A DNA stretch of 64,000 nt from Candidatus Sulfomarinibacteraceae bacterium (GTDB taxonomy: Bacteria > Acidobacteriota > Thermoanaerobaculia > Thermoanaerobaculales > Sulfomarinibacteraceae). Under the pieces are notes generated by a model. The model had not been told where the DNA came from, did no database searches, and saw only the letters and a program-made list of their open reading frames with translations. This document shows positions 1 to 64,000 of the stretch, one piece after another. Position 1 is the first letter of the stretch; each line of letters opens with the position of its first letter. The position numbers were made by a program, and so were the translations under genes. The DNA is taken from positions 1,248,001 to 1,312,000 of the forward strand of contig CAWCLO010000001.1 of assembly GCA_963796455.1 (NCBI GenBank), given 5' to 3'.

Positions 1-1
1 C

Positions 2-334
2 TATCTGATGGGAACGGTCGGTGCGGCAGCCGCCTATCTCACCGGACAGAGAGCCGCCACTCGGGTCGGCGAGCTCACACCGGCCGCCGAGTCGGCCCTC
101 GCCGACCACGAGGCACTGGCGGTCCTGACCTTGACCGCCCTCTCGGTGGTCGCTCTTTTTCGCTTCCTCGTGAGCTGGCTCGCTCGATACGACAAACGGA
201 TCCACGTCGGGATTTTCCGACTGTCGGCACTGCCGCTCGCCCTGCTCGGCATCGCCCTCCTCGTTGCCACGGCCGACCGCGGCGGCAATCTGGTTTACCG
301 GCATGGAGTCGGCGTGACGGTGGAGGCGGAGTAG
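2..334 (+). CDS. DUF2231-like membrane protein, 5'-truncated by the window edge
   Basis: Frame is open from base 2. Hydrophobic helices, AAYLTG...HE and C-terminal GGNLVYRHGVGV are typical of DUF2231. Confidence 0.7.
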   Translation, partial: YLMGTVGAAAAYLTGQRAATRVGELTPAAESALADHEALAVLTLTALSVVALFRFLVSWLARYDKRIHVGIFRLSALPLALLGIALLVATADRGGNLVYRHGVGVTVEAE

Positions 335-340
335 GCTCGG

Positions 341-499
341 AAAGGGAGAAAGGGAGAAAGGGAGAAAGGGAGAAGGGGAGAAAGGGAGAAAGGGAGAACC
401 GTACCGGAAGGTTTGTACATGATAAGGAACAGGTTTCCTCTGCTCCTCTGCTCCTCTGCTCCTCTGCTCCTCTGCTCCTCTGCTCCTCTGCTCCTCTGC
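341..499. repeat. Opposed octamer arrays: (AAAGGGAG)x7 at 341-396 and (TCCTCTGC)x8 at 436-499
   Basis: Counted directly; they lie between convergent genes. Confidence 0.95.
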
Positions 500-503
500 T
501 CGA

Positions 504-2135
504 TCAGGCGCGGAGCGTCTCGTCCTCCAGGGCGGTCGCGACCCCATTCATCGTCTCGAGCTCACCGGCGGCGGTGCCCAGCAGATCCTCAAAGCGGATG
601 GCGTCGCGGTAGGTGGTGATCTCCTCGTCGCTGTACCGGGAGCTCGCCTCCAGGAGGTGGAGACCGGTCACCGCCACATCCCGAGCCGCTGCACCGCCGT
701 GAAGGCGTGCGCAATTCATGAGGAGCTCTTTCCGCGGGCCGGTGTCGCGCGCGGCCTTTTGCGCCAGGGCGACCGATGTTTCGACTTCGGTCGCGAGTCG
801 AGCGAGTTCGAACATCGCCCACTGTTCACGAAGAAGTTTCTTGCCATGACAGGCAAGAAAGGTCTCGGCCAACGCATCGGCTGCCAAGGCTGCCGCTTCA
901 CCCGTACCGAGCTCGCGCAGTGACGTTGCCATGTCGCGATAGAAGGAGCCCTTTGTTTTGACTGTCATCCGCCAGCGGTGGGTTCCGATGATGTTCTGCA
1001 GGATCTCCGATGTGCCTTCGTAGATAGTGGTGATGCGAACGTCGCGTCGGATCTTCTCGACCTCGAACTCGTGGGTGTAGCCGTAGCCGCCGTGGGCCTG
1101 AATCGACGCATCGGCCGCTGCATTGCCGACTTCGGTTGCAAAGAGCTTGGCCACCGCACCTTCCACCTGAAGGCCATGCTCGCCCGAGTCGAGCCGAACC
1201 GCCACCTCCTCGCAGTAGGCCCGTGCCGCCTCGAGGCGAACCGCGAAGGGCACGATGAGTTTGTGGGTGAAGCCCTGCTTGCGATAGAGGGGCTCACCAA
1301 ACTGAATGCGTTCGAGACCATAGACGATGGCCCTCTGCAGAGCCTCCTCGCCGGCGCCGAGGCCAAAGGCCGCAACCATCATTCGTGTGAATCCAAAGAC
1401 CTCGTTGGCCTGTTCCAGCCCCTTGCCTTCCTCGAGACCGAGCAACCGGTCTGCGGGCACCTCGACACCTTCAAGGATAATCGAGGTCGTATTCGAGGCG
1501 CGGATGCCGTGCTTGTGTTCGGCGGGGCCAACCGAAAAACCGGGAGTGTCGCGCTCGATGACAAAGAAGGACGGCCCTTTCGGAGTCTTGGCGAGCACGG
1601 TGTAGATCTGAGCCACGCCACCATTGGTGATGAATTGTTTGGTCCCGTCAATCGAGTAGGCCTTCACCTCACCGTCATCACCGACAATCGGGTTGGCAAC
1701 CGTCTTCAGATTGGCGACGTTCGAACCGGCCTCGGGCTCGGTGACGCCATAGGCGACGATCAGCCCCTCTTCACCGATCCTGCCGAGCCAGTGCTTCTTC
1801 TGCTCATCGGTGCCGCCAACGATGATCGGGTCGACACCAAGGGCGATCGCCAGAAAGGCGGTTGCCACCGCCAGATCGACCCGGGCCATCTCTTCCGAAA
1901 CGCGGAAAAGATCACGCCCGCCACCGCCAAGCCCACCGACCTCCTCAGGGAGGAAAAGCAGGTGCAATCCAAGCTCCGGTCCGAGCATCTCGTCGACCAG
2001 ATCGAGGGGAAACTCAGAATCTTCGTCGAGGTGGAGCCGGGTCTCCTGATTGAGCCGGCGATCGGTGACCGTTTTCAGCGTTTGCAGCACGAATCCGAGT
2101 GTTTCGTCATCCAATCCAGCACGGGTTCTGTCCAT
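504..2135 (-). CDS. Acyl-CoA dehydrogenase family protein
   Basis: TEPEAGS, GTKQFITNG, RIQFG, HGGYGY and IYEGTSEI motifs. ATG 2135 has a GGAGGT RBS. Confidence 0.93.
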   Translation of the reverse strand: MDRTRAGLDDETLGFVLQTLKTVTDRRLNQETRLHLDEDSEFPLDLVDEMLGPELGLHLLFLPEEVGGLGGGGRDLFRVSEEMARVDLAVATAFLAIALGVDPIIVGGTDEQKKHWLGRIGEEGLIVAYGVTEPEAGSNVANLKTVANPIVGDDGEVKAYSIDGTKQFITNGGVAQIYTVLAKTPKGPSFFVIERDTPGFSVGPAEHKHGIRASNTTSIILEGVEVPADRLLGLEEGKGLEQANEVFGFTRMMVAAFGLGAGEEALQRAIVYGLERIQFGEPLYRKQGFTHKLIVPFAVRLEAARAYCEEVAVRLDSGEHGLQVEGAVAKLFATEVGNAAADASIQAHGGYGYTHEFEVEKIRRDVRITTIYEGTSEILQNIIGTHRWRMTVKTKGSFYRDMATSLRELGTGEAAALAADALAETFLACHGKKLLREQWAMFELARLATEVETSVALAQKAARDTGPRKELLMNCARLHGGAAARDVAVTGLHLLEASSRYSDEEITTYRDAIRFEDLLGTAAGELETMNGVATALEDETLRA

Positions 2136-2187
2136 TTCGATCCACCTCCAAAGAGTCGGCATTATGGCACACCACACGCCCACCCAA

Positions 2188-2344
2188 ATGCTGGATGCTA
2201 GATGCTAGATGCGGCGAAATCTTCGATTGGTCCTGAAGCGTTGTCAGGGGCTCCACCGGAACCGATGATGATTTGCGCTCGATGGGACTTTTCAGGAAAA
2301 AGGTTCAATCGAGTATCGAGCATTGTGTCTCCAGCATCCAGTAT
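2188..2344. repeat. Inverted heptamer tracts: GATGCTR at about 2188-2212 and degenerate AGYATC-containing heptamers at about 2309-2344
   Basis: atgctggatgctagatgctagatgc faces tcgagtatcgagcat...ccagcatccagtat. The right tract is interrupted by the element at 2345. Confidence 0.8.
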
Positions 2345-2545
2345 CACTGCTGTCCAAAACAGATTGTCATGATGTTACCCACCTGACAACACGTGGTTTA
2401 CGGGTTGGTTTTTGGCATTTCCGGTTCGCGGTTGGCACGTACCCGATCCCGATCCCGAATTGCAGCGGCAGCGACAGTGTCCGGCGGCAGCGACAGGGGA
2501 CAGCGAACAGGGACAGCGGTCGGTGTTCAGTGTTCAGCGGCAGCA

Positions 2546-2579
<34 letters not shown>

Positions 2580-2600
2580 TCAGGAGTACAGGCGGCGAAG

Positions 2601-2738
2601 TGGCCACCTCCGGGTCGTTCAAAGGAAGGGGTAACCGGTGGGCGGCCGATGTCAAGGACAGGCAGGGTGCAGGGCATCCTTGACATCGGCCACCACACCG
2701 GCTTGTGGGTAGGGGCATGAACGACCCGGAGGTGACCA
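2601..2738 (+). promoter_or_regulatory. Long nested hairpin covering the RBS and start of the four-helix-bundle gene
   Basis: 2601-2621 pairs with 2718-2738 (20/21, including GGAGGT and the A of ATG). 2644-2658 pairs with 2677-2691 (15/15). Confidence 0.75.
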
Positions 2739-3091
2739 TGTCCTCAGCCGCCACGAACACCAACCTCGTTGCCCACTCGAAAGCCCTCGAAGCTGCAGGC
2801 ATCGCGATCAAACTCGTGATGAGGGTTCCGGCTCCTCTGAAGTCGATAGCCGATCAGGTGATCCGTTCAGCAAGTTCGGTCCCTGCGAATCTGGCAGAAG
2901 GGCACGGCCGAGTCGGTAGAGACCGGTCAAACCACTGGAGAATCGCCTACGCCTCGGCGAAAGAGGTCGACAGCCACTTGAAGCTCCTCGCCCATGCCGG
3001 GGCAATCAGCCCGAACAGAGCCAGTGAAGCGATGAAGGCCTTTGATCAGGTGCGTGCAATGACTTGGAGATTGCTCAACCCGAAGTCTTGA
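2738..3091 (+). CDS. Four helix bundle protein (23S rRNA-IVP / TIGR02436 / bAvd-like), 117 aa
   Basis: DQVIRSASSVPANLAEGHGR and IAYASAKEV signature. GGAGGT RBS precedes ATG 2738. Confidence 0.92.
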   Translation: MSSAATNTNLVAHSKALEAAGIAIKLVMRVPAPLKSIADQVIRSASSVPANLAEGHGRVGRDRSNHWRIAYASAKEVDSHLKLLAHAGAISPNRASEAMKAFDQVRAMTWRLLNPKS

Positions 3092-3282
3092 TTTCAGGGC
3101 CCCATGCCAGTCAAACGTGACGCTGACTCCTGTTCGCTGACGCTGAACACTGATTGCTGTTCCCTGTCCCTGACGCTGATCGCTGTCGCCGTCCCTGAAC
3201 GCTATCCGAGACTCTGTCTTGGACAAGAGTGATCCTGCATCCGGATGGTGGGCGTTACAATAGGCGCTCGCAGGAGAAATAC

Positions 3283-4125
3283 ATGAAACTGGAAACCACC
3301 ATCGAGATCGAAGGAGTCGAAATCCACCTGGCGCGACCGGTCCGGGAGATCCCCGATTGGATCGGTCAACGTGAGGTGCTGCTGCAGCTGCTGGCCGCCT
3401 GGTCGCTCTTTTCAGAAACCGACGCACCCCTCAACCCACGCCTCCTCGGCAAACCCGGGGTCGGAAAGACCACCCTCGCCTGCGCAGCCGCCCGCGAACT
3501 CGAACGCGAGATCTACATCGTCCAGGCGACCACCGACACCCGTCCCGAAGACCTCCTCGTGACCCCGGTTCTGGCGCCGTCCGGCGGTGTGCGCTACATG
3601 GCATCCCCGCTCGTCACGGCGATGATCCGGGGTGGCGTCTGCATCCTCGACGAGGGCAACCGGATGAGCGAGAAATCGTGGGCCTCCCTGGCTCCACTCC
3701 TCGATCACCGACGGAGCATCGACAGCGTGGTGGCCGGAATCACGGTCAACGCCGACGAGGGTTTTCGCTTCGCCACCACCATGAACGAGGACGCCTCCAC
3801 CTACGAAGTGCCCGAATACATTCATTCACGTCTGATGCCTCAGATCACCATAGACTTTCCGGAGGAAGACGAGGAGCGGGAGATTCTCCGTACCCAGGTC
3901 GCCGGAGTCGAGGACGAGGTATTGAATTATGTACTCGGTTTTTTGCGCGCCGCCCACCTGGCCGACCTCCGCTATTCCGTCCGAGACGGCATCAACATCG
4001 CACGCTATGCGATGAAGTTGCTGGCCCGCCGTGAGGCCGAGGATCCCCGTCGCGCGGTCGACACCGCCCTGCGTTTGGCAATCGGAGAGGAAGAGGCCGA
4101 AACCTTTCGGTTTGCGACCGACTGA
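3283..4125 (+). CDS. MoxR/CbbQ-NorQ-like AAA+ ATPase (AAA_5)
   Basis: Walker A GKPGVGKT, Walker B CILDEGNR, sensor TTMN. AGGAG RBS before ATG 3283. Confidence 0.88.
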   Translation: MKLETTIEIEGVEIHLARPVREIPDWIGQREVLLQLLAAWSLFSETDAPLNPRLLGKPGVGKTTLACAAARELEREIYIVQATTDTRPEDLLVTPVLAPSGGVRYMASPLVTAMIRGGVCILDEGNRMSEKSWASLAPLLDHRRSIDSVVAGITVNADEGFRFATTMNEDASTYEVPEYIHSRLMPQITIDFPEEDEEREILRTQVAGVEDEVLNYVLGFLRAAHLADLRYSVRDGINIARYAMKLLARREAEDPRRAVDTALRLAIGEEEAETFRFATD

Positions 4126-4127
4126 AT

Positions 4128-4237
4128 GATTTCGGATTTCGGATTTCGGATTTCGAATTTGAGCATTCTCCTAACAAAAAGGTTGCTCGGCTCAGCCGAT
4201 CTGAAAATCCGGAATTCGAAATTCGAAATTCGAAATC
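4128..4237. repeat. Inverted heptamer arrays (GATTTCG)n / (CGAAATT)n
   Basis: Seen at 4128-4161 and 4205-4237, between co-oriented genes. Confidence 0.92.
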
Positions 4238-4244
4238 GGCTGCC

Positions 4245-6233
4245 ATGACATTCGATACCGAAATGATCGCCCCCGTAGCCATCCCCGGCATTCGCATCCT
4301 GCCAATACTGCACGAGCGGGTCGACCTGGCCACAGTCGTCCGTCGCGCGCTCGAGGATCTGCAGCCCGCTGCGGTCGCTGTCGAGCTGCCGACGACCCTC
4401 GCCGCAGTTTCCGCCAAGGCGGTCGATCGTCTACCGCTGATCTCGGTGGTGGTGTCCGAAGAGCCCGGCGAAGATGCGTTGGTCTGGGTCGTGACTCCGG
4501 GCGACCCGTTGGTCGAGGCCATGCGATGGGCCGCAGAAAACAAGCGCGAGGTAGTCCTGGTCGATCCCGACGTCCGCTACCACCACCAGCGGCGCGACCT
4601 GCTCCCCGACCCCCACACGATCCACACGCTGGGGCCGGCAGGTTTTATCGACCTCATCCGACGTCTCGCCGATGATGCGCCCTCCGATGATCGAGACGCC
4701 CTTCGCGAGCGGGGCATGGCCCACAATCTCCAGATGGCCGCAGATCGGATCGACGGATCGATTGTGTGCCTGGTCGGGGCGGCGCACGCCCTGCGTCTGA
4801 CGACACTCCTCCAGGGCCCGACCGCCCCTGCCCTCGCCAGAAGCCGGCGGAGCAATGTTCTGCTCCGCCATCTGCACCCGGAGAGCATGACCGCCGTGCT
4901 CCCCGACCCACCGCTCGTACACGCTGTGTTCGAACACCTTCGTGGTGCCGAGATCCCGCCGGAGCCGGATTTCTCCGCCACCGTTTCTCCGCGGCTCGAG
5001 ATTGAACACGGGGCCTTGACCTTGATCACCGGCGGCCGCGGGGATGATCGCCTCGGTCGCGAGTTCTCGTTGGCCGCCTGGGCCGCACATCACGGCAGCC
5101 GTCTCCTCGACGACGGGACCAGGGTGCCGGACCGCGAAGCGGTCGGGCGGGTTGTGTGGCGCGTGGGATCAGCCTCATATGCCGAGCAGACGCGAACCAG
5201 CGTCAGCCGCTGGCAGCGCCGCCTCTTTTTCGATTTTGTCCGCCGATACACCCGGATTCGCGGTCAGCTGGCCCCCGGTCTCTATGAATGGGTGGTCGGT
5301 GCCCGCGGCATCGCCGATGACAATCTGGCCTGGGAGGTCTTCGATGTCGCCCGCTGCTACCCGTGGCAGCAGCAGGAGGCTGAGATCCAGACCGCACGAA
5401 TCGACGGTGAATTTCTCAACCTCGGCACCCGAAGCGTGCGCTTTCGCCGCCGATTCTTTCGGGTCAAACAGAAACCGCTGGCGGTCCCTGTGCGCAGTCG
5501 ACCCTCACCGGATGAGCCTGGAGAGTGGTTGCAGGCATTTTCGGGCGAGAGCATTTGCTCCTACCCTCCCGAAGACATCGTGATCGAGGATTGGGGACGC
5601 CACGTCAAACAGCGAGCGGTCTCCATCGTGAGCGCCGAACACGCCAGCTCGGAGCCTTTTACCACCAGCATCCTCGATGGCATCGACATCCGGGAGACCC
5701 TGCTCCGCCGCCATGAAGGCAGAATCTGGGTCCGCCAGCGCGGCCGCGACCAGGGAGCCGCCGGTTCGGTGGTGATGATCTTCGATCAGGACCCGGACGG
5801 CACCCGATATCCCTATCTGATGAGCTGGCTCGGTGAGCACGAGCAGGAGTCGGACATGGCACTATATGCCACCGATCCCATGCAGCAGGTCGTCGGTCCC
5901 GGCATCATGCGCGCCACCTATGGGGGCTTCATGCTCACCTATCCGCCGGGCCGACTGTATGACGTGTGGAGGGACCCCGACTACGGGATGGCGCGGGCCA
6001 AGTCCGAGGTGCTGGTGATGGCGGCGGTGGACTACAGCACCGACAAGCTGGTGGTGCACGTCGCACCCCACGCACCGCCGTCAGGTCTCCGCGAATACGC
6101 CTCCCGTCAGGGCAAACGAATCGTCCACGTTCCGCTCGGCAGCCTCTCACCGACAAGCCTGCGCACCGTGCGTGTGGTGCACATTCTGGCCGGGCGCGAT
6201 AAACGGGAAATTGCCAAAGACTACGTCTGGTAA
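4245..6233 (+). CDS. Conserved hypothetical protein; TraB/ChaN-like N-terminus, possible degenerate VWA-like C-terminus
   Basis: 662-aa ORF with PILH, AVELP, RERGMA and LVGAAH motifs, then DGIDIRETL...VVMIFD. Follows the MoxR-type ATPase. Confidence 0.6.
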   Translation: MTFDTEMIAPVAIPGIRILPILHERVDLATVVRRALEDLQPAAVAVELPTTLAAVSAKAVDRLPLISVVVSEEPGEDALVWVVTPGDPLVEAMRWAAENKREVVLVDPDVRYHHQRRDLLPDPHTIHTLGPAGFIDLIRRLADDAPSDDRDALRERGMAHNLQMAADRIDGSIVCLVGAAHALRLTTLLQGPTAPALARSRRSNVLLRHLHPESMTAVLPDPPLVHAVFEHLRGAEIPPEPDFSATVSPRLEIEHGALTLITGGRGDDRLGREFSLAAWAAHHGSRLLDDGTRVPDREAVGRVVWRVGSASYAEQTRTSVSRWQRRLFFDFVRRYTRIRGQLAPGLYEWVVGARGIADDNLAWEVFDVARCYPWQQQEAEIQTARIDGEFLNLGTRSVRFRRRFFRVKQKPLAVPVRSRPSPDEPGEWLQAFSGESICSYPPEDIVIEDWGRHVKQRAVSIVSAEHASSEPFTTSILDGIDIRETLLRRHEGRIWVRQRGRDQGAAGSVVMIFDQDPDGTRYPYLMSWLGEHEQESDMALYATDPMQQVVGPGIMRATYGGFMLTYPPGRLYDVWRDPDYGMARAKSEVLVMAAVDYSTDKLVVHVAPHAPPSGLREYASRQGKRIVHVPLGSLSPTSLRTVRVVHILAGRDKREIAKDYVW

Positions 6234-6259
6234 GCGGACGGATCTCGATTGCCGAAAAT

Positions 6260-7498
6260 TCAGAGTGCCAGGCGGCGAACGCCCGGATAGCCGTCAAACG
6301 CGGGTTCGTCATCAAGAACTTCGCCGCCCATCATGCGATCCGCAACGCCGCGATAAGCCTCGCCACGGGGTCCCTCGGCCATTTCCGCCGCCTTGAGTTC
6401 GAGGGCCACAGCTTCGTCGACCTGACCAGTGATGTAGAGCAGTCGTGCGAGAGTATCGGTGATATCGGCATCCGGTTGCACCGCGTAGGCTTCACGGGCG
6501 ATCGACAGAGCGGTCTCCATGTCTTCTTTGGCAAGATAAAGCCGCCAAGCAACCACATTAAGGGTATTGGCTTCGGCCTTTTCGCCCTCCGACCGGTACC
6601 ACCGGGAGTAGATCTCAGCCGCGAGTTCGTAGTGCCCATTTCGATAGGCGAAGTCCGCGATCCGAAACAACTCTTGGGGTGATGTGGATTCCAGTTTCGG
6701 TATTTCCAGAATAGCCGCTGCATCCTCATACCTCGCGTCACGGAGCAGCGCAGCCTGTTCGTCGGCTGTCATCGTTGACAACTCATCCCGAAGAAGAGCG
6801 TGGAGCGTTGCCGTGCCCACCGTGTCGGGCACCGCAAAACCGCGGTTCCAGCCACCCAGATAGAGTTTGGCGGCGCGTTCGAAAACCCGGGCGTGGAGTT
6901 CAGACCGGGCGGCGAACATGAGTTGCCGGCACAAGGTGTCCTCGCTCCCCCCGGTGGCCTCATGAAAGGCCTCGATTCGGCTGATCGCGCCCTCGGGATC
7001 CGATCGCTCGAGCAGACCCAGGACCGATCGTTCGATGGCTTCGACACTGCCCGGATCTTCTTCGAGCTGGCGAAGACACGCGAGGAAGGTGTCACCGACC
7101 TGAACACGTTCGACCCGCCGCATGAATTTTTCCGGAGGCAGATACCCGATCACCCGGTCCAGTTCGTAGCCCGTCGAATCGAGAAAAACCATCGTCGGGT
7201 AGCTGTCGACTTCGAAAAGGGCTGCCAGCTCTGCGCCTTCCTTTTCGGCGTCGACCCGCATGGCCACCAAAGTGTTCAGATGACGACGAACATCGGAATC
7301 TGAAAAGGTCTCATCGTTGAGGCGACGGCACCAGCTGCACCAATCGGTGTGGAACTCAACCATGATCATGGAATCACGAGACTCTGCCTCGGCTTTGGCG
7401 GCAGCAAGATCGCCATCGAACCACCGCACCGGTTCGGTCTGCTGGCAGGCACTCGCCGCCAGGGTGACCGCAGCCATCAGCGCATATGCTCGTTTCAT
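6260..7498 (-). CDS. Thioredoxin-fold lipoprotein with TPR-like C-terminus
   Basis: Lipobox LAASAC, WCSWC active site, YPT cis-Pro motif, helical repeats. Confidence 0.8.
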   Translation of the reverse strand: MKRAYALMAAVTLAASACQQTEPVRWFDGDLAAAKAEAESRDSMIMVEFHTDWCSWCRRLNDETFSDSDVRRHLNTLVAMRVDAEKEGAELAALFEVDSYPTMVFLDSTGYELDRVIGYLPPEKFMRRVERVQVGDTFLACLRQLEEDPGSVEAIERSVLGLLERSDPEGAISRIEAFHEATGGSEDTLCRQLMFAARSELHARVFERAAKLYLGGWNRGFAVPDTVGTATLHALLRDELSTMTADEQAALLRDARYEDAAAILEIPKLESTSPQELFRIADFAYRNGHYELAAEIYSRWYRSEGEKAEANTLNVVAWRLYLAKEDMETALSIAREAYAVQPDADITDTLARLLYITGQVDEAVALELKAAEMAEGPRGEAYRGVADRMMGGEVLDDEPAFDGYPGVRRLAL

Positions 7499-7684
7499 CC
7501 ATTCCTCCGCCGGCGTACGGTGTTCCGTTCGCCCTCTGTACTCTTATTTTGCCGGAAGTGCGCTCCCAGTTGCACGGCATTTTTTGCCGAATCGAGCCGA
7601 TCGATAATTCACAACCTCAAGCTACGCAGCACGCAGGAGATGGTTGCACCGGGAATAACAAGGCAACACCGCAGAAATTCCGCT

Positions 7685-8887
7685 CTACTCGGTTCGCAGG
7701 GCATCCACAGGATCGAGATCCGCCGCCCGCCGGGCCGGAGCCACGCCGCTGATGATGCCAACCAGCAAACACATGGCGAGCGCCGCCGCCACCGCAAGAG
7801 GTGGGGTGGTCAGGGGAAGCCCGGGCACCGCAGCTTTAGAGAGGATCACCAGACCGAATCCAGCACCGAGGCCCAGGAGCCCACCGGTCACCGCCAGCAT
7901 GACGGACTCGAGCAGAAACAGACCTTGAACCGTCGTCCGCGACACGCCGAGCGCCCGCAGGAGACCGATCTCGTTGGTCCGCTCGTGAACCGAAATCCAC
8001 ATGATCGTCAGAATACCGATCGCACCGACAAGCAACGAGACGCCTGCGATTCCCGAGACCGCGATCGTGATCATCCCGATCACCTTGCCAAAGGTTTCGA
8101 GCATTTCGGTCTGGGTGGTGATGGTGAAATCCTCTTCTCCACGATGCCGGCTCATGAGTATGGATCGCATGGCGGCAACCACATCCGGTATGACCTCTGT
8201 CCCGCTCGCCACCACATCGATCTCCACCAACTCATCGACATCAAAGAGATCCATTGCCGACGCCACCGGGACATAGACGGTGTCATCGAGATCGAAGCCC
8301 ATCATCTGTCCTTTGGCTTCCATGACTCCGATGACCACGAAGGTGGAGCCTCCGATTCGGATCCGTTTTCCGAGCGGCGACTCTTCACCGAAGAGTTCTT
8401 GCGACAATTTGTAACCGACCACGGCAAAGGAACTCTTTCGATTCGGGTCCATCGGTGGAAGAAAGACCCCCTGAGAAACCTTCAATCGGAAGGCCTTGGC
8501 CGCTTCCCACCCGACGCCCTGGACAAAGACGCTCCGGCCCCGTCCCCCACCCTCAACCTTCGCCTGACCAAAGGCCACCGGCACCACTTCATTCACATTT
8601 GGCAGCCGACGCAGGCTTTCGGCATCAGCGATGGTGAGCTTGTGGGTCGTCCCACCGAGGGCGCCCGGCATCCCCAGCGTTTTCACTTTGCCTGGGTTGA
8701 CCGCGATGATGCTGGTTCCGAACTGGGTGAACTGGCCGACGATGTAGTCGCGCGTGCCCTCGCCAAGCGAGGTCAACAAAATCACGGCGGTGACACCGAT
8801 GGCAACCCCGAGGGCGGACAGAAAGCTCCGCAATCGATGGCCGCGTAATGCGCCGCCGACAAAGCGGAGGAGCTCTAAAAAATCCAT
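7685..8887 (-). CDS. ABC transporter permease (MacB/FtsX family)
   Basis: LRSFLSALGVAIG, ERTNEIGLLRALG, ARRAADLDPVDALR. ATG 8887 has a GGAGGA RBS. Confidence 0.92.
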   Translation of the reverse strand: MDFLELLRFVGGALRGHRLRSFLSALGVAIGVTAVILLTSLGEGTRDYIVGQFTQFGTSIIAVNPGKVKTLGMPGALGGTTHKLTIADAESLRRLPNVNEVVPVAFGQAKVEGGGRGRSVFVQGVGWEAAKAFRLKVSQGVFLPPMDPNRKSSFAVVGYKLSQELFGEESPLGKRIRIGGSTFVVIGVMEAKGQMMGFDLDDTVYVPVASAMDLFDVDELVEIDVVASGTEVIPDVVAAMRSILMSRHRGEEDFTITTQTEMLETFGKVIGMITIAVSGIAGVSLLVGAIGILTIMWISVHERTNEIGLLRALGVSRTTVQGLFLLESVMLAVTGGLLGLGAGFGLVILSKAAVPGLPLTTPPLAVAAALAMCLLVGIISGVAPARRAADLDPVDALRTE

Positions 8888-8898
8888 CCATCCTCCTC

Positions 8899-8990
8899 TC
8901 GAGTTCGGAATTCGGAATTCGGAATTCGGAGTTGAACTCGCCAGCCCGGAAAAGGGCGAATTCCGAACTCCGAACTCCGATCTCCGAATT
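8899..8990. repeat. Inverted heptamer arrays (TTCGGAR)n / (TCCGAAC)n
   Basis: Fills the gap between the two permease genes. Confidence 0.92.
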
Positions 8991-8996
8991 GACTGA

Positions 8997-10196
8997 TCAT
9001 CGTCCCACCAGGGCCTCAACCGGATCGAGGCGGGCAGCACGGCGGGCCGGAACCACGCCAAAAAAGACGCCGACAACAATCGAGGTAACAAGCGATGCAA
9101 CGATCGCCCACGTCGGAGTCGCGGCCGGAAAAGTCGGATAGACCTGGACAAAGGCTGCGATGGCACCGGCCCCGACCGCCAATCCGACCAATCCGCCGAC
9201 CGTCGACAAAACCGAGGCCTCGGCGATGAAGACCGTCATGATCTGGGAGGTACTGGCTCCCAATGCCTTGAGCAGCCCGATCTCGCGTCGACGCTCCGAA
9301 ACCGCCACCAGCATGACGTTCATGATGCCGACACCCGCGACAGTCAGTGAAACCGATGCAATTGCCGCCAGCGCCAGGGTCAAGACCCCAAGAATGGAGT
9401 CGAGGGTCGCAACAACCGCATCCTGGGTAATGACCGTGACATCTTCGGTGCGGTGTCGTTCGGCAAGCAACTCGATGACAGCCGCCTTGCCGGCCTCGAG
9501 ATCGGTGTTTTCAGGCATTTCGACAAGGATTCTGAACAAAGTGCTTCGATTGAAGACCCGCATCGCAGTTCGCACAGGAATGAAGACCAGATCGTCAAAA
9601 TCGAAACCGAGGGACCGCCCCCGCGGGCTGAGGACACCAACCACGCGAAATCGCCATTCTCCAAGTCGGACAACTTCGCCGAGTGGGTTTTCCGAGCCAA
9701 AGAGTTCCTGCGCAACCTTTATGCCGAGCACCATTTCGGATCCACCCTGGTCGGGATCGCCCCGTTTCAGAAACTGGCCCGACCCGATCTGCAGACGGCG
9801 GACCTCGAGCAGATCCGCCGTAGTGCCGAAAACAGACACCGAACGCGCCTTCCCGGCATAACGGATCTTTTCCTCTCCTGAAGCCAGAGGCGCCGCCCTC
9901 TCGACCATGGGAATTCGCGTCGACACCGCCCGAAAATCATCGATGGTGAGATCATTGACGACTCCACCAAAGGGCATCATCCCCGTTGTTTCAACCTTTC
10001 CCGGTATCACGATCAGAAGATTGGTGCCGAGGGAGCTGAACTCCTGCACGACGTATTTTCGTGCGCCCTCTCCGAGAGCGGTCAGAGCAACCACCGCAGC
10101 GATCCCAACCGCGACACCCGTGATCGACAGCACTGTTCGCAACCGGTGGCCCCGCAGCGCACCCACCGCAAACGCGATCAGCTCACCGAGAGCCAT
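8997..10196 (-). CDS. ABC transporter permease (MacB/FtsX family)
   Basis: LRTVLSITGVAVG, GIMNVMLVAVSERRREIG, PARRAARLDPVEAL. Confidence 0.93.
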   Translation of the reverse strand: MALGELIAFAVGALRGHRLRTVLSITGVAVGIAAVVALTALGEGARKYVVQEFSSLGTNLLIVIPGKVETTGMMPFGGVVNDLTIDDFRAVSTRIPMVERAAPLASGEEKIRYAGKARSVSVFGTTADLLEVRRLQIGSGQFLKRGDPDQGGSEMVLGIKVAQELFGSENPLGEVVRLGEWRFRVVGVLSPRGRSLGFDFDDLVFIPVRTAMRVFNRSTLFRILVEMPENTDLEAGKAAVIELLAERHRTEDVTVITQDAVVATLDSILGVLTLALAAIASVSLTVAGVGIMNVMLVAVSERRREIGLLKALGASTSQIMTVFIAEASVLSTVGGLVGLAVGAGAIAAFVQVYPTFPAATPTWAIVASLVTSIVVGVFFGVVPARRAARLDPVEALVGR

Positions 10197-10208
10197 CTAC
10201 CACCACCC

Positions 10209-10328
10209 AATTCGGAGTTCGGGTTCGGAGTTCGGAGTTCGGAGTTCGGAGTTCGGCAAGTCATCCACATTCTGGCAACGAAGATCCAGGTGGAAATTCC
10301 GACTTGCGAATCCAAAACTCCGAACTCG
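10209..10328. repeat. Inverted heptamer arrays (TTCGGAG)x~6 / degenerate (CTCCGAA)
   Basis: Fills the gap between the ATPase and permease genes. Confidence 0.9.
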
Positions 10329-10332
10329 CCTC

Positions 10333-11001
10333 TCATCGTCGCTCCACGATTTCACCGTCGTCCATCCGCACCGCGGACCGGGCTCGTTGTGCCACCTCTG
10401 GATCGTGGGTCACCAGGACCACGGTTTGTCCGTTTTGATTCATCGTGCCGAGCAGATCCATGATCTCGAGGGCCGCCGTCCGGTCGAGATTGCCGGTTGG
10501 TTCGTCCGCGAGCAGGAGACCCGGTTCCATGACAACCGCTCGGGCGATCGCGACCCGCTGGCGCTGACCGCCTGACAGCTGATCCGGTCGGTGGTGGCTC
10601 CTCGACTCGAGACCCACAGACTTCAGAGCGTCAGCCGCACGCTGCCGCCTTTCGGCCCGAACGACACCGGCAAAGAGCATCGGCAACTCGACGTTGCCCT
10701 GCGCCGTGAGCCTGGGCAGCAGGTGAAAGAACTGAAAGACGAATCCGATCTCCGACTGCCGCAACCGTGTCCGCTCCGCGTCGGGAAGGGAGATCACTTC
10801 GCGATCATTGAATCGATACGAGCCCGACGTCGGGCGATCGAGACAGCCCAGAACATTGAGGAGCGTCGATTTCCCCGACCCCGACGGCCCCATCACAGCA
10901 AGGTAGTCGCCCTTCGAAATCTCGAGACTCACATCACGCAGGGCGTGGACCTCTGAATCGCCAACGTGATAGGTGCGCCAGAGTTTTTCCAGAGAAATCA
11001 C
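10333..11001 (-). CDS. ABC transporter ATP-binding protein (LolD/MacB type)
   Basis: GPSGSGKST, LSGGQRQR, LLADEPTGNLD, VTHD. GTG start at 11001 is inferred. Confidence 0.92.
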   Translation of the reverse strand: MISLEKLWRTYHVGDSEVHALRDVSLEISKGDYLAVMGPSGSGKSTLLNVLGCLDRPTSGSYRFNDREVISLPDAERTRLRQSEIGFVFQFFHLLPRLTAQGNVELPMLFAGVVRAERRQRAADALKSVGLESRSHHRPDQLSGGQRQRVAIARAVVMEPGLLLADEPTGNLDRTAALEIMDLLGTMNQNGQTVVLVTHDPEVAQRARSAVRMDDGEIVERR

Positions 11002-11028
11002 GACGCCGGCTCCGACAACAAGTTTTGC

Positions 11029-11133
11029 GAGTTCTGAGTTCGGAGTTCGGAATGCGGAGATTCCGACACACCTCCCCTTCCCATCGCTGAGGGCAGAGAC
11101 AATTCCGAACTCCGAATTCCGAATTCCGAATTC
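11029..11133. repeat. Inverted heptamer arrays (GAGTTCG)n / (ATTCCGA)n
   Basis: Fills the gap between the adaptor and ATPase genes. Confidence 0.9.
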
Positions 11134-12271
11134 ATTTCGCCTGCTCCTGAGCCAACGCCCCAGCCTTGATCTCCGGGCGATTGCGGGCCACCACCACTCG
11201 ATCACCCTCGTCGAGGCCGTCAACCACCTCGGCGAATCGCCAGTTCTTGAGACCGATCTCTACGATTCGCTCGACGAGAGATCCTTCACTCAGAATCAAT
11301 ACGCTGCCGCCCTCGGCCACCGCCGAAGCGGGTATCCGGAGCGCTTCTGCTCGGTTTTCGAGGATAACCTCGACATCAGCCGAAGTACCGGGCAGCACAC
11401 CGAGCATCAACGCTTCGTCGCTGAGTTCGCACTCCAATTCGACGGTCCGATTCTGCTCGAGAACATCCAGAACATATGGAGCCACCCTCGATACAGATCC
11501 CTCGAAACTCTGGTCCGGGCGCGAATCCACGGTCACTCGAACGGCCTGACCGATGCGAACGCGTTCCGCATCCACCTCGTCGATCGGCGCACTGACATAG
11601 ATCGACGCCGGGTCCAGGAGATCGACCACCGGAGGAATCGGCAGTCCCGGGGGAGATGGTGTGATGTACTCGCCGACTTCAGTACTCAGCTCGGCGATGA
11701 TGCCCGCAAAAGGCGCCCGAAGCTGGGTGAAATCCAACTGCACCTGGACCGCACCGACCCGGCTCTGGGCCTGGCCGACCGCGGCCCGGGCAGCAGAACA
11801 GCCCGCCCGTGTCCGGTCGCGATCGGTGCGCAGGAGATCCAGGTTCTGGTCGCTTGCGATGCCTTGGGCGTGTAGGGTTTCGACCCTCGTGAGCTCCTTT
11901 TCTGCCAACTCGGCGGCGAGACAGGCCTCGTCCGCCTGGGCGCGAGCGGCGATCACCGATGCTCTGGCAGATAACAACTCGGCCCGCTGGGCCCGGCCGT
12001 CCAGCTCGACCACGACCTCACCCTCGGAAACCCGATCGCCTTCCCTGAAAGGAAGTCCGACCACCAATCCTCCGATCTGCGGCGACAGTTCCGCCCGCAA
12101 CCGAACTTTGACCGTTCCGGCGCGGGTATTGCTGACCGTTTGCTCGACCACACCGCGTTCGACGGCGGTGGTCCTGACTTCGACCACTACCGGGGCAAAG
12201 ACCGTAAACCGCATGACAATCAACAACGCCACGATAACGAGGACGATGGCGATCCATTTGATGCTTTTCAT
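11132..12271 (-). CDS. Efflux periplasmic adaptor subunit (HlyD/MacA family)
   Basis: N-terminal TM, lipoyl halves (EGDRVSEG; LRAPFAGII), coiled coil, GLDEGDRVV. Confidence 0.92.
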   Translation of the reverse strand: MKSIKWIAIVLVIVALLIVMRFTVFAPVVVEVRTTAVERGVVEQTVSNTRAGTVKVRLRAELSPQIGGLVVGLPFREGDRVSEGEVVVELDGRAQRAELLSARASVIAARAQADEACLAAELAEKELTRVETLHAQGIASDQNLDLLRTDRDRTRAGCSAARAAVGQAQSRVGAVQVQLDFTQLRAPFAGIIAELSTEVGEYITPSPPGLPIPPVVDLLDPASIYVSAPIDEVDAERVRIGQAVRVTVDSRPDQSFEGSVSRVAPYVLDVLEQNRTVELECELSDEALMLGVLPGTSADVEVILENRAEALRIPASAVAEGGSVLILSEGSLVERIVEIGLKNWRFAEVVDGLDEGDRVVVARNRPEIKAGALAQEQAK

Positions 12272-12427
12272 GATTGGTTATTGTACTCCCCCGCTGCCGA
12301 GCTACGGTTTGTTGCAACGATGGTTTTCAGATAAACGGCGCTCATCGATGGCATCGGCGAAACCGGGATGACGCGACCGCCGATCCGAGCTACAGTTGCT
12401 GATCTGCACATCGCTGGAGGGATATGG

Positions 12428-13816
12428 ATGAGCGACGAGAACCGTGAGATCAAGACCGCAGAAGAGCCCGAAGAAAAACCATCGTGGCGGTTCCCACAGA
12501 CATTCTGGACCGGTAATGCCGCCGAGCTTTGCGAACGCGCCGCCTACTACGGTACCTTCATCGCGCTGCGAACCTACCTCATTCGGGTGGTGGGCCTCGA
12601 CGACGTCCAGGCGGGCATTGTTGCCGGCCTTTTCGGCGGCTGGATCTATCTGGTGCCCTTCTTCACCGGCGCCATCGCCGATCGCATGGGGTTCCGGAAA
12701 GCACTCATCCTCGCATTCGCCCTGCTGACGGTGGGCTACGGAATGCTCGGTGTCTTCAACACCCTCGCTCCCGTCCTGATCGGGCTGTTCGTGATCGTGA
12801 TCGGCGGAGCATTTGTCAAACCGGTCATCACCGGCACGGTGGCGAAATCATCGAACTTGGTGAATCGCGCCCGCGCTTTCAGTATTTTCTACATGGTCGT
12901 CAATATCGGTTCCTTCACCGGAAAGACCATCGTCGCTCCGATGCGCATCCAGATGGGTGTTGAAACCGTTCCCTACTTTTCGGCCGGTGCGAGCTTCTTT
13001 GCCCTGGTTCTGGTCATGTTGATCTACCGGCCGCCGGATGACACCGACGCACAACCCAAGAATCTGCGCGAAACCCTTCAGGGCATGTGGATGGCGATGA
13101 GCAACATGCGCTTTCTCGCTCTGATTCTCATCACAGCCGGTTTCTGGGCGATCCAGGGCCAGCTCTACGCGTCGATGCCCGACTATGTGCTGCGGATGGC
13201 CGGTGAGACCTACAAGCCGGAGTGGTACGCCAACGTCAATCCGCTGGTGGTGGTCCTGTTCGTGGTCGCTATCACGCAGATGGTTCGTAAGTGGAAGCCC
13301 CAGAATTCCATGTTGGTTGCGATGGCATTGATCCCGCTGTCCTCGGTTGCCATGGCCACATCCTCGTGGTTCTCCGGCCCGGTGCACATCTTTGGACTCG
13401 AGGTCCACCCGATCACGCTGATGATGGTCATCGGTATTTCCATCCAGGGTCTGGCCGAATGTTTTCTCTCACCCAAATGGTTGGAGTTCGCATCGAAACA
13501 GGCCCCCCGTGGCCGCGAAGGGGTTTTTCTGGGTTTCGCCCACATGAATACCTTTTTCGCCTGGATTTTCGGTTTCATCTTTTCAGGCTATCTGCTCAAG
13601 GCCTATTGCCCTGAACCGACCACGCTGCCCCAAGCCATACAGGATCAGCACACTCTGGCGTTGGCCGGTCAGGCCCCGATGCCCGAGGTCTATGCTCATG
13701 CCAACTATCTGTGGTGGGCCTATGCCGGAATCGGGCTGACGTCGTTTATCGCATTGGTCATATTTATCTGGGTCACCAATCGCCTGGACGTGCGACAGGC
13801 ACCCGCGAAACAGTGA
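12428..13816 (+). CDS. MFS transporter, POT/PTR peptide-transporter-like
   Basis: ELCERAAYYG (ExxERxxYY), AFSIFYMVVNIGS, many TM helices. GGAGG RBS. Confidence 0.88.
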   Translation: MSDENREIKTAEEPEEKPSWRFPQTFWTGNAAELCERAAYYGTFIALRTYLIRVVGLDDVQAGIVAGLFGGWIYLVPFFTGAIADRMGFRKALILAFALLTVGYGMLGVFNTLAPVLIGLFVIVIGGAFVKPVITGTVAKSSNLVNRARAFSIFYMVVNIGSFTGKTIVAPMRIQMGVETVPYFSAGASFFALVLVMLIYRPPDDTDAQPKNLRETLQGMWMAMSNMRFLALILITAGFWAIQGQLYASMPDYVLRMAGETYKPEWYANVNPLVVVLFVVAITQMVRKWKPQNSMLVAMALIPLSSVAMATSSWFSGPVHIFGLEVHPITLMMVIGISIQGLAECFLSPKWLEFASKQAPRGREGVFLGFAHMNTFFAWIFGFIFSGYLLKAYCPEPTTLPQAIQDQHTLALAGQAPMPEVYAHANYLWWAYAGIGLTSFIALVIFIWVTNRLDVRQAPAKQ

Positions 13817-14868
13817 TGGACGGACCGGTAGAGGTTCTGCTCCAGCCGTACGACCTTTCTGCAGCCATCGAACTACCGAATCGGATCGTGATGGCGCCGA
13901 TGACGCGCAGCATGGCGGGCCCGGGTCTCGTCGTGACGCACGCATCAGCCGAATACTATGCTCGCCGCGCATCGGCCGGTCTCCTGATCAGCGAAGGGAC
14001 GATCATTCGTCCCGATGGGCAGGGTTACCCGGATGTCCCGGGGATTTTTACCGATGTCCAGATCGAGGGCTGGCGCGAAGTGGCAACCAGGGTTCACGAA
14101 AAGGACGGCAGGATCTTTCTTCAGCTGTGGCACGTCGGACGGATCTCCCACCCAAACTATCTCTCTGGAGACCTGCCCGTCGCACCCTCTGCCGTTCCGC
14201 TCTCAGGCCGGATACCGCGGGCCAAAGCACTCGAGTATGGCGTCCCCCGTGCGCTCGAAAACACGGAGATCAACGACATCGTCTCCGCTTTCGGCACGTC
14301 GGCCGCCAACGCCATCGGCGCGGGCGCCGACGGAGTCGAGATCCACGGGGCCAACGGGTATCTCATCGACCAGTTTCTCCACCATCACACCAATCGTCGC
14401 GACGACGCCTGGGGCGGGTCGCCAGCGCGCATGTGCCGCTTCGCCCTTGAAGTGGTCGATGCTGTGGTCGATGCGGCGGGCTCCGATCGGGTGGGCATCC
14501 GGCTCTCCCCGGGCGCCTATTTCAACCAGGAATCACACCCCGACGATGCCGGTGTGTACAAACTCCTGCTCGAAGAGCTCTCGGGTCGAAGTCTGGCCTA
14601 TGTCCACGTCGGTATTTTTGATCACTCGATCGAATTCGAGCACCTCGGTGGGACTGCCGAGGCATTTATCAGACGCCACTACCAGGGCACGCTCATCGGT
14701 TGCGGAAGCTACGATCCCACCTCCGCCGCCCGGTCCATTGACACAGACGCGTTCGATCTCATCGCCTTCGGCCGACCGTTCATCGCCAACCCCGACCTCG
14801 TCGAACGCATTCGAGACGGTTCCGAGCTCGCGCCCTACGATGAGGGCTTGTTGAAGCGCTTGGATTGA
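13816..14868 (+). CDS. Alkene reductase (Old Yellow Enzyme, NemA-like)
   Basis: NRIVMAPMTR, QLWHVGR, EIHGANGYLIDQF, FGRPFIANPDL. TGATG overlap with the MFS gene. Confidence 0.93.
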   Translation: MDGPVEVLLQPYDLSAAIELPNRIVMAPMTRSMAGPGLVVTHASAEYYARRASAGLLISEGTIIRPDGQGYPDVPGIFTDVQIEGWREVATRVHEKDGRIFLQLWHVGRISHPNYLSGDLPVAPSAVPLSGRIPRAKALEYGVPRALENTEINDIVSAFGTSAANAIGAGADGVEIHGANGYLIDQFLHHHTNRRDDAWGGSPARMCRFALEVVDAVVDAAGSDRVGIRLSPGAYFNQESHPDDAGVYKLLLEELSGRSLAYVHVGIFDHSIEFEHLGGTAEAFIRRHYQGTLIGCGSYDPTSAARSIDTDAFDLIAFGRPFIANPDLVERIRDGSELAPYDEGLLKRLD

Positions 14869-14926
14869 GGCGGCCGAAGAACTCTTTTGATCCGGAGACG
14901 TTTCTCTTGACTGGAGGAGTCAAACC

Positions 14927-15619
14927 ATGAAAAAGACCCGATCGCTGCCGATCGTCATCGCCTGCTGCCTGATTGCCGCAAGTTGCGGCGTCAACAAGAA
15001 CATCCAGGTCAATGACGGGGAAACGCTGAACAGCGGCAGATCCACCGTCAACGGCAGTGTCCAGATCGGCGAAGGCTGCGTTGTTCGCGGCGATTGCCGC
15101 ACCGTCAACGGACGGGTCCTTGTCGGTTCCGGATCGGAGGTCGGCGGTCTGCAGACCGTCAATGGCAGCATCAAGATTTCAAGCGAAGTGACGATCGACG
15201 GGTCGGTCGGGACCGTCAACGGTTCAATCCAGATCGCAGAGGACGTTTCGATCCTGGGTGAGGTCGGGACCGTCAACGGATCGATCGAATGTCTGAACGG
15301 TTCCGAAATCAACGATGACATCTCGTCCGTCAACGGCTCCATCACCCTCGTGCAAACGGTCGTTTCCGGCGATCTGGTCACGAGCAACGGATCCATCTTG
15401 CTCCGCGAAGGATCAAGGGTTGTCGAGGACATCAGGATCCGCGGCAAGGCAAAGGGCGGGCTCGGCAACAAAACCCTCGAAATCACTATCGCAGAAGGGT
15501 CCGTCGTGGAGGGCGACATCGTCGTCCAGGACGACAAACGGAAAGTGACGGTCATCCTGTCTGACGGCGGTCTCGTCGAGGGAGAGATCGTGAACGCCGA
15601 GGTCATCACAAGATCCTGA
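14927..15619 (+). CDS. Beta-strand-repeat lipoprotein (DUF4097-like)
   Basis: Lipobox IAASC and repeated TVNGSI units. GGAGG RBS. Confidence 0.75.
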   Translation: MKKTRSLPIVIACCLIAASCGVNKNIQVNDGETLNSGRSTVNGSVQIGEGCVVRGDCRTVNGRVLVGSGSEVGGLQTVNGSIKISSEVTIDGSVGTVNGSIQIAEDVSILGEVGTVNGSIECLNGSEINDDISSVNGSITLVQTVVSGDLVTSNGSILLREGSRVVEDIRIRGKAKGGLGNKTLEITIAEGSVVEGDIVVQDDKRKVTVILSDGGLVEGEIVNAEVITRS

Positions 15620-15636
15620 CAAGCAGACGTCAGCGT

Positions 15637-15673
15637 TTGACAGACTCGACCTCTCGGTAATACTCTGTAACAC
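15637..15673 (+). promoter_or_regulatory. Sigma70-like promoter with GTAAYAC direct repeat (candidate operator)
   Basis: TTGACA 15637-15642, TACTCT 15661-15666. GTAATAC 15657-15663 and GTAACAC 15667-15673. Confidence 0.5.
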
Positions 15674-15711
15674 TCACCCGAGAGATCACCGAGGAACCGA
15701 GGAGTCAAACC

Positions 15712-15981
15712 ATGGCCACGCACAGCGGAAAACAACAGATCATTACCTTCAAGGCCGAAGACGCGCTGGTCGAGGCGATGCAGGACATCCCCAACCGATC
15801 CGAGTTCATCCGCTCCGCCATCCTCGCGGCGCTCGACGGCGCCTGCCCCATCTGCCACGGCACCGGCGTACTCAACGCGAATCAACAACGCCACTGGCAG
15901 GAGTTCAGCCGCACCCACCAGATGCAACCGTGTGAAGATTGCGACGAGGGCCGGTTGGTGTGCGTCGCGGTCCACGAATGA
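15712..15981 (+). CDS. Ribbon-helix-helix (CopG-like) protein with Cys/His metal-binding C-terminus
   Basis: IITFK...NRSEFIRSAI, then CPICHG, H, CEDC and C. First gene of the metal ABC operon. Confidence 0.72.
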   Translation: MATHSGKQQIITFKAEDALVEAMQDIPNRSEFIRSAILAALDGACPICHGTGVLNANQQRHWQEFSRTHQMQPCEDCDEGRLVCVAVHE

Positions 15982-15991
15982 AGAATTCCAG

Positions 15992-16855
15992 GTGAAGCCC
16001 TTTTTCCTCTTCACCCTGCTGGTGGTGGCGGCAACCCTCCCGGTCGGTGCAGCCGAGCCCCCGCTCGTGGTTGTCAGCATTCCGCCACAGCAGTGGTTGG
16101 TCGAGCGCCTCGCTCGAGAGCAGATCGACGTCAGGGTCCTGCTGCCACCGGGTTCTTCGCCGGCAACCTATGATCCTTCGCCGCGACAGCTCACCACCCT
16201 GACCGATTCGGCGCTCTTTCTCACCATCGGGGTCCCTTTTGAAGGGGCCGTCGTGCCGACGATCTCCGATCTGATGCCCGAAGTCTCGATTGTTGATACG
16301 GGTGTGGGGGTCCACCGAAGGTCGATGACCGAAGGTCACGACCATGAACACCACAGTTTGGGAGATCCCCATATCTGGCTCGATCCGGTTCGGATGAAGA
16401 TCATCGCGGCGACAACTGCGGAGGCTCTGAAGGGCGTTCTGCCATCGAGCCACGCCGCGATCGATTCGCGACTCCAGGCCCTTCATCAAGAGCTCGATTC
16501 CATCGATCGACGGGTGGCGGAGATCCTCCAGCCCGTCAAAGGGCGTGAGATCCTCGTATTTCACCCCGCCTACGGGTATTTCACGGATCGATACCAACTC
16601 ATCCAGGTGGCGATCGAGGTCGAAGGCAAGTCGCCGACCGGTCGTCATTTGGCTTCGATCATCGACCGATTCGGCGGACGGAAGGCTCCGGCAGTCTTTG
16701 TCCAGCCCCAGTTCTCCGCCGCCTCCGCACAGCGCGTGGCAGACGCTCTCGGTTGCGCCGTGGTCAAACTCGATCCGCTGGCCTCCGACTACACGGACAA
16801 CCTCGAAATCATGGCGACTCTGATCGCCACCGAACTCGGAGATCGAGATGACTGA
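15992..16855 (+). CDS. znuA: Zn/Mn ABC transporter substrate-binding protein
   Basis: Signal peptide, His-rich loop GHDHEHH, DPHIW, VFHPAYGYF. GTG start inferred. Confidence 0.88.
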   Translation: MKPFFLFTLLVVAATLPVGAAEPPLVVVSIPPQQWLVERLAREQIDVRVLLPPGSSPATYDPSPRQLTTLTDSALFLTIGVPFEGAVVPTISDLMPEVSIVDTGVGVHRRSMTEGHDHEHHSLGDPHIWLDPVRMKIIAATTAEALKGVLPSSHAAIDSRLQALHQELDSIDRRVAEILQPVKGREILVFHPAYGYFTDRYQLIQVAIEVEGKSPTGRHLASIIDRFGGRKAPAVFVQPQFSAASAQRVADALGCAVVKLDPLASDYTDNLEIMATLIATELGDRDD

Positions 16856-17609
16856 ATCATCCACTCCACAACCGGTCATCGAGATCCGGGATCTCGGCTT
16901 CCAGTTCGAAAACGGGCCACCGGTGCTCCAAAAGGTCAATCTGGAAGTAGTTGAAGGCGATTTCGCCAGCGTCATCGGACCCAACGGAGGCGGCAAAACT
17001 ACCCTCGTCAAAATCATCGTTGGGCTCTTGAAACCGACCACAGGCAGCGTCCGGATCTTTGGTCAGGCACCGACGAAAATCCGTCGCCGGGTCGGCTATA
17101 TGCCACAGCACGCGATGATGGACCCACGCTTCCCGGTGCGCGCCCAGGAGGTCGTCATGATGGGCAGGCTCGGTCAGGGGCCGCGTTTCGGCGGCTACCT
17201 GCGATCGGATCGGGCGGCGGCGACGGCGGCCCTCGATGAAGTCGGTCTTGGCGATCTGGGGTCGCGGCCATTCTCAGAGCTTTCCGGGGGGCAACGACAG
17301 CGGGTGCTGCTCGCCCGCGCGCTCGTCACCGATCCCGATCTGCTGCTCCTCGACGAGCCCGCAGCAGGTCTCGATCAGAGGGTCGAGCGCGATTTCTTCG
17401 ATCTCCTGCGCGAACTCAACAAAAAACTCACAATTGTCCTCGTCTCACACGATCTGGGGTTCGTCGCGAGCTTTGTGCGCACCGTGATCTGCGTCCACGG
17501 CACGGTCGATATCCACCCCACGAGCGCCCTTGACGGAACCCGTATTTCGGAGGTCTATGGCGGCGACGTGCGAATGGTTCATCACCACCACCATGGCGGG
17601 AAGCCCTGA
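16848..17609 (+). CDS. znuC: Zn/Mn ABC transporter ATP-binding protein
   Basis: GPNGGGKTT, LSGGQRQR, LLLDEP, VSHD, His-rich tail. Confidence 0.9.
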   Translation: MTESSTPQPVIEIRDLGFQFENGPPVLQKVNLEVVEGDFASVIGPNGGGKTTLVKIIVGLLKPTTGSVRIFGQAPTKIRRRVGYMPQHAMMDPRFPVRAQEVVMMGRLGQGPRFGGYLRSDRAAATAALDEVGLGDLGSRPFSELSGGQRQRVLLARALVTDPDLLLLDEPAAGLDQRVERDFFDLLRELNKKLTIVLVSHDLGFVASFVRTVICVHGTVDIHPTSALDGTRISEVYGGDVRMVHHHHHGGKP

Positions 17610-18451
17610 TGGAATTTCTCTCTGCCGTCCTCGAGTATTCCTTCCTCCGCAACGCCGTCGTCGCCGGCGTTCTGGCCGGCATCGCCTGTGGGGTCGTCGG
17701 TTCCTATGTCGTCGTCCGACGCATCAGCTACATCGCCGGCGCCATCGCCCACTGTGTCCTCGCCGGACTCGGAATCGCCCGGTATCTTCAGGTCGTCCAC
17801 GGTTGGTCGCTGCAGCCGCAGCACGGCGCCACGATCGCGGCGATTGCCGCCGCCCTGCTGATCGGTCTGGTGAGCCTGCGGGCCCGCGAACGCGAAGACA
17901 CCATTATCGGAGCCGTGTGGGCGATCGGAATGGCGGTCGGCATCCTCTTCATCGCGATGACGCCTGGTTACCACGAAGACCTGATGAGCTACCTGTTTGG
18001 CAATATCCTGCTGATCGGCACCGGAGACCTGTGGACGATGGCTCTCCTCGATGTGCTCGTGGTCGCCCTCGGCCTCGGACTCTACCCTCAGCTCGAATCG
18101 GTCTGTTTCGATGAAGAATTCGCCCGCCTCCGAGGCCTCCACGTGGAGCTCTACGTATTGCTTCTGATGGTTCTGACGGCCCTGACCGTCGTGCTGCTGG
18201 TCAGCGTCGTCGGTATCGTGCTCGTGATCGCGCTTCTGACCCTTCCTGCTGCGATCGCGGGGCAATTCACCAATACCCTACGCGGCACGATGGCCCTCGC
18301 CACTCTGCTCACCATCGCCTTCACGACGCTCGGCCTCGGTGTCAGCTTCGGACCCGATCTGCCCGCCGGAGCGACCACCATCGTGATCGCCGGTGCGGCA
18401 TATCTCGGCGTGTTGCTGTTCAAGGCAACGATCAACAGATTTCGCGCGTAG
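17609..18451 (+). CDS. znuB: Zn/Mn ABC transporter permease
   Basis: AIAHCVLAG, SYLFGNIL, VGIVLVIALLTLPA (ABC-3 family). Confidence 0.9.
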   Translation: MEFLSAVLEYSFLRNAVVAGVLAGIACGVVGSYVVVRRISYIAGAIAHCVLAGLGIARYLQVVHGWSLQPQHGATIAAIAAALLIGLVSLRAREREDTIIGAVWAIGMAVGILFIAMTPGYHEDLMSYLFGNILLIGTGDLWTMALLDVLVVALGLGLYPQLESVCFDEEFARLRGLHVELYVLLLMVLTALTVVLLVSVVGIVLVIALLTLPAAIAGQFTNTLRGTMALATLLTIAFTTLGLGVSFGPDLPAGATTIVIAGAAYLGVLLFKATINRFRA

Positions 18452-18470
18452 ACCGCCCGGAGATCGCTCG

Positions 18471-18520
18471 CTCGATACTCGATACTCGATACTCGATGCT
18501 GGATGCTGGATGTGCTGGAT
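18471..18520. repeat. Heptamer tract (CTCGATA)x3 grading into (GATGCTG)n
   Basis: Seen directly downstream of znuB. Confidence 0.88.
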
Positions 18521-18660
18521 TCCCAAACCCCATGGCTGAGGTGCAGAGGAGAAAGGGAGAACCGCCCGGCACTGGTTTCGCCTGTGTACCCTTGTCGCCT
18601 CCCGATGTCATCCTGAGCGCAGGCCACGACCCGGATGCTCATTGGACGCGTATGTCTCCT

Positions 18661-18789
18661 CAAGATGTCATCCTGAGCGGAGCCCGCCCTGGGGCGTAGT
18701 CGAAGGATCTATGAGATGGACTGAAACGCCCGTGAACCGCAGATCCTTCGACTCGGCCGTCGGACGGCCTCCCTCAGGATGACATCTTG
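18661..18789. repeat. REP/MITE-like nested palindrome (GTCATCCTGAG...GAAGGATCT type)
   Basis: Perfect 17-bp IR 18661-18677/18773-18789 and 13-bp IR 18698-18710/18741-18753. Extra left arm at 18604-18619. Confidence 0.85.
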
Positions 18790-19080
18790 AACGATCGTTC
18801 CGGTCCCGATCCCGTTCCCGATCCCGTATGGGGCTGACCGTACCCCAGGGTTGAGGAAGCGTTCGCTATCGCTATCGCTATCGGAATCGCTATCGAACGG
18901 CTGCTATGGATACCGACCTCGTAAGAGAGACTGGGCCTCACCGGTTCCGTCGATAATGATAAGGGCCGAGCCTCCTCTGCTCCTCCGCCAATTGTCAAAA
19001 CCCTGTCAATATCCTGATAACCGGACTCAAATCGCTATAATGTCCGCCGGCGACCGTGGACGGTCGTCAAGGAGTCAGAT

Positions 19081-20208
19081 ATGAAAAGAACACACGTCAT
19101 TTTTTCGACGCTCGTCATGTGCCTTGCCCTCGTTGCGGCCGCGCCGGTCGATGCCCAGGAGGAGCGGTGCTGCTTCAACAATTTTCGTTTTGCCGGTGGC
19201 TGTATGGTCATCCCACAGGGTTCTACTACATGTGCCGACATATTGGGCGCACTCAACAACTTCAACAGTGTGGGGAACACCTACTGCGACGGCACGACTG
19301 TACGCGGCGGTTGGTCGATGAGCGATTGCGGCAACCCCGCCCAAATCAATCAAAGTCCGGTTGTTCCGCAAACCGCCCAACCGTCGCAACCGATAAGGCC
19401 GAAGCAGAATACCGGTAGGGCTACCAGCCCCCAGACCGCGCCCGCCGCCCAGGATGCGAATCTGCTTCAGGTCTCCGCGCCCCTCAAGGTTCAGTTTGAC
19501 GGCAGCGTCGACAGCGACAGCAACGCCGCGGGCCACATGGTCACCGGCACCCTCCAGGAGGACTTGATGTCCGGCGACACCGTAGTCGCTCCGGCCGGCA
19601 GCCAGGTCCATGCCCGCCTCGTTCCCACGAGTTACTGGACCGACGGCGGAGGGGATGCCTTCGAGATCCAGGCAACCGGGATCGAGGTTGATGGCAAAAT
19701 GATCCCGGTCTCCGCAACAGCGGTCGGCGCAACCGGAGAGATCGACACCATGGGACGCGACATCAACGTGCCAAAGGGCTCCATGGTGAGCTTCGAGGCC
19801 CAATCACCCGATCAACAGAAGGCAGACAAGATGGCCATCCAGGGTGGCAGCCTCACCTGGGCAAAAGCTTTTGATTCCATGGATATCGATGGGGTCACGT
19901 CAGTCTATACCCACGACGCGGTTCTGCTGCCGCCCAACGAACCGGCTGTCTTCGGGATCGACGCCATCCGAGCGACGACGATGGAGATGATGAATGCCGG
20001 ACTCACCGTCGAGCTCGAAGGTCTCGAGCTGAATATCCAGGGAGCCCTCGGCTACATGGCCGGTCGTTATCGCATGCGCAACGCCGACGGCGATCTCGTG
20101 GATCGCGGCAAGTACATCGAGATCTGGAGCAAGGTGGATGGCGAATGGAAGATTCACCGCGATATCTGGAACTCGAGCTTGCCTTCGAGTGAAGATCACG
20201 AAGACTGA
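19081..20208 (+). CDS. Secreted multidomain protein: 6-Cys domain, beta-rich domain and DUF4440/SnoaL-like domain
   Basis: Signal peptide ending VDA, CCF...VRGGW...C domain, C-terminal GKYIEIW...WKIHRDIWNS. Confidence 0.72.
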   Translation: MKRTHVIFSTLVMCLALVAAAPVDAQEERCCFNNFRFAGGCMVIPQGSTTCADILGALNNFNSVGNTYCDGTTVRGGWSMSDCGNPAQINQSPVVPQTAQPSQPIRPKQNTGRATSPQTAPAAQDANLLQVSAPLKVQFDGSVDSDSNAAGHMVTGTLQEDLMSGDTVVAPAGSQVHARLVPTSYWTDGGGDAFEIQATGIEVDGKMIPVSATAVGATGEIDTMGRDINVPKGSMVSFEAQSPDQQKADKMAIQGGSLTWAKAFDSMDIDGVTSVYTHDAVLLPPNEPAVFGIDAIRATTMEMMNAGLTVELEGLELNIQGALGYMAGRYRMRNADGDLVDRGKYIEIWSKVDGEWKIHRDIWNSSLPSSEDHED

Positions 20209-20230
20209 TCCACCCCTGTTTTCGCTTTTC

Positions 20231-20256
20231 AAGAGGGGCCTTCGGGCCCCTTTTTT
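20231..20256 (+). terminator. Rho-independent terminator
   Basis: aggggcc-ttcg-ggcccct hairpin plus a T run, just after the 20208 stop. Confidence 0.88.
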
Positions 20257-20266
20257 GATGCAAGAT

Positions 20267-20780
20267 CACTGCTGTCCAAAACAGATCGTCACCCGAATTT
20301 ACCCACCTGACAACACGTGGTTTACGGGTTGGTTTTTGGAATATCCGGTTCGCGGTTGGCACGTACCCGATCCCGATCCCGAGTTGCAGCGGCAGCGACA
20401 GTGTCCAGCGTCAGCGAACAGGGACAGGGACAGGGACGGCGACAGGGAACAGCGATCAGTGTTCAGCGACGGAGCGCAGCGGCAGCAGTCTGGAGTTCAG
20501 GCGACGCAGTGGCCACCTCCGGGTCGTTCAACAGAAGCGGTAGCCGGTGGGCGGCCGGGATGAGGCCAGTGAAGCGATGAACGCTTTCGATCAGGTCCGT
20601 GCCATGACCTGGAGGCTGTTGAACCCGACAGAGTGAGTGCTGTTGGCTGTCGCTGTCCCGGCCGCTGATCGCTGACGCTGTCGCTGAACACTGCCGCTGG
20701 CGACTGTTCGCTGACTGCTGAACGCTGTTCCCTGTCGCCGTCCCTGATCGCTGTCCGAGACACTGTCTTGAGCAAGAGTG
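20267..20780 (+). mobile_element. Internally deleted copy 2 of the four-helix-bundle TIR element (514 bp)
   Basis: Same CACT...AGTG ends and AT flanks. First ~150 bp are nearly identical to copy 1. Only the last 23 codons of the gene remain. Confidence 0.78.
20565..20636 (+). pseudogene. 3' remnant of a four-helix-bundle gene
   Basis: ASEAMNAFDQVRAMTWRLLNPTE* is 20/23 identical to the end of 2738-3091. Confidence 0.85.
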
Positions 20781-20971
20781 ATTCAAGATGCTGGATGCTG
20801 GATCCGCCCACCCACCCCTTTTTTGATCGCAGAGTTGCCATCCAACAGCGTGCCGGTATGTGACCATCCGCTGTTCACGCTGTCTCAATAATTAGCACGC
20901 GCCGCCGGTCGGCTACAATGTGGCGAGTTCATTCGACCAGGATCGCGAAACGCATCGTGAGGGGGCAAAAC

Positions 20972-22420
20972 ATGATGACCAAGGCCAAACGCACGAACTG
21001 GATCAGAGCGGCCGGAACCGGTCTGCTGTTTCTCGCCGCGTGCACCATGAACCCCGCCACCGGCGAACGGCAGCTGACCCTCATGAGTGAATCGCAGGAG
21101 ATCGCGATGGGCGCCCAGACCCATCCCGAAGTCCTGAATGCATTCGGAGCCTACGACGACCCCGAGTTGCAGCGCTTTATCCAGGAACTCGGCACGAGAA
21201 TCGCCGCCAACTCCGAACGCCCGAATCTCGATTGGACCTTTACCGTACTCGACGACCCAGTGGTCAATGCGATGGCCCTTCCCGGCGGCTTCATCTACGT
21301 CAACCGCGGCATCCTCGCGCACTTCAACTCGGAGGCCGAACTGGCCTCGGTGATCGGCCACGAGATCGGTCATGTGACCGCAAAACACTCGGTGGAACAG
21401 ATGAGCCGTGCCCAACTCGCCCAGATCGGGCTCGGGGTCGCCGCCGTCGCTTCAGAAGACTTTCGCCGCTACGCCGGACTCGCAAGTCAGGGCATCCAGG
21501 TTCTTTTTCTCAAATTCGGCCGCGACGACGAAAACCAATCGGATGAACTGGGGCTTCGCTACATGACCAAGGCGGGGTACGACCCGCACGAAATGCCCAA
21601 AGTGTTCGCCACTTTGGATCGCGTCAGCCAGGCTCACGGTCTGCGCTCCACTCCGGAGTGGCTTTCCACTCACCCCAACCCCGGGAATCGAATTGAAAAC
21701 ATCGATGCCCGGATCGCGAGGCTGCCCCCGGATGCCCTGCAGGGCACGGTCGGACGCGAGTCATACCTCGACAGGTTGCAGGGGATGGTCTTTGGTGAAG
21801 ATCCAAGGCAGGGCTACACCATCGGGCAGACCTACTACCACCCGGTTCTGGCCTTCAAGATCGCTTTTCCGGACGAATGGCGGATCATCAATCAGAGATC
21901 TGCCGTTGGCGCCCTGAGCCCGAAACAGGATGCTGCGGTTGTTCTCACTTTGTCGGACAAAGCCAGTCCTCAGGCCGCATTTGACGCCTTCTTCGGTCAG
22001 CAGGGTATCCAAAAGGGCCCCAACCGAGGACGCAACATCTATGCTTTCCGGGCGTTTGACACCCAGACCGGCGCCGGGACCGCCGAAGGCCTGATCGGTT
22101 TTCTCAATCACGACGGCCGGGTCTATCAGCTGATGGGATACACAGGTCTCGAGACCTGGGACACTTACGGCCGCGCGATGCAGTCGTCCCTGGCCAGCTT
22201 CGCCAACGTCACGCAACGAAAATACCTGGATGTGGACCCGAAAACAGTCTCGATCATCACCGTGCCGCGCAGAATGTCCTTCGCCGAGTTCAGCGAGCGC
22301 TATCCGTCAAATATCGAGGCTGCTCAGCTGGCGTTGATCAACGGCGTGGCCGAAGACGGCGTGCTCGAAAAGGGTGCATTGATGAAAAGGATTGTCGGCG
22401 GCGAACTTCCCGAGAGGTGA
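20972..22420 (+). CDS. M48 family metalloprotease lipoprotein (BepA/YfgC-like)
   Basis: Lipobox LAAC, NAMALPGG, HEIGH, STHP. Confidence 0.9.
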   Translation: MMTKAKRTNWIRAAGTGLLFLAACTMNPATGERQLTLMSESQEIAMGAQTHPEVLNAFGAYDDPELQRFIQELGTRIAANSERPNLDWTFTVLDDPVVNAMALPGGFIYVNRGILAHFNSEAELASVIGHEIGHVTAKHSVEQMSRAQLAQIGLGVAAVASEDFRRYAGLASQGIQVLFLKFGRDDENQSDELGLRYMTKAGYDPHEMPKVFATLDRVSQAHGLRSTPEWLSTHPNPGNRIENIDARIARLPPDALQGTVGRESYLDRLQGMVFGEDPRQGYTIGQTYYHPVLAFKIAFPDEWRIINQRSAVGALSPKQDAAVVLTLSDKASPQAAFDAFFGQQGIQKGPNRGRNIYAFRAFDTQTGAGTAEGLIGFLNHDGRVYQLMGYTGLETWDTYGRAMQSSLASFANVTQRKYLDVDPKTVSIITVPRRMSFAEFSERYPSNIEAAQLALINGVAEDGVLEKGALMKRIVGGELPER

Positions 22421-22478
22421 GGGGATTAGGGTTTAGGGTTCGGCGCACTCATCCCAGGAGAGCACTTTTCTCTAGACC

Positions 22479-23294
22479 CTAAAGCGGCTTCCTCAGCACC
22501 CACAGGTAGGTTGGGAAAGCCCAGTAGGCCATTTCCAATACGGCCAGCGCGGCGCGCTGTCGAACCGAACCCGGCTCGACCATATCGGTGGCTTCGAAGC
22601 GCTCGGGATCGCGCACCACCCGCTGGGTAAAATCCAAAACCTCGAAATTTTGGACCAGGCTCCGTAAGCCCCAGACGGTCAGATGGGTCTCGTAGCGGTC
22701 ACGGCCGCGGCCGGCGATGCGGAGGCTCAGGTCGGCCAGGGGTTTTGGCAGGACCGTGATCAACGGAAGATTCGAGTGGCCGTCCCACAGTCGCAGGCGG
22801 TTTTCGGCTGCGAAATAACACAGCCCTCCCGGCCGCAACACACGGTTGATCTCCCGAATCATGATTTCCGCATCCGGTACGTGTTCGTAAATGTGGGTGC
22901 AGGTCACGATGTCGAAATCACCGTCCGGAAATGGCAGCTCCATCGAGTCGCCGACCCGGTATTCGATGTTCTCCGCCGCCCGATTCCGGCGCGCCCATTC
23001 AATGGCGCCGTCGTCGATGTCGATCCCCACCACCTTCGTAAAGAAACCGCCGTAGTGGAGAGTTAGGATTCCCGTCGAACAGCCGATATCGAGGACACGA
23101 GCCGCGGCCGGATCCAGACCGGTCGCGCGCGAGGCCTCGAGCAACACCGCCACCGTCTTCCGCGCTTTGTGAAGCCGCCCCACCTCGTCAAACATCGTTT
23201 CGGGGTGTATATCCGAAAAATCCCGTTGGTACTCGAGGCCACGGGCGGGCTCTTCAGACGATGGTTTTCCGGTCTCTCCCATTTGGGACATCAT
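22479..23294 (-). CDS. Class I SAM-dependent methyltransferase
   Basis: VLDIGCSTG, LPFPDGDFD, RVLRPGG. Start uncertain. Confidence 0.85.
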   Translation of the reverse strand: MMSQMGETGKPSSEEPARGLEYQRDFSDIHPETMFDEVGRLHKARKTVAVLLEASRATGLDPAAARVLDIGCSTGILTLHYGGFFTKVVGIDIDDGAIEWARRNRAAENIEYRVGDSMELPFPDGDFDIVTCTHIYEHVPDAEIMIREINRVLRPGGLCYFAAENRLRLWDGHSNLPLITVLPKPLADLSLRIAGRGRDRYETHLTVWGLRSLVQNFEVLDFTQRVVRDPERFEATDMVEPGSVRQRAALAVLEMAYWAFPTYLWVLRKPL

Positions 23295-23350
23295 AACCCC
23301 AGGAACGTCGACCGTAGTCACTCAATTTCGTGACCTGAGAGATCGCTAGC

Positions 23351-24661
23351 TCAGCTCGGCTTGCGGGGAGTGGCGAGTTGGTTGACCAGTTCGAGAAAAG
23401 TGGTATTGCCCACCGCATCAAAGCCGGCTTCCCTGAAGGACGAGACGATCTCCTCGGTCTTGATCTCGATCGGTCGCTGCCGCATCTGCTCGTCACCCAT
23501 CGGGATGAACGCCGCGATCACATCCGAAACCCGTACCGCATCGAGCGATCTCGCCGGGACCACGCCTTCAGCGCCCGAACCAATGGCCACCCTTCGCGCG
23601 AGACCGGCCTTGACCAGGCGATCGATATGACTGTCCACCGAGCCGGTTGCAACCAGGAATCGGCGCGACAGCCTGTCCGCCGTTGGCGGTTCCTTGCCCA
23701 GATGAAATCTCTGAGCGATCAACGTGAAGATCTGAAGACCGGTGGGCACACGGTCGCAATCGTCCCGATCCCCAACCGACCGGCTGCGGATGAGGGCAGC
23801 GAAGTGTTGATGGGTAAACGAGATCTCGAGACCGAGGAGGACGATGATCCAGGTGATGTACAGCCAGACCAAAAAGATCGGGATCACGGCCAGCGAGCCG
23901 TAGATGGTCGAATAACGCACGGATTGACCGACCCAATTGGCAAAGAGGTTCTTCCCGAGTTCGAAGAACACGCTGCCGATCGCCGCACCGACCACCGCAC
24001 TCTTGAGCTGAACCCTCGTGAACGGGATGACGAGATACATCAGCAAAAACGCAAAAAACGTCAACGCCAGCGGGAAGAACCACGTGCCGATTTTTTCCAG
24101 CGTCCCCGGGTCGAAAGGCACGTCACTCAAGATGGCGGCCTTGATTCGAGCCGAGAAGGTCAGACTGGCACCGAGCAGCAAAGTGCCAAAAACCAGAACC
24201 GAGGTATAGGAGGTGATCTTGGCGATGATCTTGCGGTGGGTCGTGACATGCCAGATGTTGTTGAAGTTGGACTCGATGTTGTCGAGAAGCAGAATCGAGG
24301 CCAGAATCAGCGCCAGAAAACCGATCAGGCCGAGGCTCCTGGCCCCGTCGGCGAACTGGTTGAAATAGGCGATGATTTCACTCTGACTGGTGGGCAGAAA
24401 CTGATCGAAGAGGAATTCCTGAGCCTTGGTTTTGACCTCGTCGAAGGCACCAAAGGCCGAAAATATGGCAAAGGCGACGGCCACCAATGGGACGGCGGCG
24501 AGCAACGATGAATAGGCGAGACCGGACGCCCGAATCACAATCTTGTCGCGATTGAACTGTCCCAGTGTCGCCTGAACAAACTGAATCACTCGAACGGAAG
24601 CCTGCTCCCACCTGGGCAGGTCACTCAGATCGAGGCGGTTGAGATGGTCAATAACTCGCAA
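23351..24661 (-). CDS. YihY/virulence factor BrkB family membrane protein with C-terminal extension
   Basis: ASGLAYSSLLA, FNNIW, IYGSLAVIPIFLVWLY. Confidence 0.9.
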   Translation of the reverse strand: MRVIDHLNRLDLSDLPRWEQASVRVIQFVQATLGQFNRDKIVIRASGLAYSSLLAAVPLVAVAFAIFSAFGAFDEVKTKAQEFLFDQFLPTSQSEIIAYFNQFADGARSLGLIGFLALILASILLLDNIESNFNNIWHVTTHRKIIAKITSYTSVLVFGTLLLGASLTFSARIKAAILSDVPFDPGTLEKIGTWFFPLALTFFAFLLMYLVIPFTRVQLKSAVVGAAIGSVFFELGKNLFANWVGQSVRYSTIYGSLAVIPIFLVWLYITWIIVLLGLEISFTHQHFAALIRSRSVGDRDDCDRVPTGLQIFTLIAQRFHLGKEPPTADRLSRRFLVATGSVDSHIDRLVKAGLARRVAIGSGAEGVVPARSLDAVRVSDVIAAFIPMGDEQMRQRPIEIKTEEIVSSFREAGFDAVGNTTFLELVNQLATPRKPS

Positions 24662-24833
24662 TGCTCCTCAATAATAGAGCAATCGACCTCAACGAGGGCA
24701 CAGTTCGCGAGCAAGAACGGTGGAGAGATCCACAGCCACTGGTTTTGAGGCGCAACCTGATTGCCGGGAATCGCATCGCCTGCACCGCCAAATACGTTAT
24801 TTCTACTGGAGATCCGGTTAGAATGGGCCCACC

Positions 24834-26324
24834 ATGATCCAACCCGGAAGCAAAATGGTGTTCTATCGCTGTGTGGTGACCATCGCGGCGGCCCTCGTCT
24901 GCCTGCCGGGAGCCGTCCTTGCCGACCCGACGCCTCAGACCTCAGGCCAGGAACCCGAGGCTCAAGCCCGGATCAAAGAGACATTCACCGGAGACCTGCC
25001 ACAAATCATCGAACGCAGACTCCTGCGCGTCCTGATCAGTTACAGCCGCACCAACTATTTTATTGACTTCGGTACTGAACGCGGTTTCGAGTACGAACTC
25101 CTCCGCAAGTATGAGGAACACCTCAACCAGGGACGAAAACTGAGTCAACGGGTCATCGTTGTTTTCATCCCGGTACCGCTTGAAAAGCTGCTGTCGGACC
25201 TCGAGGCCGGCCGCGGCGATATTGCGGCAGGTGGTCTGACGGTCAGCGAGCATCGACGTCGGAGAGTGGACTTCTCGACTCCCTATATTCCAAGCGTCCA
25301 TGAGGTCGTGGTCTCGCGTTCCGGGGGGGCCACCATTGCTGAAGTCGACGATCTCTCCGGACGTGAGGTCTGGGTTCGCAGGGGCAGCACCTACGAAAAC
25401 TCACTTCGGGCGCTCAACTCCCGACTCGAGGCCGCAGGGAAAAAACCGGTCAAAATCGTCGACGCCCCACCCCACCTCGGAACCGAGGATCTCCTCGAAT
25501 TGCTCAACGCCGGCGTTTTTGATTTCACCGTTGCCGATCAGCACATCGCCGAGGCGTGGGCGGGCGCGCTCCCGAAAATCCGGGTCCACCCCGATCTCGG
25601 GGTTTCGACCGGTGGTTCGATCGCCTGGGCCATTCGCAAAAAAAGCCCCGCTCTCAAGGCCGATCTCGATGCCTTCGTGAAGTCGATCCGTAAAGGCACA
25701 CTGACCGGCAATATCTTCTTCAACCGCTACTTCAAGGCCTCGAAATGGATCTCCAATCCCCTGTCGAAAGCTGATCAGAAGCGACTCGAGCAACTTCGCC
25801 ATCTGTTTCAAAAGTACGGTGAGATCTATGGTTTCGATTGGCTGGCGCTGGCCGCAGTCGGCTATCAGGAAAGCGGGCTCGATCAGAGCCAACGAAGCCG
25901 GGCGGGTGCTGTCGGGGTCATGCAATTGAAGCCGTCGACGGCGGCCGACAAAAACGTCAATGTCACCCCCATCGACACGATCGAGAACAATATTCACGCC
26001 GGCACCAAATACCTGGCTTTCCTTCGCGACCGTTATTTTTCGGACCCCGAGATCCCCGATGGGGCTCGTTTCGACTTCACCCTCGCCGCCTACAACACGG
26101 GTCCCGCGCGGGTGGCGAGCCTGCGCCGCGAGGCAGCTGAAAAGGGCTACGACCGGAATCTCTGGTTTGGCAACGTCGAAACGGTTGCGGCAGCCCGGGT
26201 CGGCAGCGAGACGCTCAAATATGTCGCCAACATCAACAAATACTATCTGGCATACACTGATTTCTATCGTGAAAACCTGCAGCGAGAGCTCCAGAAGCAA
26301 TCTTTGAGCTCACCGCCGCGTTAG
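24834..26324 (+). CDS. MltF-family lytic transglycosylase (SBP plus SLT domains)
   Basis: GFEYEL, YQESG catalytic motif, GVMQL, AAYN. Confidence 0.9.
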   Translation: MIQPGSKMVFYRCVVTIAAALVCLPGAVLADPTPQTSGQEPEAQARIKETFTGDLPQIIERRLLRVLISYSRTNYFIDFGTERGFEYELLRKYEEHLNQGRKLSQRVIVVFIPVPLEKLLSDLEAGRGDIAAGGLTVSEHRRRRVDFSTPYIPSVHEVVVSRSGGATIAEVDDLSGREVWVRRGSTYENSLRALNSRLEAAGKKPVKIVDAPPHLGTEDLLELLNAGVFDFTVADQHIAEAWAGALPKIRVHPDLGVSTGGSIAWAIRKKSPALKADLDAFVKSIRKGTLTGNIFFNRYFKASKWISNPLSKADQKRLEQLRHLFQKYGEIYGFDWLALAAVGYQESGLDQSQRSRAGAVGVMQLKPSTAADKNVNVTPIDTIENNIHAGTKYLAFLRDRYFSDPEIPDGARFDFTLAAYNTGPARVASLRREAAEKGYDRNLWFGNVETVAAARVGSETLKYVANINKYYLAYTDFYRENLQRELQKQSLSSPPR

Positions 26325-26350
26325 ACTCAATAGAACCACGGAGGATTCCC

Positions 26351-26701
26351 ATGACCCTTGAAAAAATTGCTTGCGCCGCTCTGATCTGTCTTTTTCTTGG
26401 TATCGGGTCGGTCGCAGCGGTCGAAATGGCCGCCCTACCGGCTCCAGAACTGATGACCACCGCAACGCAGAGTGAACCGTGTTGCTTCACCAATCCCCGA
26501 TTCACAGGAATCTGCCAGGTAACGCCCGGTAGCGACGAAAGCTGTTCGAGCATCCTCGGCTATCTCAACAACCCGAACAGCGTCGGCCGGGCCTATTGCG
26601 GCAATACGAAGGTCCGGGGCGGTTGGGCGCAGACCGACTGCGAAGGTTCGGCTCAGACGGCGACAGAGTATTCCTGCCCGGTTGACCCAATTCAGGAGTG
26701 A
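26351..26701 (+). CDS. Small secreted protein consisting of the 6-Cys domain
   Basis: Signal peptide and GAGG RBS. Domain is 31/54 identical to the one in 19081-20208. Confidence 0.75.
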   Translation: MTLEKIACAALICLFLGIGSVAAVEMAALPAPELMTTATQSEPCCFTNPRFTGICQVTPGSDESCSSILGYLNNPNSVGRAYCGNTKVRGGWAQTDCEGSAQTATEYSCPVDPIQE

Positions 26702-26754
26702 AGCCTTTTCGTGCAACGGTTTTCCGGCACAGCGCTGAAGAACTGGGAGAAATC

Positions 26755-27225
26755 ATGCAACGTCTTTTGGTCCTGACAGCACTGGCTACGGCCATATTTC
26801 TCGCGCCCGGCGCAAATGCCCAAATGGATGACTCGGAAGCCGTCCGACTGACTCGTTCAGCGATCCAGGCCGAACGGCAGGAAATCCTGGCGGCAAACCT
26901 CGAAATGAGCGAGGATCAACGAACCGTGTTCTGGCCCCTTTATGCAGAATACCGGCAGGAACTCGAGACCGCCGTCGACACCCGCGTGGATATCCTGAAT
27001 CGGTTTTTTGCCGAATACGAGACGATGACCGACGTCGAGGCAACCGAGCTGTTGACCGAGCACCTCGCATGGAAACGACAGGTATTGAAAATCCAGAGCA
27101 CCTATGCCAAAAAAATGTCGAAGGTGCTTCCCGGATTGGTCGTGGCCCGTTTTTTCCAGATTGAAAACAAGATGGACATTATCGTCGAGTACGAACTGGC
27201 CGGAGAGATCCCTTTGGTTCAATAA
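26755..27225 (+). CDS. Secreted alpha-helical hypothetical protein
   Basis: Signal peptide ending ANA, FWPLYAEY...RFFQIENK, GGAG RBS. Confidence 0.7.
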   Translation: MQRLLVLTALATAIFLAPGANAQMDDSEAVRLTRSAIQAERQEILAANLEMSEDQRTVFWPLYAEYRQELETAVDTRVDILNRFFAEYETMTDVEATELLTEHLAWKRQVLKIQSTYAKKMSKVLPGLVVARFFQIENKMDIIVEYELAGEIPLVQ

Positions 27226-27353
27226 ACCGCAGATCTGCATCATCTCGCAGGCTTTGCCAGCGGCAGAAGCGGGATTCGGCGATCGATATCGGAAACCCCC
27301 TGCGCTACAATTCGAAAAATCAGAACCGATTTCGGCACCGTGGGAGGTCCGTG

Positions 27354-28421
27354 ATGCGTATTCATCGAGCGATGGTCATTGCTTTTTCCGTGCTCGCTCT
27401 GGTTCTGCCATCGGCCGCACAGGTGGTCCTCGCCCAAACGCCAACTCTGCCGCAGATCTTTCAGTCCGTCGACCCGGCAGTGGTCGAGATCACGACCGCC
27501 ACCAGCGTGGCCTCCCCAACAGGGCCGGCCGGTAAGGTTTCAGAGGGAGGCATCGGGTCCGGCGTCCTGATCTCCACCGACGGGCGGATCATGACCGCCT
27601 CCCACGTGGTGCAGGCGGCAGACCAGGTGACGGTGCGCTTTGTCAACGGCGAAACCGTCAGCGCCCGGGTCGTGGCTTCCGAACCGAGCGCCGATCTCGC
27701 CCTGATTCAGGCCGAGCGGGTTCCCGAGGGCATCCCGTCGGCATCGGTCGGAAACTCCGACGATGTCCAGGTCGGCGACCAGATCTTCATCGTCGGCGCG
27801 CCCTTCGGCATTGGTCACTCGTTGTCGGTGGGCCACATCAGCGCGCGCAGAAAAAACCGCCAGATCTTCGCCGGAGTCGAACCGGTAGAGCTGCTGCAGA
27901 CCGACGCGGCGATCAATCGCGGAAACTCGGGCGGCCCGATGTTCAGCATGAACGGGGAGGTTGTCGGCATCGTCAGCCACATTCTCTCGACCGGAGGCGG
28001 CTCCGAGGGCGTCGGTTTCGTCATTACCTCGAATGTCGCGCTGAGCGTCCTGATCGACGAACCCTCGCCTTGGACCGGTCTCGACGGTCTCTATATCGAA
28101 GGACGGATCGCGCAGGCACTGAATGTTCCGCAGAGCGCCGCCCTTCTGGTCGAAGGCGTCGCGGTGGGCTCGCCGGCCGCGGCGATCGGGCTGCGCCCGG
28201 GTGATACGCCGGCGCAGGTCGCCGGGCAGCGACTGACCCTTGGCGGTGACGTCATTCTCGCCGTCAATGGCGTCGTTGTCGGCACACCGGACTTCGCGAA
28301 ACGAATCGACCAAAAAATGGCTGCCCTGGGTGGCAGCGACCAATTGAAGCTTCGAGTGCTTCGCGACGGCAACGTCATTGAGCTCAGCAAATCACTGGAG
28401 ATTCTCGGGATCAAGCAATAG
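27354..28421 (+). CDS. HtrA/DegP-like trypsin serine protease with one PDZ domain
   Basis: GSGV, TASHVV, DLALI, QTDAAINRGNSGGP. Confidence 0.92.
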   Translation: MRIHRAMVIAFSVLALVLPSAAQVVLAQTPTLPQIFQSVDPAVVEITTATSVASPTGPAGKVSEGGIGSGVLISTDGRIMTASHVVQAADQVTVRFVNGETVSARVVASEPSADLALIQAERVPEGIPSASVGNSDDVQVGDQIFIVGAPFGIGHSLSVGHISARRKNRQIFAGVEPVELLQTDAAINRGNSGGPMFSMNGEVVGIVSHILSTGGGSEGVGFVITSNVALSVLIDEPSPWTGLDGLYIEGRIAQALNVPQSAALLVEGVAVGSPAAAIGLRPGDTPAQVAGQRLTLGGDVILAVNGVVVGTPDFAKRIDQKMAALGGSDQLKLRVLRDGNVIELSKSLEILGIKQ

Positions 28422-28489
28422 GTACAATCAAGAAATACCGCAACCGTTTTATCGGTTCTCTGCTGCAGAAGAAGAAACAGGAGGAAAAC

Positions 28490-28972
28490 ATGAAGCGCCT
28501 CGCACTCACCGCACTCACCGCCATCCTCGCCCTCGCCGTCGCCTCGCCCGCAGCGGCTCATTGTCAGATTCCCTGTGGGATCTACGACGACGAACTTCGA
28601 GTCCAGCTCATTGAGGAGCACATCACCACCGTCGAAAAAAGCATGAAGCAGATCCAGGCTCTGGGGTCCGCCGAATCAGTGGATTACAACCAGTTGATTC
28701 GCTGGGTGGACAACAAAGAAAAACACGCCCAGGAGATCCAGGACATCGTCACCGCCTACTTCATGGCGCAGCGCATCAAACCATCCACCGATCACGATGA
28801 CGAAAAGGCGATGAACGAGTACATGCACAAGCTCGCAATTCTGCATGCCATCCAGATCCACGCCATGAAAGCCAAGCAGAGCACCGATCTGGAACAGATC
28901 GAGAAGCTGCGCGAGCTGACCAAGATGTTCCGCAAGGCGTACTTTGGGGAAGAAGAAGCTCACGAACACTAG
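28490..28972 (+). CDS. sodN: Nickel superoxide dismutase precursor
   Basis: Ni-hook HCQIPCGIYD directly after a signal-like leader. Also KEKHA and YFMAQRIKP. Confidence 0.92.
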   Translation: MKRLALTALTAILALAVASPAAAHCQIPCGIYDDELRVQLIEEHITTVEKSMKQIQALGSAESVDYNQLIRWVDNKEKHAQEIQDIVTAYFMAQRIKPSTDHDDEKAMNEYMHKLAILHAIQIHAMKAKQSTDLEQIEKLRELTKMFRKAYFGEEEAHEH

Positions 28973-29003
28973 CTCGAGTTCGGAATTCGGAGTTCGGAGT
29001 TCA
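28973..29003. repeat. Heptamer tract (GAGTTCG)x~4
   Basis: Starts right after the sodN stop. A degenerate inverted arm lies near 29050-29072. Confidence 0.8.
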
Positions 29004-29205
29004 GCATTGCCGAGAACCCACCCACGGCGGCAACTGGGGTGGGATGAAGACTCCCAACTCATAATTCGCAATACGATCAGCGGACAGAATTCACCGTTGA
29101 TCAGTGGAACCCCTTAAGGATGCCCACGAACCGTGCAGTTCACTCCCGCCCTTCCTCGCCGCAGTAAAATGCTTGAAGAGGCGATTCAGCGGAATGGAGA
29201 CATTG

Positions 29206-29403
29206 ATGGGACGGGCAGATAAATCAGTCCGAGTCTTCGGTTCATTTGAAGAGGAGAATCGGGCGGAGCGCCGACGACTTGCCGAGATGACACCCGAAGA
29301 GAGGTGCACCGAACTCGCTGTACTTCAAGAACGATTCTGGGGCGAGCTCTGGACATCGGTACCGATGAGAAAAGTGGCGTCCTGGGAGAAAATGAACCGG
29401 TGA
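29206..29403 (+). CDS. Small protein, putative partner of the downstream nucleotidyltransferase
   Basis: 65 aa with SFEEE...MTPEER and a GGAG RBS. Ends 7 nt before the NTase gene. Confidence 0.6.
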   Translation: MGRADKSVRVFGSFEEENRAERRRLAEMTPEERCTELAVLQERFWGELWTSVPMRKVASWEKMNR

Positions 29404-29410
29404 GGAAGCG

Positions 29411-29868
29411 ATGCTGTTCACGACCGAAATGAAAGAACTGCTGAGGCTGTTCGATAAACATCGCGTCGAGTACGTCCTGGTCGATGGCTATGCGGTCAAT
29501 TACTACGGTTACGTGCGGACGACCCAGGATATTGACCTCCTGGTTTTCCCTGAACCCAATAATGCAGAACGCGTCTTGGCCGCTTTGACCGACTTCGGGT
29601 TCGGTTCGGCGGGCATCCCAGAGAGTCTGTTCAAACAGGAAGGGGGGCGGTTCATCTCGGATCGGAGCCGAATCGAATCGACCTCTTGACCTCGCTCAAA
29701 GGTGTCAGCAACACCGCCGTATTCGAGGCAGCTCATCGGGTCGAACTCGAGGGTGTTTCAGTCAGGGTTATCTCACTTCACCACCTCGTGGAGGCCAAAC
29801 GAGCCTCCGATCGCGCGCGCGACCTCGCCGACGTCGACGAACTTCTGAAGATCAACGAGGTGCGCTGA
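29411..29868 (+). CDS. Nucleotidyltransferase (DUF6036-like), frameshifted at the G run 29642-29647
   Basis: GYAVNYYGYVRTTQDIDL in one frame and RIDLLT...KRASDRARDLAD in the next. One extra G restores the frame. Confidence 0.75.
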
Positions 29869-30063
29869 GGTCACCCGGCGCATTTTCGCCGCAGCAGGGG
29901 CTCTCTTTGCATCCCCGCTGCCAAGGGCACTCCGACTCCTGCGACGGCGAGCAGCGACGGCCGCGGCATGACCTGGCGGCTCCTCCATCCCGCCGATTGA
30001 ATTCTGTCACGGTTGGCCGTCGTGGATCCCGGTCGCCGTTCACCGCCGCCTTCCCAGCAGTAC

Positions 30064-30114
30064 TTGACATCTTTGGTTTTGAGGATATATTGTCTGAAGT
30101 GCTACAAAAGTAGC
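30064..30114 (+). promoter_or_regulatory. Sigma70 promoter and BlaI/CopY-type operator
   Basis: TTGACA 30064-30069, TATATT 30086-30091. Palindrome GCTAC-AAAA-GTAGC at 30101-30114 resembles TACA-NN-TGTA. Confidence 0.65.
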
Positions 30115-30145
30115 AGTACTGCGAACACAGTAGCAGGAGATCAAA

Positions 30146-30538
30146 ATGCCGAACGACCACACGCTCCCCGAACTCTCCCCCGCCGAGCTCGACCTCATGA
30201 AGATCCTCTGGGCTTCGGGCCAGTCGCGCGCCCGCGACGTCCACACCCAACTGAACTCGTCCTATCAGTGGGCCTACTCCACCACCCGGACCATGCTCGA
30301 ACGCATGGTCAAGAAGGGTTATCTCGAACGGGAGACCTTCCACGGCGTGATCCTCTATAACCCTCTCATCTCTCGGCCGCGGGGCCTGGCCCACCTCGTC
30401 CGCGACTTCAGCAAGCGCGTACTCGAAGCGGATCCCGCTTCAGTCGTCTCCCTTTTCGCCGACGGTTCGGCGCTTTCGGCCGACGAAGTCGCGGAGATGA
30501 CGGATCTGCTCGATCAACTCGAGGAGGATGAGCCGTGA
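30146..30538 (+). CDS. BlaI/MecI/CopY family transcriptional repressor
   Basis: LSPAELDLMKILW, WAYSTTRTMLERMVKKGYL. Confidence 0.92.
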   Translation: MPNDHTLPELSPAELDLMKILWASGQSRARDVHTQLNSSYQWAYSTTRTMLERMVKKGYLERETFHGVILYNPLISRPRGLAHLVRDFSKRVLEADPASVVSLFADGSALSADEVAEMTDLLDQLEEDEP

Positions 30539-32181
30539 GTCTCGCGGCGGTGAATCTGCTGGCGCCTGATCTGCTTCAGGCGGCCATCGTCCAGGTCCTC
30601 TATTCGTCGATTCTCGCAGCAGTGGTGATGATCGGTCTTCGGCTGCTGCGAGTTCGCGCGCCGTTGATACGAGAGGCGGCATGGTCTCTCGTCCTGCTCA
30701 GGCTGATGGTTCCACCAGGCTGGCATTCCGGCTTCAGCATCCGCGGTCTTCTCGATTCCTGGCTCGCCGCCGACCCGGCCGCGGGCGGCGTCCGGAGCTT
30801 CGCCCAGGCGATCGTCGTGTCCGGCCAACAACAACCGGCCGCCCTGCCACCCGCTTTCGGCTGGCAAACTCTCGTCGCTCTCGGTTGGATCGGCGTCGTC
30901 GCCGCAATCACGGTCCTCCTGTTCCTCCGCATGAACCACTACAACCGGATCTGCCGGAGGGCCTTCGCTGTCGACGACCCGACGCTGCTCGAAATGCTGG
31001 CCGATTGGAAGGCGCGGCTCGGCGTGCGCCGAACCATCCGCCTGGTTTCGTCGGGCGCCTCGCTGTCACCCTTCACCTCGGGAAGCCTGCGGCCGTCGAT
31101 CTTCCTGCCTGAGTCCGCGATGGCCTGGGACCGCCAAACTCTCGACTCGATCATCGGCCACGAGATGGTCCATATCGCACGGTGGGACGAGGTCCGGATT
31201 CTCGTAACCAACCTCATCCGCACGATCCACTTTTTCAACCCGGTGGCCTGGCTGGCCGCCATCGAGCTCGGGCAGGCCCGTGAGGAACGGTGCGACGAGG
31301 TGGTGGTCCGCACCGGTGCGGTCGCCGCACGCGATTACCGCCGCAGCCTCGTGGACATCCTCAGGTTGAACCAACCCGGGCAACCGACCTTCGATGCCAT
31401 CGTCGGTCTCATTGACAGAAAGGAAGGAATCAAAATGCGCGTCGTCTCCATCCAAAGCGAAGCCCTGCCCAGAAAAATCCGACCCCTGCCGGTCCTTCTC
31501 GGCACGATCCTCGCAGCCGTGCTACTCGTGCCGATGGCGCCGGCCGAGCGACCCCCCACCCCGCGCCAGAGCCCGGGTGGAGATTCGGATTCGACGGATA
31601 TGCAGCCGAAAGGGCGAGTCTCCGTCGGGTTTGGGAGGTTCGAACCGAAAGGTTCCAACGTCAGGTTGCCATCGCGATCTGAAGGAGCGGACCCTGAGTA
31701 CACGGAGCCGGCCCTCGCCGAAGGCACGATCGGAACGGCCAAGCTACAGTTGACAATCGGCACCGACGGCGTGCCCCGGGACATCGAGGTGGTACAGGGG
31801 CTCCCCAATGGTCTGACCGAGGCCGCCCTCGAGGCAGTTCGAGCGTGGAGATTTCGGCCCGCGCTCCGATTCGACGAACCCATCGAGATGACGATGCAGA
31901 CCTTCATCGTGTTCAGCATCTTCGACGGCACACCGGAGAACCTGGAACCTGTGCTGGTGACCGAGGTCGAATCGCTTATGCCCTACGGCATCACCCTCAC
32001 CGGTCTCACCACCGACGGAGATCTGCTGAACATCAACGGCGTCGCCGAGAACACCGAGTTGGTCGGTGAGTTCCTCGTAACCTTGAACAATTCACCAGGT
32101 TTCTCGAGGGAGGACCTTCGGTCCATGGGCCGGGTCGACGGTGGTTTCGAGTTTCACATCACCTGCGTCAGAGGAGAGTGA
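30535..32181 (+). CDS. M56 (BlaR1/MecR1) peptidase fused to a TonB C-terminal domain and a PilN-like tail
   Basis: HEMVH, FFNPVAW, REERCD; then PEYT...AVRAWRFRPA. GTGA overlap with the repressor gene. Confidence 0.85.
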   Translation: MSLAAVNLLAPDLLQAAIVQVLYSSILAAVVMIGLRLLRVRAPLIREAAWSLVLLRLMVPPGWHSGFSIRGLLDSWLAADPAAGGVRSFAQAIVVSGQQQPAALPPAFGWQTLVALGWIGVVAAITVLLFLRMNHYNRICRRAFAVDDPTLLEMLADWKARLGVRRTIRLVSSGASLSPFTSGSLRPSIFLPESAMAWDRQTLDSIIGHEMVHIARWDEVRILVTNLIRTIHFFNPVAWLAAIELGQAREERCDEVVVRTGAVAARDYRRSLVDILRLNQPGQPTFDAIVGLIDRKEGIKMRVVSIQSEALPRKIRPLPVLLGTILAAVLLVPMAPAERPPTPRQSPGGDSDSTDMQPKGRVSVGFGRFEPKGSNVRLPSRSEGADPEYTEPALAEGTIGTAKLQLTIGTDGVPRDIEVVQGLPNGLTEAALEAVRAWRFRPALRFDEPIEMTMQTFIVFSIFDGTPENLEPVLVTEVESLMPYGITLTGLTTDGDLLNINGVAENTELVGEFLVTLNNSPGFSREDLRSMGRVDGGFEFHITCVRGE

Positions 32182-32194
32182 CAGGGACGTCTAC

Positions 32195-32410
32195 CGCCCC
32201 TTCGGGGCTCGGGTCTGGAGAAATGCCCTTGGCAGCGGGGCTCACGCCCTACGCTACACTTTGTCGCACCTTCGGGGGTCCGAGGTCGGGTTCGTGCAGG
32301 CGAGACGCCTGCACCACCACACCGGTGGCCATGGTGGTGCGGCCGTCCCGGCCGCACATCCTGCGAGCGCAATGGAATCGTTCAGGCGGGACGCACGCGC
32401 CACCACGGCG
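32195..32410. repeat. Cluster of GC-rich REP-like palindromes between convergent genes
   Basis: gcccc-ttc-ggggc near 32196 and gtgcaggcg-aga-cgcctgcac at 32294-32314, with a degenerate copy near 32383. Confidence 0.55.
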
Positions 32411-32509
32411 GTGGCCAGTGCTGTACGGCCGGCCGGGAGCAGCCCTGCCGCGCGGCAGAGCCGAGCGGCGGCGGGCGACATCCACGAGCACCCAACCGAT
32501 CGAACACTG

Positions 32510-33398
32510 TCAGCTGCGCGCATCCACCGCGGTGCGAATTGCTCGGATGTGGTCGGGCGTGGTGCCACAGCAACCACCGATGATCGCGACTCCGAGATCC
32601 ATCAGCGCCGCGACCCTTTCTGCCATGTAGTCCGGGGACTCCGGGTAGAGGAGTTCGCCGTCGCGGTACTCGGGCAAGCCGGCGTTTGATTGGATGATGA
32701 TCGGCACGGAGGCGTGGTTCGAGAAGTCGCGAGCGATATCCATCATGGTGTCGATGCCGTTGCCACAGTTGGAACCAACACTATTTGCCCCGACATCGAC
32801 GAGGACACCGCAGGCCTGCCCGATCGTGGATCCCATGGTGGTGAAAAATCCTCGCGGTGTTGCATCGAAAGGTCATGGTCGCGATGAGCGGAATCTCGGC
32901 CGAGGCCGACCGAACAGCTTTGATGGCAAGCTCGGCTTCGCGCAGATCGATCATCGTCTCCACAACTATGAGATCCGCTCCCGCCTCCACCAGGGCTCCA
33001 GCCTGCCGTTCAAAGGCCTCAGCGACGATTTCCGGCGCCGTATCGCCGTAGGGCTCGAGGATCTTGCCGGTGGGGCCCATCGACCCCGCGACATAGGCCC
33101 GGTCAGCGACAACCGGCGCGATCGCAGCGACCGCCGCGCGGTTGATTTTCTCGGTGCGATCGTCGAGACCGTGGTCCTTCAGGCGAAGGCTCGATCCACC
33201 AAAGGTGTTCGTGGTGATGAGATCCGCGCCGGCGTCCACATACAAGGCAGCGATCTCCGCCAGCACCCCTGGATTCGAAAGATTGATCGCCTCGGGGCTC
33301 TCCCCCGCCTGCAGACCACGAGCCATGAGTTGGGTTCCCCAGGCGCCATCACCCACCAGGGTTTCTCCCGCTTGAATCCGTTCCAGAAAGCCTTTCAT
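32510..33398 (-). CDS. Homocysteine S-methyltransferase domain protein (MetH N-terminal module), frameshifted near 32870
   Basis: DGAWGTQL, TNTFG, GSMGPTG, then GSNCG, NAGLP, GGCCGTTPDHI in a second frame. Removing one T joins them (TF-DATPRG). Confidence 0.85.
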
Positions 33399-34036
33399 CA
33401 GATGACTCCGGTCAGTTCCTTGATGACATTGACCGCGTTGTTGGCGTCGTAGCCATAGGCATCGGCGCCGATCTCGTCGGCAAAGGCACGGGTCACCGGA
33501 GCTCCCCCGACCACGACCCGGATATCGCCTTCCAGTCCGCGATTTCGAACAAGCTCGACCACCGCCTTCATGTTGACCATCGTTGTGGTCAGCAACGCGG
33601 ACAACCCGATGACCTTTGCACCCTCGGCAACCGCACTGTCGACAAAGGTCTCCGGAGAGACATCGCTCCCGAGATCGACGATCTCGAAGCCCGCCCCCTC
33701 GAGCATGATGCCGACGAGGTTTTTGCCGATGTCGTGGAGATCACCCTTGACCGTGCCGACGACTACTTTTCCAAGCGTGGGCACATCCTGAGCGACGAGC
33801 AACGGCCTCAAAACCTCCACTCCGCTCTTCATCGCCCGCGCCGCCAACAGCACCTCGGGTAGAAAGATCTCGTGGGCGCCGAATTTTTTACCAATGACGC
33901 CCATCCCGGCGAGCAGACCGTCGTTGAGTACCCTCGTGGCGCCGAGCCCGTTGTCGACGGCTTGCTGGGTCGCCTCGGCCACCACCTGATGTTCGCCCCT
34001 CTGCAGCGCCTCACTGATCTGGTCCAGGACATCCAT
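33398..34036 (-). CDS. Corrinoid (B12-binding) protein
   Basis: GTVKGDLHDIGKNLV, LSALLTTT, VGGAP. ATG 34036 has a GGAGG RBS. Confidence 0.92.
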   Translation of the reverse strand: MDVLDQISEALQRGEHQVVAEATQQAVDNGLGATRVLNDGLLAGMGVIGKKFGAHEIFLPEVLLAARAMKSGVEVLRPLLVAQDVPTLGKVVVGTVKGDLHDIGKNLVGIMLEGAGFEIVDLGSDVSPETFVDSAVAEGAKVIGLSALLTTTMVNMKAVVELVRNRGLEGDIRVVVGGAPVTRAFADEIGADAYGYDANNAVNVIKELTGVI

Positions 34037-34089
34037 GGCATCCTCCGCCCCGATGATAACCTCGCCCGGTCCCGTACAATGAACCGGAT

Positions 34090-34818
34090 ATGGAATCCAC
34101 GAAGGATGTTTTCGAATATTCGCGGCGACAGCTGCTGAAGGCCTCTTCAGAACGAATCCGCGCGCTCGACCCCGGCCCCGATTCATCGGCTGCGGCTCGG
34201 ATTCGGTCCATAATCGATGATTGCCGGGAGGTCTTTGCCGCGTCGGCCACCCCGCGGGGCATTTCGAGGCGGGTCACGATCTCCGAATTCGAGGAAATCT
34301 ATCGGGGCGATGGCGACAATGACAGCCGGACCCCCGTCGAGGAGGTCATTCAGGACGCCGAGTACGTCGAGCTTTTTGCGGTAACGATCGGGCCCGAGAT
34401 CTCGGAGCTCATCGGACGGCACTTCGCATCCGATGAACTCGCCGAAGGCTACATCCTCGATCAGATCGCATCCTTCGCGGCCGATGAGTTGGCGACTGTC
34501 GCGGGAAACCGGCTGGCGGTCAGGGAAGCTCTTGGACCGGACGTGGCGGTACTACCCTACAGCCCGGGCTATTGTGGCTGGAACGTGAGTGGCCAACGGG
34601 CCCTTTTTGATCGTCTCCAGCCTGGAGAAATCGGTATCTCGCTCAACGACAGTTGTCTGATGCACCCCGTCAAGTCGGTCAGCGGGGTTCTGATTGCGGC
34701 TCCGATCACGGCCCACGATTTCAGTCCTGCCTTCCCCTGTTGCGCGAGCTGTACCACCCTCGCGTGCCAGGAGCGGGTGGCGGAACTGAAGGAATCGAAC
34801 GAAATCAGGAGTCCGTAG
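34090..34818 (+). CDS. Methionine synthase reactivation-domain-like protein
   Basis: FAVTIG, YSPGYCGW, MHPVKSVSG, C-terminal CxxCxxxxC. Confidence 0.8.
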   Translation: MESTKDVFEYSRRQLLKASSERIRALDPGPDSSAAARIRSIIDDCREVFAASATPRGISRRVTISEFEEIYRGDGDNDSRTPVEEVIQDAEYVELFAVTIGPEISELIGRHFASDELAEGYILDQIASFAADELATVAGNRLAVREALGPDVAVLPYSPGYCGWNVSGQRALFDRLQPGEIGISLNDSCLMHPVKSVSGVLIAAPITAHDFSPAFPCCASCTTLACQERVAELKESNEIRSP

Positions 34819-34826
34819 TCCTGAGG

Positions 34827-34885
34827 AACCGCAGATCACGCAGATGAACGCAGATCAAACATCGCTATCAGAATCGCTATCGAAT
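34827..34885. repeat. CGCAGAT x3 (about 9-nt period) followed by (ATCGCT)-type hexamers
   Basis: aaccgcagatcacgcagatgaacgcagat, then atcgctatcagaatcgctatcgaa, which resembles 18863-18897. Confidence 0.7.
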
Positions 34886-35012
34886 GAACCTCAACGGTGT
34901 TGGGTTGACCCATTCGCCACCAAGACACCAGGGAAAACATTTGTGCGGGCCTGCCCGCCTCAAGCGCTCTGTCACCTCGAGTGTGCAGGTCCCGTCCGAG
35001 TCCGTATTCGTA

Positions 35013-35145
35013 TTGCAGCGGCAGCGACTGCCTCCAGCGGCAGCGACAGGGAACAGCGATCAGGTGCAGCGATCAGGTGCAGCGACGGCGTGGCCACCTC
35101 CGGGTCGCTCAAAGGAAAGGGATAGCCGGAGGGCGGCCGATGTCA
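35013..35145 (+). repeat. Fragment (copy 3) of the internal left arm of the four-helix-bundle element
   Basis: ttgcagcggcagcgac...tggccacctccgggtcgctcaaagga...gggcggccgatgtca matches 2460-2654. No TIR seen. Confidence 0.75.
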
Positions 35146-37276
35146 GAGATTTCCGTTCAGCACCTCGAGCATGAACGCATACTCCAGGGCCGTCTCTTCA
35201 TACTGTTTGTAGCGTCCGCTGACGCCTCCATGGCCTGCGGCTGACATCTCACAAGTGAAGAGCAGCGCCTTGTCATCGGTCTTGATGTCGCGCAGCTTGG
35301 CAACCCACTTCGCGGGTTCGAAATACTGGACCTGGGAGTCCTCCAAAGCGGTGGTCACCAGGAGGGCCGGGTAGTCCTTGGCTTCCACATTGTCATAGGG
35401 CGAGTAGGACAGCATGTAGTCGTAATATTCGGGATCTTCCGGGTTGCCCCACTCATCGAATTCAGACGTCGTCAGCGGAATGTCCTTGTCGAGCATGGTG
35501 GTGACCACATCGACCCAAGGAACATTGGCGATGATTCCGGCAAAGAGATCCGGCGCCATATTGCTGATCGCACCCATCAGCAAGCCACCGGCAGACCCAC
35601 CCTTGGCAAAAAGGCGATCGGCGGACGTGTAGCCCCGGTCCACGAGGTGGCGGCCGCAATCGATGAAATCAGTGAAAGTGTTTTTCTTCTTGAGCAGCTT
35701 GCCGTCTTCGTACCACCAACGCCCCATTTCCTGGCCGCCGCGGACATGGGCGATGGCAAAGACGAACCCGCGGTCGAGAAGGCTGAGCACCGGCGCGCGA
35801 AACCATGCCTCCATCGTCGACCCATAAGATCCGTAGGCATACAGGAGCATCGGGTTCGAACCATCAAGCTTCATTCCGCTTCGATAAACCAGTGAGATCG
35901 GAACCTCTACGCCGTCCCGGGCCGGCGCCATCAATCTTTCCACAGAGTAGTTGGCGGAATCGAAACCGCCACGGATCTCTTCGCGTTTGACCATCGAGCG
36001 CTCTCCAGTTTCGAGATCGAGGTCGTAGATGGTTTCTGGCGTGTTGAGCGAGCTGTATCCATATCGAAGGACCGAGGTGTCAAACTCGTGGTTCTCATCG
36101 ACCCAGGTCACGTAGGTCGCTTCGTCGAACTCGACCTCGACCTCCTCACCACCGTCCCAGGGAATCACCCGGAGGTGACGCGAGACCGTCGCGACGTTCG
36201 GTCAGGACCATGAAGTCGTTGAAAACCTCGACGCCTTGCAGAAAGACATCGTCGCGCACCGGAATCACTTCGCTCCAATTCGACCTATCCGGAGCCGCTA
36301 CCGGTGCTTCCATCAGACGGAAGTTTTCGGCCTCGAGATTGGTCCGGATGATGAATCGATCTCCGACGTGATCGACGCTGTACTCCACGCCACGCTCGCG
36401 CGGCGCCACCAGAAAGAGCCCTCCCGACGGGTTGTCAGCATCGATGAACCGCGCCTCGGAGGCCAGGGTCTGATCGGAGTGGATGATGATGTACTTGTCA
36501 GAGCGGGTCTTCTGCACCCAGACGCCAAAGGTCTCGTCCTCCTCCTCATAGATCAGCTCGTCTTCAGCCGGATCGGACCCGAGCAGGTGCCGGTAGACCT
36601 GGTATGAGCGCAAGGTCTCCGGGTGCTGCTTTGTATAGAACAGGGTCTTATTGTCATTGGCCCAGACCAGATTGCCCGTGACCTCCGGAATCACGTCCGC
36701 CATCGCCTCGCCGGTTGCCAGATCGGTGATGGATACGGTGTATTTTCGCCGGCCGACGGTGTCGAGGGCCCAGGCCATCATTTCGGTATCGGGGCTGACG
36801 GCGACGCCGCGGACCGAACAGAAATCGTGTCCGGCGCCCTTCTTGTTGACATCGAGGATGACCTCCTCCGCCGCCTCGATCGATCCCTTCCGACGACAGT
36901 AGATCGGATATTCGGACCCTTCTTCATAGCGTTTGTAGTAATAAAATCCGTTGTCGTACGCCGGTGCAGAGCTCTCATCGGGCTGGACACGGTTCTTGAG
37001 TTCCTCGAAGAGCTCATTCATGAGCCCTTTGGACGGCGCCATCACCGCTTCCGTGTAGGCATTTTCAGCTTCGAGGTATTCGATGACCTCGGGATTGCTC
37101 CGCTCGCGCAACCAGTAATATTCGTCGGTCCTGACATCACCATGCATCTCGAGGATGTGGGCGAGTTTTTTGGCCACCGGTGGTTTCGGAGTTTCTTCCG
37201 CACGTTGCTCGCCGCCCGAACACGCGATCAATGAAGCAATCGTTATCACCGCAACGATCAGAATCGAATATTTCAT
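35143..37276 (-). CDS. ptrB: Oligopeptidase B (S9A) with lipoprotein signal, frameshifted near 36181
   Basis: PPVAKK, DEYYWLR, YAYGSYG, GGSAGG, DSQV, AGHGG. Split across ORFs 36146-37312 and 35143-36168. Confidence 0.9.
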
Positions 37277-37367
37277 CTCCACCTCCAGGTGGGGGAAGTA
37301 TAGACCGGTCACCTCGTCGCATCATTTTCGCCAAATCTGCTTGACAATCCCCCGAGATCCAATGAAC

Positions 37368-37397
37368 AAGGGCGACCACATGGGTCGCCCTTTTTTT
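37368..37397. terminator. Hairpin/terminator between the anti-sigma gene and ptrB
   Basis: aagggcgacc-acatg-ggtcgccctt, with the long T run on the + strand. Confidence 0.6.
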
Positions 37398-37416
37398 GCC
37401 ACCTGAATGGTTGGCG

Positions 37417-37875
37417 TTATGAGCTTTGGCTCGGGCCCTTGATCATCCAGATTTCGGTGCCGTTGCGCTCGAAGCGCACCTCGTCCATGAGCTGATTGAT
37501 CAAAAAGATGCCACGGCCGCTGTCGGCAAAGATGTTCTCGCCAACCACCGGGCTCGGAACGGACTCGGGATTGAAACCCGGGCCCGGGTCGCGGACGATG
37601 ATGATCATTCCGCGATGCTCTTCGCAGGCGACAACGACCTCGACCCTTTTTTCAGGATTGTGTTCACAGCCGTGTTCGACCGCATTTGCCAGCGCTTCAT
37701 AGAGTGAGACTTCAATCTCGAACTCGCCGTCGCCCGCGCATCCCTGGTCGCGAACGACCTCCATGATCTGTTCAACGACCGGGGGAATAGCCGCCACATC
37801 ACCCGGCACCTCCTTCTGAATCCGGACAATAAGATTGTCCGTATCGAAGTCGCAACGAGGCGTCGGGTCTGCCAT
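37417..37875 (-). CDS. RsbW-like anti-sigma factor / HATPase_c_2 protein
   Basis: EALANAVEHG, VRDPGPGF, GRGIFLINQLMDEV. Start at 37875, 37878-region alternatives or 37896. Confidence 0.88.
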   Translation of the reverse strand: MADPTPRCDFDTDNLIVRIQKEVPGDVAAIPPVVEQIMEVVRDQGCAGDGEFEIEVSLYEALANAVEHGCEHNPEKRVEVVVACEEHRGMIIIVRDPGPGFNPESVPSPVVGENIFADSGRGIFLINQLMDEVRFERNGTEIWMIKGPSQSS

Positions 37876-38139
37876 CAATAACTCCTGCAAACGCATATTG
37901 TTCTTTTGACGAGCGTCAGCACCATTTAGTCACATCCATCACCCAGTCGGGGTTTCTTTATTCATCATACTCGCGCGATAGGCTTTGGTTTCTTTCAACA
38001 TCCAACAAAAACGACCGGAATGGGTCGCCCATCCATCTCCTCCACCTGTCATCTATCTGATTTGACTGCGAGATTGTATCTCATCTTTTAGGTAAACGCG
38101 ATCTCGAACGCGTTTTCAACTCAGAAATAGTGCCGGCTT

Positions 38140-38898
38140 TCAGCCGCCGAGTCGTTTTCCGGTCACCACTCGAAAGCCACGGACATCGAGTTTCTTGCTG
38201 GTGTCGGCATCTTCATCCATGCCCGGCTCCAGCGAAAGCTTCCACTGGTAGTAGCCGGAGAAGAACTCACTGATCTTTGCCACAAGCTTGGCGTAGGAAC
38301 CGCTCAGTTCGTAGCGGATGGCGTCTTCTTCGCTGTCCCAGATCGTGACCGAGAGCATCCGCGAGCGGCGGCGGACATTCTCCACCAGAAAGACCCCCCG
38401 GCAACCTTTTGTCGCCATCAGGGCCGGTTTAATTTCTCCGTCATAGCGCTCTTTGAGTTCGTCGAATCGGCCGGGCTCGACCCTTGCCGCGACGATCCGC
38501 ACAAAAAACTGCTGCGGCCCGTCGGCGTCAACAATCTCACTCATCGCCGCCACCTCGACCGGATAGGCCTCGATCTCGGGATCCTGCAGGGCCGGATAGG
38601 ACCCCGACGCAGACGATGAAGACTGCACCAGACCCGGAGTGGCCTCGGCGAGAATGTCGTCGCTGGCGTCGAGCAACTCATCATAAAGGCCGCTTTTTTC
38701 GTATGCCTCGGCATCCTTTTGACTGCGCCATGTGGTCATCGAAACGCATTCGACGTCGTCGCCCGAAGGCCGGAGCAAGGACGCATAGAGACAGCCCTTT
38801 GCGTTCTCGAGTGAAGGAATCACGCGTTCCTTATAAAAGAGTGCAAGATCCCGGACCCTGCCCTCCTTGACTCTCAAATGCACGAAACGCATGTACAT
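38140..38898 (-). CDS. Tandem ABM (antibiotic biosynthesis monooxygenase-like) domain protein
   Basis: Two repeats of V.L....GC...S.T.W.S..DA..YE.SG.Y. Confidence 0.72.
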   Translation of the reverse strand: MYMRFVHLRVKEGRVRDLALFYKERVIPSLENAKGCLYASLLRPSGDDVECVSMTTWRSQKDAEAYEKSGLYDELLDASDDILAEATPGLVQSSSSASGSYPALQDPEIEAYPVEVAAMSEIVDADGPQQFFVRIVAARVEPGRFDELKERYDGEIKPALMATKGCRGVFLVENVRRRSRMLSVTIWDSEEDAIRYELSGSYAKLVAKISEFFSGYYQWKLSLEPGMDEDADTSKKLDVRGFRVVTGKRLGG

Positions 38899-39042
38899 GA
38901 CTTCACTCCCCCCTCGCCGGAGGCGATCTTCGCAGTTGCTGTTGTTGCACAGACATTATGGGTTCTCTCACTGAAAAACCTACGCCCTACTCGGTTTCAT
39001 TCCTGAATTCCAAAATGAATCGACATCGAGATTGCAGAAGCA

Positions 39043-39426
39043 TCATTGGGGGCCTTCTCTTTCTATCTTACGAACTGTCCGAATTCGAGTGGTTCTGAGG
39101 CCATCCGCAAACTCCAAAAACAGACCCGGCGCCGCAATGTGTTCGGTGAAGAGTGCGTGCCCGCCCGCCGTGCAACCTAGGACCTCGGTTCTCACCGTCG
39201 CCGCCCCTTCCCGCTCGAACCATCCCCCGCTGACATCAAAGGAACCATCGACCCGGGCGGTCAGCGAGTACATCGAATTCCGGGTCGAAACGATGACCCG
39301 GTCTCCCGGCTCGAGCTCCCCGCGCTTCACCCCGACGACAACTCCTGCCGCCTCCGCCAGATCGTCGATGGGGATCGCCTTCAAGGGCTTCACCCGACGG
39401 TGGACTCCACTCGGAGGATCGGTCAT
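39043..39426 (-). CDS. Hypothetical beta-rich protein (127 aa), coupled to the last kinase gene
   Basis: ATGA overlap at 39423-39426. GGAGG RBS inside the end of K1. Confidence 0.65.
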   Translation of the reverse strand: MTDPPSGVHRRVKPLKAIPIDDLAEAAGVVVGVKRGELEPGDRVIVSTRNSMYSLTARVDGSFDVSGGWFEREGAATVRTEVLGCTAGGHALFTEHIAAPGLFLEFADGLRTTRIRTVRKIEREGPQ

Positions 39427-42155
39427 CGTGTGCCTCCCGGGCCGGCCAGCCGTTCGAGTTCGGTGAACCAGTTCAGGACGATCTTGACCTCGCGAGGACT
39501 CGAGGCCTCCGGCGTGCGAACAAGCACCACTCGGTGGCCGTCGGCAGTGACGTCGTAGCCGCGGTTGGTCCAGTTGGCGTGGTGGCCTGTTTCGAAGAGC
39601 GCCACCGGCTCACCGAGCCGCAGCGCAGGTTCGGTGGCAACGGCAACCGCATGGAGTCGGTTCCCGTTCCAGTAGAAGATCTCTCCGTTCCTGCCCCACA
39701 GCGGGTAGCCGCCGCCGTCGCGCGTGACCTGGACTCTCGATCCGGAGCCCTCGAAAGGTTGCACATAGACCTCGATGCGGCCGGTGTCGTGGCTCTCGTA
39801 GACGACATGTCGGCCATCGGGAGAGAACGACGCGAAGCGTTCGTCGAACGGGCTCTTCCTGATCACACGCTCCTCGGTCTGAGCGTCCAGCGGCAGGGCC
39901 ACGAGGTCGCCGCGGGTGTCGGTCGAGCTCTCGCGGACCGCCATCCACCGTCCGTCGGCGGAGATGGCCTCGACGTAGTTGTCAAAGGTGCTCTCTCGAA
40001 GGAGCGTCACCTCGCCGCTGCCGTCCGCTGGCATCTTGTGAATGGCGAAGAGCGGGATGTCGAGTAAAAAGGCCAGATGACGACCATCGGGAAACCAGAG
40101 GGGCGAGAACTCGGCCCGCGGCGAAATGGTGAGCCGATTCATGATCTCTCGATCGAGGTCGTAGACCCACAGGTCGGGGGTTTCGTCGTCCACCGTCAGG
40201 GCCAGCCGGGTCCCGTCGGGCGACAACGACGGCGCGCTGTATCTCCGTTCGGGCGGCAAGAGGATCTCTTCGCGACCGTCCCGATCAATCCACACGACGG
40301 AACGATCCGGCTCGAGGACCGATCGCGGAACGTGGACCAGAACGCCGTTGTCGGAGACCGCGTACTGGGCGTGCCCCTCGTACGGCGAGGTGTAGACATC
40401 GTCGAGCACCGCGGCCGGCGGTCCGGCAATCTCCAACCGATCCAGATCGAACGGCGCCACAAAGAGAGTTTCACCACGCACAAAAACCAAATGACCGCTC
40501 GTCAGATACCGCCCGTAGACGGCGTCTTCCACCAGCACCCGTCGCGACCCCGACTGCAAGTCAAGGAGTTCGATCCTGCTCTCGCTCAACGGCAGGCGAA
40601 AGCTGGTGAAGATCACGGCCCGGCCGCCCGGCAGGTGGTCGGGCCACGAGTGGTTGAGTTCGTCCACCGACTGGTCCGGCTCCGTCAACACCTCCGGCGA
40701 ACCACCGGACGACGGCACCTTCCACAATCCGTCGTCGTAGGTCGGTGTGTAGACGATGGTCTCGTCTTCGCCCCAGGAGCCGCCGCCCCATTCGGCCTCG
40801 GCGAGGGTCGTCACCTGGCCCGAATCGAGTGAGATCTTCTGCAGCCGACGACCGTCGCCGGTGAATCCGATCCATCTGCCGTCAGGCGAGAAGAACGGCG
40901 TGTTGCCGCCTTCGGTGCCCTCCAGCGCCTGCAGCTCCGGGTCGTCAAAGGAGCGAAGGAAGAGCTGTGAGGTCTGACCCCTGAATGCCGTCACGACCAT
41001 TCGATCGCCCGTAGGCGAGACCACGACGACCGGATCGCTGTCCTGGGTCGAAAATGATATCCCGGGGGGGAGGGTCACCGACAGGTGAGCAGGAGAGTCG
41101 GATGCGCCGCTCGAAGAGGTCAGCCACAGCCACGCCATCACGGCAGCGGACAGAAGCGACACGACCGCAATTGAGAGCAAGACTCGGCGACCGGCAGTCG
41201 ACGCTGCAGCGAACGGAACGGTATCCAAGGTCGTGTCCTCGCCACGGTCCTCACGTTCGGCCAGGGAAATCCTCACGTCGCCCATATCGCGCTGCCGCAT
41301 CTTGGGATCCCGACGCAGGCAACGGCCGATGAGCGAACGCACGTACTTCGGGGTATCAGGCGGCAGCGCATCGAGATCGGGTTCGCTCGTGAGAATCGCA
41401 GCCAGCACGTCGGTGACCGTCTCACCCTCGAAGAGCTTGCGCCCGGTCATCATCTCCCACAGCACGACGCCGAAGGCCCAGATGTCCGCACGCTTGTCGA
41501 CCTTCTTGCCGCGCGCTTGTTCTGGGCTCATATACGCAGCGGTGCCAAGGATCACGCCTTCGACGGTGGCATGTCGGGTGATGGTGGGCGAGAACGACGA
41601 GCTGAGATCGGTGCCCTCCGCCTCCCACGCCTTGGCGAGCCCGAAGTCGAGCACCTTGACCGTGCCGTCGTCGGTGAGCTTGATGTTGGCCGGCTTGAGA
41701 TCGCGGTGGACGATGCCCTGCTCGTGCGCCGCCTCCAGCGCCTCGGCGATCTGCAGCGCGATGGGAATCGCCTCGTCAACCGGGATGGCTCCACGCGCGA
41801 TGCGTTCCGACAGATCCTCGCCTTCGACAAGTTCCATCACCAGAAAGGTGATCTCGGGTGCGGCTTCGTCTGAGGTCAGTTTTGAGTTTTGAGTTTTGAG
41901 TTTTGAGTTGCCGCCGGACGCAACCGTTTCCAAACCGTAGAGGGTCGCGATGTTTGGATGATTGAGAGAAGCCAGCACCTTGGCCTCGCGCTCGAAGCGT
42001 GCCATCCGATCGGGATCTTCCGCAAACTCCGGTGGCAGCACCTTGAGCGCCACCTCGCGGCCGAGTTTGGTGTCTTCGGCTCGCCACACCTCCCCCATCC
42101 CGCCCTCACCGATCTTGGCGGTCACCCGGAATTGAGCTAGCGAGGTTCCGATCAT
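39423..42155 (-). CDS. K1: Ser/Thr kinase, TM helix and PD40/TolB-like beta-propellers
   Basis: GEGGMG, VALK, HRDLKPAN, DFGLAK, YMSPEQ. TM LLSIAVVSLLSAAVMAWLWL and repeated SPDG motifs. Confidence 0.92.
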   Translation of the reverse strand: MIGTSLAQFRVTAKIGEGGMGEVWRAEDTKLGREVALKVLPPEFAEDPDRMARFEREAKVLASLNHPNIATLYGLETVASGGNSKLKTQNSKLTSDEAAPEITFLVMELVEGEDLSERIARGAIPVDEAIPIALQIAEALEAAHEQGIVHRDLKPANIKLTDDGTVKVLDFGLAKAWEAEGTDLSSSFSPTITRHATVEGVILGTAAYMSPEQARGKKVDKRADIWAFGVVLWEMMTGRKLFEGETVTDVLAAILTSEPDLDALPPDTPKYVRSLIGRCLRRDPKMRQRDMGDVRISLAEREDRGEDTTLDTVPFAAASTAGRRVLLSIAVVSLLSAAVMAWLWLTSSSGASDSPAHLSVTLPPGISFSTQDSDPVVVVSPTGDRMVVTAFRGQTSQLFLRSFDDPELQALEGTEGGNTPFFSPDGRWIGFTGDGRRLQKISLDSGQVTTLAEAEWGGGSWGEDETIVYTPTYDDGLWKVPSSGGSPEVLTEPDQSVDELNHSWPDHLPGGRAVIFTSFRLPLSESRIELLDLQSGSRRVLVEDAVYGRYLTSGHLVFVRGETLFVAPFDLDRLEIAGPPAAVLDDVYTSPYEGHAQYAVSDNGVLVHVPRSVLEPDRSVVWIDRDGREEILLPPERRYSAPSLSPDGTRLALTVDDETPDLWVYDLDREIMNRLTISPRAEFSPLWFPDGRHLAFLLDIPLFAIHKMPADGSGEVTLLRESTFDNYVEAISADGRWMAVRESSTDTRGDLVALPLDAQTEERVIRKSPFDERFASFSPDGRHVVYESHDTGRIEVYVQPFEGSGSRVQVTRDGGGYPLWGRNGEIFYWNGNRLHAVAVATEPALRLGEPVALFETGHHANWTNRGYDVTADGHRVVLVRTPEASSPREVKIVLNWFTELERLAGPGGTR
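41878..41909 (-). repeat. In-frame (AACTCAA)x4.6 tract in the K1 kinase domain
   Basis: Encodes NSKLKTQNSKL. Confidence 0.95.
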
Positions 42156-44899
42156 CTTCGATCCTCCGTCTCGAGCTTCGCCGCCCAATCAAGTACGACT
42201 ACGATCGGCTCCCGGTCTTCAACAGTGCTGCGATTGAGAACGAATGTCTGCCCGTCCGGGAAGACATCGTACTGACGGTCGGACGCCTCCTCGAGCCGAG
42301 CGTCGAAGAGGGCTGTCGGCGTGCCGAAAGACGGCGGATCGAGCGAGAAGACCGGCACCGCCATCATGCGCCCGGTCAAATCGACGTAAAACAGCTCCCC
42401 GCCGTCCCGGCGCCAGCGCGGTGCGAATCCGCCCTCGGTCGAAACACGGACCTCTCCGCTCGAGCTGTCCAGGGCGCGGACGTAGACATCCCAGCGCCTC
42501 GCCGCGTCGGAGTTGTATGCGATCCAGCGGCCGTCCGGCGACAGGTCGGACCCCCACTCGGATGCCTGGTCCTGGCCGAGGCGGCGCGGGCTGGGGTCCC
42601 CTTCGAGAGAGCGGATCCAGAGAGTGCCCCGACCTTGCTTCCCGATCTCCCAGTAGACCAGCCGCCGGCCGTCGGAAGTGAAAGCGTCCGTCGCGGCGAA
42701 GGTATCGGAGAAGAAAACTGTCTGCCCCTGGCCCGACCGGTCTGCCGCGATGCGGAAGATGCCGCTCTCTCCCGACGTGGTTCCGGTTGATGAGTAGGCG
42801 ACCTCGCGGCCATCGGGAGACCATGCACTCAGGACGTCGTCGCCCGAGCTGAATGTCAGGCGTGTCTCGAGGTTACCCTCGAGCTCGTGCAGCCAGAGGC
42901 CCCCCCCCGTCGACCCCGGCTCGTAGTGTGAAACGACCACGCGCCGGCCGTCCGGCGACAGACGCGGGGCGTAGTACCAGGTGTTGCTTTCCGCCGCGAG
43001 CACCTGGAGTTCGGTCCCCGACCTATCGGCCACCACCACTCTCGTCGTGCCCGCCTTGTCGTCTCGGTAGGCCAGCAGACCATTTGAGGCAACTGTGAGC
43101 GAACGCTGACCGGACACTGCGACGGTGCCGGCCAGCAAGATCCCGAGTGGCGCCGGATCACCCACCAACTCGTTCCTGCGATCGTCGAACCGGTGGGCCA
43201 CCAGCGACTCGCCGGTCACGTAGAGCACATAACCAGGAGCCGCCCAGACACCCGACGAGTTGGCGGGCCCGAGCATTTTCGAGTCGAGCGAACCGATCTC
43301 TCCCAGCCAGAGCGTTCCCGGCTCGATGCCGGTGCCGGTTGAGGCGTAAAAGAGGAAACGCTTGCCGTCGGGCAGAAAGCTCGGGAAGCGCTGCGTGCCG
43401 ATGCCGCTGTCCTCGTCGACCCTCGTCGCGGTCGTCACCTCTCCACCGCGCGCCGAAACGGCCCGAATCGGGCCGACAAAGCTCGGCGCAAAGAGAATCA
43501 GGTCCCCATCACCCCAGGTGCCTCCCCTCGCATCCTGGTTCGACCCGGTATCCGCGACGATCCGGGGCTGGCCGCCGAAGAGTTCGGTCACCTTGAGGTG
43601 GTTCTGCGCGAAGAAGCCGATCTTGCGGCTGTCCGGAGACCAGAATGGATAGCGGGCGTCGTTGGTGCCGGGCAGCATCGTCGCTTGACGATCTGCCAGA
43701 GCACGGATCCAGAGGGCCGTCCGACCGTCCTCCCCGCGGGCCACGAAGGCGAGTTGGTGCCCATCGGGTGACAGGGCCATGCCACTGACCAGACTCGTTC
43801 CCTGTGGCGCGCTGATCTGGAACTCGGCGTGGAACGGCGGCTCACTTCCATCGCCGCCGTACGAACCGAGCCAGCGAGGAGCCAACCACCCGAGGAGAAG
43901 GCCAGCCCCCAGAATGCAGACGCCGAGCAGCCAAACTGTCCGACTGGTGCGGGCAGTAACGACCACTGGGTCGACACTTCCCACGTTTCCCCCCAGTACC
44001 TCTCCGATCGTGATCCGCGCATCACCCATGTCGCGCTGCCGCATCTTCGGGTCCCGTTGCAGACAGCGTCCGATCAATGCTCGAATACGAGGCGGCGTTA
44101 CCGCCGGTAGGGAGTCAAGATCCGGTTCGCTGGTGAGTATGGCCGCCAGCACATCGGTGACCGTTTCGCCCTCGAAGAGCTTTCGCCCGGTGAGCATCTC
44201 CCACAACACGACCCCGAAGGCCCATATGTCCGCACGTCGGTCGACTTTCTTCCCACGCGCCTGTTCCGGCGACATGTAGGCCGCCGTGCCGAGGATCACA
44301 CCCTCGACGGTGGCGTGACGGGTGATTGTCGGCGAGAAGGACGAGCTGAGATCGGTGCCCTCGGTCTCCCACGTCTTCGCGAGACCGAAGTCGAGCACCT
44401 TGACGGTGCCGTCGTCCGTGAGCTTGATATTGGCCGGTTTGAGATCGCGGTGGACGATCCCCTGCTCGTGCGCCGCTTCGAGCGCCTCGGCGATCTGGAG
44501 CGCGATGGGAATCGCCTCGTCAACCGGGATGGCTCCACGCGCGATGCGTTCCGACAGATCCTCGCCTTCGACAAGTTCCATCACCAGAAAGGTGATCTCG
44601 GGTGCGGCTTCGTCTGAGGTCAGTTTTGAGTTTTGAGTTTTGAGTTTTGAGTTGCCGCCGGACGCAATCGTTTCCAAACCGTAGAGGGTCGCGATGTTTG
44701 GATGATTGAGAGAAGCCAGCACCTTCGCCTCGCGCTCGAAGCGCGCCAACCGATCCGGGTCCTTCGCGAAATCCTCCGGCAGCACCTTGAGCGCCACCTC
44801 ACGGCCGAGTTTGGTGTCCTCGGCTCTCCAGACCTCCCCCATTCCGCCGGCGCCGAGCGCCGCCGTGATGCGGTAGTGAGCGAGGGTCTTTCCGATCAT
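42152..44899 (-). CDS. K2: Ser/Thr kinase, TM helix and PD40 beta-propellers
   Basis: Full kinase motifs, TM VWLLGVCILGAGLLLGWL, many SPDG repeats. Confidence 0.92.
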   Translation of the reverse strand: MIGKTLAHYRITAALGAGGMGEVWRAEDTKLGREVALKVLPEDFAKDPDRLARFEREAKVLASLNHPNIATLYGLETIASGGNSKLKTQNSKLTSDEAAPEITFLVMELVEGEDLSERIARGAIPVDEAIPIALQIAEALEAAHEQGIVHRDLKPANIKLTDDGTVKVLDFGLAKTWETEGTDLSSSFSPTITRHATVEGVILGTAAYMSPEQARGKKVDRRADIWAFGVVLWEMLTGRKLFEGETVTDVLAAILTSEPDLDSLPAVTPPRIRALIGRCLQRDPKMRQRDMGDARITIGEVLGGNVGSVDPVVVTARTSRTVWLLGVCILGAGLLLGWLAPRWLGSYGGDGSEPPFHAEFQISAPQGTSLVSGMALSPDGHQLAFVARGEDGRTALWIRALADRQATMLPGTNDARYPFWSPDSRKIGFFAQNHLKVTELFGGQPRIVADTGSNQDARGGTWGDGDLILFAPSFVGPIRAVSARGGEVTTATRVDEDSGIGTQRFPSFLPDGKRFLFYASTGTGIEPGTLWLGEIGSLDSKMLGPANSSGVWAAPGYVLYVTGESLVAHRFDDRRNELVGDPAPLGILLAGTVAVSGQRSLTVASNGLLAYRDDKAGTTRVVVADRSGTELQVLAAESNTWYYAPRLSPDGRRVVVSHYEPGSTGGGLWLHELEGNLETRLTFSSGDDVLSAWSPDGREVAYSSTGTTSGESGIFRIAADRSGQGQTVFFSDTFAATDAFTSDGRRLVYWEIGKQGRGTLWIRSLEGDPSPRRLGQDQASEWGSDLSPDGRWIAYNSDAARRWDVYVRALDSSSGEVRVSTEGGFAPRWRRDGGELFYVDLTGRMMAVPVFSLDPPSFGTPTALFDARLEEASDRQYDVFPDGQTFVLNRSTVEDREPIVVVLDWAAKLETEDRR
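44622..44653 (-). repeat. In-frame (AACTCAA)x4.6 tract in the K2 kinase domain
   Basis: Identical to the K1 tract. Confidence 0.95.
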
Positions 44900-44908
44900 G
44901 AGACGGCC

Positions 44909-47900
44909 TTACACATCGAATCGCTCCCATTCCCGCCTGGCCCGCTCCATCGACCGGCCAAACCGTTCGTCGCCTCGGATGCTGTCCAGATAGTGGTCGT
45001 GCTCGGAGAGAAATGGGTAGTTGATCATCCCCTGGTCGATCGCCCGGTCGAGCCAGAGCAACGCCTCATCGGTGGCGCCGACCGCGGCATGAGCGCTCGC
45101 CAGTGCCCAGGGGATCTCCGCATCCCACGCGGCAGCCTGCTGATACGGGCCATCGGTGAGCCGCAGGACCTCCTCGCGGTCGTCTCGCCAGGCCGCCCGG
45201 CAGAGTCCCATCCACCATGTGCCAATGTCCGAATCCGGCTGCGCTACTACCCCCTCGGTCAACGCCTCAGCTTCATCGAGCTGCCGGGCGTAGCTCAGGG
45301 CCATGACGTAGTTCGAGCGCCACACCGGGGTGACCGGATCGAGTTCGAGCATTCGGCGCCCGGGTTCGAGCGCCTCGGAAAACCGGCCGGCGAAAAGCGG
45401 CACCGTGACGCTCATCAGGCGGCTCATCGGGTCGAGCGGATCGATATCCAGGAGCCGTGCCACCAAAGGCGCCGCAGCGTCCGGCTTTCCACCGAGCCAC
45501 CCGAGGATGTGAGCGGACAGCTGAAGTGCCTGGACGTCCTGAGGATAGGCCTGCAACACGCGTCGCCAGCTTCGACGGCTGCCATGAATGTCGCCCCGTG
45601 CCAACTGCAAATGCGCCCGGACGCTGGCGCCGCGAGGCGAATCGGGATCGAGCGCGAAGATCTTTTCCGCGCACCTTTCGGCCTTTGTGATGTATTCCTC
45701 TTCCCTGCCGCCGGCGGCCCCGATGTTGATGGCCTGAAAGTAGGCCTCACCGAGCCCCTGATAGAGCAGGGCGTTGTCGCCGATCAGCGCGAGCCCGGCC
45801 TCCAGATGGCTGACGGCCTTGTCCACGCCACCGGGCAGAAAGCTCCAGATCTCTCTCCGAGCGCGGAGGTAGCACTCCTGGGCACGAACGTCCGGGATGG
45901 GCCGCTCGGAGAGTTGCTCGGCTTCGTGCGGTGTCAGACGAATCTCGAGAGCATCCACGATCGATCGCGACACGCGCTCCTGGATGTCGAACACATCGTC
46001 CAACGTGCCCTCGAACTTGTCGGACCAGAGCTGGGCGTCGTCCGGCGCGTCCACCAGCCTCGCCGTGATCCGCAGGTTGTTCGCCGCGCGCCGCACGCTG
46101 CCTTCGAGCACGTACCGGCAGGCGAGGTCCCGGCCGATGGCCGCGAGTCCACGCTCGTCGCCCTTGAGACGCATCGCCGAGGAACGGGAGATCACGCGCA
46201 GCGCCTGAACCCGCGACAGATCGGTGATGATCTCGTCGGTGAGCCCGTCTGAGAAGTACTCGGTGTCGGGGTCGGGGCTCAAATTGGCGAATGGGAGGAC
46301 GACGATTGATTTTGTTTCGTCCGAGGTCTGTGGAGGAACAGAACGGGAAGGCGACGCTTTCGCGTTCTCGCCCACCGCAGCGTTCAACTCCCCGAGCAGA
46401 GCTTTCGCGGCTTGAAAATCCGAGGTGTCAAAACCCTCGGTGAACCACGAGTAGACCCTTTCGAGCGCTTCGTGTGCTTCACCACAGCGTCCCTGCTGCT
46501 GCCACAGTCGCGCCAGGCTCGTCGTCGCCCGCAGCTCCCACGACTTCGCCCGTTGCCGCTGGGCCACCTCGATGGCCCTCAAAAAGCAGCGCTCGCTTTC
46601 CAGCGGTTCGGATGAGAAGCAAGATCTCACCCTTCAGCCGATGAAGCTCCGCCTCGTGGAAATGTTCGCCGGTCGTGGCGACGTGGTCGAAGGCCTCGTC
46701 CACAAGGGTCAGGGCCTCGTCGTACCGACCCATGCCGGCACAGCCCTGGGCGATGACGCTCAGGGTGAACGACCGCGCCCACCCGAACTCGATGACCTCC
46801 AGACCAGCGACGCCTTGACGGGCGACTTCCGAACCCGGTTCGAACTCGTGCTGGGAGATCAGAGCCGAGCCCTTGCAGATACCGGCAAAATGCAGAAACA
46901 TCGGGAGTTCGAATTGGCTCGCGATTTCGATCGACCTTTCGGCCAGCTCCTGAGCCTGCTTCGCCGATCCGGTCAGCTGTCGGATCCACGAAGCGAAGCA
47001 CGGACCGAAGGTTTGCGTGGCGGGATCGGAGATCGTGTCACCCAGAGCGACGGCGGCCGTCGTTTCCTGGAGGGCCTGATCGGGGTACCCGGCCAGCCAC
47101 AGGGCCAACCCTCCCATGCTGTGGGCAGAGACCGCGGAATCGTACCCGAAGAGCGAGGCGAGCGACCCATGTTCGTCAGGCTTGTAGTGGGCCAGTGCTC
47201 GCGCCGCGTGCTCGCTCGAGGGCACCGGATCTCCGACGCACAACAGATTGTCGGCCATGACCGAGTGAGCGGCCACCAGCAGCCCCGTGTCGTCACCCCG
47301 CTCCGCCAACTCCAGCAACTGTTCGCCAACGTCCACCGCCGCTTCGAGGTCGCCCTGATTCTGGAAAAACTCCCAGAGCCCGAACAGTACCGGGAAAAGC
47401 TGTGGTGCGTCCCCGATCTCGTGACACAGCTCGCGAGCTCGTGAGTACGCCGTGCCGGTCTCGGGATGCCCGAATCCGCGGAAGGTCCGCAGCGCCAGTC
47501 CGAGAGCCAACTGCAGCTCGAGTTCGGTGCGGGAACGCTCATCTGACGGGTCGAGCATCCCGACCATCTCGAGGCCCTGCTTGGCAAGGGTGGCTGCTTC
47601 CCGATGGGCAAAGATCGTGATGGCCTGATTCGCAGCCGTCAGATAGTGCTCCGCCGCGCGGGCGAATTCTCGTCCGGCCTCGAAGAGCGCGGCGAGCTCG
47701 TGCGCCACTTTTCGGGTGTTCTTGAGATGAGCCGTTTCAAGTGCCTGCCCCACCTCGTTGCTCAGCCTCGCCTTTCGAGTCGACTTGAGGTCCGAATACA
47801 GCGCGTTTTGATAGAGCACGTGGACAAAGCGATAGCGGAGGGTCATGGTGCGGTCGGGAAGCTCGGTCTCGCCGGTGAACTTGACGAACGCGTGGACGCG

Positions 47901-50900
47901 CTCGAGCGTTTCCAGACGTTTTTCGGTCTCTTCGGGAGGCAGATCCAGGACCCGGGCGGCGATGGCGGAATCAAACGCGTAGCCCTGTACGCTCGCCGCG
48001 GTGAGGAGTTCGAGATCGTGCTCGCCGAGCTGCCCGATCTTGCGCTCGATCATCCCGCGCACCGATTCCGGCAACTCGTTTTCGATCTCCGGCAACCCGT
48101 GCATGAGGCGCCACTCACCGTCTTCCTCGCCGATGGTTCCGTTTTCCCGGAGGTAGCGCACGAGATCGGCCATGAACAGAGGACTGCCTTCGGTCTTGGA
48201 GTGGATCAACGTCGGGAAATCACTGGGAAAGCGGTGATCCGGAAACTCGAGCGCGAGGTAGTCGGAAACCTCTGGCTCTTGCAGGAACTCGAGAAGAAGT
48301 TCACGGCACAGCCCGCGGGTCTGGAGATCGGGTTTGATCTGGAGGAATGGGTGTTTTGAGAGCTTCATGTCCGAGGGCCGGTAGGTCACCACCACGAGCA
48401 CGTTCAAGCCTTCGAACTTCGCGGCCAGAAAGCTGAGCAGATCGACTGTCGATTCGTCCGCCCAGTGGAGATCGTCGAGAAAAAACACCATCGGGAGCGG
48501 ACGGGACAAATCCTGGAGGCAGGTCACGAAATCCAGCTTCAACCGCTCCTGGGTGGTTTCCTTGGCGTGCTCGAGGAGACGATCCGTCTCGTCACTGTCC
48601 CCACCGGGCGGCGCGATCTGGACATACCAGGCCGGTGCAACCTGCTTCATGATCTTCGCGGGTTCTTCTCCGTCGCCGGTTTGCAGCAGACTGCCGAGAG
48701 CTTCGAGTACGGGGAGATAGGCATCCGATCCGCCGATCCGTTCGGAAGAGCGCCCGCGGGCCACGGTGCACCTGCCATCGGCGATAGCGTCGTCGAGAAA
48801 GCCCTCCACCAGTGTGGTTTTGCCGATGCCCGGCTCTCCAGCTACGCAAACCATCGAACCCCGACCTTCGCGAGCCGACTCGAGGGCCTCACGCAGGACA
48901 TCGAGCTCTGATTGCCTCCCAACGGTGTGACGGAGGCTGCCGGATTCGGCGCTGACTGGAATTGGCGAGGAAACCGAGGACCCCTCCTCGAACCCAGCCT
49001 TTCGGAGCCCATCCACGAAGTGTTCGACCAACTCCGGTTGGTACCACTTCTCCATCAGCTCGCGACCCGAGCGGGCAAAGTCCGGTTTCTGGATCAGCAG
49101 GTCATCAAGCGCCTTGCGCGCCGACTCCTTCTCCCCCAGCTGACCGTAAGCCGCGGCAAGCAACCAGTTGGTCCAGAATATCTCGAAGGCGTTGGCTTTC
49201 ACGGCCTCGTCCACGGCTGCCCGGTAGTTCTCCCTGCGGTACTCGTCGATGGCCAGCACCGATCCATACCAGCGCGGATGGTGGGGGTTGAGATCCATGG
49301 CGCGGCGGATGAGATCGCAGCCGCGATCCCAATCTCCGGCAAAACAGGTGATGAAGATGGCCTCGTTGCTGCCGTCGTAGGGGTTGAGAGCCAGAGCACG
49401 CTCACAGGCACTGAGACAGGCCGCGGTTTCCCTGCGGAAGAATAGGGCAACCGCCAGCACCTGCTGAGCGAGGTGATTGGACGGAGCGAGGTCGACGGCT
49501 TTTCTGGCGGCCTCGAGCGCGCGGTCGAGGGAACCGGGCCTGGGGTTGAATTCGTGGGCGAACTCGTGCGAGTAGACCCATGACAGCATGGCCCAGCAAT
49601 CGGCGTTGGAAGGTGCCTGTTCGACTGCACGCTCCAGAGCGTCGCGCGCCTGGGCGTGCTCGTTCGGGATCGAGTCTGAAGTGATAGCCGAACCCGCGCA
49701 TCAGGGCCTCGTATGGGGTCATCTCGGCAATCGGCTTGTTTCGAACCACCTCACTGATGGCCCGCGCCAGGACCCCGAAGTGGTCCGCACAGGTGGAAAC
49801 GATCCGCGGCACGAGATCATCCTGCAATTCGAAGAGCCCGACGGAATCGAATTCCCGGTCGTAGGCCTCGGCCCAGAGATGAGCCCCAGAAAGCGTATCA
49901 ACAAGCTGCACGGCAACCCGCACCTTTTTGCCAGCCCGGCGTAGGTTCCCTTCCATGAGGTATCGCGCACCGGTCGTGGCAGAGCCGCGAGCGATCACCC
50001 GGAGATAGGAGAAACGCGACAACCCGGTCACGATGCCCTCGCTGAGCCCTTCGGCCAGCGCGGTGAGATCGGCGTCATCGCCGGCTGATTTGAAGGGCAG
50101 CACCGCGACCCAGAAACCCTCTTCGGCGTGGGCCTCAACCGAAGCCGACGAGGGGGCATGAGTCGCTGTTGAGGATGACCCTGAATCGGGGTCGGCCGGA
50201 ATCACAAGCCCCGCCTTTTGAAGGCCGTCGAGCAACAGTTCGACGAGTTGCGGAAGGTACCACTTCCCGAACTGGTCGCTCGCGATTTCCGCAAAGTCAG
50301 GCTTCAGGGCCAGCACCTCTCGCAGGGCCTCGCCCGCCGCCTCGCCCTCACCGAGCTGGCCGTAAAGGGCCGCGAACAGGGCCTGCGAATAGTACTGTCC
50401 CGGCATGACGGCCTTGGGAACGAGGGTTCGCGCGCCTTCGTAGTCGCCCTTGCGAAACGCGTCGAGGAAGGGGAGAGCCCAGTACCAAGCCGGGTGATGT
50501 GGGTTGAGTTGCCTCCCCTTCTCTCCCAGCTCGCAGCCGCGCTCCCAATCTCCAGCGAAGGCCAGCAGATGGCCCAGGTACTCGACCGTAAATCCGTCCA
50601 TTGGGTTCACGGCGAGGGCTCGTTCGGCTGCGCTGCGGAAGGCGACGAATTCCTTTCGGAAGAACATGGCCTGGGCCAGGGCCAGATGAGCGAGGTGATT
50701 GGATGGGTCGGCGTCCACCGCTTGCCGCGCGGCGTGGAGCGCCCGGCCGAGAGAATCGGGCTTCACGTTGAAGCCGAACCGGTGCTCTTCGCCGCACATC
50801 ATTGACAACATCACCCAGGCGTCGGCGTATCGAGGCGCCTCGGCGACGGCTCGTTCCAGGCCGGCCCGCACCGCGGCATGCTCGTCGGGTCTGACCCGCT

Positions 50901-53607
50901 GGTAGTAGCCGCATCCACGCAACACCGCCTCGTAAGGGCTCAGCTCGTCGGCAGTCTTGCTCCGGACGGCCTCGCTCAAGGCGCGAGGCAGAACTCCGGA
51001 CCAGTCGGCGACCGTGGAGACGATCCGGGGAACGAGGTCGTCCTGCAACTCGAAGATCGCGCCGGGGTGGAACGAGCGATTGTAGGTTTCCGCCCACAGG
51101 TGGGCGCCGGTCATGGCGTCGACGAGCTGCGTCGCGATGCGCAGCATCGAACCCGCTCGGCGAATGCTGCCCTCCATCACGTATCGGGCTCCCAGCTCCT
51201 TGCCCACTGCCCGAACGTCATCCGTATCCCTCGCTATGTGCGATGTCGAGCTGCGGGCAATGACTCGGAGAAAGGAGAACCGCGACAGACCCGTGACGAT
51301 CTCCTCCGTCAGGCCCTCGGCCAAAGACGCGAGATCGGCATCGTCACCGTTGTATTTGAAGGGCAACACCGCGACCCAGAAGCCCTCGTCGGCGCGTGCC
51401 GCGCCGGAATCAGGTGCGCGGGAAAGCTCAGCCGTCTTCGATCGCGACACTGACGCCGACGTTGCCGGTATCTCAAACCCGGCCTTGCTGAACCCGTCGA
51501 GCATCTGTTCCACGAGCTCCGCATCCCACCACTTCTCGCACTCCTGACGGGCGATATCGGCAAAGTCCGGCCGGATATCGAGCAGCCTCTCGATGGCTTT
51601 GCCCGCCGCCTCGCGATCACCGAGCTGCCCGCATGCGACTGCAATCGCCGCGTGCTGACCCCAGTGGTCGGGCAGATTCACTTTCTGCGTAATGGCGAGT
51701 GCGGCTGAGTAGTCGTGTTCGCGGTAGGCGTAGAAGAAGTCGGCATACCAGTACCATCCGGGATGCGTGGGGTTGAGCCGTTTGGCACGCCCCGCGAGCT
51801 CGAGACCCCGCTCCGAGTCGCCCGAATAGATCAGCAGCTCGCCGAGAAACGCGATCGAGTTGCCGTCCATGGGGTTGAGTTCGGCGGCGCGCGCCGCCGC
51901 GTTGCGGAATGCCTCGAACTCCTTTTGGAAAAAGAGCACCTGCGCGAGACTGAAATGGGCCAGGTGGTTGGAGGGCCCGGCCTCGACGGCCCGCCGCGCC
52001 GCGTTTGCTGAGCTTTCGAGGGGATCAGCCAGAAGTTTGAAGCCCTGTCCGTACTCCTGGGCGCCGAGTAGTGCAAGCATGGCCCAGGCATCGGCAGAGT
52101 CCGGCGCCTTTTGCACCGCCAGCAAGAGGCCTTCCCGCGCCGCTGCAAGCTCTTCGGCGGTCACTCGCTCGAAATAGGAAAAGCTGCGGAGCACCGCTTC
52201 GTAGGGACTCAACTCCTCTGGAGGACAGCTGCGCAAGGCCTCGCCCATACTTCGTGGCAGAACCCCGTGGGTGTCTGCAACCGTCGAAACGATCGTCGGG
52301 ACGAGCTCGTCCTGCACGGCGAAAAGATCGTCGGCATCAAAATTCCGATCGTAGGCTTCCGCCCACAGGTGAACTCCGGATTGTGTGTCAACGAGTTGCA
52401 CCGCGAGACGGAGCTTCTTCCCCGCCCGGCGGAGGCTTCCCTCCATGACATAGCGAGCTCCCAGCTCCTCACCGACCGCGCGCACGTCGATGCCTTCGCT
52501 CGCGTATTTGAGCGTCGAGCCGCGGGCAATCACCCGCAGGTACGAGAAACGCGACAGACCGGTCACGATGTCCTCGCTCAGACCCTCGGCCAACGCGACG
52601 AGATCCTCATCACCACCGGTGTACTTGAAGGGGAGCACCGCGACCCAGAAGCCCTCGTCCGCTTTCAATCCGCTCGAGGACACCCCGGAATGCGACGGCG
52701 GGCGGGGAGCCGCGCGGGATGGTCCGGCAGCCGGACGATGTCCTTGCGCCACCATCGAGCTCGCCTCCGTCTGCAACGCCTTCAATTCGTTGAAGACGTC
52801 ACGCGCCGTTTGGTAGCGGTCGCGGCGTTTCTTCTCAAGACAGCGGCCGATGATCCGGCCGAGGTGGCGCGGCAGATCGGATCGCAGCTCCACCACCGGC
52901 GTCGGCACATCCTTCAAAATCGACGACATCAGGGCCGGCGAGCTCTTGCCCAGAAAGGGTCGTTCGCCGACGGCCATCTCGTACAAGAGCACACCGAGCG
53001 AAAAGATGTCGGTCCGATGATCGACGATTTCGCCCTCGATCTGTTCCGGCGACATATAGGGCATCGTGCCGACCACCATGCCGATTCCTGTCAAAGCCTC
53101 GGTCGGGAGCTCGGTGGAATCCGACGCATCGCCAACTTCCCGCACCTTGGCAAGCCCGAAGTCCAGCACCTTGAGTCGCCCGTCGGCATCGACCATCACG
53201 TTCGGGGGTTTGAGGTCGCGGTGGATGACGCTCTTGTCGTGCGCCGCCGAAATCGCCTCGGCCAGGGGCACCGCAAGATCGAAGAAGAGTCCGAGCTCCA
53301 TTCCATCTTCGAGGATCAGTTTGTCCAGGCTCCGGCCCTCGATGAGCTCCATGGTCAGGAAGCGAATACCATCCGCCTCCTCCACCGAGTGGATCGTGAC
53401 GATGTGGGGGTGGTTGAGCGAGGCCACCGCCCGCGCCTCGCGCTCGAAGCGATCGAGCCGCTGCGGGTCGTCGACAAACTCCTCAGGCAGCACCTTGAGC
53501 GCCACCTCGCGGCCGAGCTTGGTGTCGGTCGCACGCCACACCTCCCCCATCCCACCGGCGCCGAGCGCTGCGGTGATGCGGTAGTGAGCGAGGGTCGTGC
53601 CGATCAT
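44909..53607 (-). CDS. K3: about 2,900-aa protein with kinase, 3x(TolB-like/TPR), STAND AAA ATPase, TPR and a final TolB-like/TPR module; frameshifts near 49667 and 46612
   Basis: Three overlapping ORFs break mid-domain. GFWVAVLPF x3, GEPGIGKT, FLDDLHWAD, SWELRATTSLARLW, SIVVLPF. Confidence 0.78.
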
Positions 53608-56600
53608 GGTTGGTCTCCTTCGAGGTTCACCCGCCGCAGCAGCTCCGGATAGCGCGGGTCGTCCCGGAGGCCATCGAACATGGGATGGACCTGGAGGTAC
53701 ATCAGCATCGGGTCTTTCTCGTCGATGGCCTGCCCCACACATTCAATTGCGGCGTCCATCTCGGAGCAGGCCGCGTGCACGAGGCCAGGCGTGAGCGGAC
53801 TCCGATAAGCGGCTTCACCGAGCTCGGCGTCGTCGTTCAGGAGCCTCCACGCTTCGTCTTGCTCTCCGGCCACCGCGAGTGAGACGGCCAGCGCATTGAG
53901 AACCGCTTTCGTGCGTCCGTACGACTCAACCGCCTTCCGGCCCAAGGCCACGGCTTCGTCGAACTTGCGTTGGAAGGTCAGAGCGTAAATGAGCTCCACC
54001 TTTGCGAGCAGCTGTCCCGGATCGAGGGCGAGGCCTCGTCGGCAGGTCTCCTCCGCTTCCGCGAACCTCCGCGCACAGGTCAGGACCCGCCCTCGATTGC
54101 CGGCGTAAAGCGCCGACAGCGGATCGAGCTCGACGGCGCGATCGAGTTCGGCGAGGGCCTCGTCGAACCGTCCCCTTCCCAGCAGGCTGATCAAGCCGCG
54201 GAGCTCGTGAACCCGGGCAGACGCGGGTGCCAACTCGAGCGCTCGGCGAAAGTGACGCTCGGCCGCGAGCCAATCCCAATCCAGCACGACCGACATGATC
54301 GCCACACCCGCCTGCGCTTCTCCGTGATCCGGATCCATTTGCAACGCCCGCTCGACGAGCCCTCTCGCCTTTGCGAGTTCCACGCGAGGGTCGGCGAACA
54401 TATACCCCATCATCACGTGATAGAACGCATACTCGGTCAGTGCATCCGGGTAGTCGGGCTCGAGGGAGAGCGCCTCCTGAAGGCAGGCGAGGGCCCGCTC
54501 CGCGGCCTCGGGCGTGAACTGAAAAAAGAAATGACGGGCCTCGAGCAACGCCTCGTACGCTTTGACGTTTTTGGTCGGGCGCCTCGCCGGCACGGCCAGG
54601 TCCAGGCTGAGGTGAAGCTTGTCGACGATCGCGCCGGCGATCTCGTCCTGAATCTCGAACACATCCGTCATCTCACGATCGAAACGTTCGCTCCAGATGG
54701 GTGAGTCGGAGGCGATATCGACAAGCTGGGCCGTGATCCGGAGTCGCTGGCCCGCCCTGCGGACGCTCCCCTCGAGCACCACGCCAACCCCAAGCGCGTC
54801 GCCGACCTTGCGCAGGTCGTGCTCGCCGCGGAAGCGGAATGCCGAGGTTCTCGCGATCACCCGCAAACCGTCGAGCCGGCTCAGCGCGTTCATGATCTCC
54901 TCGGCCATGCCCTCGCAGAGGTACTCCTGGTCCTTCGCGGGGCTCATGTCCTGAAACGGAAGCACCGCGATCGCCACGACCGAGGACTCCTTCGATCGGG
55001 TTTCCGACTCCGCCGGCTCCGGTGCCGACCCCTCGAGCCCGGCCTTTCGGAGCCCGTCCATCATGTGTTCCACGAGCTCTTGATCGAACCACTTCTCGAG
55101 CCTCTCGCGTCCCGTCTGGGAGTGGTCCGGTTTCAGCCGGAGCATTTCGGCCAGCGCCTCGCCGGCGGCACTTTCCTCCCCCAATTGCCCGTAGGCCGCG
55201 GCAAGGGCCTCGTGGGTCACGAAGAACTTCGGCAGGTTGATCTTGAAGGCGATGGCAACAGCTTCACGGTAGTCGCCCCGGCGATACGCGTCATAGAAGA
55301 GTGGAAACCAGTACCAACCCGGATGCCGGGGATTGAGTTCGACTGCTCGCTCCACCAGGGCACACCCGCGCTCCCAGTCGCCCGCGTAGGCGAGCAGGGC
55401 TCCGAGACCGGCAAGGGTCGGGCTGTTCAGAGGATTGAGCGCGATCGAGCGGTCAGCCGCCGTCCGGAAGGCACCCAACTCCTTGCGGAAGTACATGGCC
55501 CAGGCCAGGGCGCTATGCGCCAAAGCGTTCGAAGGCGCCGAGTCGACCGCTCGCTGCGCGGCCTCGAGGGCGCGGCCGAGGGAATCCGGGCGTTGATTGT
55601 AGCCGTGGGACTGTTCGTCCACGTAGGTGAAGGCCAGCAACGCCCAGGCATCGGCCGAGCGCGGCGACTGCTTGACGGCCCGCTCCAGACAGGCTCTCAC
55701 CGTGGCGTGCTCTTCGGGTGTCCGACGGAAGCCCTGACCGAAAGCGCGCAGCACCGCCTCGTAGGGCGTCAGATCCTCAGGGTCCCTGCCGCGCAGCAAC
55801 TCGCTCATGGTGTGCGGCAGCACTCCGTGGGGGTCACCGACCGTGGAGGGGATCTGCGACCCGAGCTCGTCCTGCAGCTCGAAGAGGGTCTCGGCGGTGA
55901 AGGTGCGCTCGTAATTTTCGGCCCAGAGGTGGGTCCCCGCGGTCGTGTCGACGAGCTTGACCGCGAGGCGCACCTTCGTGCCGGCCTTTCGCAGGCTCCC
56001 CTCGAGAACGTAGCGCGCTTTCGCCCCGGAGGTATCGTTCGCCATCACTCGGAGGTAGGAGAAACGCGACAGGCCGGTGACGATCTCCTCCGTCAGGCCT
56101 TCTCCCAGCGCCGAAACGTCGGCGTCATCGCCCGTGTACGTAAATGGCCGCACTGCGACCCAGAATCCTTCATCCGCTCGCTGCTCGCCGGATGCCAGAT
56201 CGCCCGATGGAGCCTCAGCAGTTTCGTCCTCGTCGGCGATCTCGAGCCCCGCCTTGCGGAGCCCATCCATCAACTTCTCCACCAGATCCGGTTGGATCCA
56301 CTTGCCGTGGAGCTGGCGAGCTGACTGGCCGTAATCGGGTTTGAGGGCCAGCGTGTCCTGGAGCGATTTACGTGCCGCATCCATTTCACCCAACTGGGCG
56401 TAACACATGGCCAGCACGGCATGCTGATAGAAGCTGCCCGGAGTGTTGAGTTTGAGCGCCAGCTCCAGGGCACGACGGTAGTCTTCCTTGCGATAGGTAT
56501 CGTGCCATGCCGTGTAGTGGAACAACCCCGGAAGATTCGGATTCAGATCCAAGGCCCTTTCCGCCAGTTCACAGCCTCGTTCCCATTCTCCCGAATAGGC

Positions 56601-58382
56601 GATCAGCAATCCCATGAAGGCTGCCGTCGAACCATCCATGGGGTTGAGGGCAACGGCCCGTTCCGCCGCCGTCCGGGCTTCGGGAAACTCACGCCTGAAG
56701 AAATGAGCCTGCGCCAGCGCGTAGTGAGGCAGCGAATGGAGCGGCGCCGCCAGGACCGCCTTTCGCGCAGCCCGAAGCGCCTTGTCGAAATACTCCGGTT
56801 CCCGGTTGTCCCAGTGCCCGAACTCGTTGGAGTACATCACCGACAGCATCGCCCAGCAGTCGGCCTTTCCGGGAGATTGTTCGACCGCTCGCTCGAGACA
56901 GGACCGCGCCTCGGCGAGCGCTTCAGGAGTGAAACGCTCGTTGTAACCGAAGCTGTGGAGCAACGCTTCATACGGGGTCAGTTGATCGGCGGGCTTCAAC
57001 GCCACGGTTTCACTCATACGGCGCGGCAGGATGCCGTGCATGTCCGCGACCGTCGAGACGATGCGCGGAACCAGTTCGTCCTGGAGATCGAACAGCGCCT
57101 CCGGGCTGAAGGTGCGGTCGTAGGATTCGGCCCAGAGGTGGGCGCCGGTTGCCGCTTCGACGAGCTGCACCGCGATTCGCAGCCGGTCACCGGCCTGCCG
57201 AAGGCTGCCTTCCATCACATAGCTCGCATCGGATTCACCGCGGACCGAGGCCGCGCCGGACTCCGCGTCGGATGGGGCGGCGCCTCGCGAGACCACGCGA
57301 AGATAGGAAAAGCGCGACAGACCGGTGGCGATGTCTTCCGAGAGACCCTCGGCCAGGACCGTCAGACCGGTGTCGCCACCGGTGTGTTTGAACGGCAACA
57401 CCGCGACCCAGAAGCCCTCGTCGCGTGGTATCGACCCGGAGGCCGACAGAGTTGAAACAGCACCGGCTGAGTCGGGTGAAGGTCGGAGGTTCGCATCCTC
57501 GATCCTCGGCTGCGGCGGCACCACCGTCGCCGATGAGGCCTCACGCTGGAGCGCCTTCAACTCGTTAAATACGTCCCGCGCAGTCTGATACCGGTCGCGG
57601 CGTTTCTTCTCGAGGCAGCGGCCGATGATCCGGCCGAGGTGGCGGGGCATATCGGAGCGCAGCTCGACCACCGGCGTCGGCACATCCTTGAGGATCGAGG
57701 ACATCAGCGCCGGCGAGCTCTTGCCCTGAAAGGGTCGTTCGCCGATTGCCATCTCATACAAGAGCACGCCGAGCGAAAAGATGTCGGTCCGGTGGTCGAC
57801 GATTTCGCCCTCGATCTGTTCCGGCGACATATAGGGCATGGTGCCCACCACCATGCCGATTCCCGTCAGCGCCTCGGTCGGAAGCTCGGTGGAATCGGAT
57901 ACATCGCCGACCTCGTGCAGTTTGGCCAGCCCGAAGTCCAATACCTTGAGCCGGCCGTCGCCGTCGACCATCACGTTCGGGGGTTTGAGGTCGCGGTGGA
58001 TAACGCTCTTGGCGTGCGCCGCCGAGATCGCCTCGGCCAGGGGCACCGCAAGATCGAAAAAGAGCCCGAGCTCCATCCCACCTTCGGGGATCAGTTTATC
58101 CAGGCTCCGGCCCTCGATGAGTTCCATGGTCAGGAAGCGAATACCCTCCGCCTCCTCCACCGAGTGGATCGTGACGATGTGCGGGTGGTTGAGCGAGGCC
58201 ACCGCCCGCGCTTCGCGCTCGAAGCGATCGAGCCGCTGCGGGTCGTCGACAAACTCCTCAGGCAGCACCTTGAGCGCCACCTCGCGGCCGAGCTTGGAAT
58301 CGGTGGCGCGCCACACCTCACCCATCCCACCGGCGCCGAGCGCCGCGGTGATCTGGTAGTGAGCGAGCTTCTGACCGATCAC
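53604..58382 (-). CDS. K4: Ser/Thr kinase with 3x(TolB-like/TPR) modules, 1592 aa
   Basis: HRDLKPPN, DFGLAK, then GFWVAVLPF, GFWVAVRPF and AIAVLPF modules. No TM helix seen. Confidence 0.92.
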   Translation of the reverse strand: MIGQKLAHYQITAALGAGGMGEVWRATDSKLGREVALKVLPEEFVDDPQRLDRFEREARAVASLNHPHIVTIHSVEEAEGIRFLTMELIEGRSLDKLIPEGGMELGLFFDLAVPLAEAISAAHAKSVIHRDLKPPNVMVDGDGRLKVLDFGLAKLHEVGDVSDSTELPTEALTGIGMVVGTMPYMSPEQIEGEIVDHRTDIFSLGVLLYEMAIGERPFQGKSSPALMSSILKDVPTPVVELRSDMPRHLGRIIGRCLEKKRRDRYQTARDVFNELKALQREASSATVVPPQPRIEDANLRPSPDSAGAVSTLSASGSIPRDEGFWVAVLPFKHTGGDTGLTVLAEGLSEDIATGLSRFSYLRVVSRGAAPSDAESGAASVRGESDASYVMEGSLRQAGDRLRIAVQLVEAATGAHLWAESYDRTFSPEALFDLQDELVPRIVSTVADMHGILPRRMSETVALKPADQLTPYEALLHSFGYNERFTPEALAEARSCLERAVEQSPGKADCWAMLSVMYSNEFGHWDNREPEYFDKALRAARKAVLAAPLHSLPHYALAQAHFFRREFPEARTAAERAVALNPMDGSTAAFMGLLIAYSGEWERGCELAERALDLNPNLPGLFHYTAWHDTYRKEDYRRALELALKLNTPGSFYQHAVLAMCYAQLGEMDAARKSLQDTLALKPDYGQSARQLHGKWIQPDLVEKLMDGLRKAGLEIADEDETAEAPSGDLASGEQRADEGFWVAVRPFTYTGDDADVSALGEGLTEEIVTGLSRFSYLRVMANDTSGAKARYVLEGSLRKAGTKVRLAVKLVDTTAGTHLWAENYERTFTAETLFELQDELGSQIPSTVGDPHGVLPHTMSELLRGRDPEDLTPYEAVLRAFGQGFRRTPEEHATVRACLERAVKQSPRSADAWALLAFTYVDEQSHGYNQRPDSLGRALEAAQRAVDSAPSNALAHSALAWAMYFRKELGAFRTAADRSIALNPLNSPTLAGLGALLAYAGDWERGCALVERAVELNPRHPGWYWFPLFYDAYRRGDYREAVAIAFKINLPKFFVTHEALAAAYGQLGEESAAGEALAEMLRLKPDHSQTGRERLEKWFDQELVEHMMDGLRKAGLEGSAPEPAESETRSKESSVVAIAVLPFQDMSPAKDQEYLCEGMAEEIMNALSRLDGLRVIARTSAFRFRGEHDLRKVGDALGVGVVLEGSVRRAGQRLRITAQLVDIASDSPIWSERFDREMTDVFEIQDEIAGAIVDKLHLSLDLAVPARRPTKNVKAYEALLEARHFFFQFTPEAAERALACLQEALSLEPDYPDALTEYAFYHVMMGYMFADPRVELAKARGLVERALQMDPDHGEAQAGVAIMSVVLDWDWLAAERHFRRALELAPASARVHELRGLISLLGRGRFDEALAELDRAVELDPLSALYAGNRGRVLTCARRFAEAEETCRRGLALDPGQLLAKVELIYALTFQRKFDEAVALGRKAVESYGRTKAVLNALAVSLAVAGEQDEAWRLLNDDAELGEAAYRSPLTPGLVHAACSEMDAAIECVGQAIDEKDPMLMYLQVHPMFDGLRDDPRYPELLRRVNLEGDQP

Positions 58383-61123
58383 CGGGTGCCTCCTCTCCCC
58401 GCCAGTTCCTCGAGCTCGACGAACCAGTCGCTGACGAGCACCACCGGTCGCTCATCGGTATACGACATGGACGGCCGGTTGACGAGGATTCGGTCGCCGT
58501 CACGGGACAAATCGAAGGAAAAGCCTGCGGCGTCATGCGCGTCCAGAGTCATCAACAGGCGTTCGGTCCCTGGTTGAAACTCGGGCTCCGTTTCGAACGG
58601 CACGCTCATGAGCCGGCGTCCGCCGACCCGGTAGAGGATCTCGTTCCTGCTGGGCGACCAGCGTGCGTCGTAGCCGCCGCGCGCGGAAATGGTCCATTCC
58701 CGACCGGCAACGTCGGGAAACGGTCGCACGTAGATTGCATAGTGCCCGGCCTTGTTGGAGTGATAGATCATGAATCTCCCATCGGGTGAGAACGAAGGGA
58801 TGATCTCGTTGGCCGGGGTGCGGATGAGCGGCTGAGGCGGGTCGCTGCCGTCGAGCGTTATCAGCCAGACATCGGCGCCCGTCTCGAAATCTCCCCAGGT
58901 TCCCACCAGCAGATGGCGGCCGTCGGGCGAGGCGTCGTACGGCATGAGTGAAATGTTCCCGACTCGTTCGAGGCCGTCAGAGGTGAGCAACGGCACTTCG
59001 CCCCCGCTGCCATCCACCGGCCGTCGCATGATCGTGGCGGTACCATCGCGGAAGGCCTGATAGAAGAGCTCGCGACCATCGTGAGACCAGGCGGGGTAGC
59101 GGCTGGTACCCTCGAAGGTCACGCGGGTCAAGGTTTCGCGGGCAAAGTCGTAGACGTGAATCTGGTCGCTCTCCTCCGCCACCTGAATCGCGAGCTTGGA
59201 ACCATCCGGCGACAGCTGATAGGTGCCGTGGACATTGCGCTCCACCGACAACGGTTCGTCGGCTCCGTCTCGATCGATCCAGGTCGGTACGGTCGCCGCG
59301 TAGTCACCGCCGCGAAGGTAGACCAGGGAGCCGTCGGCGGCCACGTCGTAAAGGGCGGTGCCCCACACCGAATCGGTCGCGACGCTCTCGGAGACCTGCA
59401 CCTCGGACCCGGTCACCTCAAGGCGCTCGAGATCGAAAGGCGCGGCCAGGAGCATCCCCTGGCGCACGAAGACCAGGTGACCACTCGCCACATAACGGGG
59501 AGCGTAGCCGTCGTCGATCACCTTCTTGACAGAGCCATCTGCGAGCACCACGGAGATCACGGCCAGATCCCTACGACCCGACGCCGCACTGCCGGAGGAG
59601 TGGTTCACCAGCACCCCGCGACCACCGGGGAGGGCGTGCGGACCGAACGCATCCTCCAACTTGAGATTCTCCGGTTCGCCGCCGCCCTCGGGCACCCGCG
59701 CCAGCCGGCTCTCGCCGTGGGTGAAGTAGATCCAGCCGTCGTCGGACCAGGTTCCACCCAGGGTCACCCCTGCTTCGCAGATCATGCTCGACGGCCCACC
59801 GTCCACCGGGACCTTGCGAAGCTCGTCCTGGTCAAAAAAGGCCAACCACCTGCCGTCGGGTGAAAAGAAGGGGAAGGAACCGCCTTCTGTGTCCGGGATC
59901 AGCGTCGACTCGAGGGAGTCGAGCCGCCGCAACTCGAGAAGGCCCTCGCCTCCGTAACCCTGCCCCAGGACGACCGCGTCGCCATCTGGTGAAATGGCTA
60001 TTCCGAGCACGTCCCGCGACCCACCGATTGGGGCCGGGATCAGAATCGAACGGCGAACGGCGCGATCGGCGGAGCCAATGACCGCGTTCGGGCTCGCGAT
60101 AGCCCCGTCGAGCATGAGACCGATCACGACTCCCGCTGCTGCGCACACCAGGGCCGCGAGCACCCAAACGGGTCGGAACCGTGCGGCATGGGGGATCTTC
60201 GAATCCTCGTGGCCGTCTTCCGCGTTCGAAAGCTCGAGCCGTACATCGCCCATGTCACGCTGCCGCAGCTTCGGGTCTCGCCGCAGGCAGCGGCCGATCA
60301 GCCTCCTGACGTGCGGCGGGGTCTCGGGCGGCAGCGCGTCGAGATCCGGGTCTTTGGTGAGGATCGCGGCCATGACATCGGACACCGTCTCGCCCTGGAA
60401 GAGTCTGCGCGCGGTCAGCATCTCCCAAAGCACCACACCAAATGCCCAGATGTCAGCCCGCCGGTCCACCTTCTTTCCGCGCGCCTGCTCCGGGCTCATG
60501 TAGGCGGCGGTTCCGAGAATCACGCCTTCGAGGGTCGCGTGCTGGGTGAGCGTCGGCGAGAACGACGAGCTGACGTCGCCCCCCTCGGTTTCCCACGCCT
60601 TGGCGAGCCCGAAGTCGAGCACCTTGACCGTGCCGTCTTCGGCGAGCTTGATGTTGGCGGGTTTGAGATCGCGGTGGACGATGCCCTGCTCGTGCGCCGC
60701 CTCCAGGGCCTCCGCAATCTGCAGGGCGATCGGTATTGCCTCGTCAATCGGGATTGCTCCGCGGGCGATCCGCTCCGACAGATCCTCGCCTTCGACAAGC
60801 TCCATCACCAAAAAGATGATCTCGGGTGCGGCTTCGTCTGAGGTCAGTTTTGAGTTTTGAGTTTTGAGTTTTGAGTTGCCGTCGTTCGCAACCGTTTCCA
60901 GGCCATAGAGGTGGGCAATGTTGGGGTGGTTGAGGCTCGCCAGCACCTTCGCTTCACGGTCGAACCTGGCCAGGCGAGCCGGATCGGCAGCGAAATCCGC
61001 AGGAAGTACCTTGAGCGCCACCTCGCGGCCGAGCTTGGTATCGGTGGCGCGCCACACCTCCCCCATCCCGCCGGCGCCGAGAGCCGCGGTGATGCGGTAG
61101 TGGGCCAGGGTCGTGCCGATCAC
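58379..61123 (-). CDS. K5: Ser/Thr kinase, TM helix and PD40 beta-propellers
   Basis: GTG 61123 after an AAGGAG RBS. Kinase motifs and TM VWVLAALVCAAAGVVIGLML. Confidence 0.92.
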   Translation of the reverse strand: MIGTTLAHYRITAALGAGGMGEVWRATDTKLGREVALKVLPADFAADPARLARFDREAKVLASLNHPNIAHLYGLETVANDGNSKLKTQNSKLTSDEAAPEIIFLVMELVEGEDLSERIARGAIPIDEAIPIALQIAEALEAAHEQGIVHRDLKPANIKLAEDGTVKVLDFGLAKAWETEGGDVSSSFSPTLTQHATLEGVILGTAAYMSPEQARGKKVDRRADIWAFGVVLWEMLTARRLFQGETVSDVMAAILTKDPDLDALPPETPPHVRRLIGRCLRRDPKLRQRDMGDVRLELSNAEDGHEDSKIPHAARFRPVWVLAALVCAAAGVVIGLMLDGAIASPNAVIGSADRAVRRSILIPAPIGGSRDVLGIAISPDGDAVVLGQGYGGEGLLELRRLDSLESTLIPDTEGGSFPFFSPDGRWLAFFDQDELRKVPVDGGPSSMICEAGVTLGGTWSDDGWIYFTHGESRLARVPEGGGEPENLKLEDAFGPHALPGGRGVLVNHSSGSAASGRRDLAVISVVLADGSVKKVIDDGYAPRYVASGHLVFVRQGMLLAAPFDLERLEVTGSEVQVSESVATDSVWGTALYDVAADGSLVYLRGGDYAATVPTWIDRDGADEPLSVERNVHGTYQLSPDGSKLAIQVAEESDQIHVYDFARETLTRVTFEGTSRYPAWSHDGRELFYQAFRDGTATIMRRPVDGSGGEVPLLTSDGLERVGNISLMPYDASPDGRHLLVGTWGDFETGADVWLITLDGSDPPQPLIRTPANEIIPSFSPDGRFMIYHSNKAGHYAIYVRPFPDVAGREWTISARGGYDARWSPSRNEILYRVGGRRLMSVPFETEPEFQPGTERLLMTLDAHDAAGFSFDLSRDGDRILVNRPSMSYTDERPVVLVSDWFVELEELAGRGGTR
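60846..60877 (-). repeat. In-frame (AACTCAA)x4.6 tract in the K5 kinase domain
   Basis: Identical to the K1 tract. Confidence 0.95.
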
Positions 61124-61145
61124 GGTTGGTCTCCTTCCACGCGTT

Positions 61146-63781
61146 TCACCGCACTCCCTCGACCACGTAGAGGGCGCCCACCGCGCGTTCGAGGGCGTAG
61201 GCGTAGGACTTCTCGTCCGCCGAGACGGAAACCCCGTAGACGGCCTGCGCGCCGACGAGATCCGCGGGCGCCAGCTCCCGAACCAGCGCTTTCCGGCCGG
61301 TCGAGAGGTCGAGACGCTCGATGCGGGAAGGGATTTCCATCGGGCGGTAGATGAGCAGGGAGCGGTCGTCCGCTCCCCAGTTGACGAGGTAGTCGCCGTC
61401 GACAAGCCCCGGCACGGGCGTCGGCTCGCTCCCGTCCAGCGGGTAGAGTTGGTAGAGGCCGTCGGTGTCCCGGGCCACCACGGTCGTACCGTCCGGGGAA
61501 ACGAGCCCGTGATCGGTGCCTTCGGGGGTGATGGGGCGAGCGGCGCCGCCAGCGAGATCCCGCTCGTAGCAGCGGGAGGCCTTGCCGGTCTCGCTGCCGC
61601 AGAACGCCACCCCGCGCCCGTCCTCGAGAAACCGCATCGAGGCATAGTCGTAAGTCGCAAAGCCGGCGACCGAGATGTCGCGAGGCTCGCCGGCTCCGGT
61701 CGGGTAGACCATCAGCCGCGGAGGCTCGGACATGACGACCACCGCCACCAGGGTCCCGTCGGGGGACAGGTCCGCGCCGACCCCCTCTCCGAGCCGGACC
61801 GGGGGCGAATCGTCGGCGGGTTGGAGGTACACCGAGTAGTAGGGGCCCGCCAACCGCGACTGATCCGTAAAGATGAGGCTGCGACCGTCCCGCGACATCA
61901 CCGGGAAGAAGGTCCTCTCGGACGACGGTAGAGTGCGTTCGGCCGGGGCGCCGAGGAATCGTGCGACGATGCTGGCCCGTTGGTTGGAGGTCGTGACGAG
62001 AAGCCTCCCGTCTGCGGTCATGTCGCAGATGGAGAGTCCGGTGGAATCGCTCAGCACATTCCGGATCGTTCCATCCAGGGAGAGCTCGCGGATCGAGTAG
62101 TTGGCGTTTTCGTCCGACGCCCCGAAGAGGACCGATTCGCCGTCTTCCGTCCACGCGAGCCCTTCCTCCCCCGGGTATTCGGGCGACTTTGCCACCACCG
62201 CACCGCTGCGATCGACGACGACGACCGGGCCCCGATTGTCCCACTCGAACGCGTGGTACATGAAGGCGATGATGTCGCCCTTCGGCGAGATGCGCACATC
62301 GCTGAGATAACCCTTCGATTCCGCGAGGACCGTGCCGATCGGGTACTCGAGGCGGCTGCTCCCCTGGACCTGCCGGATGATCGCGAGCTCGCTGCCGTCC
62401 GGAGACCAGTCGGCCGCAGTGACATCGTTCAGGATCTCGCGCGGCGACGCCTCCGCGAGGGGCATCCGGGCGAGCGTTCCGATGTAGGACCGGTGCGAGC
62501 GGAACCGGGTCCGGGTGAGGACCGCGAGCTCCCCGGTCGCGGAGACCGCGAGGAGCTGGACGTTGGCGCCACCCAGCCGACGGGGCTGCGGGTCTCCGGG
62601 GTCGCGCACGAAAAGCTCGGACGTGTTGCCCTGAAGCGCCGCGCTGAAAACCACCGTCCGGCCGTCCGGGGCGAAGCGCGCGCTGGTGACCCACTGCGGA
62701 GTGAACGTGAGCTTGTCGAACCGCGGAGGGGCCTGGCGGAAATTGAATTGCCGCCACAGTAGAAAGCCCAGCGCGATGGCAACGGCGATGGCGATACACG
62801 CCGTCGCCCAGGCCAGGCGGCCGGTTGCCCGTCCGGCGTCGGACGGCGCGGCGCCAAGCTCGACGTCGGCCGCCGGTCCGGCATCGAGGTCGAGAGCGAC
62901 GTCTCCGATGTCCCGGTACCTCCGGCGCGGGTTCTTCTCGAGGCACCGCTCGAGCAGGCGGCGGGTGGCGGGCCCGACGTTCTTCGGCAGGGCCTTCCAC
63001 TCTGGGTCGTTTTTGAGCACAGCCGCCAACACGTCGCTCACCGTCTCGCCCTCGAACAGCCGCCGGCCCGAAAGCATCTCGAAGAGCACCACGCCGAAGG
63101 CCCAGATGTCCGCCCGCTTGTCGACGGGTTTGGCTCGCGCCTGCTCCGGCGACATGTAGGCGGCGGTGCCGAGAATCACGCCTTCGATGGTGGCGTGCCG
63201 GGTGAGCGTGGGCGACAGCGACGAGTTCATGTCGCCACCCTCCGTCTCCCAGGCCTTGGCGAGCCCGAAGTCGAGAACCTTGACCGTACCGTCTTCGGTG
63301 AGCTTGATGTTGGCGGGTTTGAGATCGCGGTGGACGATGCCGGCCTCGTGCGCCGCCTCCAGGGCCTCCGCAATCTGCAGGGCGATCGGTATTGCCTCGT
63401 CAATCGGGATTGCTCCGCGCGCGATCCGCTCCGACAGATCCTCGCCTTCGACAAGCTCCATCACCAGAAAGAGATGATCTCGGGTGCGGCTTCGTCTGAG
63501 GTCAGTTTTGAGTTTTGAGTTTTGAGTTTCGAGTTGCCGTCGTTCGCAACCGTTTCCAGGCCATAGAGGTGGGCAATGTTGGGGTGGTTGAGGCTCGCCA
63601 GCACCTTCGCTTCACGGTCGAACCTGGCCAGGCGAGCCGGATCGGCAGCGAAATCCGCAGGAAGCACCTTGAGCGCCACATCGCGGCCGAGCTTGGTATC
63701 GGTGGCACGCCACACCTCTCCCATCCCACCGGCGCCGAGCGCCGCGGTGATGCGGTAGTGAGCGAGGGTCGTGCCGATCAT
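61146..63781 (-). CDS. K6: Ser/Thr kinase, TM helix and beta-propellers; 2-nt frameshift near 63471
   Basis: ORFs 63461-63781 and 61146-63464 are the two halves. Two extra nt versus K5 at PEII-FLVM. Confidence 0.85.
63504..63535 (-). repeat. In-frame (AACTCAA)x4.6 tract in the K6 kinase domain
   Basis: One synonymous substitution relative to the others. Confidence 0.95.
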
Positions 63782-63800
63782 GTCGATGTCTTTGCCAACC

Positions 63801-64000
63801 TCATTCTTCGAAGTTCAATTTCTTCAAGAGCGCGGCGAAGCGCGGATCGGTGCGCAACGGATCGAAGACCCGGTCGTTCTTGAGCCAACCCAGCCACTCC
63901 GAATCCAGCGCGTAGGCCTGTTCCAACAGGCTGACCGCCCGGCCGTATTCTCCCAGGCCGATGGCCACCAACGAATTGTTAAAGGGCGTGATCACCGCGT
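63801..64000 (-). CDS. K7: C-terminal tail of a TPR protein, probably another array kinase; truncated by the window
   Basis: FDPLRTDPRFAALLKKL matches the C-termini of K4 (FDGLRDDPRY) and K3 (LDSIRGDERF). Confidence 0.6.
   Translation of the reverse strand, partial: AVITPFNNSLVAIGLGEYGRAVSLLEQAYALDSEWLGWLKNDRVFDPLRTDPRFAALLKKLNFEE

Follow-up and report, generated by a model that had tools for sequence, protein, structure and literature searches.

The 64-kb window analyzed here (the whole stretch of 64,000 nucleotides from a Candidatus Sulfomarinibacteraceae bacterium) contains part of a long row of Ser/Thr kinase genes. We consider it rather probable that the row consists of catalytically complete kinases with exchangeable predicted sensors, which signal through an FHA-phosphatase and an anti-sigma factor to a stress sigma factor.

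Extent and architecture of the kinase row

In the genome under study (G000), ten Hanks-type kinase heads were identified over at least 39.6 kb, all on the minus strand and reaching the end of contig C1 (C1:1327025), with K7, except for its 3' end, through K10 located beyond the window. A preliminary description of the window had claimed six or seven minus-strand kinases (K1 to K7) over more than 24.5 kb, running off its end; strand and approximate positions were confirmed, and the array proved larger once the contig was followed past the window. The members within the window were as follows:

39423..42155, minus strand: K1, kinase, membrane helix and PD40/TolB-type propeller region
42152..44899, minus strand: K2, kinase, membrane helix and propeller region; its tail shares 95-100% identity with a gene in G034
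44909..53607, minus strand: K3, kinase, three T modules, STAND NTPase with TPR and one more T module
46310..48974, minus strand: STAND module within K3 (AAA_16, E 1e-24) with intact Walker A/B and a TPR region after it
53604..58382, minus strand: K4, kinase followed by three T modules; reading frame intact (1,592 aa), without a membrane helix
56175..57422, minus strand: T module next to the K4 kinase, made of a TolB_N-like alpha/beta domain and a TPR solenoid; putatively CadC-like in fold
58379..61123, minus strand: K5, kinase, membrane helix and propeller region
61120..63781, minus strand: K6, kinase, membrane helix and propeller region; 2-nt frameshift near 63470 in the assembly
63801..64000, minus strand: 3' end of K7, kinase, membrane helix and one T module; rest of the gene past the window

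The ATGA/GTGA overlaps reported earlier at 42152, 53604, and 58379 were each 4 nt long, and further 4-nt overlaps were found at 61120 and at 39423 (K1 to orf127); the short gaps also reported measured 9 nt (K3-K2) and 19 nt (K7-K6). An xTGA head was present at 98 of 125 internal gene starts. Because most junctions are 4-nt overlaps, there is no room between genes for the attC sites of an integron cassette array. The rest of the genome contained approximately 41 dispersed kinase loci, including a three-gene tandem on C4; when 51 kinase loci were scattered randomly on this 5.0-Mb genome, no 40-kb stretch received more than 7 in 20,000 trials. The earlier statement that these kinases are expanded in the lineage held in 31/31 genomes (9-73 kinase matches per genome). 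The missing 5' half of the array was found neither at the other contig ends nor by means of the 5' genes and promoter motif of relatives; Rfam gave no match within the window, and a sigma-70 promoter scan of 36000-45500 found nothing.

The array genes matched Pkinase with E values of 1e-35 to 1e-48, and in frameshift-tolerant translation the Gly-rich loop, VAxK, HRD-K-x-x-N, DFG, and APE motifs were kept in 122/122 full kinase units. An activation-loop Thr or Ser occurred in all ten genes of the genome under study. By these motifs, the array kinases are predicted to be catalytically complete. The motifs reported as intact in K1-K6 were all present, although the N-lobe of K6 is split from the rest by the 2-nt insertion near 63470. 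The best solved matches to the K2 kinase were Mycobacterium tuberculosis PknA/PknB (E 1e-47 and 6e-42). A modeled class A and class B kinase pair scored 0.55 against 0.01 for the best control, the controls being non-kinases; the runs agreed in at least 95% of contacts, with partner pLDDT of at least 78. The mark for this score was reached by 116/157 solved pairs and 2/215 mismatched pairs. The result hints at pairing; since kinase dimers have already been solved, the pass may reflect structures that the predictor had learned.

Domain and helix predictions distinguished three receptor types, namely membrane kinases with an outer propeller, membrane kinases with one outer CadC-like T module, and cytoplasmic kinases with one to six T modules, some of which also have a STAND NTPase. 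The kinase-TM-propeller assignment of class A (K1, K2, K5, and K6) was thereby borne out. The membrane-free class B stood for K3 and K4 but not for K7, which has a membrane helix between the kinase and its single TolB_N/TPR module. K3 (approximately 2,900 codons, no membrane helix) had been described as kinase with TolB-like/TPR modules; this was incomplete, as the AAA_16 STAND NTPase, the sole one of its kind found in this genome, was overlooked. In total, 209 modules fell into 77 types (single-linkage clusters at 76% identity), and the CadC-like TolB_N/TPR modules of multi-module genes occurred in 23 architectures. Stubs and truncated units were also present. One tail type rarely occurred twice in an array (3 cases, all in G034, with G008 left out of the count).

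A hydrophobic helix separated kinase and propeller in 69/78 propeller units, and the propeller region of approximately 540 aa gave Pfam matches to PD40, DPPIV_N, and TolB. The PknD-type kinases resemble these genes in having a single membrane helix between the kinase and an outer beta-propeller. The PknD propeller is of the NHL-repeat type, whereas the array propellers, by Pfam matches, are PD40/TolB-type without NHL repeats. The PknD propeller has six blades (PMC6213207). No PASTA match was found in the array kinases, NF033483 scoring 270-283 bits against a cut-off of 450 over the kinase part only. A further difference from PknA/PknB/PknD is that the array genes are coupled in a single polymorphic row, which includes cytoplasmic members with several modules.

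The T-module model aligned with the periplasmic sensor of E. coli CadC (PDB 3LY7-3LYA) over approximately 310 columns in Foldseek (E 2e-6 to 9e-6), with TM of only 0.33-0.42 and identity of 13-15%; the alignment hints at a common plan in which a helical subdomain comes after an alpha/beta one. A wide Foldseek search with the same model was filled by generic TPR matches. Unlike CadC, the T module follows a kinase in stacks of up to six, is often cytoplasmic, and has a longer TPR solenoid. The STAND-TPR modules were of three types; Walker motifs were intact in 10/10 of the STAND-type modules listed, and Walker B kept two acidic residues. K3 resembles known STAND NTPases (AAA_16; Avs and bacterial NLR-like sensors; the TOMM kinase/cyclase fusion TIGR03903) in Walker A/B, the TPR after them, and an N-terminal kinase, but carries its STAND part as an optional module set among T modules. 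This part matched TIGR03903 (E 6e-69), though with 233 bits against a cut-off of 705.75 and with no cyclase domain by Pfam.

Common kinase heads, loop inserts, and probable module exchange

Every array gene of either class starts with a common 5' head, and four kinases in the window share an insert:

61004..61123, minus strand: common 5' head (approximately 115 nt), example
41847..41927, minus strand: loop insert of K1, 81 nt, in frame; hexanucleotide repeat and short stem
44591..44671, minus strand: loop insert of K2, same 81-nt insert as K1
60815..60895, minus strand: loop insert of K5, same 81-nt insert as K1
63471..63553, minus strand: loop insert of K6, same insert as K1, 83 nt, carrying the K6 frameshift

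In the head tree, 7/8 array heads grouped together (97/92), the K1 head lying outside this clade, and the kinase-body tree rejected one clade of array kinases (p-AU 3e-45). Fourfold-site difference was 0.33-0.38 in the head versus 0.28-0.44 in the HRD-DFG segment; silent-site support for homogenization of the head alone is modest.

The K1 insert lies between kinase subdomains IV and V. Across the arrays, 60/70 loop inserts longer than 30 nt were in frame (p 2e-19 versus one third). Their hairpin-forming repeats, of several unrelated types, are otherwise mostly intergenic. The nearest loop insert came from the same genome in 48/70 cases (expected 6.5) and the nearest propeller in 3/78 (expected 7.6); tree label changes numbered 35 for loop inserts and 52 for propellers, with approximately 47 after shuffling. 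By sequence comparison, kinase N-lobes and loop inserts track the genome and not the tail, the N-lobes being similar to those of neighbors in the same genome. None of the 6 Y1 transposase loci in the genome under study had the tested repeat motifs within 1.5 kb, and no RAYT link to the loop repeats was seen. Rickettsia palindromic elements, in the available text of PMC3767692, are genome-wide palindromic repeats of approximately 100-150 bp found in frame in genes. By that description, the loop inserts here are alike in being in frame, but they all fall in one loop of one paralogue family, derive from several unrelated repeat types, and are common to neighbors.

K1 and K2 are both chimeras. In K1, the N-lobe matches that of the neighboring K2 at 97% identity, and the tail matches a gene from another species (G034) at 90-100%. 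The first 450 nt of K5 are 94-99% identical to K6, and the tails of the two are unrelated. Several sensor modules were 89-98% identical between species, even genera, in which core genes were 76-82% identical. Fourfold-site difference from the genome under study was 0.45-0.57 for core genes, 0.05-0.11 for T2, 0.11-0.13 for T3, 0.05 for the K2 tail, and 0.08 for the K1 tail. Between G034 and G075, which belongs to another genus, rpoB and secA were 78% identical and one T module 95%. These values suggest that sensor modules are likely traded between species; T7 and T9 of the genome under study sit at core-gene distance, so not all modules move. Left breakpoints lay within 100 nt of a T-module start in 20/22 untruncated cases, the sequence pairs compared not being independent. 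Each T module is preceded by a variable linker, which attracts breakpoints to that position. Strict polarity, with newer modules at one end, was dropped, as recent exchanges occur at both ends of the array.

Tails had dN/dS of 0.10-0.20, the highest of 148 pairs being 0.37, and positive selection on tails was rejected at the domain level. Diversity thus stems from recombination and not from point mutation. The preliminary description had set fixed gene order and purifying selection on tails against its own reading; the purifying selection was found, whereas gene order and module content, compared among relatives, differed between species. Its operon-like array with common kinase heads and variable binding modules is supported.

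Conserved flanks and candidate output

Three genes follow K1:

39043..39426, minus strand: orf127, small conserved protein, rich in beta structure and coupled to K1 through an ATGA overlap
38140..38898, minus strand: double ABM (antibiotic biosynthesis monooxygenase-like) domain protein, conserved 3' neighbor
37417..37896, minus strand: RsbW-like anti-sigma factor kinase (HATPase_c_2, E 4e-27), conserved 3' neighbor

In Candidatus Sulfomarinibacteraceae relatives, the array lies between an FHA-GAF-SpoIIE phosphatase gene (5') and orf127-ABM-RsbW (3'), and the locus is fixed in the genus. Complete arrays had 4 to 14 genes (4-6 in G001 and G006), and split assemblies probably hold more than 25. 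The phosphatase preceded 6/6 array 5' ends in relatives and is missing from the assembly under study; a promoter-like motif approximately 150 nt before the first gene was conserved in 6/6 arrays with a 5' end.

Searches of orf127 gave no Pfam, NCBIfam, or PADLOC family, and its Atlas matches were unnamed acidobacterial clusters. Its model (pLDDT 90) did not clearly resemble any known fold (best Foldseek E 0.15, best Z 4.1), which does not imply a new fold. One homologue was fused to an RsbW-type kinase domain. Two long repeat proteins matching orf127 (P0001 and P0053) proved to be of Ig/SprB type, and these matches were discarded as spurious. In other genera, orf127 can sit within the array or away from ABM/RsbW, so the output genes are not fixed partners. 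No STAS gene was present among the locus genes examined, the 5' half with the phosphatase being absent from the assembly under study. This genome has a paralogous STAS/FHA-phosphatase/kinase trio at C1:959-964 kb and 10 STAS genes elsewhere, three of them adjoining phosphatase paralogues. From the phosphatase and anti-sigma genes conserved in the flanks, we infer a regulatory output.

By analogy with PknB/PknD-type kinases, ligand binding would dimerize the kinases, leading to phosphorylation of activation-loop threonines, on which the FHA-GAF-SpoIIE phosphatase would dock and tip a STAS/RsbW partner switch. The single conserved 5' promoter and translational coupling would express the whole row. 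Diversity would be kept by homologous recombination within the row and DNA exchange between species, incoming DNA recombining at common kinase sequence and at the starts of TolB_N-like domains, and conversion between neighbors may homogenize the heads.

Alternative explanations and meaning of the locus

A bolder reading, which we advance only tentatively, is that of an integrase-free receptor library shared by a community. Sediment acidobacteria of different species and genera would trade sensor cassettes (propellers, CadC-like modules, and STAND switches) through one chromosomal locus by recombination at the common kinase head. Mobile palindromic repeats caught in the kinase loop may tag or favor these transfers. 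Unrelated kinases would be able to pair through the common N-lobe, so that dozens of inputs would feed a single sigma-factor switch.

The preliminary description had compared the array to a receptor-kinase/NLR-type surveillance repertoire. An immune or conflict repertoire, in which molecules of phages, predators, or competitors are sensed by T, propeller, and STAND-TPR modules and the kinases respond by setting off dormancy or death, would fit the variable content, the interspecies exchange, and the STAND-TPR modules of three types, all of them typical of defense loci. PADLOC kinase models give the kinase domains strong scores, though with only the kinase domain covered, and the part of PMC13581612 available states that most defense STAND sensors are TPR-like. 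The same part describes defense and non-defense STAND clades as interspersed. Against this repertoire, purifying selection acts on the tails, no model of PADLOC 2023 (a library without newer families) matched the STAND part, the locus is fixed in the genus, and most members are predicted outward-facing membrane receptors. The flanks comprise phosphatase, anti-sigma factor, peptidase, and metabolic genes and no defense genes. The surveillance reading is thus not supported so far, and we regard it as unlikely.

Descriptions of Ser/Thr kinase expansions in bacteria usually portray lineage-specific duplicates that are dispersed. Ordinary paralogue expansion would make unequal crossing-over, conversion, and uptake of relatives' DNA frequent by-products of common kinase sequence, the kinases acting singly with no common output or selected repertoire. 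The roughly 41 dispersed loci with the C4 tandem, the arrays reduced to 4-6 genes, and the stubs and truncated units are in keeping with it. Tandem duplication and recombination are described, in the portion of PMC11032199 available, for Ser/Thr kinases of Myxobacteria and Planctomycetota, where kinase-TPR and kinase-WD40 families, as in Candidatus Solibacter, show lineage expansion, repeat-type tails, and some tandems; the accessible text of PMC3174227 reports Candidatus Solibacter kinase paralogues without positive selection. These partial sources describe no single anchored locus of 4 to more than 25 coupled genes, interspecies module exchange, heads common across kinase lineages, or repeat-derived loop inserts. 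The in-frame inserts (60/70), the intact catalytic motifs (122/122), the rarity of repeated tail types, and the signaling genes flanking the row at both ends make such by-product expansion improbable.

All genomes compared were metagenome bins, and K3 is broken by two frameshifts, near 49670 and 46617, which are probably assembly errors; independent short-read contigs each lacked one base at or near them (X1 at 46617 and X8 at 49666). It is highly improbable that the array or the apparent exchange arose by assembly or binning artefacts stitching paralogues or relatives at repeated heads; most contigs break inside the array, frameshifts are frequent (0-11 per 10 kb), and G008, with two 3' arrays and two gyrB copies, resembles a mixed bin, but three arrays are complete on a single contig between the same anchors, separate genomes show the same sequences at junctions, two junctions are spanned by independent short-read contigs (K3/K2 by X3 and K1/orf127 by X8), and the modules in common differ by 2-14% with strong synonymous bias, which is not expected from collapsed reads.

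Under the favored reading of a signaling row with exchangeable sensors, the locus would behave like a plant receptor-kinase or NLR cluster, with signaling heads that stay stable and a set of sensors that changes by gain, loss, stacking, and import from other species. The kinase loop, having taken up mobile repeats in frame time and again, clearly illustrates how repeats can add to protein sequence. With at least 77 sensor types and natural chimeras, the ligands of the very common TolB_N/TPR and PD40 modules become testable, as does whether many kinases converge on one partner switch.

Layout of the kinase array and state of its assembly

The Hanks-type Ser/Thr kinase genes K1 to K6 and the end of K7 are all on the minus strand, as the preliminary description had stated, and its report that the array runs off the window was borne out by extending the contig: the row reaches the contig end, with 10 heads (the shared 5' start of the array genes) in 39.6 kb. 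When 51 kinase loci were placed at random in 20,000 trials, the maximum was 7 per 40 kb. The source genome, G000, is a metagenome bin of 5.0 Mb in 10 contigs, in which the window spans C1:1248001-1312000; the 5' half of the array is absent from its assembly. The overlaps described between neighbouring genes were found, measuring 4 nt at five junctions, including that of K1 with orf127, a small protein of no known family; the gaps, described as 9-22 nt, are 9 and 19 nt. K1, K2, K5, and K6 have the class A architecture assigned to them (kinase, membrane helix, and propeller), as does K9. The assignment to class B, without a membrane helix, held for the cytoplasmic K3 and K4 and failed for K7, for which it was given as probable and which consists of a kinase, a helix, and one T module (a TolB_N-like domain with TPR). 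The cytoplasmic members K3, K4, K8, and K10 carry three or four T modules each. K3 additionally encodes a STAND NTPase of the AAA_16 type, in which the Walker motifs are intact.

The two frameshifts in K3 coincide with single bases absent from independent short-read contigs, at 46617 (contig X1, a 347-nt piece otherwise without differences) and at 49666 (contig X8), and the K3/K2 and K1/orf127 junctions are spanned by further such contigs. K6 shows an apparent frameshift in the G000 assembly. The peptidase gene flanking the array is split as well, and indel errors are therefore general. The oligopeptidase gene, intact in most relatives, occupies two overlapping frames, and nearby methionine-synthase-like genes also look frameshifted; both are probably long-read indel errors. 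Features of the window outside the array are as follows.

4245-6233 (+): open frame of 662 aa with no Pfam match
28490-28972 (+): gene for nickel superoxide dismutase
30146-32181 (+): BlaI-type repressor, then BlaR1 M56 peptidase fused with TonB_C and PilN-like domains
32781-34186 and 35143-37312: split oligopeptidase gene and seemingly frameshifted methionine-synthase-like genes

Among the relatives, a TPR tail of G014:C3 near 321433 (L009) joins the next kinase head directly at a short common sequence, costing one gene its end and the next its start; this fusion is either a deletion or an assembly slip. The G008 bin contains two differing 3' arrays (C7 and C8) with flanks 89-93% identical, as well as two copies of gyrB, and probably represents two related organisms.

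The locus in relatives and its putative output

Between 9 and 73 such kinases were found per genome in all 31 genomes searched, and the 120-nt head was matched in 21 of the 25 genomes of the genus, 12 of which supplied the 18 array contigs compared. The genes for orf127, ABM, an RsbW-like protein, and oligopeptidase close 11 of these contigs on the 3' side, and an FHA-GAF-SpoIIE phosphatase followed by a conserved promoter-like motif precedes the array in six. Three arrays are complete on a single contig, with 4, 6, and 14 heads, and a stub is present in two; G034 has 11 and 16 heads on two contigs, which we infer to be one array. Across the order, orf127 is present in 21 of 81 genomes; in other genera, kinase genes share a stretch of DNA with orf127 in eight of nine fetched genomes and adjoin it in seven. 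Four relatives (G015:C132, approximately 5250-6100, L017; G008:C26; G006:C9; G001:C15) carry within the array, following one conserved propeller kinase, a gene that does not encode a kinase; its product has a twin-arginine-like leader and may resemble dienelactone hydrolase. G034:C28 793038-795560 (L029) and matching units in G005, G008, and G032 encode a kinase whose tail passes the membrane several times (type X2) and whose head is unlike the remaining array heads.

Expansions of kinase-TPR and kinase-propeller genes, some of them tandem, are already known (PMC11032199, citing Perez et al. 2008; PMC3174227). The genus Ca. Sulfomarinibacter was described from marine sediment, and the two mentions of kinases in that description concern acetate kinase (PMC8528874). 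A search of mostly open-access literature found no published account of such a locus.

The array lies between the FHA-phosphatase and the RsbW-like gene. At G000:C1:959479-964465 (L058), three genes adjoin one another, encoding a STAS protein, an FHA-phosphatase that shares 44% identity with the 5' phosphatase of the array, and a 902-aa kinase; this site may be a one-kinase version of the proposed circuit. One orf127 homologue is a fusion with an RsbW-type domain. On the basis of these flanks, this site, and this fusion, the array kinases might signal to a partner switch; this output is the weakest step of our reading, and we regard it as tentative, somewhat short of an even chance.

The predicted T-module model (pLDDT 90) comprises an alpha/beta domain and a TPR solenoid; Foldseek matched it to the CadC periplasmic domain with an E value of 2e-6 but a TM score of only 0.33-0.42, among generic TPR matches. 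The propellers matched TolB. A predicted pair of class A and class B kinases scored 0.55, compared with 0.01 for the best control; the controls were not kinases, and the score came with no interface. Of the reference pairs, 116 of 157 that are solved reach the mark applied, as do 2 of 215 that are mismatched. The model weakly suggests that the two classes may pair.

Kinase heads and loop inserts

Nucleotides 150-450 of K1 are 97% identical to K2 and 68-81% identical to the G034 gene that shares the K1 tail at 90-100%, and K5 and K6 are 94-99% identical across 450 nt and divergent beyond. In trees of 32 intact-frame G000 kinases (K6 and K10 left out), seven of eight array heads fell in one clade (97/92; bootstrap not fully settled), and for the kinase bodies a single array clade was rejected (p-AU 3e-45). 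Among 65 propeller kinases analyzed with FastTree, N-lobes without the insert grouped by genome (35 label changes versus 47 when shuffled; 0 of 200 shuffles as low), and propellers did not (52 label changes). The silent-site difference of the head (0.33-0.38) was not lower than that of the catalytic-loop segment (0.28-0.44); constraint on the protein may therefore explain part of the head likeness, which speaks against a simple story of heads following the genome. A second kinase tandem, at G000:C4:490665-497091 (L059), consists of three genes, the kinase bodies of which are nearly identical.

In class A kinases, subdomains IV and V are separated by an insert. The loop contained more than 30 nt in 70 of 96 readable units (longest, 452 nt), and the frame was kept in 60 of these 70 (p 2e-19). 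The inserts are composed of hexanucleotide repeats and hairpin elements; folding gave z values of -3 to -12 in six of seven folded, and the 81-nt G000 insert, common to K1, K2, K5, and K6 at 95-100% identity, gave no hairpin signal. No insert of this kind occurred in the 14 dispersed G000 kinases readable by the pattern. In 48 of 70 cases the closest insert belonged to the same genome, versus 6.5 expected; for propellers the count was 3 of 78. These in-frame inserts recall the in-frame palindromic repeats known in Rickettsia (PMC3767692). The G000 genome has several short intergenic repeat families, two of them short tandem types with 41 and 23 sites; the palindromic left arm of one insert element occurs at 71 sites, mainly outside long frames, and none of the repeat motifs tested adjoins any of six Y1 transposases.

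Diversity, probable exchange, and selection of the tails

At 76% DNA identity, single-linkage clustering sorted 209 tail modules (the predicted sensor parts) into 77 types, comprising 35 T, 37 propeller, 2 STAND, and 3 other; at 85% it gave 118. The comparison of array content, proposed between strains in the preliminary description and made here between relatives, revealed the same order in no two arrays, with short runs common to some and a 5' part steadier than the rest. Multi-module genes displayed 23 architectures; at the 85% level, the first K3 module was found in three different genes, and the last also occurred alone after a kinase. Left breakpoints of T modules lay within 100 nt of the module start in 20 of 22 cases (26 mapped, 4 contig ends set aside), a count in which pairs are non-independent and the variable linker favours this position.

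Between G000 and six relatives (G005, G008, G014, G016, G033, and G034), identity was 80-82% for rpoB, 76-78% for secA, and 76-79% for gyrB, and the four flanking genes of G000 were 69-79% identical to the six compared arrays. Modules in the same genomes were 95-97% identical to T2, 93% to T3, 87-93% to the K9 propeller, 98% to the K2 tail, and 95% to the K1 tail; fourfold-site differences for these close modules were 0.05-0.25 versus 0.45-0.57 for core genes. T7 and T9 stood at core-gene distance, and T4 and the K6 tail had no match. G075 belongs to another genus (rpoB and secA 78% identical to G034), and the identity of its modules with modules from the first genus reached 95%.

Domain-wise dN/dS was calculated for module pairs that were 85-99.5% identical, with partners from different genomes. 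The ratio was 0.10 for the TolB_N part (83 pairs), 0.16 for the TPR part, 0.19 for propellers (52 pairs), 0.19 for STAND (3), and 0.20 for other modules (12), with a maximum of 0.37 among 148 module pairs; core genes gave 0.03-0.15. By this measure, the tails are conserved and likely functional domains, and their variety probably stems from exchange.
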